Part shown: positions 1 to 64,000 of the stretch, in pieces
Layout of the letters: the number at the start of each line of letters is the position of its first letter
Position numbering within the stretch: the first letter of the stretch is position 1
NCBI GenBank assembly: GCA_951406725.2
Contig: OX597839.1
Coordinates: 30,938,001 to 31,002,000 of the forward strand
DNA length: 64,000 bases
Direction: 5' to 3'
Source of the DNA: Octopus vulgaris
Lineage: Eukaryota
The notes under the pieces: generated by a model
Database searches by the model: none
What the model was told of the DNA's origin: nothing
Seen by the model: only the letters and a program-made list of their open reading frames with translations
Position numbers and translations under genes: made by a program

Positions 1-31
1 AAATGCTGCCGGTGTGCCAAGCAATGAACAG

Positions 32-790
32 TTAGTATCTGGTGGGAAATTTCATTCTGTATCTTCCTATCATTGAAAGGACTCCATCAGACGCACAGGC
101 AAGAATATTACCGAGTGGGATATTATGTTCAAAAAGGAAAGACTTGAGAGTATGAAAAAGAGTTGCGCCTTTTGAATCAAGCGACAATTTCTCTGTGAAC
201 AGCATTTCCTCACATGGCTGAAGGTCTTCACTGAAATATCGAACATATACCATCATCAAATACTGATTGTCCACAACAATTGACTCATCCACTTGTATAG
301 AAAATTCAGAATGCTGGAGGATATTAATGAGCTGATGTTTGACATCGTTAGCCATTTCATCAATGTGTTGAGAAACCATGTTAATACTAAATGGGATCTT
401 CTTCATAATGTTATTGGGTTTTTCGTGCATAACGGTTGACAAAACCTCTTCGATAACCAGGCAAAGTAATGTTTCTCCAATTGTGTGAGACTTCCCAGAC
501 TTTGCAACAAGCAATGCAATCAACCCGTCATTGTCCCGTTTACTAGTTTCCTGGAGCAGCGTGTTGAATGTTTGTGTTTGCTCTTTGAAAGAGGAGCTCA
601 GTTGCAAAAAGTGTGATAACGGCTTGTCCTTCTTGTGAGAATGCTTTGCAACAAAGTGATACTTCAAGCGTGAAGGTTTAATTGCTTCGTTGGTCAATGT
701 TTGATGGCAAAGAAGGCAGATTGGTAACCGACAGTTCTGAGGAGAAGGAATATATTGAAACAAACACTACTGTACTGTCGACAAATTCTC
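32..790 (-). mobile_element. hAT (Buster/Charlie, ZBED8/SCAND3-like) transposase remnant, truncated
   Basis: ORF 32..763 has BED-finger-like CLLC..LTNEAIKPSRLKYHF..KH, then KSHTIGETL, FSIQVDES and ACASDG..SMIG, typical of Buster-type hAT transposases. The ORF is cut off after the second catalytic Asp. Confidence 0.85.
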
Positions 791-1581
791 TTGACTGGAA
801 ACATCAGTAAAGTGAAAATGTGAAAACGAATTTCTGCGGACGGCGTCAGAGAGGTAGTATGGTATTCCCAAAGAGAAGTCAATAGAGCAGAGTCAGATGA
901 CACGTCTTTACTGGAGCAAATACGGATCTAGTTCGTTTGGCTGCCAGCATTTCAAAAATTAAAGTTTATTGAAAATGTTAAAATTTGGCATATTAATGTA
1001 GCTTTCCAAGCTAAATTGCTGGGGTTCTTCAACTTTTTCCAGAAAAACATTTTAAAAAAGTTATAGAGGTTTAAAGTTTGATCATTTTCACCCAGTCAAG
1101 AAATACGATTTCAAAGCTGTCATTTTGTGCGGGATTGCAAATTTTGTCAACATCCTGAAAATAGCACTTGTGATTTGATATGAAACCACAGAATTAGACA
1201 CAACATGTAACTCCTCATAACTTTTTTATTTTTCGGAGTTTTCGGAAATTTTTTGAGGGACTACCATTATGCAAAAAAAAAAACAAAAAAAAAACGTGAT
1301 TTAAGGCCTAGGCCTATTTGGCTGCTATTTTTAGCTCATATGACGACCACCTCAATGACTGTGCAACAAAAATATTTCATCGATAAATAAGTCCACTTTT
1401 TTAATACAAGTAGTCAAATCGATAAAAGTGCATCCTTATTCTAGGCTTGCTTAGATATCAGTAAATGCAGGCTTGATTTCTAAAAATTCATTGTCACCCA
1501 CGAAATGTTCACATCGCCCACCATTTTCTAGAAATTTGCCCATCACCCACCTGCAAGTTGAAAACTCCCACTTTGGGAAGC

Positions 1582-4325
1582 TATGGGTCACCAAACTTTT
1601 ATCATAGTGGGCCAGATATAGCTAAAAGAATGCCAAGGGTGGGCCGGATAAATATTTTGTTCAATTAAGTACAACATAGAATACACTGAATGTACACAAA
1701 CGATAAAGACAGTCAACCTGTTTATTTAGCAATACATAAAATTGTCAAGAAGGCTGAGGGTGTCTTGGCATCACTCACCAAATCCTTTGTGAGCCGCTCT
1801 CCGGCTATCTATCTGCGGCTTTATATAGCTATGGTAAGACCTCACCTGAAATTTGCATCACCGGTCTGGAACCCCTATCTTGCCCAACCAAAAGAATACC
1901 CTCCATCAGGCATTTGCCATATCCTGAACGCCTTACTTCCCTGGGCATGGACACATTGAAACTCCGACGTCTGGCAGCTGACTTGGCAGACACCCATAAA
2001 ATTATCAACCATCGCACAAACAATAACTCTGAGCACCTCTTCAAACTCCACCCATCTAACACCCGTGGACATATTTACAAAGTAAGAAAACAGCACAGCT
2101 CCCATGACTTCAGGAAAATTTTTTCACGCTGAGAGTTGCTGAAGCGTGGAACAAACTGCCGACATCGGTTGTTAGTTGTCGGAGCACTGTTTCCTTCAAG
2201 ACTTCCATGCTTCCTGAGATTCGCCAACACTACACTTGATTTTCTCCCCTCCATACACACACAAGCATGTTCACTTTCCAGACATTTCTACACTACTGCA
2301 TGTACTTTATATGCACTTTCTGACAAGTTGTGGTGCACCTGAGCACTGTATACAATAATTTCATTATTATTTATTATTATAAAATGCGCAAAATAATAAA
2401 AGCAGTAAACAAGAATTTTTATAAAAAGTGGGTATGTAGCTGAATTGCATAAAATATCATCAACGTTTGCTTTATTATTGCTGCAGCCAACCATAAGAAT
2501 TGCTTTCTAATATTTATCAGTGAACCTTGTCCGATGTATTGACTTCACACATTTCAGTTTTGAAAAAATTTGCTCCAGTTGTAGTTCAGTTGGCATGTTA
2601 TGAAGAGAACAGATCAAAGGGATTCTCTAACAAAAGGATTTCATTCTCAATTCTGTCCAAGATTTGAAAATCTTTGAGAAAAATGCGTATTTAAGACCCG
2701 AATAATTTCTTTCTGAAACTCAAGGTTAACATGTTCCACATTTTCTGTGCAAAACTCTTGAAAACACTGAAAATGAGAGAAGTTTTCTCCTTCAAGCCGT
2801 GCTTCAAACAATAATGGCCTTCTCCAAAATGCTGCAATAATTCTATAGAGATCACAGACAAGGTTATTCTTTCTTTGCAGTTTTAAATTCAATTCATTCG
2901 TATGAGAAGTGACGTCAACTAAAAACGACAACTTTGATAACCACGAAGGATCTGACAGCTGTGGATCAGCTCGATTCTTTTCGGTGAGAAAAAGATCTGT
3001 TTCTCTTCGGAGCTTATAAAAACGAAACAGGACTTTACTGCAACTGAGCCATCTCACTTCTGTGTAGTAAGGCAAGTCACAGAAATTAGAATCCATTTCT
3101 TCAAGGAAAGCCTGGAACTGTCGCTGATTAAGCCCATGATTCCGAAAAAAGTTCACCACAGTTGTAACCGGTTTTAGTACACAAGAAATATCTAAGTATT
3201 TTCCACAGAGTGCTTGCTGATGTATAATGCAGTGTATAAACAGAGCTTTCAGAAGTTGAAGCTCCTGCAATTTGGTCTGGATCCGCCCTACCAAACCCTT
3301 CCTCACTCCTGCCATGCTTTTTCCTCCATCGACTGTAACACACCGAAGCTGATTCCACTAAAGGTTATCGTTTTGCAAAGTTTTCTGCACCTCCATGAAA
3401 ATACCTTCGCCAGTTGTTGTTCCACGTATACTGCAAATGGATGCCATTTCTTCTATAATCTCAAAGTTGCAATTAAAACCACAAATGGACACAAGAAGTT
3501 GTGATGTTCTAGAGAGACCAGCAGACTCATCCCTTGCAAGAGAATACCACAAAAATTTCTTAGCTTTCTCACGTATCCGTAACTGTATATTCTCTCCAAG
3601 TTCTTCTATTCTCCGCACAACTGAACTTGCTGAAAGTCTGATACAGCCAAACATGTTAGCTTTTTCAGGACACAAGTCATTTGCTGCTTCCATCATGCAC
3701 TCTTTTAGAAAGTTTCTGTCAGTAAATGGTTTTCCTCACTCTGCCAACTTATTCACTATTTTGTAACTTACATGAGTGATAGATTCATTTTCAGCAAAAT
3801 TTTTCATAAAGAAATTACTTTGAGATTCCAAACTACATTTCATAGATTCAAATTTCTCGGACCGCAACTTTCCAAAATATTTAGAATGTGTTGAGAGATG
3901 TTTTGCTTTGTAGTGACGACAAATATTGTACTCTTTCATAACATATCAGGCAACTAGCTTTCTGGTCGATAGTTTCCACAAAGAAGTACTTTTCTCTCCA
4001 TTCTTTATTATTTAGAATGCAACATTCATCATCAACCTTTCTCTTCTTAGTAGCCATAATGAAGGGTGAAGAAAAAACAAAAGCAGTCTTAGGCCTCGGC
4101 GTCAGATATTCTTGTTTTAATTGCAATCACTAATAACTGACTCGTCCGAGGCACATGTAATTAATGTGGCAGGTGAAATACACAGCACATGAACTGACTG
4201 ACTCAGTATACATATGACACGTGTAATCAAAGAAGTGTAAGAAGCAGTATAAAAGCATGTTTATTTTTTTCAGTATATGGCAGCGGGCTGGACCTGGCCT
4301 GTAGGCCGTAGTTTGGTGACCCATG
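1582..4325 (-). mobile_element. hAT (SPIN/Charlie, GTF2IRD2-like) DNA transposon with disrupted transposase and both TIRs
   Basis: TIRs (t)ATGGGTCACCAAACT at 1582-1597 and AGTTTGGTGACCCATG at 4310-4325. Broken ORF pieces at 2647-4056 carry KKRKVD..W..KYFF..CLIC, KEYNICRHY, YSLARDES, MAG.RKGLVG, HCIIHQQALC and VRWLS. No clear 8-bp TSD. Confidence 0.9.
1742..2378 (+). mobile_element. CR1-clade LINE 3' fragment inserted in the hAT element
   Basis: LYIAMVRPHLKFASPVWNPYL and PYPERLTSLGMDTLKLRRL..TRGH.YK are CR1 ORF2 C-terminal motifs. The 3' end GGTGCACCTGAGCACTGTA is followed by an (ATT)n tail. Confidence 0.9.
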
Positions 4326-4660
4326 GGTTAGAGTGTCGAGCTTACAGTCATGAGGTTGTGAGTTTGATTCCCAGCTTGGGCTGTGTGTTGTGTTCTTGAG
4401 CAAGACACTTTATTTCATGTTCTTCCAATTCACTTAAGTGTAGAAATGAGTTGCAACATCACTAGTGGCCAGCTGTCTCGGCCCCTTTGCCTTCCCCTTG
4501 GATGACATCGGTGGCACGGGGAGGGGAGATTGGTATGCATGGGTGATTGCTGGTCTTCTGTAAACAACATTGCCTGAACTTGTGGTGCCTCAGAGAGGAA
4601 TTTTCCAGGTGCAATTCTACGGTCATTCATAAATGAAGTGGGCCTTTACCATTACCCTTT
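4326..4660 (+). mobile_element. tRNA-derived SINE, decayed
   Basis: tRNA-like head (GGTTAGAGTGTCG...GAGTTTGATTCCC) followed by GTGTTGTGTTCTTGAGCAAGACACTTTA. Confidence 0.55.
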
Positions 4661-5159
4661 TACACACACTTATGCACGTGTGTGGGTGTATATATATACA
4701 CATACACACACACATAAGGTCTGATCAAAAAGTATTAGGCTCTGTTTGGTAACAGCTAAAATACGCAGAGTGAAGCTGCTTGGCACAGATTGACCTTAAA
4801 CTTTGTTGCAAATTCACACTAAGTTACACCATTCTCATTCACTTGCATTGTTCATAGCGGTGCTTGGAAGTCCATTGTGTAGAATGTGGTTGTCTCAGAA
4901 AGATCAAGATTCAGCTGTGCAGGATCTCTTTGATTGTGTTGAGGAAGAAAGAAACTTTTCAGATATGGCCATAAGATGACAAATAGTGAATCTATGACCC
5001 TGAAATTAAGGCTCAGTCTTTGTAATGGAAACCTCAAACAAGATTTCAAGATGTTGTGGAAATCCAAGAGAAAAAAAAAAAAAGTAAAAAAAAAAAAAGA
5101 GTAAAAAAAAAGAATGTGAGAAGGGAATCATTTGCTATTCCAAAACAGGAGTTCCAGGA

Positions 5160-5620
5160 ATGCTGGTAACGATCACGCTCGAATGGTGTTTTTTACATGC
5201 CACCGGCACAGAAGCCAGTTAGCCGCTCTGACAACGATCACACCTGGATGGTGCTCTTAGCGCTCCACTAGCATGGATACCAGTCATTGAATTCGATTTC
5301 AATCTTACTTGCCTCAACAGGTCTTCGCAAGCAGAGTTTAGTGTCCAATGAAGGAAAGGCACACATAAGTGGGCTGGTTACACCCCTGGCATAGGCCACA
5401 AGGTTATGGTCTCACTTGTACTTGGTGAGTCTTCTCAAGCACACCATATTTCCAAAAGTCTCGGTCACTAGTCATTGCCTCAGTGAGGCCTAATGTTCAA
5501 AGGTCATGCTTCACCACTTCATCCCAGGTCTTCCTAGGTCTACCTCTTCCACAGGTTCCCTCAACCGCTAGGGTGTGGAACTTTTTCACACAGCTATCCT
5601 TATCCATTCTCACCACATGA
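5160..5620 (-). mobile_element. RTE-type LINE/SINE 3'-region fragment
   Basis: Shares sequence with the repeats at 14810-15170 and 46325-46745 (CTTGCCTCAACAGGTCTT, GATCACGCTCG..TGGTG). Confidence 0.5.
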
Positions 5621-5800
5621 CCATGAGAATGGTTTTGTTATATGGCACCGTATTTTAGTCCTGTAAATAATAATAATGGTATTTATATAAGCTTGAAGCT
5701 TATGGCGATCACCATGCAATGACTGAGGAAAATAGTCTAATAAAGGGACATAGAAGCCCTCAACAGAGAAAAGAAGGATTTCCTATGTATAACATATGTA

Positions 5801-6643
5801 CACCCAGAACCATGCTAATAGCTTAGCAGTGAAATTTAAGATTTCTTGGTTTTCTGTGAATCAGTTTTGATAGAACTTTTCCCAGCAGGTTGCACACTAT
5901 GGCAACACCATTCTTATGCTTTCGTTATTCTCTGTAATGTCCTTTCTTTTTTATTTTAGATTCTTCAGTTTTTGGGTGAACCATGCAAATAGTGTCCCTC
6001 CTCTCTAAGGGATATAGAAAAGGCCTTAATGATGAAGAAAAGTCTGTCATCATCAAGGAAAGTGCTAAAGGCACCTCTCTTCATGTCATTGCAAAGTAAG
6101 GCTGTCATGTGGACATGGTTAGATGATTCCTGAAGAACCCTTTGCCAAGGAAGAAACAATCCGATTGTGGGACCTCCAAGACTGTGACAGTCAGGTAATT
6201 AAGGAATATTGGCCACAAGTTATGTGGGAAACCTGGACAAACAAGCAAAGCCATTTTCACCGTCTCCAAACTTCCTCATGTACCGAAAACCATCAGAAAT
6301 CACATCCTCTGGAGCAAGGCTTCAGTGAGAGAACCCCTGATGCTGCCTCCTTTAATGCCCCGTCACAGGAGTTTGAGGCCCAAAAGTACATGATGTTAGA
6401 CATGAGTTGTGTTCACTGATGGAACCAGACCCCTGACGGTGGGGCAAACGGTTTGATCTGTTTTGGAGAAGAACGTCATCAATATTTATGAAATAAAAAA
6501 AGGACATTACAGAGAATAATGAAAGCATAACAATGGCGTTGCCATAGTGTGCAACCTGCTGGGAAAAGTTCCATCAAAACTGATTCACAGAAAACCAAGA
6601 AATCTTAAATTTCACTCCTAAGCTATTAGCATGGTTCTGGGTG
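5801..6643 (+). mobile_element. Internally deleted Tc1-like transposon with ~150-bp TIRs
   Basis: 5801-5950 is the reverse complement of 6497-6643 (CACCCAGAACCATGCTAATAGC...), with TA on both sides. An internal frameshifted remnant reads AQKYM.LD.S.V.FTD..R..PDG, resembling the Tc1 VLFTDE.RATLDGPDGW motif. Confidence 0.85.
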
Positions 6644-6930
6644 TATGTATGTGTGTGTGTGTAGGTACACTCAATTAGAAAAGAAAAAAAACCCAAACAT
6701 ATGAAAGATAAGAACAAAAAATATTTACGCCACTAAAATATATTTTAGTCAGATTAAATCTAATATAAACCTTATATTTGTTTAGTTTCCAAATGCCATA
6801 AAACAACAATTTATTATTGTCTGCGATTCTGCAATAGTAAAGGGAATTTGTGCCATTTTAAATTTTAGCCCGTGCTAATTGGCTTTTAGTATATAATAAA
6901 ATGTTAATTTATCAGTTAAAAATCCAAGAT

Positions 6931-8739
6931 TCACAAAAGTTTTTCTCTTCCAGGAACTTGTATTCTTAGGTGTTTTCTTGTATCAGCTTTTCGAATGAAA
7001 ACATTGAACATTTCCTTACTTTTAATGAAAGAATCCCAGAATTCAGGGAAAAACTCCCTTTTCAATAATGCAATCACAGCCTCAGTATCATTGTTAATCT
7101 CAGGCTGAGATTCAGTTTTGTTATCATCCATCTCATTAACAGTTATCAAAAATGTGATGATGCTTGTTGGATATTTGGATAGCATTGTTCTCAGACTATC
7201 ATTAGTAATCTCATTAGAGTCTTCATCACATACAACAATAATATCAAAAAAACTAAATTCATTAAGAGGTATGGAAGCAATTTCTTCCATTAACAACTTT
7301 TGGTTAAAAATAAATGATACATCCCAGTCTGGAATATCTCTTGAAAAATGTTCGTGCAATATTTCGTTTTGTTCCAGACCTTCCACAATAAATATTTTCC
7401 TTTTATCTGTTTTTCCTTCCGATGGATTATTTTTCAAATCGAATTTTTTAGCAATGAAGATATTGAACATTTCCTCGTGTCTGAAGAAAGCTTTTATGTA
7501 GTCTTCAAAAATATTCTTTTTCACTATTCTGAAGACGGGTTTGGGAATCTGAGCATCACCAAAACTCACAGGTTTTGTGTCGGAATGAAAAACATAACCG
7601 TTATCATCATTCCCATCAACAATTATCAAAAATGCGATGATGCTTGGTGGAAACTTTGGTAAGAGTTCTTTTTCAATACGAGCCAAAATTGTTTTCAGAC
7701 TTTCATTAGTAATATGGTTACCCTCTTCATCACATAGAACAATAATATCAAAATAACTAAATTCATTCAGAGCTATGGAAGTAATTTGTTGCATTAACGA
7801 CTTTTGGTTTAAAAGAAAAGACACATCCCAGTCTGGATTTCTTTCTGCAAAATGTTTGTGTAATTTTTCATCTTGTTCCAGACCTTCCACAATAAATATT
7901 TTCCTTTTGTCTGTTGTTTCTTCTACTGGTTTATTATCTACGAGACTTTTTTCCGATAGGAATTTTTTATCAATGAAAATATTGAACGTTTCCTCACTTT
8001 TAAAGAAAGCTTCTAGGAATCCATGCAAGAACTTTCTTTTCAAAATTCTAAGGACTGGTTTAAGCATCTGAGCATCACCAAAACTCACAGGTTTTGTGTC
8101 GGAATGAAAAACATAACCGTTATCATCATTCCCATCAACAATAATCAAAAGAGTGATGATGCTTGGTGGAAACTTTGGTAAGAGTTCTTTTTCAACATGG
8201 GGTATCATTGTTTTCATACTTTTATTAGTAATGCCATTAAGTTGATCATCGCAGGAAACAATAATATCAAAATAACTGAACTTATTCTCTGGTATGGAAC
8301 CAATTTCCTCCTTTAATTTGGTTATAGAGCCTAAAATAAAAGACACATCCCAGTCTGGATTACTTGAATAACATTCACGTAATTTTTCGTCTTCGTTCAT
8401 ACCTTGCAGAATAAATACTTTTCTTTTGTCTCTTGCTTGTGGCTTTGGTTTTTCTTGGTCAACTTCTCTTCCCATTTTCGTAAAGTATTCTTGGAATTGT
8501 TTCTTTAAAGATTCGTTTCCTGTTTCGGAAAGAATCTTGATGAAAGTTTCAGGTAAACAATTTCTTTTTTGTAAAATCTCCAACATTTTCCGAATTCTGT
8601 TGCTTTCTGTATTTTGTGATTTTATAGTTTCGTAATTTCTAGTTGTGATATGACCATCAGACTGTAAATAATCCAGAACATCATCGATTTGAGTGAGATT
8701 CTGGATAATTTGTGGCCGAAGTCTCACGTAAACCTCCAT
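6931..8739 (-). CDS. Paralog 1: CARD-like domain + 3 copies of the ~170-aa repeat domain (602 aa, single coding exon)
   Basis: Uninterrupted ORF whose first ATG (8739, MEVYVRLRPQII) aligns with the ATG of the other paralogs. The N-terminus LRPQIIQNLTQIDDVLDYLQSDGHIT..YETIKS..T...RIRKMLEIL.KR....FIKILSETG fits the CARD consensus. Repeat domains begin (DKRK) at 8430, 7911 and 7407. Confidence 0.9.
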   Translation of the reverse strand: MEVYVRLRPQIIQNLTQIDDVLDYLQSDGHITTRNYETIKSQNTESNRIRKMLEILQKRNCLPETFIKILSETGNESLKKQFQEYFTKMGREVDQEKPKPQARDKRKVFILQGMNEDEKLRECYSSNPDWDVSFILGSITKLKEEIGSIPENKFSYFDIIVSCDDQLNGITNKSMKTMIPHVEKELLPKFPPSIITLLIIVDGNDDNGYVFHSDTKPVSFGDAQMLKPVLRILKRKFLHGFLEAFFKSEETFNIFIDKKFLSEKSLVDNKPVEETTDKRKIFIVEGLEQDEKLHKHFAERNPDWDVSFLLNQKSLMQQITSIALNEFSYFDIIVLCDEEGNHITNESLKTILARIEKELLPKFPPSIIAFLIIVDGNDDNGYVFHSDTKPVSFGDAQIPKPVFRIVKKNIFEDYIKAFFRHEEMFNIFIAKKFDLKNNPSEGKTDKRKIFIVEGLEQNEILHEHFSRDIPDWDVSFIFNQKLLMEEIASIPLNEFSFFDIIVVCDEDSNEITNDSLRTMLSKYPTSIITFLITVNEMDDNKTESQPEINNDTEAVIALLKREFFPEFWDSFIKSKEMFNVFIRKADTRKHLRIQVPGREKLL

Positions 8740-8997
8740 TTTGAAAAACGGTGTAAAAAGCACGAAGTAGAGCACGAAAAATTAGTCCATTACTTCCGGA
8801 TTTGCAATTCAGATAATTTCTCAAAGACGGGTGCAGAGACAACAAAAATGGCAATATAATGTGAATATAGAATAACAAATAGTCTAAGTAAAGCATGGTG
8901 GAGGTAAAGAATACGCAGGCCATCCGTTTTCGGCGTAACAAAAACCCTAACACTTAACACCGGGTGTTCGTATTCTTTACCTTCGCATAAAGGCCAC

Positions 8998-9516
8998 TAA
9001 TAATAAACATTGTGTACAGTGCTCAGGTGCACTACAACTCATCTAAAGTGTATATATAACCAGGTGTAGTTTCGGCGGATTTCGGGAAGCATGAGGGCCT
9101 TAAAGGATGCAGTGTCATGGCAGTCAACAACTGACGCAGGCAGTTTATTCCATGCTTCAGCAACTCTGAGCGTGAAGAAATGTTTCCGAAAGTCATGGGA
9201 GCTGTGCTGTTTTCTGACTTTGTAGACGTGTCCACGTGTGTTAGACACATGGGGATCAAAAAGGTGTTCAGTGTTGTTGTTGGTGAGGTGGTTGATAACT
9301 TTGTGGGTGTTTACCAAGTCCGTCGCCAGACGCCGGAGCTTCAGTGAATCCATGCCCAGGGAAACAAGGCGCTCAGAATATGGTAGGTGTCTGATGGAGG
9401 GTATGCGTTTGGTTGCACGTCTCTGGACAGATTCCAGGAGGTCAATGTTCTGAGCAAGATAGGGGTTCCAAACTGATGATGCGAATTCCAAGTGTGGTCG
9501 TACCATAGCTGTATAC
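8998..9516 (-). mobile_element. CR1-clade LINE 3' fragment (young subfamily)
   Basis: YTAMVRPHLEFASSVWNPYL..LESVQRRATK..TRGH..FFTLRVAEAWNKLP with a (TAA)n-type tail. Nearly identical to 47355-47943 and 61304-61879. Confidence 0.92.
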
Positions 9517-10153
9517 GGCTTTCTATCATATTTTAACATTTCTCTTGGCACCAACAGAGAAAATGGGAAAGGCATTACCCCGGAGGATAGCGAGGGAGAT
9601 TTCCATTCAGGTGACCTCGCTTAACATTTCTCAGGGGTGAAGGGGTGGGGAATCGAAATTGATTTCCAATTACCCCCCGCCCGCCCATCCATGCCCAGCC
9701 CCGGGTAATAGGAGATCAATTTTATCTTACCCTCTCCTATGATTTCCGAGTACCTACCTCAGAATCGCGTAAAATTTCTTCCAATGACTTCAAGTTTTTC
9801 AAATTGTACCAGGTCATTTTCAAAGAATATGGTTCTAATGTAGTTTTGCTGATGGCGAAAATCGCATCATTTTTTTTTTTTTTGTAGAAATTAATAATAA
9901 AGATTTACGGAGATGTACTTGCATATCAAGTGACCTGATCTGAGATCGTGTGCTGGAACGAAAACAATTGCAGCGTGGAAGGTGTTTATAAGCCTCAACA
10001 TTTAAATTTAATTTGTCAAAATATTTTCGTTGCTTTGAGACCGCAACCTGTTCACTGACAAAACTCCGCGCTGCATCTCTGTTGGGGCTCGCAAAAAAAC
10101 GATAATTCCCAAAACCGAGTTCAAGAATAAGTAATTCTCAAAACCAGTTTTCG

Positions 10154-10325
10154 CGGGTACTACTTAAGAAGAGTGGCCCCGGTGCGCGCACTCGCGCTAG
10201 CTAGTCGTGACTAGTCGATCCTTTGTGTTTTATTTACTTTGCTAGGTAGTCGTTGTAGGATCGACTAGTCACGACTAGCTAGCGCGAGTGCGCGCACCGG
10301 GATCACTCTTCTTAAATAGTACCCG
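10154..10325. repeat. GC-rich fold-back: 69-bp inverted arms with a 34-bp loop (MITE-like)
   Basis: 10154-10222 (CGGGTACTACTTAAGAAGAGTG..CTAGTCGATCCT) is the near-perfect reverse complement of 10257-10325. Confidence 0.9.
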
Positions 10326-10353
10326 AATTCTTTAGAAATTTCAAATCCGTCTG

Positions 10354-11200
10354 TTACCATCTCGGGCTCTTCATTGTGCTTGTGTATTCACGAATGAGTC
10401 CATTACCTTCATAAGAAGATGGGACAACAGTAACATTTGTTTCTAGGTTCCCTCCTATTTCATTTTCTTTGTATAATTCTGTTGTGTTCTCAGCATCATG
10501 TTCAGGAAATAATCTCCTATATGTTTGTTCAGCATACTTCCTTAAATGTTGTTTCGTTAAAAAATAGAAAATGTCCAGAAATTGACTCACCTTTAAATTT
10601 CCTTGGGTTATCTAAATACCTCAAGAAAATCAAGGTTTCGACATTTCTTCTCTTATTATATCTATGCATAAGTCTTTCACGAAGATTTAGAGCCAAAGGG
10701 TTGCCGATGATATTAAGTTTATTCAATAAAAATTCTATAGAATATTCTGCTTTCAGTAAACCCGTATCGTCAGCGCAAATAGCCTTCAAAATAATTTCTA
10801 CTGAATGCAGAATTTCATATAGTAAATTGAGAGATTTCCATTCTTCGTCAGCGACGGCATCTTGGAAAGTTCTGCACGTAGATCATTTGGAATGCAGCTT
10901 TTCAATTTCAAATATCTCTCAATCATATGGAATGTGCCATTCCACCGAGTTCTGCAATCCAGTATAAGTTTATATTCTCTGTTATCAAAGTTCGCTCGTA
11001 CAAAATCTTGCAAAATTTCATTTTTTGTAGATTTACGGTAAAGTTTTGAAATTTTTCTTACCTTATTTAAAACTCTGTTAAATTCAGGTTTTAGCTGGGG
11101 TAAACAAGCATTTTCGTGAGCCAAATCTGTTTGACAAAGTATGTCTTGTTGGCTTATATCAGCTTCATCATCACTATCGTCTGTTATGGCGATCACTATC
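10354..11200 (-). mobile_element. hAT (hATm-like) transposase remnant
   Basis: KVRKISKLYRKS..NEILQ..KLILDCRTRWNGTFHMIERYLKLK continues, frameshifted, into the 10529-10789 ORF. TRWN is the hAT RW motif. Confidence 0.8.
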
Positions 11201-12034
11201 GTCTGTTATAGCGATCAAAAAATTTAGTGTTACTTCCTTGAAATGAATCTGGAACTGGTTATTACATATGCTCAACGGGAATGATCACCCGACTGAAGAC
11301 TAACAGCATCCCTTGACTTGCTATGAATAAACTCAGTTACCAGCAAATTCAAAGAGTCAGCCAGGGGTTAGCGAAGGAGATGACAAGGTGCTGATCTAAG
11401 GTTCAAGGGGAAAGATGGTGAGAATTGATATGTTGCGATATGTTTCAATGAAACAGACAGCACTCTCAACTAAAGGCGACCGACGACAGTTCAGTTAGTT
11501 CAGTTTCAAGGATATTTCTTGAAAAGAAAAAATGGAGAAATGTTTTGCGAAAAAAAAAGAAAAAAAAAAGAAGCAGCGGATCTTTTCACTTTGACCGGCA
11601 TATTTAAAAAATAGTTATTTGTAACTAAACACTTTTAAACTTCGTATACTGGTAGAATGTGTTACATAAAACATCTTTTATTGAAAATATCCGAAATAGC
11701 AAGCCTTAAAATCGATTTTGGCAAATCGGTTTCGGTTTTACTGATCATAATATAAAACCGGTTTCGAGGCCTAATCTCAGTTAATAATAAAGAAATTACA
11801 ATTTAAAGTTACGTAATTTTATCCGGTAATCTTTCAGTTTCGGATGTTTAAACAAGTAAATAAAAATTGAAGGGGAATTAACAACTAAATAACAGCATGT
11901 ACACTCACGAAGTGATTGTGCATCAGGAGAACTTTGTAGAAACCGCGAATAAGGACGTCCCTGCGCAAAATGCGAATATGTGAATGCGGGTGGAAAGAAA
12001 ATTACAGAGTCAATTTGGAATGTCAAATTAGACA

Positions 12035-12446
12035 ATCTTTCGTCTCTAGTAGACCTTTCCGTCGATTTCCGTAAAATTTTTTTATTTTTTACATATGGGC
12101 TTGCGGGAACTTTTGAAGTAATGAGAGCGAAAGAGACTAAGAGAAAGCGATTGTATGACGAGGGAAGTTCTTTTGAAGTTACCGTGCATGGGAGCATTGA
12201 TGTACATGTGTGTGTGTGTGTGTTTGATGGGGTGTGGGAGACAGACAGTATGTTGTGTAAGTGAAGTGCTTCTGTTAGTGTGTGTGAAGAGACAGAGTAA
12301 TGTGTGAAAGAAAGAGATAACTGAAATTTTTTACTCGGTGTATGTGTATATGTATGTATATTACTTCAAAAGTTCCCGCAAGCCCATATGTAAAAAAAAA
12401 TTTTTTTTACGGAAATCGACGGAAAGGTCTACTAGAGACGAAAGAT
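12035..12446. mobile_element. MITE-like element with ~87-bp inverted termini
   Basis: 12035-12122 (ATCTTTCGTCTCTAGTAGACC..GAAGTAAT) is the reverse complement of 12360-12446. Confidence 0.75.
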
Positions 12447-14299
12447 CGCCAAAAGAAATATCGGTACTTTTTGTGGTTGTCTCCTTCAACTAAAAATATT
12501 GCTTAACCCTCAATAGAACAAAAAAAAAAGTGAAAAAAATTAATAAACGTAAAAAGTGAAACGATGAAACATCGTTTTGAATCTGATATTTTTATAACAA
12601 ATCATACAAAACTGAAAAAAAAACAGTAATAAACATGAAAACAGAAAAAAAAAATAAATATGGAAACCAAAAAAAATTAAACATCTTACTGAGTCTGATA
12701 ATATTTTTTACAAGAAATCCTCGAATGCCTATTGAGGATGCCAAACGTCAAAAACGTGTTGATGTATTGAGTCAAAAAGGTCTCTTTTGATCCAATCTAT
12801 CACTACATTAACTTGATTTTTAGTAGGGACATATGCCAGTTTTTTAATGGGGGTGATATAACCAAAAAGTACCATTAATTCTTGTCATATTTACACGAAT
12901 TCATATCGAGGAATTCTGGACCAAAAATAATAATAAAAGAAAAAAGACTTTCGTTCCCTTTTTGGTGGCTACAACCAAGGACTCCGTTGTTTAACAATAA
13001 GTCGACTTATTTATCTCCCAAACAATTTAAGTCATCGATGAGAACTGTCGGTTCTCATGGAAACTAGCAAAGACGAGATGAAACCTATTATGTGGTCTCT
13101 CAATCTGCTCGAAATAGCAGCCAAATCCTCTTTAAACTATTCCATAATCTCAGGAAGGAAAGGACATTAAATGGTGTTGTTGGAGTTATTGGTGTTTTTC
13201 ATTTATAATTAGAGCACTAATGCATCGTAAAATGGGCTGAAATTGTCAGTGATACCAAATATGTTTATTATATGCATTCATAAACAGAATGTCCAATGTA
13301 TCTATGGTATACATACAGTAAACATATTTATCACCTTATTACGATGCACAGGTGCTCTAATTACGATTTAAAAAAAAACAATACCCACCAACTACGTCAT
13401 GTAACGTTGCTATTTCTCTTTTTGTTTTAAAATTTTGTTCCAATTGTTTTCAAAATTGGTGTAGTTTTGTATGCTAATTTGGAACATAAAATTCATTTTT
13501 GCCATAAATTAATGACTAATAAGTTAATAGCTTGCAAAATTTAGCCAATCAAAAGCCATAGACACATTGGTGCCTGTTTCCATAGTAACAGGCCAAACTG
13601 TAGTCTGCTTAGAACTACCACTGTGTATTCTTGTTTTCTTTTTACAGGTATCTGTATTCTTGTTTCTGATTCCTCTTTCCTCTACTACCTTCTTTCTTTT
13701 CTTTCTCCACAGATGCCAGATGTTGGGACATCAGTGACTAAGCCGGGAACCCCACAGAGTTTGCTTTGTGAAGAGGGTGCTTTTCTGGCTATTTGGTCAC
13801 CCTGAAGGGTTAAATACAAGACCTGTGAAAGTGCAGGTGAACTCAGCCACCCAAATAAGCCACTCTTGTAATTAGTTATGCTGCTTATTGAACCCTTACC
13901 CTCTTAAAACAGCAGCGATAAATAACAGCCCCACTGCCTTGAGGCAATACCCACTTAAGGGAAAGGCTTCAGGAGTAAACCCTGAGGATAAATCAGGAGC
14001 CGGAATTTCTAAGGCAGTTCAATGCTGTAGACCTCCCTCTGGCCATTCCTGTGGCCTCGCTGATGCCAAGTTGTATTGGCCCCTGCCCTTCGCTTGGATA
14101 ACACTGGTGGCAGAGAAGAGGTTGGGGCAACTGCTGATCTCCCACGAAAAACTGCCCAGGCCTGCACTCTGGAGAGAACACTCCAGCGCTGTCTAACCAT
14201 ATTATTCTACGGGTTTAAGCCTGCACATAATTGGTGTAAGAGCAAGGCATGGGGGGGCTACTTTTGATGGAGGGAGAGGCCATTGTGCCTCACTGGACA

Positions 14300-14790
14300 G
14301 CTACCACTTGCCTCAAGCTGGGCAGCTCACAGCCAGTTTAGGTATTCTCCCATCACAGCCCACCAGCTCCATCGGGTGCGTGGACCTTAGGGAAACTACG
14401 ATCCCGATTTGTGAGCTGCAAACATTGCACCAAGAAAAACAAAGAAACAGGCAAGCAAGCAACACAAAAAGCCAGCATTCAGTCTGGCCTGGATGTTGGA
14501 AGGTAGTGACACATGCAAGACAGCAATGATCAACAACAGACTGCTTATGACTCCGAGTGGACATTGCAGCACTCCAGGAAATGTGGGTTCCAGATTTGGG
14601 AACCCTTCGTGAAAGAGACTATAGCTTTATCTGGCAAGGGAGCATGATGTTGGCTTTGCCATGAAGAACTCTGCTAAAGTTGGTAGAACTCAACAGTGAC
14701 GGTTCATAGTGGATATTCCCATTTCAATTGCACACTTCTGATGGGCCTGTTAACCTTATCAGTACTTATGCTCAAACATTCCATTCCTCA
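14300..14790 (+). mobile_element. Old RTE-clade LINE 5'/endonuclease remnant
   Basis: Degenerate nucleotide similarity to the RTE APE remnant at 23965-24585 (GACATTGCAGCACTCCAGGA, CATGATGTTGGCTTTGC, ACTTATGCTC). Confidence 0.55.
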
Positions 14791-14809
14791 CAAGGCTCTC
14801 AAGCCCCGT

Positions 14810-15170
14810 GCTAGTAGGGTGTTAAGAGCACCATCCGAGCGTGATCGTTGCCAGAGCGGCTAACTGGCCTCTGAGCCAGTGGCATGTAAAAGACACCATT
14901 TGAGCGTGATTCTTACCAATGTCGCCTTACTGGCACCTGTGCTGGTGGCATGTGTAAAAGATTCGAGCGCTGTCATTGCCAGTGACACGTAAAAGCACCC
15001 ACTACACTCTCAGAGTGGTTGGCGTTAGGAAGGGCTTCCAGCTGTAGAAACTCTACCAGTTCAAGATTGGAGCCTGGTGCAGCCACCTGGTTCGCCAGTC
15101 CTCAGTCAAATCATCCAACCCATGCTAGCATGGAAAGCGGACGTTAAACGATGATGATGATGATGATGAT
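14810..15170 (+). mobile_element. SINE/RTE-related repeat with (GAT)n tail
   Basis: Ends CCAACCCATGCTAGCATGGAAAGCGGACGTTAAAC(GAT)n. The same family occurs on the minus strand at ~24733, ~31957, ~40256, 46325 and 63585. Confidence 0.75.
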
Positions 15171-15894
15171 AATAACACCCTGTGCAAGTGACTTCTGTAT
15201 GTAGCCTCGGGCTGACCAGTGTATATAACCACAGGCTGATGCGTGTGTGTTTCCCTCCGCCACCACCTGACAACTGGTATCAGTGTATTTAGGTCACTGT
15301 GACGTAGCAGTTCAGCAAAAAGCAAACTGGTCATCTTCGATTCTTACAACCCGTTTCAATCAATACTCAATAATCTAATTACAAATTTACATTTACGTGT
15401 CAGGAGTGTAATTTCATCAGAGGGAAAAAACATAACTTTGGATGTTATATTATATGGGCTTATCCATTTATTTTGACATGACCAGTTTGCTGTTGATAAT
15501 AAACAATTCTTAACTTCCTTATCTCCATTTTCTTTTCTCCTTTATACACACACACACACACACACATATATATCAGGGTATCAGACATTTTGCTGTTATA
15601 CACCACTGGTTACAATGCACCTCTACACACAGTTGTAGCTGTTGAATGTTACCCCCCTGCTGCCCAGGTGGACGAAGCCAACATATCCCCCCCACCCCCG
15701 GCAAATAGAATGCCATTCCATTACAGGTTTACCCCTTTGCAGCCGAGTGGACTGGGGTTCAGGTGAAAGAAAGTGTTTTGCTTGAATTCATAAGCATCCA
15801 GGGTATTAAAACATTAATCTAGTGATGTGGAGTGCAACGTCCTAACCATTAAGACGTCTTTACACACACGAAAATACACAAACATACACACACA

Positions 15895-15928
<34 letters not shown>

Positions 15929-16505
15929 GAGGAAGTTCCTGGTTTTCAGGATATGCTAATCCCTCGACTATCGTAGGTGCTATGTTCCGGAACCCCCTGT
16001 GATAGGGGAAAATCCACAAAGTAGAAACAGTACTGTATATATACTCTTTTTTACTCTCTTTTACTTGTTTCAGTCATTTGACTGCGGCCATGCTGGAGCA
16101 CCGCCTTCAATCGAGCAACTCGACACCGGGACTTATTCTTTTGTAAGCCCAGTACTTATTCTATCGGTCTCTTTTTGCCGAACCGCTAAGTAACGGGGAC
16201 ATAAACGCACCAGCATCGGTTGTCAAGCAATGCTAGGGAGACAAACACAGACACACAAACACACATACATATATATATATATATACATATATACGACAGG
16301 CTTCTTTCAGTTTCCGTCTACCAAATCCATTGGTCGGCCTGGGGCTATAGCAGAAGACACTTGCCCAAGATGCCACGCAGTGGGACTGAACCCGGAACCA
16401 TGTGGTTGGTTAGCAAGCTACTTACCACACAGCCACTCCTATGTATATTTTTTAATCATTTTTATAATTAGTATATATTTTATTATAAATACAAAACAAA
16501 CACCA
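15148..16505 (+). repeat. Partial copy of the cluster's duplicated spacer block
   Basis: Near-identical to 23026-23960, 30237-31187 and 38542-39487, apart from a SINE inserted at 16044-16440. Confidence 0.92.
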
Positions 16506-16560
16506 TGGAGGAATCGATGTAAGCTTAAAGAATAAACCGCGACACGGCGAGGGATTAGTG
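15954..16560. mobile_element. Tigger/pogo-like MITE interrupted by a SINE
   Basis: TA-flanked TIRs tgCTAATCCCTCG (15954) and CGAGGGATTAGtg (16548-16560). Only the left part survives in the three duplicated spacers. Confidence 0.65.
16044..16440 (-). mobile_element. tRNA-derived SINE (octopus-type), full length
   Basis: Minus-strand head AGGAGTGGCTGTGTGGTAAG..GGTTCAGTCCCACTG (A/B boxes) and tail GACTGAAACAAGTAAAAGAG. Absent at the paralogous site (~23890). Same family at 53388-53815 and 59428-59830. Confidence 0.85.
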
Positions 16561-17285
16561 TATCACGAAGGATCTGGTTGGAGGCCCAACCGTCCGAGGT
16601 CTTTTACAGGGCTTAGAAAAATGGAAGGGCCGCTGCAATAAGTGTGTGAATCTGAAAGGGGAATATGTTCAATAAAATCATAATTAACTGGTCCTTCTAT
16701 ATTTTCTTTTACCCAAAGCCAGGGAATTTTCAGGAGAGAAACAAGGAGAGAAAAAAATGTGTGTAGTGGCTAACGATCTATCATATACACTTAGCAAGAT
16801 GCAATGGAATGCTTTGAAGGAATGAATGAAGAACAATATTAATTAATTACTGAGATGGCCATTTATTAAGAATATAAAAGTGTTAATCATTACAATATTT
16901 AAGAAATACTCAAGATTCTTTAGTTGTGAGTGCAAAATTTGTTTGTAAATGTCCATTCTGTATAATTGTTTGCTACATCCGTGTGGCTGCCAGTGAGAAA
17001 GTCAGAATAAAAGGAATTAATGCAGATATGTCCATCACAGAAAAAGTTAGGCAAAAGAACTTCAGAAAGGTAATAATGAAAAATATTTATGCTACTAAGA
17101 TATATTTTAGTCAGATTCAATCTCATATAAACCTTATGTCTCCTTACTTTCCATAAAACAACAATATATTATTGTCTCTGATTCCAGAATATTTAAAACA
17201 ATTTGTGCCATTTTTAATTTTAGCCCGTGTTAATTAGCTTTTAGTATATAATAAAATGTTAATTTATCAGTTAAAAATCCAAGAT

Positions 17286-20200
17286 TCACAAAAGTTTTTC
17301 TCTTCCAGGAACTTGTATTCTTAGGTGTTTTCTTGTATCAGCTTTTCGAATGAAAACATTGAACATTTCCAGACTTTTAATGAAAGAATCCCAGAATTCA
17401 GGGAAAAACTCCCTTTTCAATAATGCAATCACAGCCTCAGTATCATTGTTAATCTCAGGCTGAGATTCAGTTTTGTTATCATCCATCTCATTAACAGTTA
17501 TCAAAAATGTGATGATGCTTGTTGGATAATTGGATAGCATTGTTCTCAGACTTTCATTAGTAATCTCATTAGAGTCTTCATCACATACAACAATAATATC
17601 AAAAAAACTAAATTCATTAAGAGGTATGGAAGCAATTTCTTCCATTAACGACTTTTGGTTTAAGATAAATGATACATCCCAGTCTGGAATATCTCTTGAA
17701 AAATGTTCGTGCAATATTTCGTTTTGTTCCAGACCTTCCACAATAAATATTTTCCTTTTATCTGTTTTTCCTTCCGATGGATTATTTTTCAAATCGAATT
17801 TTTTAGCAATGAAGATATTGAACATTTCCTCGTGTCTGAAGAAAGCTTCTATGTAGTCTTCAAAAATATTCCTTTTCACTATTCTGAAGACGGGTTTGGG
17901 GATCTGAGCATCACCAAAACTCACAGGTTTTGTGTCGGAATGAAAAACATAACCATTATCATCATTCCCATCAATAATTATCAAAAATGCGATGATGCTT
18001 GGTGGAAACTTTGGTAAGAGTTCTTTTTCAATACGAGCCAAAATTGTTTTCAGACTTTCATTAGTAATATGGTTACCCTCTTCATCGCATAAAACAATAA
18101 TATCAAAATAACTAAATTCATTCAGAGCTATGGAAGTAATTTGTTGCATTAACGACTTTTGGTTTAAAAGAAAAGACACATCCCAGTCTGGATTTCTTTC
18201 TGCAAAATGTTTGTGTAATTTTTCGTCTTGTTCCAGACCTTCCACAATAAATATTTTCCTTTTATCTGTTTTTCCTTCCGATGGATTATTTTTCATAAAA
18301 TTGCTTTCCAAATCGAATTTTTTAGCAATGAAGATATTGAACATTTCATCGTGTCTGAAGAAAGCTTCTATGTAGTCATCAAAAATATTCTTTTTCACTA
18401 TTCTGAAGACGGGTTTTGGAATCTGAACATCACCAAAACTCACAGGTTTTGTGTCGGAATGAAAAACATAACCACTATCATCATTCCCATCAACAATAAT
18501 CAAAAAAGTGATGATGCTTGGTGGAAACTTTGGTAAGAGTTCTTTTTCAATACGAGCCAAAATTGTTTTCAGACTTTCATTAGTAATATGGTTACCCTCT
18601 TCATCGCATAAAACAATAATATCAAAATAACTGAATTCATTTGGAGCTATGGAAGCAATTTTCTCCTTTAATTTGGTTAGAGAGCCTAAAATAAAAGACA
18701 CATCCCAGTCTGGATTTCTTTCTGCAAAATGTTTGTGTAATTTTTCGTCTTGTTCCAGACCTTCCACAATAAATATTTTCCTTTTATATGTTTTTCCTTC
18801 CGATGGATTATTTTTCATAAAATTGCTTTCCAAATCGAATTTTTTAGCAATGAAGATATTGAACATTTCATCGTGTCTGAAGAAAGCTTCTATGTAGTCT
18901 TCAAAAATATTCTTTTTCACTATTCTGAAGACGGGTTTGGGAATCTGAGCATCACCAAAACTCACAGGTTTTGTGTCGGAATGAAAAACATAACCGTTAT
19001 CATCATTCCCATCAATAATAATCAAAAAAGTGATGATGCTTGATGGAAACTTTGGTAAGAGTTCTTTTTCAATACGAGCCAAAATTGTTTTCAGACTTTC
19101 ATTAGTAATATGGTTACCCTCTTCATCGCATAAAACAATAATATCAAAATAACTGAATTCATTTGGAGCTATGGAAGCAATTTTCTCCTTTAATTTGGTT
19201 AGAGAGCCTAAAATAAAAGACACATCCCAGTCTGGATTTCTTTCTGCAAAATGTTTGTGCAATTTTTCGTCTTGTTCCAGACCTTCCACAATAAATATTT
19301 TCCTTTTATCTGTTTTTCCTTCCGATGGATTATTTTTCATAAAATTGCTTTCCAAATCGAATTTTTTAGCAATGAAGATATTGAACATTTCATCGTGTCT
19401 GAAGAAAGCTTCTATGTAGTCTTCAAAAATATTCTTTTTCACTATTCTGAAGACGGGTTTGGGAATCTGAGCATCACCAAAACTCACAGGTTTTGTGTCG
19501 GAATGAAAAACATAACCGTTATCATCATTCCCATCAATAATAATCAAAAAAGTGATGATGCTTGATGGAAACTTTGGTAAGAGTTCTTTTTCAATACGAG
19601 CCAAAATTGTTTTCAGACTTTCATTAGTAATATGGTTACCCTCTTCATCGCATAAAACAATAATATCAAAATAACTGAATTCATTTGGAGCTATGGAAGC
19701 AATTTTCTCCTTTAATTTGGTTAGAGAGCCTAAAATAAAAGACACATCCCAGTCTGGATTTCTTTCTGCAAAATGTTTGTGTAATTTTTCGTCTTGTTCC
19801 AGACCTTCCACAATAAATATTTTCCTTTTATCTGTTTTTCCTTCCGATGGATTATTTTTCATAAAATTGCTTTCCAAATCGAATTTTTTAGCAATGAAGA
19901 TATTGAACATTTCATCGTGTCTGAAGAAAGCTTCTATGTAGTCTTCAAAAATATTCTTTTTCACTATTCTGAAGACGGGTTTGGGAATCTGAGCATCACC
20001 AAAACTCACAGGTTTTGTGTCGGAATGAAAAACATAACCGTTATCATCATTCCCATCAATAATAATCAAAAAAGTGATGATGCTTGATGGAAACTTTGGT
20101 AAGAGTTCTTTTTCAATACGAGCCAAAATTGTTTTCAGACTTTCATTAGTAATATGGTTACCCTCTTCATCGCATAAAACAATAATATCAAAATAACTGA

Positions 20201-22751
20201 ATTCATTTGGAGCTATGGAAGCAATTTTCTCCTTTAATTTGGTTAGAGAGCCTAAAATAAAAGACACATCCCAGTCTGGATTTCTTTCTGCAAAATGTTT
20301 GTGCAATTTTTCGTCTTGTTCCAGACCTTCCACAATAAATATTTTCCTTTTATCTGTTTTTCCTTCCGATGGATTATTTTTCATAAAATTGCTTTCCAAA
20401 TCGAATTTTTTAGCAATGAAGATATTGAACATTTCATCGTGTCTGAAGAAAGCTTCTATGTAGTCTTCAAAAATATTCTTTTTCACTATTCTGAAGACGG
20501 GTTTGGGAATCTGAGCATCACCAAAACTCACAGGTTTTGTGTCGGAATGAAAAACATAACCGTTATCATCATTCCCATCAATAATAATCAAAAAAGTGAT
20601 GATGCTTGATGGAAACTTTGGTAAGAGTTCTTTTTCAATACGAGCCAAAATTGTTTTCAGACTTTCATTAGTAATATGGTTACCCTCTTCATCGCATAAA
20701 ACAATAATATCAAAATAACTGAATTCATTTGGAGCTATGGAAGCAATTTTCTCCTTTAATTTGGTTAGAGAGCCTAAAATAAAAGACACATCCCAGTCTG
20801 GATTTCTTTCTGCAAAATGTTTGTGTAATTTTTCGTCTTGTTCCAGACCTTCCACAATAAATATTTTCCTTTTATCTGTTTTTCCTTCCGATGGATTATT
20901 TTTCATAAAATTGCTTTCCAAATCGAATTTTTTAGCAATGAAGATATTGAACATTTCATCGTGTCTGAAGAAAGCTTCTATGTAGTCATCAAAAATATTC
21001 TTTTTCACTATTCTGAAGACGGGTTTGGGAATCTGAGCATCACCAAAACTCACAGGTTTTGTGTCGGAATGAAAAACATAACCGTTATCATCATTCCCAT
21101 CAATAATAATCAAAAAAGTGATGATGCTTGATGGAAACTTTGGTAAGAGTTCTTTTTCAATACGAGCCAAAATTGTTTTCAGACTTTCATTAGTAATATG
21201 GTTACCCTCTTCATCGCATAAAACAATAATATCAAAATAACTGAATTCATTTGGAGCTATGGAAGCAATTTTCTCCTTTAATTTGGTTAGAGAGCCTAAA
21301 ATAAAAGACACATCCCAGTCTGGATTTCTTTCTGCAAAATGTTTGTGCAATTTTTCGTCTTGTTCCAGACCTTCCACAATAAATATTTTCCTTTTATCTG
21401 TTTTTCCTTCCGATGGATTATTTTTCATAAAATTGCTTTCCAAATCGAATTTTTTAGCAATGAAGATATTGAACATTTCATCGTGTCTGAAGAAAGCTTC
21501 TATGTAGTCTTCAAAAATATTCTTTTTCACTATTCTGAAGACGGGTTTGGGAATCTGAGCATCACCAAAACTCACAGGTTTTGTGTCGGAATGAAAAACA
21601 TAACCGTTATCATCATTCCCATCAATAATAATCAAAAAAGTGATGATGCTTGATGGAAACTTTGGTAAGAGTTCTTTTTCAATACGAGCCAAAATTGTTT
21701 TCAGACTTTCATTAGTAATATGGTTACCCTCTTCATCGCATAAAACAATAATATCAAAATAACTGAATTCATTTGGAGCTATGGAAGCAATTTTCTCCTT
21801 TAATTTGGTTAGAGAGCCTAAAATAAAAGACACATCCCAGTCTGGATTTCTTTCTGCAAAATGTTTGTGTAATTTTTCATCTTGTTCCAAACCTTCCAGA
21901 ATAAAAACTTTCCTTTTGTCTCCTGTTTCTTCTACTGGTTTCTTATCTCCAAGACTTTTTTCCCATAGGAATTTTATATCAATGAAAATATTGAACGTTT
22001 CCTCACTTTTTAAGAAAGCTTCTAGGAATCCATGCAAGAACTTTATTTTCAATATTCTAAGGACTGGTTTGCGAATCTTAGCATCCCTAAAACTCACGGG
22101 TTTTGTGTCGGAATGAAAAACATAACCACTATCATCATTCCCATCAACAATAATCAAAAAAGTGATGATGCTTGGTGGAAACTCCGGTAAGAGTTCTTTT
22201 TCAATACGAGGCAAAATTGTTTTCAGACTTTCATTAGTAATATAATTATAGTCTTCATCGCATAAAACAATAATATCAAAATAACTGAACTTATTCTCTG
22301 GTACGGAACCAATTACCTCCTTTAATTTGTTTATAGAACCTAAATGATTTGATACTTCCCAGTCTGGATTTTTTCTTGAAAAACATTCAAGTAATATTTC
22401 GTCTTGTTCCATACCTTCCAGAATAAATACTCTCCGTTTGTCTCTTGCTTGTGGCATTGGTTTTTCTTCAACAACTTCTCTTTCCATTTTCGGTAAGTGT
22501 TCTTGGAATAGTTTGTTTAAAGATTCGTTTCCTGTTTTGGAAAGAATCTTCACAAACGTTTGAGGAGGACAACTTCTTTTTGTTAAAATGTTCAACATTT
22601 CTCGAATTTTGTCGCTGTCTTTCTTTTCTGATCTTATACTTTCATAATTGCTCTCTGTGATATGTTCACCAGACTGTAAATAATCCAGAACATCATCGAT
22701 TTGAGTGAGATTCCGGATAATTTGTGGCCGAAGTTTCACGTAAACATTCAT
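17286..22751 (-). CDS. Paralog 2: CARD-like domain + 10 copies of the repeat domain (1821 aa, single coding exon)
   Basis: 5.5-kb uninterrupted ORF with ATG at 22751 (the ORF track starts at an upstream TTG). Domain starts at 22442, 21920, 21398, 20876, 20354, 19832, 19310, 18788, 18266 (522-bp spacing) and 17762. Confidence 0.9.
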   Translation of the reverse strand: MNVYVKLRPQIIRNLTQIDDVLDYLQSGEHITESNYESIRSEKKDSDKIREMLNILTKRSCPPQTFVKILSKTGNESLNKLFQEHLPKMEREVVEEKPMPQARDKRRVFILEGMEQDEILLECFSRKNPDWEVSNHLGSINKLKEVIGSVPENKFSYFDIIVLCDEDYNYITNESLKTILPRIEKELLPEFPPSIITFLIIVDGNDDSGYVFHSDTKPVSFRDAKIRKPVLRILKIKFLHGFLEAFLKSEETFNIFIDIKFLWEKSLGDKKPVEETGDKRKVFILEGLEQDEKLHKHFAERNPDWDVSFILGSLTKLKEKIASIAPNEFSYFDIIVLCDEEGNHITNESLKTILARIEKELLPKFPSSIITFLIIIDGNDDNGYVFHSDTKPVSFGDAQIPKPVFRIVKKNIFEDYIEAFFRHDEMFNIFIAKKFDLESNFMKNNPSEGKTDKRKIFIVEGLEQDEKLHKHFAERNPDWDVSFILGSLTKLKEKIASIAPNEFSYFDIIVLCDEEGNHITNESLKTILARIEKELLPKFPSSIITFLIIIDGNDDNGYVFHSDTKPVSFGDAQIPKPVFRIVKKNIFDDYIEAFFRHDEMFNIFIAKKFDLESNFMKNNPSEGKTDKRKIFIVEGLEQDEKLHKHFAERNPDWDVSFILGSLTKLKEKIASIAPNEFSYFDIIVLCDEEGNHITNESLKTILARIEKELLPKFPSSIITFLIIIDGNDDNGYVFHSDTKPVSFGDAQIPKPVFRIVKKNIFEDYIEAFFRHDEMFNIFIAKKFDLESNFMKNNPSEGKTDKRKIFIVEGLEQDEKLHKHFAERNPDWDVSFILGSLTKLKEKIASIAPNEFSYFDIIVLCDEEGNHITNESLKTILARIEKELLPKFPSSIITFLIIIDGNDDNGYVFHSDTKPVSFGDAQIPKPVFRIVKKNIFEDYIEAFFRHDEMFNIFIAKKFDLESNFMKNNPSEGKTDKRKIFIVEGLEQDEKLHKHFAERNPDWDVSFILGSLTKLKEKIASIAPNEFSYFDIIVLCDEEGNHITNESLKTILARIEKELLPKFPSSIITFLIIIDGNDDNGYVFHSDTKPVSFGDAQIPKPVFRIVKKNIFEDYIEAFFRHDEMFNIFIAKKFDLESNFMKNNPSEGKTDKRKIFIVEGLEQDEKLHKHFAERNPDWDVSFILGSLTKLKEKIASIAPNEFSYFDIIVLCDEEGNHITNESLKTILARIEKELLPKFPSSIITFLIIIDGNDDNGYVFHSDTKPVSFGDAQIPKPVFRIVKKNIFEDYIEAFFRHDEMFNIFIAKKFDLESNFMKNNPSEGKTYKRKIFIVEGLEQDEKLHKHFAERNPDWDVSFILGSLTKLKEKIASIAPNEFSYFDIIVLCDEEGNHITNESLKTILARIEKELLPKFPPSIITFLIIVDGNDDSGYVFHSDTKPVSFGDVQIPKPVFRIVKKNIFDDYIEAFFRHDEMFNIFIAKKFDLESNFMKNNPSEGKTDKRKIFIVEGLEQDEKLHKHFAERNPDWDVSFLLNQKSLMQQITSIALNEFSYFDIIVLCDEEGNHITNESLKTILARIEKELLPKFPPSIIAFLIIIDGNDDNGYVFHSDTKPVSFGDAQIPKPVFRIVKRNIFEDYIEAFFRHEEMFNIFIAKKFDLKNNPSEGKTDKRKIFIVEGLEQNEILHEHFSRDIPDWDVSFILNQKSLMEEIASIPLNEFSFFDIIVVCDEDSNEITNESLRTMLSNYPTSIITFLITVNEMDDNKTESQPEINNDTEAVIALLKREFFPEFWDSFIKSLEMFNVFIRKADTRKHLRIQVPGREKLL
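18267..21920 (-). repeat. Seven near-identical coding tandem repeats of 522 bp (174 aa)
   Basis: Exact 522-bp period with only scattered SNPs between units. The reading frame is preserved throughout. Confidence 0.97.
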
Positions 22752-23964
22752 TTTTGGCAAATAATGTAATGTCCTGAATAGGAATTCTCGAGAAATGAAT
22801 GTCGCGTCTTATTTCCGGGTTTTGTGTTCGTCCACTCTTAGTTTTCTCTCTCTCCACTTTTCTATGTATTTATGTGTGTGTGTGTTACTAAACACTTGGT
22901 AATTGATATTTCTTTACTTCGGGTATTTACAACTAATACTATACATTAGTTTCGACAGATTTCATGCTCAACTGATGTACAGAACAAAAAATATTGTTGG
23001 AAAGAATATTATTGTTCATGACAATACGATGATGTTAATAACACCCTGTGCAAGTGACTTCTGTATGTAGCCTCGGGCTGACGAGTGTATATAACCACAG
23101 GCTGATGCGTGTGTGTTTCCCTCCGCCACCACCTGACAACTGGTATCAGTGTATTTAGGTCACTGTGACGTAGCAGTTCAGCAAAAAGCAAACTGGTCAT
23201 CTTCGATTCTTACAACCCGTTTCAATCAATACTCAATAATCTAATTACAAATTTACATTTACGTGTCAGGAGTGTAATTTCATCAGAGGGAAAAAACATA
23301 ACTTTGGATGTTATATTATGTGGGCTTATCCATTTATTTTGACATGACCAGTTTGCTGTTGATAATAAACAATTCTTAACTTCCTTATCTCCATTTTCTT
23401 TTCTCCTTCATACACACACACACACATATATATCAGGGTATCAGACATTTTGCTGTTATACACCACTGGTTACAATGCACCTCTACACACAGTTGTAGCT
23501 GTTGAATGTTACCCCCCTGCTGCCCAGGTGGACGAAGCCAACATATCCCCCCCCACTCCCGGCAAATAGAATGCCATTCCATTACAGGTTTACCCCTTTG
23601 CACCCAAGTGGACAGGGGTTCAGGTGAAAGAAAGTGTTTTGCTTGAATTCATAAGCATCCAGGGTATTAAAACATTAATCTAGTGACGTGGAGTGCAACG
23701 TCCTAACCATTAAGACGTCTTTACACACACAAAAATACACACACATACACATACACACTCTCTCTCTCACACACACACACAGACAAAGTTCCTGGTTTTC
23801 AGGATATGCTAATCCCTCGACTATCGTAGGTGCTGTGTTCCGGAACCCCCTGTGATAGGGGAAAATCCACAAAGTAGAAACAGTACTGTATATATATGTA
23901 TATTTTTTAATCATTTTTATAAGTTGTATATATTTTATTATAAATACAAAACAAACACCACGGA

Positions 23965-24585
23965 AAATGTCTGGCATGTTCATTCATGTGTGCCCTGGCA
24001 TATCTGATGACCTACTCAGGGTTGGAGATACAAGAAAGACAGCCATCATCGACCATGAACTAAGGAGGCTCAACATAGACATTGCTGGATTGCAAGAGAC
24101 AAGACACCCCTCACACAGCAAACTCAAAGAATAGGACTTCACCTTCTTCTGGCAGGGAAGAGATCCAGAGGAACCTCGTCAGCATGGTGTTGGCTTTGCA
24201 GTGAGAAACTCATTACTCTCCTCAGTAGACCCAGCATCAGGAAGCGCTGAGCGTATCCTCTCTGTGTGCTTCTTAAGCTCTTCAAACCCAGTACATCTAC
24301 TGAGCATCTATGCTCCCACTCTCTACAGCTCAGAAGAGACTAAGGACCAGGTCTACAAAGCTCTGAACTGCGCCATTACAAACATACCAACCAACGAAAA
24401 CATCTACCTTCTAGGAGATTTTAACGCTCACGTGGGATCTGACCATTACTCGTGGCCCATTTGTGTCAGACATTTTGGCATTGGCAATATGAATGACGAT
24501 GGTCAGAGACTGCTTGAATGCTGCACATAGCATAAACTGTGCATCACCAACAAATTCTTTGCCAACAAGCCATCCCACAGGGCTT
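23965..24585 (+). mobile_element. RTE (BovB-like) LINE AP-endonuclease remnant
   Basis: RKTAIIDHELRRLNIDIAGLQETR, HGVGFAV, SIYAPT, LLGDFNAHVG and GNMNDDGQRLLE motifs with in-frame stops. Confidence 0.9.
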
Positions 24586-26534
24586 GTCGTTACTTGCAGG
24601 CAATTTCGTTTTCATTTTTTTTAACTTCTAAACTGCAAGATCATCTCGATTCATAAGAAATGCAAATGTTTCCCCATCCCTTGGCTTTTTTCCAGCAGCT
24701 AGGAAATTTCAAATAGCTTCATCTTGGATAGTCATCATCATCTTTTAACGTCTGCTTTCCATGCTGGCATGGGTTGGACGGTTTTACTGAGGACAGGCAA
24801 GCCAGTGGGCTACAGCAGGCTCCAATCTGATCTGGCAAGGTTTCTACAGCTGGATACCCTTCCTAACCCCAACCACTCTGAGAGTGTAGTGGGTGCTTCA
24901 AACATGTTCAGAAGGTACCTTTTACATGCTACCGGCATGGGAGTCAGTCAGGGGGCACTAGCATTGACCATGTTCAGATGGGGTATTTTATGTGCCACCA
25001 GCATGGAAGCCAGTCAGGTGGCACTGGCCACGGCTATGATTTCAATTTTATATGATTCAACAGGTCCTCTCAATCATATATCCCCTGATGCTTCCAAGAT
25101 ACTTTGAAATGGGCCGGTCATGCAACACTGGCATTGGCCATAGCTGCAATCTCCCTTTCCTTGCTGTATCCTGAAATTTACTGTAAGATATAAAAATGAT
25201 GTAAATTTGTTTCAAGTTGCATTTTGGGGTTGATAAAATCTACCCTGGTTCAGTCTTGATGGCAAAAGAAAAACTGAATGACTTCAATATTGCTGTAGAG
25301 AAAAAAAGACTACATGTTGAGGTATTTTAGCATCACAGATGCATGGTTTGCATTTATAAAGGAACATGTGGAGCAGTAAACATTGGTTGGAGCTGGTGGC
25401 CTAAAAACCACATTACATATTATGTATATATGGGAAAATGTCAGGCATGTTCATTCATGCGTGAGTGTCTATATATTGAAAAGAAAAAGACTACCTACCT
25501 ATGTATACCACACCAATTACATGTCATTATTTCTAAGCTGACAGGAATCTACAAGCTATATGACTGTTAGCAGGCAAGTTAAAGTGTAATACAATCACTT
25601 GTACATTCAAATGGGGTCGCGTTTGTTTAGGTGTAAATGTCGGCTCAATAATGGTTGGGAAAACATGAGAGTAGAGTAGCTGAGCGGTTTTGAAATTTGT
25701 AAGAGAGGAGAAATGCTTCAACCGTTCATATTTTATTTGATAGGGAAGAAAGAGAGGAAGTTCCTCATAGAATATTCATTGTAGGAGAGAGTTAGAATCA
25801 AAAGAAGTGGTGGCGGGTATTCTTTTACATTTGAATATAACTTAAATGTTTGGTTCTAACTTCAGTTGTAATATTTTTAGGTTTCCCTTTCCCAATTTCT
25901 ACTTTTCCAGGTTCAAATATTTAACAATATCATCATTCCTGCTGGTCCTCTTTCATTACAGGCAACAATTTGTACAGCTGGAAAAAGTATTCATTATTCA
26001 GACAAAACACAAACACCAACAAATGAAAACAAAGAGAAATTTTTATTTAACAAACTTTAAACTGTAGTAAAAAACAGATTTTAGAAATTGGTATAAAATG
26101 AAATACATAAAAATTGTATCGAAGAACCTACGGAAAAAGAGTAAAATATTTATTAAGCAGCTGAAGATCAATGGAATTATTATAGTTCGAAAGAAGTTAA
26201 GGGCATCAACAAGATTGACTCATATTTTGATATTTCACACAATCCTTCATGGTTTTTCATATATTTCCCACAAAATACTCAGTGTTTCTTCCCCTTATGT
26301 ATAAGAGCAGAAACAGTACCCCTTCGGTGGTTGTTTACTAGGATGTCATGGTTACTTGTAGGAAACTATGTACACTCACCCACCCATACACACACTAAAT
26401 AGTATATACATGTGTGTGTTTGTATGTATGTATATATATATATATATATTGTTTGTAGAAAAACATAAATCTGGATAAGAAGCACATTCTAAGATGTAGA
26501 CCACTTAAAATATATATATATATATATATATATA

Positions 26535-27830
26535 CTTTATTTTAAGCAGCAGAAAATTCAACAAAATCTGTTACTCTGAGTTTCTCGTTGCCGTTCATCA
26601 GACAGTTTTTGCTAGAATGGAACATATATCAATTCAATCTATATACTCTTACAAACGCTACACCTTTAAAAAGAAATGGACTTGTTTGATTGGCCCTTTA
26701 GAAAAAACGGTCAATCTTCGAGCGATAAACAAAAAGGTCAAAAATATATGTATATATATATAAAAACTTATAAAAAATTATAAAAATTATAAAAATTATA
26801 AAATCCGAGGAAAAAACCTATTGACGTTAATGAAGACAGTGCAAATTAATGCATAGAAATTAAACCTGTTATAAATACTGCAAAACATATTTATATTAAA
26901 ATCTACATATATATATATCAACATACACAAAAGGATGCGCGTAAACGCCATACATACATATACAGACGTATGAATATAAGTCTAAATATACACATAAAAG
27001 CATGTGTACATATATTCACGCAAACCGTCTCGCACGCAAGCTAAAATTCATCTATGTAGCAATTCTCATATACTGAGCAAGGAGGGGGAACGAAAGAAAG
27101 GGAAAGAGAGAAAAAAGAAACGAAGGAGGGGTGGGGAAAAAAACGAAATAAGCAGTGTAACGATGTTATTGGCATCTATAGAGACCAGTATACATACACA
27201 AGTTTGAATGGATACATATACATACCGTCGTGTATATGTGTGCTTAAGCACAAACATACTTTCACTTACACATACACAGATACGCATGCTTACAAATACA
27301 TATGCTTTGCTATACACATACTTATATAAACATTCTAATTTTGACAACATTGCTTTTTTTAAAAAACATTGCTTTTAAAAATGGGTGCATTAATAAAAAT
27401 ATATACGAAAGACATATAAAATAAAATATAACATCCTATTTTGGGTCATTTATAAATAATCAAGGTAATATAAATAATCAAGGTAATCCTATGCAATACA
27501 ATAACATGAAAACAAAGTTTGTAGGTTTTTCCTAATATACATGTAGAAACATAAGACTTTGCTATACGGATTAAGATCCGTATAGCATGGAAACAAAATC
27601 CATCGTAGCGCTCAAGAGTCAAAATCAAAATCAAAAATACAAAATATATACTCTATCCATATGGTATATTTATATTCGACATTTTAAATTTAGCCGCGTG
27701 CCTACATAAGTTCATTAACTCACTTCTTTGATTCAAAGAATTATTGTCTTTCAATAAGATGTACATTTTCTAAAATAGACAAAGTCTGCACTTGAAATTA
27801 TTTTTGTAAGCTCCATGCCTGTATGGTGCC
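26535..27830 (-). mobile_element. Penelope-like retroelement 3' remnant (GIY-YIG C-terminus + pLTR)
   Basis: Minus-strand translation of 27685-27810 gives AYKNNFKCRLCLF*KMYILLKDNNSLNQRSELMNLCRHAAKFK, matching the PLE C-terminal C.LC..EK..I....LN.RSE....CRH..KF motif. A hammerhead motif lies in the terminal repeat. Confidence 0.85.
26563..26609 (-). ncRNA. Minimal type I hammerhead ribozyme (PLE-associated)
   Basis: AAAACUGU-CUGAUGA-ACG.GCAA.CGA-GAAAC-UCAGA-GUA-ACAGAUUUU: canonical core, flanking stem I, GNRA-capped short stem II and near-palindromic stem III. Confidence 0.75.
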
Positions 27831-28142
27831 AAGATAGGGGTTATGGTTGTAACCCACTATGGGATATCAATTATATGGATTTCAATAATTTATAATATGA
27901 CTTTTAAAATCTGTATTTGTATTATTATCTTATCTATTGATTTATATAATATTTTGTATGCTTTTGGTGTCCTCATTTGTAAAATGAATAAATAATCCAA
28001 ATTAATATCCGTAAGATGATGAATAAACTAAATTTGTTTCTCCATTTTCTTATTTGTATTATATATATATATATATATATAAATAGAGAGAGAGAGAGAG
28101 AGATTGATGAAAACTGATAGAAGCATGTCATATATATTATCA

Positions 28143-28191
<49 letters not shown>

Positions 28192-28288
28192 GGAGAAAAC
28201 ACATAAATGTGAAACAAGGTGGAAAAAAGAGTACTCAAATACCAGTGGTAGAGTAATATGCTTTATTTAAAGCAGCAGAAAATTCAAC

Positions 28289-28335
28289 AAAACCTGTTAC
28301 TCTCAGTTTCCCGTTGCCGTTCATCAGACAGTTTT
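28289..28335 (-). ncRNA. Minimal type I hammerhead ribozyme copy (stem III mismatch)
   Basis: ACUGU-CUGAUGA-ACGGCAACGG-GAAAC-UGAGA-GUA-ACAGG, inside an inverted pLTR pair (28261-28287 / 28354-28379). Confidence 0.65.
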
Positions 28336-29092
28336 TGCTCGACGAACGGCATTTGAATTTTCTGCTGCTTTAAATAAAGTATATATATATACATGCAACA
28401 GGCTTCTTTCAGTTTCCATCTACTAATCTGCTGACAAATCTTTCGTCACCCTCAGTCTACAGTAGAAGACATTTGCTCAAGTGACATGCAGTGGGATTGA
28501 ACCCAGACCCATGTGGTTGAGAAGCTAACAAGTATGAGGAAACACAGTTGAGTTAGTGAAATATCCTTCCTCCCCCAGTATTTCCACAACAAACTCTGAG
28601 TTAGTCACAATCTGAAAGCTATCTGCAGAAAATTTTACTAAAATACACCCAAATTTTTGCAAGTTATGAAAAAATAAAACTGACTTGCATGAATTTTCCA
28701 AAACTCCTCTCCAAATACTCTTGGAAATTGTTTTTTTCCTCAAATTCCTATATATTCAGGATCTTCAGCACCTAAAAGGTATTTAGTAAAAATTTCAATA
28801 ATATATATCCATTTTTCTGAAGGGTATGAGAAGGAAAATATCCAGGTTGAGGTGTGGTTTGTTACACATAACTGGTATAACTTGTGTAGTAATGCCAGCA
28901 CTTATTAGATTTAAAGTGGTTAACCTCTATAGTTACCTTTGAAATGTTTGGGGATTCCTTACTATTGGATGTGATTCTGGAACATTTATGGGAGTTTGTG
29001 CTGTTTTTAATTGCACCATCAGTCAATTTGCTTTTAGTATAATAAAAAAAAAATGTTCAGTTAAAACTCCAAGATGAACAAAGTCCTTTCCT

Positions 29093-29953
29093 TCAATAAA
29101 CTTGTAATCCTAGCTGTTTTCTTGTATCAGCTTTTCGAATAAAAACATTGAACATTTCTTTACTTTCGGTGAAAGCATTAAAGAATATTTCGCAAGAGTC
29201 TGCTTTGAGTACTCCAGTCACTGTTTGGGATTCTTGTAAGTCATTCATATTCTCAGATTGGGGTTCTTGCACAGGCCTGGAATTTTGAAGATCGTCCATA
29301 TTCACAGATGGGGATTCCTGCACAGGCTTAGATTCAGTCTCTTCATCATTAACAATAATCAAAAGAGTGATGATGCTTGGTGGAAACTCCGGTAAGAGTT
29401 CTTTTTCAATACAAGGCAAAATTGTTTTCAGACTTTCATTAGTAATATGTTTACCCTCTTCATCGCATAAAACAATAATATCAAAATAACTGAACTTATT
29501 CTCTGGTACGGAACCAATTACCTCCTTTAATTTGTTTATAGAACCTAAATGATTTGATACTTCCCAGTCTGGATTTTTTCTTGAAAAACATTTACGTAAT
29601 ATTTCGTCTTGTTCCATACCTTCCAGAATAAATACTCTCCGTTTGTCTCTTGCTTGTGGCATTGGTTTTTCTTCAGCAACTTCAATTTCCATGTTCAAGT
29701 ATTTTCGGAATTGTTTCTCTAAAAATTCGTTTCCTGTTTCGGAAAGAATCTTCATGAACGTTTGAGGAGGACAACTTCTTTTTATTAAAATGTTCAACAT
29801 TTCTCGAATTTTGTCGCTGTCATTCTTTTCTGATCTTATACTTCCATAATTGCTCTTTGTGATATGTTCACCAGAATGTAAATAATCCAGAACATCATCG
29901 ATTTCAGTGAGATTCCGGATAATTTGTGGCCGAAGTTTCTCGTAAACATTCAT
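29093..29953 (-). CDS. Paralog 3: CARD-like domain + 1 repeat domain (286 aa)
   Basis: Intact ORF, ATG at 29953. Single domain with two 17-aa linker repeats. Confidence 0.9.
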   Translation of the reverse strand: MNVYEKLRPQIIRNLTEIDDVLDYLHSGEHITKSNYGSIRSEKNDSDKIREMLNILIKRSCPPQTFMKILSETGNEFLEKQFRKYLNMEIEVAEEKPMPQARDKRRVFILEGMEQDEILRKCFSRKNPDWEVSNHLGSINKLKEVIGSVPENKFSYFDIIVLCDEEGKHITNESLKTILPCIEKELLPEFPPSIITLLIIVNDEETESKPVQESPSVNMDDLQNSRPVQEPQSENMNDLQESQTVTGVLKADSCEIFFNAFTESKEMFNVFIRKADTRKQLGLQVY

Positions 29954-31189
29954 TTTTGGCAAATAATGTAATGTCCTGAATAGGAATTCTCGAGAAATGA
30001 ATGTCGTGTCTTATTTCCGGGTTTTGTGATTCGTCCTCTTTTAGTTTTCTCTCTCTCTCTCTCCACTTTTCTATGTACTTATGTGTGTGTGTGTGTGACT
30101 AAACACTTGGTAATTGATATTTCTTTACTTCGGGTATTTACAACTAATACTATACATTAGTTTCGACAGATTTCATGCTCAACCGATGTACAGAACAAAA
30201 AATATTGTCGGAAAGAATATTATTGTTCATGACAATACGATGATGTTAATAACGCCCTGTGCAAGTGACTTCTGTATGTAGCCTCGGGCTGACCAGTGTA
30301 TATAACCACAGGCTGATGCGTGTGTGTTTCCCTCCGCCACCACCTGACAACTGGTATCAGTGTATTTAGGTCACTGTGACGTAGCAGTTCAGCAAAAAGC
30401 AAACTGGTCATCTTCGATTCTTACAACCCGTTTCAATCAATACTCAATAATCTAATTACAAATTTACATTTACGTGTCAGGAGTGTAATTTCATCAGAGG
30501 GAAAAAACATAACTTTGGATGTTATATTATGTGGGCTTATCCATTTATTTTGACATGACCAGTTTGCTGTTGATAATAAACAATTCTTAACTTCCTTATC
30601 TCCATTTTCTTTTCTCCTTCATACACACACACACACACACACACATATATATCAGGGTATCAGACATTTTGTTGTTATACACCACTGGTTACAATGCACC
30701 TCTACACACAGTTGTAGCTGTTGAATGTTACCCCCCTGCTGCCCAGGTGGACGAAGCCAACATATCCCCCCAACTCCCGGCAAATAGAATGCCATTCCAT
30801 TACAGGTTTACCCCTTTGCAGCCGAGTGGACTGGGGTTCAGGTGAAAGAAAGTGTTTTGCTTGAATTCATAAGCATCCAGGGTATTAAAACATTAATCTA
30901 GTGACGTGGAGTGCAACGTCCTAACCATTAAGACGTCTTTACACACACATACACACACACAAACACACACACTCTCTCTCTCTCTCACACACACACACAG
31001 ACAAAGTTCCTGGTTTTCAGGATATGCTAATCTCTCAACTATTGTAGGTGCTATGTTCCGGAACCCCCTGTGATAGGGGAAAATCCACAAAGTAGAAACA
31101 GTACTGTACTGTATATATATATATATTTTTTTTTAATCATTTTTATAATTTGTATATATTTTATTATAAATACAAAACAAACACCACGG

Positions 31190-31810
31190 AAAATGTCTGG
31201 CATGTTCATTCATGTGTGCCCTGGCATATCTGATGACCTACTCAGGGTTGGAGACACAAGAAAGACAGCCATCATCGACCATGAACTAAGGAGGCTCAAC
31301 ATAGACATTGCTGGATTGCAAGAGACAAGACACCCCTCACACAGCAAACTCAAAGAATAGGACTTCACCTTCTTCTGGCAGGGAAGAGATCCAGAGGAAC
31401 ATCGTCAGCATGGTGTTGGCTTTGCAGTGAGAAACTCATTACTCTCCTCAGTAGACCCACCATCAGGAAGCGCTGAGCGTATCCTCTCTGTGTGCTTCTT
31501 AAGCTCTTCAAACCCAGGACATCTACTGAGCATCTATGCTCCCACTCTCTACAGCTCAGAAGAGACCAAGGACCAGGTCTACAAAGCTCTGAACTGCGTC
31601 ATTACAAACATACCAACCAACGAAAACATCTACCTTCTAGGAGATTTTAACGCTCACGTGGGATCTGACCATTACTTGTGGCCCATTTGTGTTGGACATT
31701 TTGGCATTGGCAATATGAATGACGATGGTCAGAGACTGCTTGAATGCTGCACATAGCATAACCTGTGCATCACCAACAAATTCTTTGCCAACAAGCCATC
31801 CCACAGGGCT
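31190..31810 (+). mobile_element. RTE LINE endonuclease remnant (duplicated copy)
   Basis: Same motifs as 23965-24585. Confidence 0.9.
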
Positions 31811-32651
31811 TGTCGTTACTTGCAGGCAATTTCGTTTTTTTTTTTTGTAACTTCTAAACTGCAAGATCATCTCGATTGATAAGAAATGTAAATGTTTCCC
31901 CATCCCTTGGCTTTTTTCCGGCAGCTAGGAAATTTCAAATAGCTTAATCTTGCGTAGTCATCATCATCATCATCTTTTAACGTCGATTTCCATGCTGGCA
32001 TGGGTTGGACGGTTTTACTGAGGACTGGCAAGCCAGTGGTCTACAGCAGGCTCCAATCTGATCTGGCAAGGTTTCTACAGCTGGATGCCCTTCCTAACCC
32101 CAACCACTCTGAGAGTGTAGTGGGTGCTTCAAACATGTTCAGAAGGTACCTTTTATATGTCACCGGCATGGGAGTCAGTCAGGGGCCACTAGCATTGACC
32201 ATGTTCGGATGGGGTATTTTATGTGCCACCAGCATGGAAGCCAGTCAGGTGGCACTGGCCACGGCTATGATTTCAATTTTATATGATTCAACAGGTCCTC
32301 TCAATCATATATCCCCTGATGCTTCCAAGATACTTTGAAATGGGCCGGTCATGCAACACTGGCATTGGCCATAGCTGCAATCTCCCTTTCCTTGCTGTAT
32401 CCTGAAATTTACTGTAAGATATAAAAATGATGTAAATTTGTTTCAAGTTGCATTTTGGGGTTGATAAAATCTACCCTGGTTCAGTCTTGATGGCAAAAGA
32501 AAAAACTGAATGACTTCAATATTGCTGTAGAGAAAAAAAGACTACATGTTGAGGTATTTTAGCATCACAGATGCATGGTTTGCATTTATAAAGGAACATG
32601 TGGAGCAGAAAGCATTGGTTGGAGATGGTGGCCTAAAAACCACATTACATA

Positions 32652-33163
32652 TCTATATATATAAAACTGTAGTTGTGTGCTGTCTGTCCCCTTCGATTTA
32701 GATTCCTAACTACTCCCACATTTTGCGGTGCAGTTTAACCAAATTCGGGTATCTTATAGTCGTGATTTATATCGAGCCCGTCTGGGTATTAGCGCGCGTC
32801 TACGATGAGTCTACGATCTTTAAAATAATTTAATATCATTTTTTATTCCATTTTAATGCATAATTTTTTGTGTGTCGATGGCGGCGGAGTTGGCGTCCAT
32901 GGTCACACCTGCACCTGTTTGCTTCTCCCCCTTCTTCCCTCCCTCGTGAAGCTGTGGGGAAGGGAGTGTAAGGAAATCAACGTCGTAAAGCGTTGTCAAG
33001 GAGACCAGCGTTCTTTTAGAACAACGACTTCATGGCTTGAAGACACCAAAACAGAAATGGCTAAGGAAGCCCGAATTGGCATCTATAAGGGAAGTAACTC
33101 TCTAAAAATGCTTATATAGTTATTTCCCTTACAAACCCGAGCAACGCCGGGCGATACTGCTAG
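32652..33163 (+). mobile_element. Non-autonomous Helitron (512 bp)
   Basis: Begins TC(TATATATATAAAA) and ends CTAG with a subterminal CCCG..CGGG hairpin (33136-33151). Inserted between A and T with no TSD. Empty sites at 25419/25420 and 40943/40944. Confidence 0.93.
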
Positions 33164-34248
33164 TTATGTATATATGGGAAAATGTCAGGCATGTTCATTC
33201 ATGTGTGAGTGTCTATATATTGAAAAGAAAAAGACTACCTACCTATGTATACCACACCAATTACATGTCATTATTTCTAAGCTGACAGGAATCTACAAGC
33301 TATATGACTGTTAGCAGGCAAGTTAAAGTGTAATACAATCACTTGTACATTCAAATGGGGTCGCGTTTGTTTAGGTGTAAATGTCGGCTCAATAATGGTT
33401 GGGAAAACATGAGAGTAGAGTAGCTGAGCGGTTTTGAAATTTGTAAGAGAGGAGAAATGCTTCAACCGTTCATATTTTATTTGATAGGGAAGAAAGAGAG
33501 GAAGTTCCTCATAGAATATTCATTGTAGGAGAGAGTTAGAATCAAAAGAAGTGGTGGCGGGTATTCTTTTACATTTGAATATAACTTAAATGTTTGGTTC
33601 TAACTTCAGTTGTAATATTTTTAGGTTTCCCTTTCCCAATTTCTACTTTTCCAGGTTCAAATATTTAACAATATCATCATTCCTGCTGGTCCTCTTTCAT
33701 TACAGGCAACAATTTGTACAGCTGGAAAAAGTATTCATTATTCAGACAAAACACAAACACCAACAAATGAAAACAAATAGAAATTTTTATTTAACAAACT
33801 TTAAACTGTAGTAAAAAACAGATTTTAGAAATTGGTATAAAATGAAATACATAAAAATTGTATCGAAGAACCTACGGAAAAAGAGTAAAATATTTATTAA
33901 GCAGCTGAAGATCAATGGAATTATTATAGTTCGAAAGAAGTTAAGGGCATCAACAAGATTGACTCATATTTTGATATTTCACACAATCCTTCATGGTTTT
34001 TCATATATTTCCCACAAAATACTCGGTGTTTCTTCCCCTTATGTATAATAGCAGAAACAGTACCCCTTCGGTGGTTGTTTACTAGGATGTCATGGTTACT
34101 TGTAGGAAACTATGTACACTCACCCACCCATACACACACTAAATAGTATATACATGTGTGTGTTTGTATGTATGTATGTATATATATATATTGTTTGTAG
34201 AAAAACATAAATCTGTATAAGAAGCACATTCTAAGATGTAGACCACTT

Positions 34249-34287
<39 letters not shown>

Positions 34288-34289
<2 letters not shown>

Positions 34290-35590
34290 TTTATTTTAAG
34301 CAGCAGAAAATTCAACAAAATCTGTTACTCTGAGTTTCTCGTTGCCGTTCATCAGACAGTTTTTGCTAGAATGGAACATATATCAATTCAATCTATATAC
34401 TCTTACAAACGCTACACCTTTAAAAAGAAATGGACTTGTTTGATTGGCCCTTTAGAAAAAACGGTCAATCTTCGAACGATAAACAAAAAGGTCAAAAATA
34501 TATGTATATATATATAAAAACTTATAAAAAATTATAAAAATTATAAAAATTATAAAATCCGAGGAAAAAACCTATTGACGTTAATGAAGACAGTGCAAAT
34601 TAATGCATAGAAATTAAACCTGTTATAAATACTGCAATACATATTTATATTAAAATCCACATATATATATCAACATACACAAAAGGATGCGCGTAAACGC
34701 CATACATACATATACAGACGTATGAATATAAGTCTAAATATACACATAAAAGCATGTGTACATATATTCACGCAAACCGTCTCGCACGCAAGCTAAAATT
34801 CATCTACGTAGCAATTCTCATATACTGAGCAAGGAGGGGGAACGAAAGAAAGGGAAAGAGAGAAAAAAGAAACGAAGGAGGGGTGGGGAAAAAAACGAAA
34901 TAAGCAGTGTAACGATGTTATTGGCATCTATAGAGACCAGTATACATACACAAGTTTGAATGGATACATATACATACCGTCGTGTATATGCGTGCGTAAG
35001 CACAAACATACTTTCACTTACACATACACAGATACGCATGCTTACAAATACATATGCTTTGCTATACACATACTTATATAAACATTCTAATTTTGACAAC
35101 ATTGCTTTTTTTAAAAAACATTGCTTTTAAAAATGGGTGCATTAATAAAAATATATACGAAAGACATATAAAATAAAATATAACATCCTATTTTGGGTCA
35201 TTGATAAATAATCAAGGTAATATAAATAATCAATGTAATCCTATGCAATACAATAACATGAAAACAAAGTTTGTAGGTTTTTCCTAATATATATGTAGAA
35301 ACATAAGACTTTGCTATACGGATTAAGATCCGTATAGCATGGAAACAAAATCCATCGTAGCGCTCAAGAGTCAAAATCAAAATCAAAAATCAAAAATACA
35401 AAATATATACTCTATCCATATGGTATATTTATATTCGACATTTTAAATTTAGCCGCGTGCCTACATAAGTTCATTAACTCACTTCTTTGATTCAAAGAAT
35501 TATTGTCTTTGAATAAGATGTACATTTTCTAAAATAGACAAAGTCTGCACTTGAAATTATTTTTGTAAGCTCCATGCCTGTATGGTGCCA
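34288..35590 (-). mobile_element. Penelope-like 3' remnant (duplicated copy)
   Basis: Copy of 26535-27830. Confidence 0.85.
34317..34363 (-). ncRNA. Minimal type I hammerhead ribozyme copy
   Basis: Identical core to 26563-26609. Confidence 0.75.
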
Positions 35591-35815
35591 AGATAGGGGT
35601 TATGGGTGTAACCCACTATGGGATATCAATTATATGGATTTCAATAATTTATAATATGACTTTTAAAATCTGTATTTGTATTATTATCTTATCTATTGAT
35701 TTATAGAATATTTTGTATGCTTTTGGTGTCCTCATTTGTAAAATGAATAAATAATCCAAATTAATATCCGTAAGATGATGAATAAACTAAATTTGTTTCT
35801 CCATTTTCTTATTTG

Positions 35816-35870
<55 letters not shown>

Positions 35871-35925
35871 GAGAGAGAGAGAGAGATTGATGGAAACTGA
35901 TAGAAGCATGTCATATATATTATCA

Positions 35926-35966
<41 letters not shown>

Positions 35967-36063
35967 GGAGAAAACACATAAATGTGAAACAAGGTGGAAA
36001 AAAGAGTACTCAAATACCAGTGGTAGAGTAATATGCTTTATTTAAAGCAGCAGAAAATTCAAC

Positions 36064-36110
36064 AAAACCTGTTACTCTGAGTTTCCCGTTGCCGTTCATC
36101 AGACAGTTTT
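36064..36110 (-). ncRNA. Minimal type I hammerhead ribozyme copy
   Basis: AAAACUGU-CUGAUGA-ACGGCAACGG-GAAAC-UCAGA-GUA-ACAGGUUUU. Confidence 0.75.
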
Positions 36111-36872
36111 TGCTCGACGAACGGCATTTGAATTTTCTGCTGCTTTAAATAAAGTATATATATATATATATATGCAACAGGCTTCTTTCAGTTTCCATCT
36201 ACTAATCTGCTGACAAATCTTTCGTCACCCTCAGTCTACAGTAGAAGACATTTGCTCAAGTGACATGCAGTGGGATTGAACCCAGACCCATGTGGTTGAG
36301 AAGCTAACAAGTATGAGGAAACACAGCTGAGTTAGTGAAATATCCTTCCTCCCCCAGTATTTCCACAACAAACTCTGAGTTACTCACAATCTGAAAGCTA
36401 TCTGCAGAAAATTATACTAAAATACACCCAAATTTTTGCAAGTTATGAAAAAATAAAACTGAATTGCATGAATTTTCCAAAACTCCTCTCCAAATACTCT
36501 TGGAAATTGTTTTTTTCCTCAAATTCCTATATATTCAGGATCTTCAGCACCTAAAAGGTATTTAGTAAAAATTTCAATAATATATATCCATTTTTCTGAA
36601 GGGTATGAGAAGAAAAATATCCAGGTTGAGGTGTGCTTCGTTACACATAACTGGTATAACTTGTTTAGTAATGCCAGCACTTATTAGATTTAAAGTGGTT
36701 AACCTCTATAGTTACCTTTGAAATGTTTGGGGATTCCTTACTATTGGATGTGATTCTGGAACATTTATGGGAGTTTGTGCTGTTTTTAATTGCACCATCA
36801 GTCAATTTGCTTTTAGTATAATAAAAAAAAAAATGTTCAGTTAAAACTCCAAGACGAACAAAGTCCTTTCCT

Positions 36873-38258
36873 TCAACAAACTTGTAATCCTAGCTGTTTT
36901 CTTGTATCAGCTTTTCGAATAAAAACATTGAACATTTCTTTACTTTCGGTGAAAGCATTAAAGAATTCTTTGCAAGAGTCTGCTTTGAGTACTCCAGTCA
37001 CTGTTTGGGATTCTGGTAAGTCATTCATATTCACAGATTGGGGTTCTTGCACAGGCCTGGAATCTTGAAGACCGTCCCAATTCACAGATTGGGATTCTGG
37101 CACAGGCTTAGATTCAGTCTCTTTATCATTAACAATAATCAAAAGAGTGATGATGCTTGGTGGAAACTTCGGTAAGAGTTCTTTTCCAATACAAGGCAAA
37201 ATTGTTTTCAGACTTTCATTAGTAATATGGTTATCCTCTTCATCGCATAAAACAATAATATCAAAATAACTGAACATATTCTCTGGTATGGAATCAATTT
37301 CCCCCATTAATTTTTTTATAGAACCTAAAAGAGTCGAGACATCCCAGTCTGGATTACTTTCTGAAAAACATTCATGTAATTTTTCGTCTACGTCCATACC
37401 TTCCAGAATAAATATTTTCCTTTTATCTGTTTTTCCTTCCGATAGCTTATTTTTCATAAAATTGTTTTCCGAATCGAATTTTTTAGCAATGAAAATATCG
37501 AACGTTTCCTCACTTTTAAAGAAAGCTTCTACGAATCCATGCAAGAACTTTCTTGTCAATATTCTAAGGACTGGTTTGCGAATCTTAGCATCACCAAAAC
37601 TCACGGGTTTTGTGTCGGAATCAAAAACATAATCATTATCATCATTCCCATCAACAATAATCAAAAAAGTGATGATGCTTGGTGGAAACTCCGGTAAGAT
37701 TTCTTTTTTAATACGAGCCAAAATTGTTTTCAGACTTTCATTAGTAATATAATTATAGTCTTCATCGCATAAAACAATAATATCAAAATAACTGAACTTA
37801 TTCTCTGGTACGGAACCAATTACCTCCTTTAATTTGTTTATAGAACCTAAATGATTTGATACTTCCCAGTCTGGATTTCTTTCTGAAAAACATTTATGTA
37901 ATATTTCGTCTTGTTCCAGACCTTCCAGAATAAATACTTTCCTTTTATCTCTTGCTTGTGGCATTGGTTTTTCTTCAACAACTTCTCTTTCTATTTTCGG
38001 TAAGTATTCTTGGAATTGTTTCTCTAAAAATTCGTTTCTTGTCTTGGAAAGAATCTTCACGAACGTTTGAGGAGGACAACTTCCTTCTGTTAAAATTTTC
38101 AACATTTCTCGAATTTTGTCGAGTTCATCCTTTTCTGATCTTATACTTTCATAATTGCTCACTGTGATATGATCACCATACAATAAACAATCCAGAACAT
38201 AATCGATTTCAGTGAGATTCCGGATAATTTGTGGCCGAAGTTTCACGTAAACATTCAT
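36873..38258 (-). CDS. Paralog 4: CARD-like domain + 2 repeat domains (461 aa)
   Basis: Intact ORF, ATG at 38258. Most divergent CARD among paralogs 2-5. Confidence 0.9.
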   Translation of the reverse strand: MNVYVKLRPQIIRNLTEIDYVLDCLLYGDHITVSNYESIRSEKDELDKIREMLKILTEGSCPPQTFVKILSKTRNEFLEKQFQEYLPKIEREVVEEKPMPQARDKRKVFILEGLEQDEILHKCFSERNPDWEVSNHLGSINKLKEVIGSVPENKFSYFDIIVLCDEDYNYITNESLKTILARIKKEILPEFPPSIITFLIIVDGNDDNDYVFDSDTKPVSFGDAKIRKPVLRILTRKFLHGFVEAFFKSEETFDIFIAKKFDSENNFMKNKLSEGKTDKRKIFILEGMDVDEKLHECFSESNPDWDVSTLLGSIKKLMGEIDSIPENMFSYFDIIVLCDEEDNHITNESLKTILPCIGKELLPKFPPSIITLLIIVNDKETESKPVPESQSVNWDGLQDSRPVQEPQSVNMNDLPESQTVTGVLKADSCKEFFNAFTESKEMFNVFIRKADTRKQLGLQVC

Positions 38259-39489
38259 TTTTGGCAAATAATGTAATGTCCTGAATAGGAATTCTCGAGA
38301 AATGAATGTCGCGTCTTATTTCCGGGTTTTGTGATTCGTCCTCTTTTAGTTTTCTCTTTCTCTCTCTCCACTTTTCTATGTACTTATGTGTGTGTGTGTG
38401 TGACTAAACACTTGGTAATTGATATTTCTTTACTTCGGGTATTTACAACTAATACTATACATTAGTTTCGACAGATTTCATGCTCAACCGATGTACAGAA
38501 CAAAAAATATTGTCGGAAAGAATATTATTGTTCATGACAATACGATGATGTTAATAACGCCCTGTGCAAGTGACTTCTGTATGTAGCCTCGGGCTGACCA
38601 GTGTATATAACCACAGGCTGATGCGTGTGTGTTTCCCTCCGCCACCACCTGACAACTGGTATCAGTGTATTTAGGTCACTGTGACGTAGCAGTTCAGCAA
38701 AAAGCAAACTGGTCATCTTCGATTCTTACAACCCGTTTCAATCAATACTCAATAATCTAATTACAAATTTACATTTACGTGTCAGGAGTGTAATTTCATC
38801 AGAGGGAAAAAACATAACTTTGGATGTTATATTATGTGGGCTTATCCATTTATTTTGACATGACCAGTTTGCTGTTGATAATAAACAATTCTTAACTTCC
38901 TTATCTCCATTTTCTTTTCTCCTTTATACACACACACACACACACACATATATATCAGGGTATCAGACATTTTGCTGTTATACACCACTGGTTACAATGC
39001 ACCTCTACACACAGTTGTAGCTGTTGAATGTTACCCCCCTGCTGCCCAGGTGGACGAAGCCAACATATCCCCCCCACTCCCGGCAAATAGAATGCCATTC
39101 CATTACAGGTTTACCCCTTTGCAGCCGAGTGGACTGGGGTTCAGGTGAAAGAAAGTGTTTTGCTTGAATTCATAAGCATCCAGGGTATTAAAACATTAAT
39201 CTAGTGATGTGGAGTGCAACGTCCTAACCATTAAGACGTCTTTACACACACAAAAATACACACACATACATACACACACACTCTCTCTCTCACACACACA
39301 CACACAGACAAAGTTCTTGGTTTTCAGGATATGCTAATCTCTCGACTATCGTAGGTGCTGTGTACCGGAACCCCCTGTGATAGGGGAAAATCCACAAAGT
39401 AGAAACAGTACTGTATATATATGTATATTTTTTAATCATTTTTATAATTTGTATATATTTTATTATAAATACAAAACAAACACCACGGA

Positions 39490-40110
39490 AAATGTCTGGC
39501 ATGTTCATTCATGTGTGCCCTGGCATATCTGATGACCTACTCAGGGTTGGAGACACAAGAAAGACAGCCATCATCGACCATGAACTAAGGAGGCTCAACA
39601 TAGACATTGCTGGATTGCAAGAGACAAGACACCCCTCACACAGCAAACTCAAAGAATAGGACTTCACCTTCTTCTGGCAGGGAAGAGATCCAGAGGAACC
39701 TCGTCAGCATGGTGTTGGCTTTGCAGTGAGAAACTCATTACTCTCCTCAGTAGACCCACCATCAGGAAGCGCTGAGCGTATCCTCTCTGTGTGCTTCTTA
39801 AGCTCTTCAAACCCAGTACATCTACTGAGCATCTATGCTCCCACTCTCTACAGCTCAGAAGAGACTAAGGACCAGGTCTACAAAGCTCTGAACTGCGCCA
39901 TTACAAACATACCAACCAACGAAAACATCTACCTTCTAGGAGATTTTAACGCTCACGTGGGATCTGACCATTACTTGTGGCCCATTTGTGTCAGACATTT
40001 TGGCATTGGCAATATGAATGACGATGGTCAGAGACTGCTTGAATGCTGCACATAGCATAAACTGTGCATCACCAACAAATTCTTTGCCAACAAGCCATCC
40101 CACAGGGCTT
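39490..40110 (+). mobile_element. RTE LINE endonuclease remnant (duplicated copy)
   Basis: Same motifs as 23965-24585. Confidence 0.9.
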
Positions 40111-42031
40111 GTCGTTACTTGCAGGCAATTTCGTTTTCATTTTTTTTAACTTCTAAACTGCAAGATCATCTCGATTCATAAGAAATGCAAATGTTTCCCC
40201 ATCCCTTGGCTTTTTTCCGGTAGCTAGGAAATTTCAAATAGCTTAATCTTGGGTAGTCATCATCATCTTTTAACGTCTGCTTTCCATGCTGGCATGGGTT
40301 GGACGGTTTTACTGAGGACAGGCAAGCCAGTGGGCTACAGCAGGCTCCAATCTGATCTGGCAAGGTTTCTACAGCTGGATACCCTTCCTAACCCCAACCA
40401 CTCTGAGAGTGTAGTGGGTGCTTCAAACATGTTCAGAAGGTACCTTTTACATGCTACCGGCATGGGAGTCAGTCAGGGGGCACTAGCATTGACCATGTTC
40501 AGATGGGGTATTTTATGTGCCACCAGCATGGAAGCCAGTCAGGTGGCACTGGCCACGGCTATGATTTCAATTTTATATGATTCAACAGGTCCTCTCAATC
40601 ATATATCCCCTGATGCTTCCAAGATACTTTGAAATGGGCCGGTCATGCAACACTGGCATTGGCCATAGCTGCAATCTCCCTTTCCTTGCTGTATCCTGAA
40701 ATTTACTGTAAGATATAAAAATGATGTAAATTTGTTTCAAGTTGCATTTTGGGGTTGATAAAATCTACCCTGGTTCAGTCTTGATGGCAAAAGAAAAACT
40801 GAATGACTTCAATATTGCTGTAGAGAAAAAAGACTACATGTTGAGGTATTTTAGCATCACAGATGCATGGTTTGCATTTATAAAGGAACATGTGGAGCAG
40901 TAAACATTGGTTGGAGCTGGTGGCCTAAAAACCACATTACATATTATGTATATATGGGAAAATGTCAGGCATGTTCATTCATGCGTGAGTGTCTATATAT
41001 TGAAAAGAAAAAGACTACCTACCTATGTATACCACACCAATTACATGTCATTATTTCTAAGCTGACAGGAATCTACAAGCTATATGACTGTTAGCAGGCA
41101 AGTTAAAGTGTAATACAATCACTTGTACATTCAAATGGGGTCGCGTTTGTTTAGGTGTAAATGTCGGCTCAATAATGGTTGGGAAAACATGAGAGTAGAG
41201 TAGCTGAGCGGTTTTGAAATTTGTAAGAGAGGAGAAATGCTTCAACCGTTCATATTTTATTTGATAGGGAAGAAAGAGAGGAAGTTCCTCATAGAATATT
41301 CATTGTAGGAGAGAGTTAGAATCAAAAGAAGTGGTGGCGGGTATTCTTTTACATTTGAATATAACTTAAATGTTTGGTTCTAACTTCAGTTGTAATATTT
41401 TTAGGTTTCCCTTTCCCAATTTCTACTTTTCCAGGTTCAAATATTTAACAATATCATCATTCCTGCTGGTCCTCTTTCATTACAGGCAACAATTTGTACA
41501 GCTGGAAAAAGTATTCATTATTCAGACAAAACACAAACACCAACAAATGAAAACAAAGAGAAATTTTTATTTAACAAACTTTAAACTGTAGTAAAAAACA
41601 GATTTTAGAAATTGGTATAAAATGAAATACATAAAAATTGTATCGAAGAACCTACGGAAAAAGAGTAAAATATTTATTAAGCAGCTGAAGATCAATGGAA
41701 TTATTATAGTTCGAAAGAAGTTAAGGGCATCAACAAGATTGACTCATATTTTGATATTTCACACAATCCTTCATGGTTTTTCATATATTTCCCACAAAAT
41801 ACTCGGTGTTTCTTCCCCTTATGTATAATAGCAGAAACAGTACCCCTTCGGTGGTTGTTTACTAGGATGTCATGGTTACTTGTAGGAAACTATGTACACT
41901 CACCCACCCATACACACACTAAATAGTATATACATGTGTGTGTTTGTATGTATGTATATATATATATATATTGTTTGTAGAAAAACATAAATCTGGATAA
42001 GAAGCACATTCTAAGATGTAGACCACTTAAA

Positions 42032-42088
<57 letters not shown>

Positions 42089-42137
42089 GAGAGAGAGATT
42101 GATGGAAACTGAAAGTAGCATGTCATATATATTATCA

Positions 42138-42173
<36 letters not shown>

Positions 42174-42250
42174 AATATTAGGGAATAAATCCAAATTTAC
42201 AGGGAAAAAAATCAGATTTAGGATTAAATCCAATTTTATAGTAAAATATT

Positions 42251-42463
42251 ATATAATATTAATTAGAGACAAAACCACTATTTTGCAAAACAAACAAGGA
42301 AAGACTTAATCAATACATAAAATTTTAATAAAATTTAATAAATTTTTTATTTTTTTTACTTTTTTTTACTTTTTTAAACTTTTTATTAAAATTTTATGTA
42401 TTGATTAAGTCTTTCCTTGTTTGTTTTGCAAAATAGTGGTTTTGTCTCTAATTAATATTATAT
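42251..42463. repeat. AT-rich fold-back (~80-bp arms) in (TA)n
   Basis: 42251-42332 is the reverse complement of 42381-42463. Confidence 0.85.
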
Positions 42464-42708
42464 ATATATATATATAGTAAGATAGGGGTTATGGGTGTAA
42501 CCCACTATGGGATATCAATTATATGGATTTCAATAATTTATAATATGACTTTTAAAATCTGTATTTGTATTATTATCTTATCTATTGATTTATATAATAT
42601 TTTTTATGGTTTTGATGTCCTCATTTGTAAAATGAATAAATAATCCAAATTAATATCCATAAGTTGATGAACAAACTAAATTTGTTTCTCCATTTTCTTA
42701 TTTGTATT

Positions 42709-42765
<57 letters not shown>

Positions 42766-42803
42766 TGATGGAAACTGAAAGAAGCATGTCATATATATTA
42801 TCA

Positions 42804-42847
<44 letters not shown>

Positions 42848-43710
42848 CGGAGTAAACACATAAATGTGAAACAAGGTGGAAAAAAGAGTACTCAAATACC
42901 AGTGGTAGAGTAATTTGCTTTATTTAAAGCAGCAAAAACTGTCCAACGAACGGCAACGGGAAACTCAGAGTAACAGGTTTTCTTGAATTTTCTGCTGCTT
43001 TAAATAAAGTATATATATATATATATACATGCAACAGGCTTCTTTCAGTTTCCATCTACTAATCTGCTGACAAATCTTTCGTCACCCTCAGTCTACAGTA
43101 GGAGACATTTGCTCAAGTGACATGCAATGGGATTGAACCCAGACCCATTTGGTTGAGAAGCTAACAAGTATGAGGAAACACAGTTGAGTTAGTGAAATAT
43201 CCTTCCTCCCCCAGTATTTCCACAACAAACTCTGAGTTAGTCACAATCTGAAAGCTATCTGCAGAAAATTTTACTAAAATACACCCAAATTTTTGCAAGT
43301 TATGAAAAAATAAAACTGACTTGCATGAATTTTCCAAAACTCCTCTCCAAATACTCTTGGAAATTGTTTTTTTCCTCAAATTCCTATATATTCAGGATCT
43401 TCAGCACCTAAAAGGTATTTAGTAAAAATTTCAATAATATATATCCATTTTTCTGAAGGGTATGAGAAGAAAAATATCCAGGTTGAGGTGTGGTTCGTTA
43501 CACATAACTGGTATAACTTGTGTAGTAATGCCAGCACTTATTAGATTTAAAGTGAATGTTTTCACGTAACATTCACCTCTATAGTTACCTTTCAAATGTT
43601 TGGGGATTCCTTACAATTGGATGTGATTCTGGAATATTTATGGGAGTTTGTGCTGTTTTTAATTGCACCATCAGTCAATTTGCTTTTAGTATAATAAAAA
43701 AAAAAAATGT

Positions 43711-45186
43711 TCAGTTAAAACTCCAAGATGAACAAAGTCCTTTCCTGCAATAAACTTGTAATCCTAGCTGTTTTCTTGTATCAGCTTTTCGAATAAAAAC
43801 ATTGAACATTTCTTTACTTTCGGTGAAAGCATTAAAGAATTCTTTGCAAGAGTCTGCTTTGAGTACTCCAGTCACTGTTTGGGATTCCGGAAAGTCATTC
43901 ATATTCTCAGATTGGGATTCCTGCACAGGCCTGGAATCTGGAAGATCGTCCGTATTCATCGATGGGGATTCCTGCACAGGCCTGGAATCTCGTTGACCGT
44001 CCATATTCACAGATTGGGATTCTTGCACAGGCTTAGATTCAGTCTCTTTATTATTAACAATAATCAAAAGAGTGATGATGCTTTGTGGAAACTTCGGTAA
44101 GAGTTCTTTTTCAATACAAGGCAAAATTGTTTTCAGACTTTCATTAGTAATATGGTTATCCTCTTCATCGCATAAAACAATAATATCAAAATAACTGAAC
44201 TTATTCTTTGGTAAGGAAGCAATCTTCTCCTTTAATATCTTTATAGAACCAAAAGGAGTTGATACTTCCCAGTCTGGATTACTTCCTGAAAAACATTTAC
44301 GTAATATTTCGTTTTGTTCCAGACCTTGCATAATAAATATTTTCCTTTTATCTGTTTTTCCTTCCGATGGATTATTTTTCATAAGATTGTTTTCCAAATC
44401 GAATTTTTTAGCAATGAAAATATCGAACGTTTCCAAACTTTTAAAGAAAGCTTCTACGAATCCATGCAAGAACTTTCTTGTCAATATTCTAAGGACTGGT
44501 TTGCGAATCTTAGCATCCCTAAAACTCACGGGTTTTGTGTCGGAATCAAAAACATAACCATTATCATCCTTCCCATCAACAATAATCAAAAAAGTGATGA
44601 TGCTTGGTGGAAACTTCGGTAAGAGTTCTTTTTCAATACAAGGCAAAATTGTTTTCAGACTTTCATTAGTAATATGCTTATCCTCTTCATCGCATGAAAC
44701 AATAATATCAAAATAACTGAACTGATTCTCTGGTAAGGAAGCAATCTTCTCCTTTAATTTGTTTATAGAACCTAAATGATTTGATACTTCCCAGTCTGGA
44801 TTTGTTTCTGCAAAATGTTTTTGTAATATTTCGTCTGCGTCCATACCTTCCAGAATAAATACTCTCCGTTTGTCTCTTTCTGGTGGCTTTGGTTTTTCTT
44901 CAACAACTTTTCTTTCAATTTTCATGTTCAAGTATTCTCGGAATAGTTTCTCTAAAAATTCGTTTCCTGTTTTGGAAAGAATCTCCACGAACGTTTGAGG
45001 AGGACAACTTCTTTTTGTTAAAATGTTCAACATTTCTCGAATTTTGTCGCTTTCTTTCTTTTCTGATCTTATACTTTCATAATTGCTCTCTGTGATATGT
45101 TCACCAGACTGTAAATAATCCAGAACATCATCGATTTGAGTGAGATTCCGGATAATTTGTGGCCGAAGTTTCTCGTAAACATTCAT
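43711..45186 (-). CDS. Paralog 5: CARD-like domain + 2 repeat domains (491 aa)
   Basis: Intact ORF, ATG at 45186. Three 17-aa linker repeats. TGC in place of the TGA of paralogs 3/4 extends the C-terminus. Confidence 0.9.
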   Translation of the reverse strand: MNVYEKLRPQIIRNLTQIDDVLDYLQSGEHITESNYESIRSEKKESDKIREMLNILTKRSCPPQTFVEILSKTGNEFLEKLFREYLNMKIERKVVEEKPKPPERDKRRVFILEGMDADEILQKHFAETNPDWEVSNHLGSINKLKEKIASLPENQFSYFDIIVSCDEEDKHITNESLKTILPCIEKELLPKFPPSIITFLIIVDGKDDNGYVFDSDTKPVSFRDAKIRKPVLRILTRKFLHGFVEAFFKSLETFDIFIAKKFDLENNLMKNNPSEGKTDKRKIFIMQGLEQNEILRKCFSGSNPDWEVSTPFGSIKILKEKIASLPKNKFSYFDIIVLCDEEDNHITNESLKTILPCIEKELLPKFPQSIITLLIIVNNKETESKPVQESQSVNMDGQRDSRPVQESPSMNTDDLPDSRPVQESQSENMNDFPESQTVTGVLKADSCKEFFNAFTESKEMFNVFIRKADTRKQLGLQVYCRKGLCSSWSFN

Positions 45187-46324
45187 TTTTGGCAAATAAT
45201 GTAATGTCCTGAATAGGAATTCTCGAGAAATGAACGTCGCGTCTTATTTCCGGGTTTTGTGATTCGTCCTCTTTTAGTTTTCTCTTTCTCTCTCTCCACT
45301 TTTCTATGTACTTATGTGTGTGTGTGTGTGTGACTAAACACTTGGTAATTGATATTTCTTTACTTCGGGTATTTACAACTAATACTATACATTAGTTTCG
45401 ATAGATTTCATGCTCAGCCGATGTACAGAACAAAAAATATTGTCGGAAAGAATATTATTGTTCATGACAAATACATTTTATATCAGATGAAAACAATCAT
45501 ATTTCTACAGGGTACACACTGCTGGGACGGTGTACCTAAGCCGTTATTTCCGAAATACGTAAGATATAACAAGAAGGTACCTTACAAGTACGGGCTATAA
45601 TGGGACTAGAAGGTTCGTGGTACCTGCGGAGTATCTCCTTCTCCTATTACAATTATTTCTGTAGTCTTAGGATCTGGAACTCGAAAGAAGATGCTTCTGC
45701 AATTTAATGGTTGTTTATTTCAGTCTCTCATTCTCGGAGGTTGTCCCCCACAACCACCCGTATGGCAGCACGTAGTCCGTTACTGTTCCGCTCGCGTGAG
45801 GTACATTACCTGTGGAGATAACAGGTGAATTCCGGGTACTTGTCTATTGTCGTGGTCCCGGTTTCGCACACGCAAATTCGCGCGCGCGCGCGCCAGACGT
45901 AGGTACTCGATACTCGAGATCCTACGAGGTGACTTGCGCATGCGCAGTGCAGAATTCGCGCATGCGCGTTACCCCCCCCTAAAAAAAAAGGTGTTGGATT
46001 TCACTAAAAATATATATGTGTGTGTGTGTATATATATAACATTTTCAATTTTACACAAAAAAATTACATAGTCGCTTTCCTCGCGGATTTACAGATAAAT
46101 GAATTAATTACTATTTTACAGAATAAAATTAATGAATTAATTATATAAATTAAATAATTCTTGAAAATTAATTAATATTAATAATATTTTTTGAACAAAG
46201 TAAATAATTTATAAAACTTGGTTAATAATTTTTTTTACACAAACGCGAACGTATATAATTTGTGAAACTTTTTTTTTTTTTACAGACGTATATAATTTGG
46301 TAAACTTAATGAATTAATTTCTTC

Positions 46325-46745
46325 TCATCATCATCATCGTTTAACGTCCGTTCTCCAAGCCAGCATGGGTTGGACGGTTCGACCGGGGATCTGGGAAGCC
46401 AGAAGGCTGCACCAGACTCCAGTCTTATCTGGCAATGTTTCTACAGCTGGATGCCCTTCCTAACGCCAACCACTCCGAGAGTGTAGTGGGTGCTTTTTAC
46501 ATGCCACCCGCACAGGTGCCAGGAGAGGCTGGCAACGGCCACGGTCGGATTGGTGCCAGTCGAGGCGGCTCTGGCATCGGCCACGATTCGGATAGTGCTT
46601 TTTACGTACCACCAGTCCAGGGGTCCTGGCATTTGCCGGGTGCCACACTTGCCCCAACATGTCTTCGCAAGCAAAGGGGGTTGGCGTGGGTGCCTGTCGT
46701 GGGATGAGGTTCGATATCAACTTCGCTTGCCTCAACAGGTCTTTG
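46325..46745 (-). mobile_element. SINE/RTE-related repeat with (GAT)n tail
   Basis: (CAT)nCGTTTAACGTCCG..GCATGGGTTGGACGG. Same family as 14810-15170. Confidence 0.75.
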
Positions 46746-47354
46746 TGTATAAATGTATAAATTTTTCGCACTAAATTCTTTCCGTAAAATTTATCAAAAA
46801 ACGCGCAAAATTATTCCGTAGAATTTATCAAATTAAAAAACGCAAAATTAATATATTTTTTGAAATTGCAAATTATTTAGAATATAAAACAAATGAAGTT
46901 AAATTTTAAAAATAAATGTCATATACTTATACTCTGTAAGGTGCTGTGTTCACACTTCAATTTACTATTTTCTAGAAATGTTGCTTTTCTAATTGAAACA
47001 ATTTTTCTCAATCTCCATTTAAAAGTCCATAATGCCTCTTGAGCCATATCAAAATGAACAACTTTGAATTACGCGGCGGCGGTGGTGGTGGTGGTGGTGT
47101 GAGGTGACAGCCTAGCGTCACCACCCGCTTTGCATGCCATTTTTTCGTCTCTTTTCATATTTGCCAGCTTCACCTCTTTCTTCTTTACTTCTGCCGCTTC
47201 AGCGAAACTCTTCTTCTTCAGTAATTCATCCATCTTTTTGATTGCGATAACCATTTTCACTACCATTTCAAGGGTCTTATTACTCTTCATCAGTAAATTA
47301 TTATAACTTTGTTGAATGTTTTACTTTTTGGGGGCCAAGGCCAGCCATAGCATG

Positions 47355-47915
47355 CGGCATCACTCAGCAAGACTTTTGTTAGCCGCTCTCCAGCCATCTA
47401 TTTAAAGCTGTATACAGCTATGGTACGACCACACTTGGAATTCGCATCATCAGTTTGGAACCCATATCTTGCTCAGAACATTGACCTCCTGGAATCTGTC
47501 CAGAGACGTGCAACCAAACGCATACCCTCCATCAGACACCTACCATATTCTGAGCGCCTTGTTTCCCTGGGCATGGATTCACTGAAGCTCCGGCATCTGG
47601 CGACGGACTTGGTAAACACCCACAAAGTTATCAACCACCTCACCAACAACAACACTGAACACCTTTTTGATCTCCATGTGTCCAACACACGTGGACATGC
47701 CTACAAAGTCAGAAAACAGCACAGCTCCCATGACTTTCGGAAACATTTCTTCACGCTCAGAGTTGCTGAAGCATGGAATAAACTGCCTGCGTCAGTTGTT
47801 GACTGCCATGACACTGCATCCTTTAAGGCCCTCATGCTTTCCGAAATCCGCCGAAACTACACCTGGTTATATATACACTTTAGATGAGTTGTAGTGCACC
47901 TGAGCACTGTACACA

Positions 47916-47943
<28 letters not shown>
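47355..47943 (+). mobile_element. CR1-clade LINE 3' fragment
   Basis: ORF 47420-47887 MVRPHLEFASSVWNPYL..WNKLP, followed by an (ATT)n tail. Confidence 0.92.
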
Positions 47944-47946
<3 letters not shown>

Positions 47947-48290
47947 GTATATATATGCATGTGTGTGTGTATATAAAAGAGCACAGACTTGAAATGTCAA
48001 AGACTTTTCCATTCTTCCTGAACATTAATCTAATATAACTGCTTGTTTTTCCACTTGTCTTTGGCTTTTGTTTTCTGTAAATTTGAACTGTGTGTATAAA
48101 TGTGTGTGTGTAAACAGGGTTGAAATCCAAGCTGTGTCCTCTCAAAGTCCATCTGCTTATGTCAGTATTACAATCCAGTGTGTGGTTGTTATTTTTCTGT
48201 GAATTATACAAAAGAGTTGAAAACACTGGAAAATATTTTCTGCAGAGTAACAGTATCAAAACAGGAGCTGGAAAATATTTTTGTAGTATT

Positions 48291-48480
48291 TATTCCCCAT
48301 TACATGTGTTTCATTTGCTAATAGAAGGTACAAAACCATACATGAAGTAGAAAATATATATCTCTTATTAGAAATCTTTCTGACAGAGAATTTCTAATGG
48401 GAGATATCTTACATGTTTTCCACAACATATATGGTTTTGTAACTCCTATTAGCAAATGAAACACATGTAATGGTGAATAA
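48291..48480. repeat. Fold-back with ~55-bp arms (MITE-like)
   Basis: TATTCCCCATTACATGTGTTTCATTTGCTAATAG.. (48291) is mirrored at 48427-48480. Confidence 0.75.
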
Positions 48481-49099
48481 ATTTTCCAATCTCTCATTTT
48501 GGTATACATGTGTGTGTAAGTATGTATTTATAGATATATATAACTCTAGGATGTGATTTATGGGAGATTTCGCTGTTATTTCTAGGAGATCAAATGATCA
48601 TGTAGAGGCCCCTTCATTGACCCATAAAGTGGATGTTGCTACTGACGTTGTTTAGCCCCAGGTCAACCATGATTAAGCCACTCTATGATAAAATGCATTC
48701 CAGGCATAGCCACCCTGTCTTCTAAAGGTATCTAGATTTTCTTTGTGTTCTTTCTTTGTATAAGATGGTAGGGTACAATTTAATGAAGATTTAGTTGTTA
48801 TTTCTGGCAGGTCTAGTGGTTACTTCGATGCTCACTTGATGTTGTTGTTGCTGTTGTTATAGGTGTTCTTATAATTGTACTGGTCATTGTGTTCCTCACA
48901 GCAAATGTTGTTGTAGTAATTTAGTTTCCCTATTGGTTAATGGTTTAAATTTAGATATTATTTTTTATTTATTTATTTATTTATTTGCTTATTTATTTTG
49001 CATCATTCTAAGGTCAGAATTTTCCAACCTCGGGCATCTCTTGAAATATGTTCCATCTATCAAGGAAATCTTATTCATAAAACTTGTAATTATATATGT

Positions 49100-49430
49100 T
49101 TATTACCTACTGGAATGCCATACTCAAGTCATCCAGCTTTCAACTGATATCATGGAATGAAAAGTTGGAAACCTGAGAATAAAAGAAGCCATCATCATCA
49201 ACAAAACCAAACCCTGTATAAACAACAGGACTTAGTAGCACACAGCTGTCTGGCTATTACAGAAATGCTGTCCCGTGCATGCAAAGCAGCCCCTCTGTAC
49301 ACACACACTACAGAATAGAAAAGCCAGCTTATGACACCAAATCGCTGGAGATTTCCTGAAGAAGGAATCTTAAGCCCAAAATGTCAAAAAAATCAACATA
49401 AAAATATTTACTATTGACTTTTCTTATTTC
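49100..49430 (+). mobile_element. Penelope-like element 3' remnant (second family)
   Basis: 49170-49229 translates NLRIKEAIIINKTKPCINNR (GIY-YIG C-terminal L.I.EA..I....P.IN motif). A degenerate CTGAAGA hammerhead-like core lies at ~49356. Confidence 0.6.
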
Positions 49431-49985
49431 ATATAACTCACATTGTTTTGATTTGAGGGTTAGGGTCACAGTTAAGGTTTAAAGTATAGTAATATTTCTT
49501 GCAGGAGCCTCAATTCATGGAAGCCTCCTTTCCTACCCAGTTGTGAAATGCTGCAGAAAGACTTTGTGTTCTCTGACTTTATCGACTGATTGAAAACTTC
49601 AAAAGCTAACATTTGGGTTCATTTTTAGAATATGGGTTGGAGTCTGGTGGGGTCAAAGCTATTATTGGGTTTGGAATTATACTTAGGGGTCACTAAAATA
49701 CAATACATGAATCAATTGTAAAAATAACCCTGGTGTTACTGTTAAGCTGCTGCTGAATTAGGCATCAAAATAATCAATGGTAAAAAAGCCTTCCATCCTT
49801 GACCCTCCAGCTTTTCAGACTGTTTCTCTCATTGTACATTATCAAATATGTCTTCCTTTCCCTTTTATTTTCAAGATAGTAGGATGTGACTTGAAGATAT
49901 ATGGCTGCTATGTTTAGCAGGCAGGCCAGCCAACCCTGAAGAGGCTACCTTATTGGTGCCACTGGCTAAGGTTAGTGTCAAAGGC

Positions 49986-50678
49986 TCACACGTAAAATTC
50001 TACGCAACCATATTCCTCACAGGTCTTTGCCTCCCCTCCATATTTAACGAGACGAGCATCATTGGTGTGCAGACCAACAAAACAATAACCCGTGTTTTGA
50101 TTCGTTATTTTCTCTGTATAAATGAAGACATTCTTAAGATAGAAAGTTTTACCACAGAGCCGACAGAAAAAATTCGACCCTCGGTCGTCTTGTTGAATTT
50201 TACGCACATACTGAACTGAATGGCGCAACAAACAATGCTCCCTGTCCATCGGGTTATATTGTTTGTGGCAGCGGGCACAGTGGTAGTTGTTGTATGTTGA
50301 GAAGTGGTTACGGGGGAAAATAATGCCCAGGGCTATAATGTCCTTTGAGTTACGGTACTCCAGTGTTCTGAGAAGAATTTGTTGCAATATGTCTGGATCC
50401 GTTCGGTTTATGAAATCCCTTATTCTCAGGTATTCATTACTGATGTAAGCACTTTTTACAGCTGAGCTTAAGTTATGATTCTCTGCTGTTCTCGATGGAG
50501 ACAACGGTGCCAAGTCCATGTTCATTTTTGGAGAATCAAGAAGAGGTGAAGGGAGATGTTCGTTAGTTCGTTGTAGAGTCCGATATTTCCGTCCAGTGGA
50601 TTGCTTTTGTCTTGGAGTTTTATCTCTTTCATACAAATGTAAAAGATCATCGGCACTGACATATCTCCGCAAATCCAT
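49986..50678 (-). CDS. Uncharacterized ~230-aa protein with a C-terminal Cys/His-rich (putative Zn-binding) domain
   Basis: Clean ORF with coding-like composition. Strong acceptor (polypyrimidine + CAG, exon start 50692) lies 14 nt upstream of ATG 50678. Motifs: HCARCHKQY..CLLRH, CRLCGK, YCFVGLHT, KTCEEYGC. Confidence 0.8.
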   Translation of the reverse strand: MDLRRYVSADDLLHLYERDKTPRQKQSTGRKYRTLQRTNEHLPSPLLDSPKMNMDLAPLSPSRTAENHNLSSAVKSAYISNEYLRIRDFINRTDPDILQQILLRTLEYRNSKDIIALGIIFPRNHFSTYNNYHCARCHKQYNPMDREHCLLRHSVQYVRKIQQDDRGSNFFCRLCGKTFYLKNVFIYTEKITNQNTGYCFVGLHTNDARLVKYGGEAKTCEEYGCVEFYV

Positions 50679-51012
50679 TCTGGTTCCTCCACCTGCCAAA
50701 AAAAAAAAGAAAAAAAAGCAAGAAATGGAAAAAATATGTACATAAGGGATCTGAAAATGTTATCAATCACGCTAATCACGCTAATCACGCCAACCTCAGT
50801 ATACCACCAATCAGCTTAATCACAACAGACTCAGAAATTCATTGAAATTAATACTTCATGGAGAAGGTTTCAAAATGGGTTAATCCTTAAGATGTTATGT
50901 GATAAACTCCAGCATGGCCATGGTCAAATGACAGAAACAAATAAAAGAATAAATATAAATTTACCACTCACATCTCCTTAATTTTATGGTTTATACATAC
51001 ATACATACATAC

Positions 51013-51050
<38 letters not shown>

Positions 51051-51052
<2 letters not shown>

Positions 51053-51174
51053 TGTCGAGTTGGAAAACTGAGAGAGCTAATGGATACAAATTACTTTATT
51101 AATTAATCAACATATTCACCAATTAATAAATTAATTTGTATCCATTAGATCTCTCTGTTTTCTAACTCAACAAT
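51051..51174. repeat. Short fold-back (~43-bp arms)
   Basis: 51051-51093 is mirrored at 51132-51174. Confidence 0.7.
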
Positions 51175-51317
51175 AATGTTTGATATTTTATGATATTTTA
51201 TATAATATATTCATTGAAGAAATATTTCATCAAAATATATTAAATGAGTGTATCTTTGATAAAATATCCCTGTAAGAAGTTTAAGTAACCTCATTGTGAC
51301 TATATATACATATATAT

Positions 51318-51375
<58 letters not shown>

Positions 51376-51442
51376 GTTTAAATATTTGTTGTGCAAGATT
51401 TTTTATATTGGCTAAACTGGCAATATGACCATTCCGAAATAT

Positions 51443-51518
<76 letters not shown>

Positions 51519-51534
51519 ATATCAGAGTGTTGTA

Positions 51535-51993
51535 GTTCACTTGAAGTCTGATAAGAAACTTAGACACTCCCATGTCCCTGGTGATGGACCTGATTGACTT
51601 GGAGGGATCATTGTCAATCATGGCCTGGATCTCACCAACAAAATCAGGAGTTCTTTTCTTATTAGAAGAATCAGAGTGAGTTTTCCAAGCTGCCCTACCT
51701 TCGTAATCACCATTAGACTCGTCCAACTCTTCCTGAATCCTCCGCACTGTCCTCAAATTGACACCCAAACACTCTGAAATGTTCATGTTGGAGCTTTTGG
51801 CATGAATGCCAAGCAGTACAGTATGTTGTTTCCAAATTTCTAGCAGAACGAATTGCGTCATGTTGCTGTTTTTCTCACAGACGGTGCCCAACTGACCCTA
51901 CTATGCTGTGTAGTTGACAAAATCAAAATCCAAACAATGCACATGTGCAAAACCGAAAATGTAAAATGGCGACATTTTACTTACCGTACCCTG
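51535..51993 (-). mobile_element. Tc1/mariner (maT-like) 5' fragment
   Basis: TA-CAGGGTACGGTAAGTAAAATG terminus at 51993. HTH-type N-terminus [51 protein letters not shown]. Confidence 0.75.
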
Positions 51994-51994
51994 T

Positions 51995-52890
<896 letters not shown>

Positions 52891-53387
52891 GGGAGCAGGG
52901 AGGACTCTGTGTAATGAGGACAGCACAACTATTGATTGAGTAGTGGCTGCTAATCTGGGATTAAGTCTGTTGTAAATCCACTTTAATGGTATTAAGGACA
53001 CACAACAAGTATAACAGCAACAATGAGAGAACAGGAGGAATGAAAAGGGAAGGGTTTGTCACACACACACACACACACACACACGTGTGTGTGTGCAGGA
53101 ATGCATGTGTGCGTGTGTGTGTGTGTGTGTGTGCATGGGACCAAGTTGGTTGGTAGGGACCCTGAGACACCGATGGAGAGTAGTCAAGTGCAAGGCAGAC
53201 GAACAGGGGAATTCATTGGAAACAAATTGCAATACTTCCCAATGGTCGCGAAACCATACGTGATACACACACACACACACACACACACATAAATATGCAT
53301 ATATATATACATACACATATATACATACACATATATACATACACATATATACATACACATATATGTGCATATATATATATATATATA

Positions 53388-53605
53388 CTCTTTTCTTACT
53401 CTTTTACTTGTTTCAGTCATTTGACTGCGGCCATGCTGGAGCACCGCCTTTAGTCGAGCAAATCGACCCTGGGACTTACTCTTTGTAAGCCCAGTACTTA
53501 TTCTATCAGTCTCTTTTGCCGAACCGCTAAGTGACAGGGACGTAAACACACCAGCATCGGTTGTCAAGCAATGCTAGGGGGACAAACACAGACACACAAA
53601 CATAT

Positions 53606-53651
<46 letters not shown>

Positions 53652-53811
53652 GACAGGCTTCTTTCAGTTTCCGTCTACCAAATCCACTCACAAGGCATTG
53701 GTCGGCCCAGGGCTATAGCAGAAGACACTTGACCAAGATGCCAGGCAGTGGGACTGAACCTGGAACCATGTGGTTGTTTAGCAAGCTACTTACCACACAG
53801 CCACTCCTGCG

Positions 53812-53815
<4 letters not shown>
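53388..53815 (-). mobile_element. tRNA-derived SINE, full length
   Basis: Same family as 16044-16440. Confidence 0.85.
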
Positions 53816-53857
<42 letters not shown>

Positions 53858-54047
53858 ACATATATATATATACATATATACACATATATATGTGTGTGCT
53901 TGTGTCTTTTTTTGTCCGCCACCAGAGTTTGACAATTGCTGTTGGTGCATTTATATTACTGTGACTTAGCAGTTTGGCAAAAATGATCGATAGAATAAGT
54001 ACCAGGCTTAAAGAAAATATAACTACTGGAATTGATGTATTTAAAAT

Positions 54048-54204
54048 AATAATAATAATAATAAACATTGTGTACAGTGCTCAGGTGCACTACAACTCAT
54101 CTAAAGTGTATATATAATCAGGTGTAGTTTCGGCGGATTTCGGAAAGCATGAGGGCCTTAAAGGATGCAGTGTCATGGCAGTCAACAACTGACGCAGGCA
54201 GTTT
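54048..54204 (-). mobile_element. CR1 extreme 3' fragment
   Basis: Matches 8998-9145. Confidence 0.85.
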
Positions 54205-56799
54205 AAGATTCTTTTTGTGTGCCCCAGCATGGCCACAGTCTAAATGACTAAAGCAAATAAAAAATAAATCGTAAAAGATAAAACAAAATCTAGAATATTA
54301 ATAGAATGATTATGTTTTTCTTCTTACTTTGGTTGTCGTTAATTAATTGTCTTCTATCACTTGATTAACTTTCATCTCCTTCTAATTATTCTAATTGCAG
54401 TCATTAAAACAACCAACTTCTCGGAGTCATTGATGAACCAGTTTCTGCTTTGCAATTGGATGTCCGTCTCCAGATTACTGCTCCCTTCTGCAAAATAGGG
54501 ATGAAGGGAGTCATACTTAAAGAAAGAGAAGAGGGGCTGAAGCAGCACCTATTCTTTGGGGGGGGGGGTAATGTTTTGGCATTTGTGAAACTCATTAAAG
54601 AAGTAAAGTGAAGAATTAAAGAATGGGGAAACTGTAGGGAAGCCCAATAGAAATATTAGTTTCAAATCTTGGCACAAGGCCAGCAATTTCGTTGTGGGGT
54701 GGGAGGTAAGTTGATTACATTGGTCCCAGTGTTCCACTAGTACTCTTTCTGTTGACCCCCAAAGGATGAAAGGCAAAGTTGACCCTGGTGGCATTTGAAC
54801 TCAGAATGTAAAGTTACCAGGCAGGCTAATGATTCTACCAGCCTGCCATCTTAAGACAGGTAGAAACATTGATGTGTGTGTGTGTCTGTGTGTATGAAGG
54901 GTGGAAGGTACTGGGAAATGGGACTGTGTCCTTGTGTTTCTTTATCCCCCATGACTGCTTGATAACCAGTGTTAGTTTGTTTGCATCCCCATAACTTAGT
55001 GGTTTGACATAAGAGACTGCTAGAATAAGTACTAGGCTTTAATGAAAACAGGTCCTGCGAGTGACTCATTCAAATAAAACCTTTCAAGGTAGTGCCCCAG
55101 CATGGCCACAGTCTAATGAAAGAAACTGATAAGAAATAAAAACATACCTACACAGGTGTGCATCCCCACCCCATCCAACTTTGTTTCCTCATAACTTAAA
55201 AAATAAATATTTTCAATGAAATTTTCTACAAATACTTTTAAGATGGCTTCCCAACCACATGGTTCCAGGTTCAGTCCCACTGCATGACTAAATAATAGTC
55301 AATTTCATATTACCTACGCACGTTTCAATTTCTTACCTTCATTAATATTTTGCAATTAAGATTACTTTATGCATTTGAAAGGTAAAAGCCTCTTCAGGGC
55401 AAAAATTGACTAATATTCGTAGACATTGTCTTGGGTGGAGAGTTGCTTATAGACTGAGATAGCAGCTTGCTTTTGTGTGTGTTGGGCATGAGTGGATTTT
55501 GGATTCCTTTCTAAAAATACATATATGTATGCACGTGTGTCTCTGTATCTGCATTTGTCCTCTACCACCACTTGAGAACTGGTGTTGGTGTGTTTACATC
55601 CCTGTAACTTAGGAGTTTGGTAAGAAAGATCAATAGAATAAGTACCACCCTTAAAAAAAAAAAAAGGCCTGGGGCCAACTAATTTGACTAAAAAATTCTT
55701 CAATGTGGTGCCCCATCATGGCCACAGTCACATGACTGAAATAAGTAAAAAGTTATGAGGAAACAAGTCAAGATGAAGTTATGCCAGATCAATCAAAATG
55801 CTTGTGGTGCCATCGTAGGATGTTTTAAAAACTGCCTCAACAATGAAAGGTCAGCCACAAGAAGTTACCTTTTGCAAAAAATACAAACTTTTCAATCATT
55901 TGAGTGATTCTTAGTGTTTTTCTTATTTTTTTGTTTAAGGTTTTTGGCATTAAGAAGGGCACCCTTCCATAGAAACCCTGCCAAATCACACTGGAGTCTG
56001 GTGCAGCCCCTCAGCTTACCAACCCTGGTCAAACCATCCAGCCCTTGCCAGCATGGACAATGGTCATTTAATGATACAAATTCCACATTTTAAAGTGATC
56101 TAAATTAAAATCTTTCATCAAAATTCCAAGTTAATTTTTATTCCAAAACCATCCAATTAACGACAAATTCCTCAAAAGGTTCAAAGTTAATCAAAACAAA
56201 GGCCATGGATTTCACCAGAAATTTGGTAAGAAAATGGTTAAAGGTTACCATTAAGAATAAGAGATGTAAGACAAGCTTTATGTGGTCAGTCTGCATGCAT
56301 GAAATAGATGTTAAATTTCCCTCAAACCACACTGTAACATCTTAAAGAAATGTACTCTGTTAGATAATGTAGTTTGATAGATACATTGTCTGACTCATAG
56401 ATGAGATGGTCATGAAAGGAACGATTTTGATCAAACATCTGCTTGAGCAGAGTTCATCTGAAACAGCTAACCTCCTAGAAACAACAGCCAAAATCGCCTG
56501 CATATCATACTAGTGTTTTGAAAAAAGGGAAGGACATGCTGGGTAGATCATACCTGAAAATAGTAGGGATGGTCACAAGTGGAAACCCTTATATATTAGG
56601 TCTGCTTGATCAGGGTAGGTTTGGAGAGAAAAATAGAAAGGAGAGAGGAAAAAAGAAGACAAAATGATGGAGAAAGAACGAATGAGGGAAAAATATTAAG
56701 GATAACGAAAGAAGCAAAATGTGAGATAAAGGAAGGAGAAAAGGAAAGAGACTGAGAATGAAAGAGAAGGAAGAATTATAGAAAAGAAGAAGAAAAAAT

Positions 56800-56807
56800 A
56801 TATATAG

Positions 56808-56847
<40 letters not shown>

Positions 56848-57067
56848 GGGGAGAGGGAAAAAGAGACATAAGCTGAATACAAGTAAGAAAGAGAGGAAGA
56901 AGATTGATTGAAAAAACATAAATAGAGAAAAAGAAGAAAAAAAACTGGAAGAAACTTTCTTAAAAAATTGGTAAAAGGAAAAAGAAGAGGAAAAGAGAGA
57001 GTCAGAGAGAGAGATAGAGAGATAGACAGACAGACAGACAGATATATAGAGAAATAGATAGATAGAT

Positions 57068-57112
<45 letters not shown>

Positions 57113-57191
57113 GATAGATAGATAGATAGATGATAGATAGACAGATAGATAGAAAGATAGATAGATGGATAGATAGAGAGAGAGATAGATG

Positions 57192-57229
<38 letters not shown>

Positions 57230-57580
57230 AAGATAGATAGACAGAGAGAGAGAGAGAGACATAGATAGATAGATAGATAGATAGATATAGTTACATATAG
57301 ACAAGCAAACAAAATACAGGTAGACAGGTATATGGAATGAGATAGAAAGAGAGAAAGAGAAGTCGATACATAATAAACAGACAACAGGCAGACGGACAGA
57401 CGAATGGACCCCTGTTCTGTTGGGGCAGTTTTGGTTCCTTTTTCAGGTGAGTTGTTGTGGGCACTGAATACGGATAAGTTCATTATGCAGAGATAGAAAG
57501 ATAGATAGCTCAAGTTACACAGAGAGACAGATAGATAGGTAAGCAAAAGACAGACAGACAGATAGAGAAAGAGAGAGAGA

Positions 57581-57615
<35 letters not shown>
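56800..57615. repeat. (GATA)n/(GA)n/(GACA)n compound microsatellite region
   Basis: Direct inspection. Confidence 0.9.
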
Positions 57616-57616
<1 letters not shown>

Positions 57617-57625
57617 AACACTTAC

Positions 57626-57776
57626 CGAAGACATCAATGATTTCAGTTTGATTCGTTTATTGTTGCTTGTGCAAGATGGTGGATCCTGCTAAGTGTCGCC
57701 CTCTACCAGAGACACTGGCAGTTAAGCTCTTGAGTCATTCTCGTCACTTTGACTGACAACATTAGTCTACAGTAAA
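57626..57776 (-). other. Candidate 5'-UTR exon of the 49986-50692 gene
   Basis: Island of unique sequence bounded on the minus strand by a pyrimidine tract + CTACAG acceptor and a G|GTAAGT donor. Confidence 0.4.
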
Positions 57777-57980
57777 CTGTAGTGATGGCAGAGAGAGAGG
57801 GACACACAGACAGATGCTTGAATGGATTAACATCACAACAACAACAACAACATCGACAATAATAATCCTTTCTACAATAGGCGCGAAGTCTGAAATTTTG
57901 GGGAAGGGAACTCTTGAATTATATTGACCCCCGGTAATTACTTGGCTGGTATTTATCTCATTAACCCCCAAAAGATGAAA

Positions 57981-58023
<43 letters not shown>

Positions 58024-58418
58024 TTTCATGAATTCATTCATTTATTTATTTATTCTACAGCAGACAGAATAAATGACCTTAACCGAAATTCACAGAGACA
58101 TTCCCCTACCCATCTTTAATAATAGCAAATTCCCCCTTCCCACCCTGCACTTCCCCCTCTCCTTTTCTTCTTCTTCTTCTTCTTCACCCAGTTCCATGTA
58201 TGACTTCTCTCACTCTCTGCTTTCCACATATTTTCAATCAAATCCCCTGCAAGTTAACATGGGATCCCTTGACAGCAATGGAATCTTTATTTGACTCTAT
58301 TTGACCTTTGGCCTGATGAGCAATTAGAGCAGTATCCCCCCCCTTCACCGTTTCAGTAATTACTACTTCTCAGCTTCTGTAGCTGGGATTTTATCTACTC
58401 CAGTCCCTAACTTCAGAT

Positions 58419-58452
<34 letters not shown>

Positions 58453-58458
58453 TATACA

Positions 58459-58586
58459 CAGGGTGATTCAAAAGTCACTATACATAAGAACAATTTATTT
58501 TTTTATAAGAAACAATTTTTTTATTTAACTGTTTCTTATAAAAAAAATAAATTTTTCCTATGTATGGTGACTTTTGAATCACTTTG
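58459..58586. mobile_element. Tc1/mariner-type MITE (fold-back)
   Basis: CAGGGTGATTCAAAAGTCAC..GTGACTTTTGAATCACTTTG inverted arms in a TA/CA context. Confidence 0.75.
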
Positions 58587-58794
58587 TGTATATATATATA
58601 TACATATCAATCACACCCCTCTAATGTCCGGTCAGAGGTAGAGCACTCTGACCAGATACTTGAGGGGTGTGAGTTCAATCCTTGTGGCTGGTTGCCCACA
58701 AATTTTTCTGTTCGAAAAGAATTTTATCCTATATATGCTGTTCTATCAGGATTTACACCCTGAAAAATATATCCTTCTACTTGTTCTATATATA

Positions 58795-59005
58795 TATATA
58801 TTATAGGAAAAATCAAAATCAAGGCAGAACAAGTATCTCAAGTCATTTAGGATTTGAAGTCTTACAGCCGTTTCTGCTGACCAACTATTTGGGTTATCCC
58901 AGAAACAGCTGTAGGACTTCAAATTCACCTTACCCAAATCCAATTATTCTGAATGACTTGAGATACTTGTTCTGCCTTAGATTTGATTTTTCCTCAAATA
59001 TAATA
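58795..59005. mobile_element. Inverted pLTR-like remnant (probably Penelope-derived)
   Basis: Inverted arms each carry a hammerhead 3' half, GAAAC-(A/G)GCT-GTA-(G/A)GACTTC. Confidence 0.55.
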
Positions 59006-59157
59006 TATACATACTAAAACAGAACCCTAACACTGACCCCTGGATCCAACTATAGCACCTATTCATTTAGAACTAAACCCTTTATATTCTCTCTCTCGCT
59101 CTGACTCTCTGTCTGTCTGTCTGTCTCTCTTTCTCTATATATATATACATATATATG

Positions 59158-59211
<54 letters not shown>

Positions 59212-59427
59212 TAGTGAGATGTACTAAAACCAGTGCCATGTAGAAAGGCACACTTGTGCTGGTGTCACATAAAAAGCACCCTTTGTAGAAACTGTACCAA
59301 AACACATGCCTGGAGCCTGGTCAGCTCTCCAGCCTTGCCACCTCCTATCAAATTGTGTAAGCCATGCCAGCATGGAAAACAGACATTAAATGATGATGAT
59401 GACGATCGTCATCATCGTATGTATAAA

Positions 59428-59830
59428 TAGGCACAGGCATGGCTTTGTGGTAAGCAGCTTGCTTACCAGCCACATGGTTCTGGGTTCAGTCCCACTGTGT
59501 AGCACCTTGGGCATATGTCTTCTACTATAGCCTCAGGCTGACCAAAGCCTTGTGAGTAGAGTTGGTAGACGGAAAATGAAAGAAGCCTGTCGTATATATG
59601 TATATATATATTTATGTGTGTATATGTTTATGTGTTTGTGTCTGTCTCCCCACCATTGCTTGACAACCAATGTTGGTGTGTTTATGTCGCCAAAACTTAG
59701 CAGTTTGGCAAAAGAGACCGATAGAACAAGTACTAGGGTTACAAAGAATAAGTCCTGGGGTCGATTTCTTTGACTAAAGGTAGTGCTCCAGCATGGCCAC
59801 AGTCAAGTGACTGAAATGTGTAAAAGAGTA
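59428..59830 (+). mobile_element. tRNA-derived SINE
   Basis: GGCACAGGCATGGCTTTGTGGTAAG..GGTTCAGTCCCACTG..CAGCATGGCCACAGTC. Same family as 16044. Confidence 0.8.
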
Positions 59831-59837
59831 TATGTAA

Positions 59838-59873
<36 letters not shown>

Positions 59874-60369
59874 TGTGTGTGTGTTGCATACACACTTTTA
59901 AAGGCACAAAGAGAAAATAACTCCATGTAGCCAGTGGCACAATGGAGGCACAGAAAGCCATCTATAGCATATCATTAATTTCTTAAAGTTTCATCACAGA
60001 TAGAGAAAGGAAACAAAAACCCAGTGGGAATTATTTGTAACTGAGGAAGGGAGATAACTACGATAAATGAAAAATTCATGATTGAATTACCATGTTCAGG
60101 AAAAAAAAGGAGAGTTTGGGGTCTGATCTGATTATGGTTATAGGGACAATGGGATATAAAAGAGGGAGAGATGAGTGAATGGTGGGAGTGGGGGTACAAA
60201 AGTAGGATAGAAAGTAGTGAAATTAAAGGAGACAGAATGAGAGAGAAAGAGAGAGAGGAGAAGCAAGTGAAAGAGAGAGAGAGAAGGAGGAAACAAAATG
60301 ATGATGATGATGTGAAAGTGAAGATTAAGATTATAAAGAAAAACAATAGTATTTTAAATAAATAGTCAG

Positions 60370-60493
60370 AAAGACAGACAGACAGACAGATACATACATA
60401 TGTACATACAGAGAGAGAGAGAGAGAGATTGATAGATAGATATGTAGATAGACAGACAGACAGATAGATAGATAGATAGATAGATAGACAGAC

Positions 60494-60576
<83 letters not shown>

Positions 60577-60585
60577 TAGATAGAC

Positions 60586-60620
<35 letters not shown>

Positions 60621-60625
60621 CAGAC

Positions 60626-60663
<38 letters not shown>

Positions 60664-60715
60664 GCTAACCAATAGATAGATTGACAGAGACAGACGGGCA
60701 GATAGGTAGATAGAT
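60370..60715. repeat. (GATA)n/(GACA)n microsatellite
   Basis: Direct inspection. Confidence 0.95.
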
Positions 60716-61303
60716 AAAGTAATTAGTAAATAATCCCTTAATCCTCTTAAGGCTTGTTAAAGTGAGCTGCAGGTGGCAAGTGGAATACATGTGGTTGGCT
60801 CATTGTTTGTGAGGTTAATGATTAAACAATGAAAATAACGAATCTTGTTAATTTGGAAAACACACCTTGCAGGTAAATAAAGAAAAGAAAACAACACAAC
60901 CCCCACCCCTACCTCACCACTCTTCAATGTTGTAAATTTAATTAATGCTGAAGTGAAGAAAGAAGAAAAAAAACCAAGGGTCTGGATCTGATCTCTTTGA
61001 GTGGTGCTGTGGGCAAACATCTTACTTAGACTTCAGTTCACCATTGCCTTGTAAGGGTGAAAAGGTCTGTCAGGGGTTTGCTCAGCACAGTGCAGAAATT
61101 GCAAGGGCTACTCAGAGGATTTGCAAGCTCTTCTAGATCGATTGCAATGGTGGAAACCCTTCCATATCATCAGCAGGTTTTTCAGGGATACAACTGTTTT
61201 GCCCCTTATTCTGCACTCCAGACCTATCTTCTGCAGGAAAGAGTTGACAGAAAGCCACAGCAACCAATAGGGGAATGAGGCCACATGCCATTCCTTGTTG
61301 ATT

Positions 61304-61879
61304 AAATAATAATAATAATAATAAACATTGTGTACAGTGCTCAGGTGCACTACAACTCATCTAAAGTGTATATATAATCAGGTGTAGTTTTGGCGGATTT
61401 CGGAAAGCATGAGGGCCTTAAAGGATGCAGTGTCACGGCAGTCAACAACTGACGCAGGCAGTTTGTTCCATGCTTCAGCAACTCTGAGTGTGAAAAAATG
61501 TTTCTGAAAGTCATGGGAGCTGTGTTGTTTTCTGACTTTGTAGACATGTCCACGTGTGTTAGACACATGGGGATCAAAAAGGTGTTCAGTGTTGTTGTTG
61601 GTGAGGTGGTTGATAACTTTGTGGGTGTTTACCAGGTCTGTCGCCAGACGCCGGAGCTTCAGTGAATCCATGCCCAGGGAAACAAGGCGCTCAGAATATG
61701 ATAGATGTCTGATGGAGGGTATGCGTTTGGTTGCACGTCTCTGGACAGATTCCAGGAGGTCGATGTTCTGAGCAAGATAGGGGTTCCAAACTGATGATGC
61801 GAATTCCAAGTGTGGTCGTACCATAGCTGTATACAGTTTTAAATAGATGGCTGGAGAGCAGCTAACAAAAGTCTTGCTG
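61304..61879 (-). mobile_element. CR1-clade LINE 3' fragment
   Basis: ORF 61378-61824, same subfamily as 8998-9516. Confidence 0.92.
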
Positions 61880-62338
61880 ATGTTTCAATTTTCTTTTAAC
61901 TGGTGGGAAGTGTTGAGTCTGTCCTCGCAAGGCACTGTGAGCCTGACCATATTGGTTGCTTTTGTATTCCTGGAGAGCAGGAACATGTCTGGTCAGAGAA
62001 ATGTTGCTACTGTCTCCTCTGGGTAGACTAGTCTGCTCTTCAAGTTCACTTGCGTCTTGCTGACTGAGGTTGAATGCAAAATAGAAAATGGGTCCCCTAC
62101 CATTGCCTTTGCCTTGGCAGCTTTTGTCGTTCACCCTGAGAAATCGAATACCCTTTAGTGTTGGAGATTGGGGCTTAATAACCTTAGATATAGACAAATG
62201 AACGAAAGTGATAATATATGATATATGATTTATAAAAACATGTAACATACAAATAAATATCTGTAAATATAAAACCATCCGAATTTCCGAGTACCTCATT
62301 TCTTCTAATATAAAAAACCTGTACATCACCTCCAAACC

Positions 62339-62343
<5 letters not shown>

Positions 62344-62396
<53 letters not shown>

Positions 62397-62513
62397 GACA
62401 TATATACATATGCATGTATGCATATATATACATAAAAAAATGTATATGAGTGTGTGTGTGACTGCAAGTGTAGTATGTATAAATATATATATACACACAC
62501 ACACACATATATG

Positions 62514-62561
<48 letters not shown>

Positions 62562-62568
62562 ATATATA

Positions 62569-62653
<85 letters not shown>

Positions 62654-62690
62654 TACATATATATGTATATATGTATATATATATATATGA
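62344..62690. repeat. (TA)n/(CA)n microsatellite cluster
   Basis: Direct inspection. Confidence 0.95.
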
Positions 62691-63584
62691 ATAGGTAATA
62701 TTTTTTACTTTAAGCTTGAAACAGGATTCTTGTACGCGGTTAACCGAAAGTTGCTGATTCATTATTTTTCTTTTGCTCGCCTATGATATAGTGTGTTATT
62801 CTCAGAGATTTTAAGGTGGTAATAGGGCCTTTGGTGTCTAATTCTACAGTGTGTGGTGAGGTGTATAGCTGATCCCTTGTTATAATTATGCATATAATTA
62901 TAAAATATTTTGTAAAATTTACCTATGAGGTTTTTATTTCCATACTGACCACCTGGTAAAATTATGATTTTTACCTTTGTTATAATTATATATATATATA
63001 TACACACACATATATATATATAGAGAGAGAGATGTATATAATTATATATTTGTACACAGACACACACACACACACATATATATATGCATAAGTATATACA
63101 TATCTACATATATATATGTTTCATTAAGTACGTGAAACATTAAAAAGGTTGTTTTTCCTCTATACAAACATAGAATTAGAAGATACCCTCCAGCCCCACC
63201 CCGCACGCACACACTCACACATGAACCAGTCTAAGGGCAATTTAGGTGTGTGTCTACCCAGCTAAATACTTTTGTCAGGAGGAGGCTGTGTTTGCTCTGC
63301 TGTACCTGTCTGTGTCTAAGTGCGTGTCAGCTTGGTACAGGGACTGCTTTGTTCCTCTTCTACACATACACGCACACGTACATACATATATACACACACA
63401 TACATGCATACATACATATATGTGAATGTGTGTGTGTGTGTGTGTGTACATCTAGCCACCTACTGCCCTTGAATGAAACCTTTTGAATAGAGAGTCCATA
63501 ATCCTAATTACTTAACCTATGACACATGCACTCTACTATTTATCACCCCCACTCATCTATCTTTATATATATAAACATAAATCA

Positions 63585-63750
63585 TCATCAACATCATCAA
63601 CATCATTTAACGTCTGCTTTCCATGCTGGCATGGGTTGGACGGTTTGACTGAGAACTGGTGAACCAGATGGCTGCACCAGGCTCAATCTGATCTGGCAAA
63701 GTTTCTACAACTGGATGCCATTCCTTACGCCAACCACTCCGAGTGTGTAG
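63585..63750 (-). mobile_element. SINE/RTE-related 3' fragment
   Basis: (CAT)nTTAACGTCTGCTTTCCATGCTGGCATGGGTTGGACGG. Confidence 0.7.
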
Positions 63751-63751
63751 T

Positions 63752-63830
<79 letters not shown>

Positions 63831-63927
63831 ATATACATATATATAAACATATATATGTATATGAGCATATATATATAAACATACATATGCAAATATACAT
63901 ATATAAACATATATATAAGCATACGTG

Positions 63928-63959
<32 letters not shown>

Positions 63960-64000
63960 TGCACACAGACACACATATGTATGAGTGTGCAATTTGTAGG

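Follow-up and report, generated by a model that had tools for sequence, protein, structure and literature searches.

The window analysed here, a 64,000-nucleotide stretch of Octopus vulgaris DNA (contig OX597839.1, positions 30,938,001 to 31,002,000), carries five ATG-to-stop open reading frames (ORFs) on its minus strand, g1 to g5. All five proteins match the Pfam CARD profile PF00619 over residues ~2-82, at 32-40 bits against a cut-off of 23.9. The CARD is followed by one to ten more domains per protein, unlike in CARD-only proteins. Splitting the sequences at the motif [DY]KR[KR][VI]FI delimits 3, 10, 1, 2 and 2 copies of this repeat in g1 to g5 (18 in total), which are 158-213 aa long and 46-100% identical in pairs. 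A sequence-only reading of this DNA had proposed five intact same-strand frames, an N-terminal CARD and the same copy numbers, all of which we recovered; its term 'intronless' holds with the coding region as its scope. The features are:

6931..8739, minus strand: g1, CARD at ~8476-8739 and three caspase-like repeats; 602 aa
7912-8430, 7408-7911 and 6934-7407, minus strand: repeats of g1, from the motif split
17286..22751, minus strand: g2, CARD at ~22488-22751 and ten repeats; 1821 aa
21921-22442 (d1), 18267-21920 (d2-d8, seven 522-bp units), 17763-18266 (d9) and 17289-17762 (d10), minus strand: repeats of g2
29093..29953, minus strand: g3, CARD and one chimeric repeat at 29096-29647; 286 aa
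36873..38258, minus strand: g4, CARD and two repeats at 37428-37949 and 36876-37427; 461 aa
43711..45186, minus strand: g5, CARD and two repeats at 44353-44874 and 43714-44352; 491 aa
43900..44032, minus strand: 51-bp (17-aa) tandem repeat inside the last domain of g5
21620..45470, unstranded: segmental tandem duplications of ~7-8 kb carrying g2-g5, from paired-block identity

Searching the whole genome in six frames with one repeat domain gave at least 18 matches, and every match listed lies in the window. The count of ten in g2 comes from one assembly, in which repeats 3-7 differ from one another by 0-2 bases; since O. sinensis has a six-domain relative, the tandem array is not peculiar to the O. 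vulgaris assembly. The single domain of g3 is a chimera, as the earlier reading had supposed, with a first-type front and a last-type end: its first two 90-column windows are 98-100% like the first repeats of g2 and g4 (g2d1/g4d1), and its last four are 94-100% like the last repeats of g4 and g5 (g4d2/g5d2).

Two stop-rich stretches (longest open frames 236 and 193 codons) bear out the remark that transposon ORFs nearby are broken; they were called mobile-element remains by eye and have no Pfam match. Three 97-98% identical copies at 8998-9522, 47404-47928 and 61316-61840 have the look of a LINE 3' end, and one such copy ends about 260 bases upstream of the g1 ATG. A Cys/His-rich ORF of 230 aa at 49986-50678 (minus strand) has a nearly identical counterpart in O. 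bimaculoides LOC106872587; in one annotation it is joined to a 1233-aa model that lies upstream and contains a Hedgehog-signal-type domain. The motif CCGGAA[AG]T lies ~40-75 bases upstream of the ATG in g2-g5 (for example at 22790-22830) and at ~8790-8805 in g1, and TTCTCGAGAA (TTC-N4-GAA) lies upstream of the ATG in g2-g5. We take these motifs, whose frequency is uncontrolled, to be ETS-like and STAT-like, respectively.

The paired duplication blocks are 96-97% identical among g2, g3 and g4, and about 90% identical for g5. Where the upstream DNA of g2, g3 and g4 diverges by 1-2%, their CARDs show a dN of 10-14% and a dS of 5.5-7%; dN exceeds dS in all ten CARD pairs, with significance in none (0/10). 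We ran seven pooled tests, whose p values are uncorrected and come from simple counts that ignore recombination. In g2-g5, the CARD taken with the opening 99 codons of domain 1 shows 64 nonsynonymous against 8 synonymous changes, a ratio of 2.16 (p 0.024); the ratio for six young domains is 2.04 (p 0.042), and the CARD alone gave p 0.11. Ratios below one came from repeats 2-8 of g2 (0.28, p 0.016) and from the final two domains compared between g1 and g2 (0.32, p 0.025). Amino-acid change is in excess in the CARD and first domain, and the long array is under purifying selection. Together with the upstream and CARD divergences, the pooled ratios describe a protein that is constrained in its array and diversifying at its front end. 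Copy-number variation and chimerism, both named in the earlier reading, are supported, and the pooled ratio of the front end gives a conflict-like evolutionary signal.

Relatives occur in O. sinensis (LOC118768007/8/9), where one model has six domains and no CARD. Two 'isoforms' of LOC118768009 share a C-terminus and carry a g1-type and a g2-type CARD; these may be annotation joins between paralogs, and were therefore left out of the domain counts. The gene number of the O. bimaculoides relative, LOC106872585, adjoins that of the ortholog of an ORF neighbouring the family in the window, so that by neighbouring gene numbers the locus looks syntenic. An Argonauta hians protein (E 1.8e-19) has a CARD and two domains, a layout conserved at about 35-39% identity. 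Among 1.84 billion representatives, searched with a profile, six matched at E up to 0.001: three from Octopus, one from Argonauta, a 56-aa fragment, and a bacterial repeat protein that we judged spurious. A distant paralog on contig C20 (P0018), which has a 78% identical relative, combines a CARD with one domain; the link of this domain to the family is weak (6/1,000 shuffles score equally high), and it aligns over 143 columns in register (1/25 nulls). Known members are confined to incirrate octopods.

These comparisons bear on whether the genes are recent duplicates that drift without function or are not expressed. The duplications are young, their flanks being 1-2% apart, so open frames by themselves are weak proof. 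Drift is nevertheless very improbable, given purifying selection on both the array and the terminal domains, the layout retained in Argonauta and the apparent synteny in O. bimaculoides.

The Pfam profile Peptidase_C14 (PF00656) was absent from the five whole proteins (E up to 1) and from 11 aligned domains (E up to 10), and the window is missing from the at least 81 genome matches to the caspase domain. A structure model was predicted for residues 1-160 of the first repeat of g4. Its best matches in three structure searches were caspases, c-FLIP-L being among the top two, but with E above 0.001 and with receivers within 1 Z. Foldseek, whose scoring draws on sequence as well as structure, matched caspases only. 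In caspases a loop leads from strand 4 to strand 5, which two helices follow; receivers (CheY-like) have five strands, the fourth and fifth connected by a helix, together with an acidic phosphoacceptor pocket. In the model, strands 4 and 5 are separated by a loop with no helix, and strand 5 is followed by two helices. Caspases also align over more of it (128-143 residues, against 109-122 for receivers), and octopus caspases outscore shuffles. All this speaks against another five-stranded alpha/beta domain (TIR, receiver, vWA-like or pseudo-GTPase), which would make the proteins CARD adaptors or CARD-coupled enzymes, and which we hold to be unlikely. The TIR Pfam profile was unmatched by the proteins or aligned domains, and the fold searches speak for the listed families only. 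Structural alignments extend into the helices of the small subunit, reaching caspase-3 residue 242 at most with the 160 modelled residues. The predicted topology is that of a caspase from strand 1 through the helix preceding the dimer strand. The likeliest identity of the repeat is a degenerate caspase fold, and we consider a caspase origin probable.

Active caspases have a His-Gly after strand 3 and a QACxG-type Cys after strand 4. All 18 repeats, including the terminal ones, lack the His after the third strand and the Cys after the fourth, and read [LSV]CD and II[VI]DG, ITVN or IIVN at these sites. In the register of the structure (register S), family strand 3 is the caspase His strand and strand 4 the Cys strand; SHG or THG becomes LCD, QACRG becomes IIVDG, and by eye the Arg-bearing loops after strands 1 and 5 are deleted. 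The 51-bp repeat of g5 would here lie in a loop matching the caspase inter-subunit linker. In an alternative register (Q), family strand 4 falls on the His strand and the final segment on the Cys strand, with His replaced by Asp and Cys by Ala or Lys. The catalytic dyad is missing from every repeat in either register.

Descent judged from sequence was positive against one octopus caspase cluster and negative against other profiles, with two registers in play. When the family HMM was run against 1,493 ORFs, a set caspase-enriched by prior searches, 19 caspases of a cluster on contig C5, paralogs of each other, ranked next after the family itself (best E 0.002). None of 500 shuffles scored as high as the two best C5 caspases tested; four other caspases were weak or negative. 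Searching in reverse, at most 2/500 shuffles did as well for 6 of the 14 domains. Against profiles built from the neighbouring CARD-caspases, or from a mixture of octopus caspases, the repeat was indistinguishable from shuffles. The forward match lies in register Q, pairing 'IVDGNDDN..VF.SD' with 'LTHGEDDNQIFGTD' in the cluster caspases, as does a profile comparison over 138 columns (E 0.0006, probability 29%). Register S was found in 10/14 reverse matches, and also when g4d1 and g2d4 were each aligned globally with caspases in pairs. Register Q, like the repeat length, would suit a stand-alone large (p20) subunit; the proteins would then be chains of dead p20 units, capturing small subunits or zymogens. 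This is quite improbable: the model places a strand then a helix where register Q requires a helix then a strand, the structural alignments continue into the small-subunit helices, and most reverse-search domains keep to the structural register.

Many of the genome's caspase-domain matches lie in single-exon clusters, and some have degenerate sites. A cluster at C26:33.70-33.81 Mb, which lies 2.7 Mb away from the window, comprises some 20 single-exon genes and fragments of the CARD-caspase type, and their CARDs are among the genome's nearest to those of the window (28-35% identity). These genes may correspond to a divergent 'caspase-Y' described elsewhere (PMC10959488). As in the window genes, the CARD is directly followed by the caspase domain in a single ORF; unlike the window repeats, these domains pass Peptidase_C14, and most retain SHG and the Cys in NTC. 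An unusual NTC replaces QAC in this cluster. Several copies read NTYQ, having lost the catalytic Cys and retained SHG, so that pseudocaspases seem to arise there anew. The motif [CT]AGGAAG stands upstream of the C26 genes at a distance comparable to that of the motifs in the window. Further tandem clusters with the caspase domain in one exon lie at C5:54.14-54.52, C19:7.04-7.13 and C28:6.29-6.38 Mb, and tandem CARD clusters at C24:38.85-39.06 Mb and C14:75.54-75.63 Mb; by eye, the CARD of the C14 ORFs is apparently followed by another helical domain, likewise death-fold-like. In a CARD tree of 53 rows, the window sequences group with those of O. sinensis, O. bimaculoides and Argonauta alone (96/86), and the tree did not pick out a sister of this group. 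The repeat genes were likely derived from an octopod CARD-caspase.

The best explanation, to which we give a probability of roughly 0.55, is that each protein joins a CARD to 1-10 dead, shrunken caspase folds and acts as a CARD-tethered decoy at caspase activation platforms. The five proteins would then likely be fast-evolving decoys or brakes on caspase death signalling rather than proteases. The substrate-binding loops appear lost and the dimer strand seems to be missing from internal repeats, in which case a repeat would neither cut, trap substrate, nor pair like c-FLIP-L; protease activity and a substrate groove would both be lacking. The CARD may dock onto the CARD assemblies used by active CARD-caspases and displace those caspases. 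Since a CARD alone would be enough to compete, as in CARD16/17/18, the repeats, being conserved and amplified, should have a separate role. The role that fits best is that of a multivalent bait, in which the dead domains would engage proteins of the host or of a pathogen that recognise the surfaces of caspases, with avidity rising with repeat number.

Two other readings also accept a caspase-derived repeat. In one, operating in the mode of c-FLIP-L or coral caspase-X, the dimer strand of the terminal repeat would pair with an active octopus caspase, the heterodimer switching on or retuning that caspase and the internal repeats serving as spacers or scaffold. The structural match to c-FLIP-L fits this, as does the purifying selection on the two final domains in g1 and g2. 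So does an extra tail on all five terminal repeats, which contains a short hydrophobic stretch (DTRKHLRIQV or DTRKQLGLQV) and which internal repeats do not have. However, the tail was equated with the dimer strand by eye, the model covering residues 1-160 of the first g4 repeat, and the 13 internal repeats among the 18, although they terminate in a linker that is mostly polar, are the amplified ones; we find this reading doubtful. The other reading, less likely than the decoy but conceivable, is an octopod-specific integrated-decoy sensor, in which up to ten dead folds bait pathogen caspase antagonists; engagement of the bait would free or cluster the CARD, and CARD-caspases would fire. If true, the death machinery of a phylum that is reported to lack Apaf-1 would have a guard of this kind, and repeat number would be its tuning dial.

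Molluscs are reported to lack Apaf-1 and caspase-9 (PMC10959488), and the octopus CARD-repeat proteins are concrete candidates for the recruitment and restraint of their CARD-caspases. We found no published description of these loci, or of any protein that joins a CARD to a variable number of caspase domains that are all dead, in literature outside subscription journals and supplements. In this sense the 'undescribed system' of the sequence-only reading stands; as a system apart it does not, because the repeat is likely a degenerate caspase and the family belongs beside c-FLIP, caspase-12, the caspase-16 prodomain and coral caspase-X.

Dead caspase domains are known from c-FLIP and caspase-12 (PMC11121540). 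c-FLIP-L shares with the octopus family, whose fold is predicted, a death-fold prodomain and a caspase fold without catalytic residues. It differs in having two DEDs and one full-size, recognisable caspase domain that heterodimerises with caspase-8; the octopus proteins have a CARD, 1-10 shortened, Pfam-invisible domains and apparently no internal dimer strand. Caspase-12 likewise joins a CARD to a caspase domain predicted inactive (PMC11121540), but this is single and barely degenerate. Caspase-16 (PMC12198278) and coral caspase-X (PMC4715348) have tandem caspase domains, one of them dead, and one Acropora digitifera prediction has four (PMC4715348). Both keep an active C-terminal domain, with no CARD described in the passages at hand, whereas in the octopus family all domains are dead and their number differs between paralogs. 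C. elegans CSP-2 and CSP-3 (PMC3591282) and dipteran caspase-like decoys (PMC3141678) are caspase paralogs with a reported role in regulating other caspases, although the authors of PMC3591282 did not reproduce the CSP-3 effect; in the portions seen of these sources, neither group has a CARD with tandem repeats. CARD16/17/18 and the primate caspase-1 locus provide tandem-duplicated, caspase-born CARD regulators marked by gene conversion and positive selection (PMC7555848, PMC11383037); CARD16/17/18 compete at the activation platform by the CARD alone (PMC7555848). They lost the caspase domain; the octopus family kept, shrank and multiplied it. To the pseudocaspases it adds an architecture of a CARD with dead folds only, 1 to 10 in number, fast-evolving and beyond Pfam detection, which suggests that other invertebrate 'CARD + unknown' genes may conceal caspase folds.

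What the first reader, a model, noticed from the sequence alone, without database searches (positions are those of the whole stretch)
21399..21920. The repeated domain looks like a miniaturised, catalytically dead caspase fold
The motif order in each unit parallels a caspase. RKIFIV is strand 1 (cf. xLIIN). GLEQDEKLHKHF..WDVSF matches G..D...L...F...F.V. A helix precedes FDIIVLCDE, at the position of VxILSHG. Another helix precedes ITFLIIIDGNDDNGY, at the position of KLFFIQACxG...D.G. A linker ending DAQIPKP is followed by a strand, a helix, then EMFNIFIAKKF or EMFNVFIRKADTRKHL (cf. QMP....LRKKLxF). Catalytic His and Cys and the Arg-bearing loops are absent, and the unit is far shorter than a true caspase. 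CARD + pseudo-caspase would be a c-FLIP-like decoy, regulator or protease bait, and a 10-domain poly-pseudocaspase chain would be very unusual. An invariant Cys-Asp (IIVxCD in all 18 domains) sits at the His position. This is by-eye homology only.
Basis: inference. Interest (0 to 1): 0.85.

Follow-up and report, generated by a model that had tools for sequence, protein, structure and literature searches.

The report
Octopus CARD proteins with caspase-like chains
Five neighbouring octopus genes join a cell-death docking domain to one to ten copies of an unnamed protein module that lacks the two cutting residues of caspase proteases; the module is likely, but not proven, a disabled remnant of a caspase that would act as a decoy or brake on cell-death enzymes.

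Summary
21399-21920 is exactly unit 2 of a 10-unit chain in an intronless 1821-aa CARD protein. Five genes hold 18 units, all with Cys-Asp after strand 3 and none with a caspase dyad. Relatives were found only in octopods, including a 6-unit chain in O. sinensis.

The caspase fold stays open. Both AlphaFold models are weak (pLDDT 58, 52). One ties caspases with receiver domains (Z 7-8); the other lists only receiver-like folds.

Sequence kinship is weak and rests on one clade of 16 caspases. At least one is chance. Receiver, TIR, Ras and DUF3226 profiles give background scores. The CARD groups with this genome's CARD-caspases (87/93).

Best reading (0.5): a caspase-derived, non-catalytic CARD decoy. 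Main rival (0.33): an unrelated flavodoxin-like adaptor module. An earlier scan note on this window read it the same way; a sequence look-up found none on other DNA.

The parts
21399..21920 (-). Unit 2 of gene g2 (174 aa): unnamed alpha/beta module, predicted five-stranded doubly wound fold
   Evidence: pLDDT 57.8; no family hit for the unit
17286..22751 (-). g2: intronless 1821-aa ORF, CARD + 10 units
   Evidence: in protein collections, clustered with a 6-unit O. sinensis protein
22509..22736 (-). CARD of g2
   Evidence: PF00619, 33.1 bits vs cut-off 23.9; place
18267..21920 (-). Recent 522-bp tandem array (units 2-8), 0-14 nucleotide differences between units
21735..21740 (-).
   Evidence: 18 of 18 window units; Cys 25 of 25, Asp 23 of 25 across octopods
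21618..21623 (-).
21561..21731 (-). Residues 64-120: the only stretch with a profile-level caspase signal (helix B, strand 3, hairpin)
   Evidence: hhalign 24.5 over 52 columns vs 14.0-18.5 for four rival families
21543..21620 (-).
   Evidence: low confidence in both models
6931..8739 (-). g1: CARD + 3 units (602 aa)
29093..29953 (-). g3: CARD + 1 unit (286 aa)
36873..38258 (-). g4: CARD + 2 units (461 aa)
43711..45186 (-). g5: CARD + 2 units (491 aa)

Best explanation
These are octopod CARD proteins carrying 1-10 copies of a module with no His-Cys dyad that is likely a shrunken, dead caspase domain, and they would act as non-cutting decoys or brakes, likely docking through the CARD on CARD-caspase platforms. 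Shown: CARD, unit count, missing dyad, recent tandem growth. Inferred: descent from an intronless CARD-caspase, with loss of catalysis and of the substrate loops. Inferred: the CARD likely does the recruiting, as in CARD-only inhibitors, while the units would add bulk, avidity or bait surface, and copy number would tune the dose.
For: Architecture and context: the family's CARD lies in one branch with the CARDs of two intronless CARD-caspase groups of this genome, a CARD-CARD protein and the distant member L037 (87/93). The genome has 83 Peptidase_C14 matches. About 20 lie in a cluster 2.7 Mb away on the same contig, and several ORFs have lost one or both dyad residues. Structure: model 1 aligns to c-FLIP-L (Z 7.6, rmsd 4.9, 145 residues), CED-3 (7.4) and procaspase-6 (7.8, rmsd 5.7, 151 residues), across both subunits. 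Sequence: the unit HMM ranks caspases 1-18 of 352 scored sequences (best 14.1 bits, best decoy 4.6). An HMM of the C5 caspase clade ranks units 1-14 (best 8.8, best decoy 2.8). g2 unit 1 vs caspase L053 scores 72, reached by 0 of 150 shuffles. hhalign 22.7 was reached by 0 of 40 in each of three shuffle types.
Against: No Pfam or PDB sequence hit for the unit. Both models are low-confidence, and no Foldseek row reaches E 0.001. Model 1 ties receivers (Z 7.9). Model 2 lists receiver-like folds only, up to Z 8.8, with no caspase in either top 50. The signal depends on one clade of 16 close paralogues. Without them the score is 20.9, against 20.6 for TIR, and at least 6 of 156 element shuffles exceed it. 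HMMs of all 48 caspases, of the C19/C28 group and of the C26 CARD-caspases show no preference for units. Two mutually exclusive registers both score, so chance matches of this size do occur here, and the unit shows no internal repeat to reconcile them. The L037 unit has no pairwise signal (61 of 150 shuffles reach it). CARD support is below the starred level and long branches meet there.
Confidence: 0.5

Rival explanations
1. The unit is not caspase-derived. It is a flavodoxin-like (receiver- or TIR/SEFIR-type topology) interaction module of another origin fused to a CARD, and the protein would be a signalling adaptor.
For: Receiver domains top or tie all four VIA searches (Z 7.9-8.8, rmsd about 3 over about 110 residues). 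An Asp ends strand 3 in 23 of 25 units and an acidic residue ends strand 1 in 18 of 25, the places of receiver active-site residues (from general knowledge). The caspase signal is clade-bound.
Against: hhalign against 29 E. coli receivers gives 13.7 over 7 columns, and against 14 octopus TIRs 15.1, within the shuffles. Neither model has the helix that receivers carry between strands 4 and 5. No credible prokaryotic relative among 1.84 billion representatives. The tool notes that Z of 7-8 is usual for models without a clear match.
Confidence: 0.33
2. Whatever its origin, the unit is an active cysteine-dependent enzyme or redox sensor that uses the invariant Cys61, and the CARD would switch it on by oligomerisation.
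For: Cys61 is one of only four invariant positions in 25 units from Octopus, Argonauta and the distant L037 group. It lies at the C-terminal end of a central strand in both models.
Against: No His column is conserved in the deep members. The other invariant residues are hydrophobic (Leu40, Leu96, Phe143), so a buried structural Cys is the simpler reading. Young paralogues show more amino-acid than silent change.
Confidence: 0.08
3. The unit is a TOPRIM-like (DUF3226) metal-binding domain.
For: The ESM Atlas feature search gives DUF3226 clusters at 0.91-0.92. The unit has Glu-Gly after strand 1 and acidic residues after strand 3.
Against: Only 142-145 of 256 features are shared, below the 170 typical of true members. 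The L037 unit gives unrelated hits at 0.82 or less. hhalign against 15 DUF3226 proteins gives 18.5, out of register.
Confidence: 0.04
4. The CARD is the only working part; the units are passengers whose number drifts by unequal crossing-over.
For: Units 2-8 of g2 differ by 0-14 of 522 bases. Unit number varies from 1 to 10.
Against: All 18 units keep an open frame. Deep unit pairs have dN/dS of about 0.5-0.8. The module persists in Argonauta and in the distant L037 group.
Confidence: 0.05

Closest known systems
cFLIP-L (pseudocaspase of caspase-8; PMC11121540, passages read)
   Same: Death-fold prodomain plus a domain without catalytic residues; tied top fold match of model 1 (3h13, Z 7.6).
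   Different: cFLIP has DED-type recruitment domains (recalled) and one clearly recognisable caspase domain that forms an active heterodimer. Here there is a CARD and 1-10 units of 158-214 aa with no Peptidase_C14 hit, and the dimer strand is not evident.
Caspase-12 and CARD-only proteins CARD16/17/18 (PMC11121540 passages; PMC4420773 search listing only)
   Same: CARD-bearing, non-proteolytic modulators that arose in a caspase cluster.
   Different: Caspase-12 keeps one near-intact caspase domain and CARD-only proteins have none. Neither is described with tandem units in what was read.
C. elegans CSP-2 and CSP-3 (PMC3591282 passages and reference titles; the primary paper was not held)
   Same: Caspase homologues that inhibit CED-3 activation; CSP-3 lacks an active site. 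A precedent for partial-caspase inhibitors (that CSP-3 resembles one subunit only is recalled).
   Different: Not described there as CARD proteins with repeats; their kinship to caspases is clear, whereas here it is weak.
Intronless octopus CARD-caspases (G000:C26:33.70-33.81 Mb, named caspase-7-like; PMC10959488 passages, report divergent Octopus caspase-Y1/Y2, not matched to these loci here)
   Same: Same contig, single-ORF CARD + alpha/beta domain, CARD in the same branch, some copies with the catalytic Cys replaced.
   Different: They pass the Peptidase_C14 cut-off. Their protease domain shows no similarity to the unit by HMM or hhalign.
Response-regulator receiver and pseudo-receiver domains (PF00072)
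   Same: Best or tied structural match of both models; Asp at the end of strand 3.
   Different: No sequence signal; no helix 4 in the models; animal host.

Membership tests
Caspases (Peptidase_C14, PF00656) | Profile match to PF00656 | tested here: not met
   No hit up to E 10 for the five proteins or the 15 members of A3; HMMER filters drop most weak matches.
Caspases (Peptidase_C14, PF00656) | His-Cys catalytic dyad after strands 3 and 4 | tested here: not met
   Cys pentapeptide in 0 of 18. The His position holds Asp in either register (Asp62 or Asp100), and no His column is conserved in deep members.
Caspases (Peptidase_C14, PF00656) | Caspase-haemoglobinase fold | tested here: inconclusive
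   Model 1 (pLDDT 57.8): caspases Z up to 7.6 and 7.8, tied with receivers at 7.9. Model 2 (pLDDT 52): receiver-like folds fill both lists.
Caspases (Peptidase_C14, PF00656) | Remote sequence kinship (profile-profile) | tested here: inconclusive
   22.7-24.8 vs all 48 caspases, 30.8 vs the C5 clade, 20.9 without it; unrelated family pairs 10.6-20.9; two registers.
Caspases (Peptidase_C14, PF00656) | Variable Asp-containing intersubunit linker | tested here: inconclusive
Initiator CARD-caspases | N-terminal CARD | tested here: met
   5 of 5 genes over the Pfam cut-off.
cFLIP-L-type pseudocaspases | Tandem DED prodomain | tested here: not met
   The prodomain is a single CARD.
cFLIP-L-type pseudocaspases | Heterodimer with an active caspase through the last strand | not testable with these tools
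   Needs a confident structure or a binding assay.
Receiver domains (PF00072) | Profile match | tested here: not met
   No Pfam hit; hhalign 13.7 over 7 columns against 29 receivers.
Receiver domains (PF00072) | Five-strand, five-helix fold with helix 4 | tested here: inconclusive
   Z up to 7.9 (model 1) and 8.8 (model 2), rmsd about 3; helix 4 absent, but that stretch is under pLDDT 50.
TIR/SEFIR | Profile or fold match | tested here: inconclusive
   hhalign 15.1, within shuffles; only weak Foldseek rows.
TOPRIM-like DUF3226 (PF11536) | Profile match in register | tested here: not met
   hhalign 18.5, pairing unit strand 4 with DUF strand 1; Atlas lead with 145 shared features.

The most novel reading that the evidence does not exclude
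Octopods evolved a poly-pseudocaspase: a CARD followed by up to ten miniature dead caspase modules, possibly large-subunit halves. It would act as a multivalent sponge or bait for caspases or for pathogen caspase-targeting factors, with copy number and surface residues under rapid change.
Probability: 0.25. Interest if true: 0.8.

Novelty: new variant of a known kind. Interest (0 to 1): 0.55.

Why it matters
Molluscs lack caspase-9 and, in the searches of PMC10959488 (passages read), Apaf-1, so how their CARD-caspases are switched on and held back is open. An octopod-specific, fast-changing CARD family with an unnamed module gives a direct handle. One structure of the 286-aa single-unit protein would show whether a caspase domain can shrink to about 160 residues and be strung into chains. 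If it is not a caspase, it is a new CARD-linked domain family. Either way it is a lineage-restricted regulator, not a general mechanism.

Tried and rejected
Complex prediction: two copies of unit 2 gave 'no answer' (score 0.00 twice, own fold uncertain); this is not evidence either way.

Expression: no RNA holder was listed. Contigs of four runs guessed to be RNA cover g4 and largely fall away upstream of it, but there is no silent-stretch control, so nothing is claimed. A loose end upstream of g4 matched the paralogue g5 flank exactly, so it is no splice evidence.

Searches: PDB sequence searches found nothing for the unit; with A4 nearly all rows matched the CARD part and none was a caspase protease domain. 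Viral contigs: 99 pattern matches, none a relative. Hits P0011 and P0012 were dropped as low-complexity or repeat matches, and P0010, a 56-aa fragment, was kept only in A3 and A4. The absence of caspases from model 2's lists does not exclude them.

Internal duplication of a helix-strand unit as a way to reconcile both registers: self-alignment shows none (best off-diagonal 13.7).

Script faults: the six benchmark lines at the end are stale and were redone. One search timed out before Ras. crashed, and crashed after its segment results.

A like-for-like score of the two registers over the whole unit was not obtained, so which register is right stays open.

Literature: five searches aimed at this family or architecture and two wider ones listed no paper on it. 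Most subscription journals are not covered.
Full report
Observation. The window holds five single-exon minus-strand ORFs: g1 8739-6931, g2 22751-17286, g3 29953-29093, g4 38258-36873 and g5 45186-43711. Each starts with a CARD above the Pfam cut-off, followed by 3, 10, 1, 2 and 2 units. The finding's coordinates are unit 2 of g2. A genome search with it returns 18 places, all in this window. Cys-Asp after strand 3 is in 18 of 18 units and the caspase Cys pentapeptide in 0 of 18. Units 2-8 of g2 differ by 0-14 of 522 bases. A 6-unit protein in O. sinensis makes an assembly artefact unlikely.

Range. Relatives were found in O. sinensis and O. bimaculoides, in Argonauta (CARD + 2 units) and as a 56-aa fragment without a name. 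A distant single-unit gene, L037, lies on contig C20; it was found through its CARD, aligns along the unit and has one unnamed orthologue. The search of 1.84 billion representatives gave 7 rows, of which 2 were dropped as low-complexity or repeat matches. In 25 distinct units (of 29) the invariant positions are Leu40, Cys61, Leu96 and Phe143. Asp62 is kept in 23 of 25, and no His column survives in the deep members. The family looks restricted to octopods in what was searched.

Fold. AlphaFold2 on unit 2 gave pLDDT 57.8: five strands and five helices, with a disordered loop and no helix between strands 4 and 5. Foldseek found nothing at E 0.001 or better, with many caspases and receivers among the weak rows. 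VIA-align tied receivers (Z 7.9, rmsd 2.9, 108 residues) with c-FLIP-L (7.6, 4.9, 145) and CED-3 (7.4, 4.3, 137), and with procaspase-6 (7.8, 5.7, 151). A second model, of the terminal unit with distant members added, gave pLDDT 52. Its lists hold receiver-like folds only, up to Z 8.8, with no caspase among 50 rows in either. Caspases and receivers share the order of their first strands (general knowledge), and the part that separates them is the least confident part of both models. The fold test is therefore inconclusive.

Sequence tests in favour. I aligned 48 caspases from this genome, with 14 TIR, 8 Ras, 29 receiver and 15 DUF3226 sequences as rivals. hhalign of the unit profile gave 22.6 for caspases, 17.4 for TIR and 17.2 for Ras, 13.7 for receivers and 18.5 for DUF3226. 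None of 40 shuffles in each of three types reached the caspase score. The unit HMM put caspases at ranks 1-18 of 352 scored sequences, out of 464 offered (14.1 bits vs 4.6 for the best decoy). An HMM of the 16 C5 caspases put units at ranks 1-14.

Sequence tests against. The top 16 caspases are all from the C5 cluster. HMMs of all 48, of the C19/C28 group and of the C26 CARD-caspases show no preference for units. Without C5 the profile score is 20.9, against 20.6 for TIR versus the same set, and at least 6 of 156 element shuffles beat it. With C5 alone it is 30.8, reached by 2 of 156 shuffles, both of which kept neighbouring elements together. Unrelated family pairs reach 19.8.

Two registers. 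Profile-profile alignment pairs unit residues 64-120 with caspase helix B, strand 3 and the hairpin after His-Gly. It is the top alignment for C5, C19/C28 and the pooled non-C5 set, and Argonauta unit 1 follows it (60, 6 of 150). That would make the unit a large subunit only, with Asp100 at the His position. The two cannot both be right, and there is no internal repeat, so one match of this strength is chance. In either register there is no dyad.

Context. The family's CARDs form one clade (96/86) inside a branch (87/93, unstarred, long branches meeting) with L037, a CARD-CARD protein and two groups of intronless CARD-caspases. Other octopus CARDs fall outside it (35 rows). The genome has 83 Peptidase_C14 matches, including about 20 in a cluster 2.7 Mb along the same contig, some with Tyr at the Cys position, and several recognisable caspases lacking dyad residues. 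So dead caspase copies arise often here, which raises the prior. Young unit pairs show dN/dS of 1.4-4.0 on 1-6 silent differences, and deep pairs about 0.5-0.8 (Nei-Gojobori; 15 pairs, others 0.11-0.81).

Mechanism. Shown: CARD, non-catalytic module, copy number 1-10. Inferred: origin from a CARD-caspase; recruitment by CARD-CARD contact to octopus caspase platforms; damping or tuning of activation, with units adding bulk, avidity or bait surface. A cFLIP-L-like activating heterodimer needs the last strand, which model 1 renders as a helix and the large-subunit reading lacks, so I favour a dominant-negative decoy. Odds: caspase-derived 0.5, unrelated flavodoxin-like adaptor 0.33, Cys61 enzyme or sensor 0.08, passenger 0.05, TOPRIM-like 0.04.

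Comparison and novelty. It would work like cFLIP, caspase-12 or CARD-only inhibitors (PMC11121540, passages; PMC4420773, listing only) and worm CSP-2/CSP-3 (PMC3591282, passages and reference titles). It is not a member of Peptidase_C14, since profile and dyad were tested and not met. PMC10959488 (passages) notes divergent Octopus CARD-caspases; the passages shown did not mention this family, and its supplements were not read. Searches listed no paper on these loci or on tandem pseudocaspase chains. Verdict: a real, unnamed octopod domain family whose caspase reading is plausible but unproven. Interest 0.55.

Noticed in passing
L037 1501-2301 (G000:C20:33247247-33248047, +): Single-exon CARD + one distant unit (267 aa, about 21-24% identity to the family) that keeps Cys61 and has a Cys-Cys pair after strand 4; one unnamed orthologue at 78% identity.
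   Followed up: partly
G000:C26:33.70-33.81 Mb (L110-L119): About 20 Peptidase_C14 matches in intronless CARD-caspases; some have a very short linker, some Tyr in place of the catalytic Cys, some are broken or CARD-only.
   Followed up: partly
L120-L123 (C20, C5, C7, C28): Caspase ORFs over the Pfam cut-off that lack one or both dyad residues: ordinary-looking pseudocaspases.
   Followed up: no
G000:C5:54.15-54.52 Mb, C19:7.04-7.13 Mb, C28:6.29-6.38 Mb: Large tandem clusters of caspases whose protease domain lies in one open frame; 83 PF00656 matches in all.
   Followed up: partly
L027 (G000:C20:71.93 Mb) and L093-L103 (C14:75.5-75.6 Mb): A CARD-CARD ORF, and a cluster of CARD ORFs followed by a death-domain-like segment (by eye, untested).
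   Followed up: no
window 49986-50759 (-): 257-codon ORF with Cys pairs and no Pfam hit over cut-off.
   Followed up: no
window 32-766, 2647-3735, 9039-9620, 47351-47887, 61378-61884: Transposase-like and LINE-like ORF fragments, judged by eye.
   Followed up: no
window 43711-44352, 36873-37427, 29093-29647: Terminal units of g3-g5 carry short repeated acidic peptides inserted in the loop after strand 4 (42-59 aa against 26 in internal units).
   Followed up: partly
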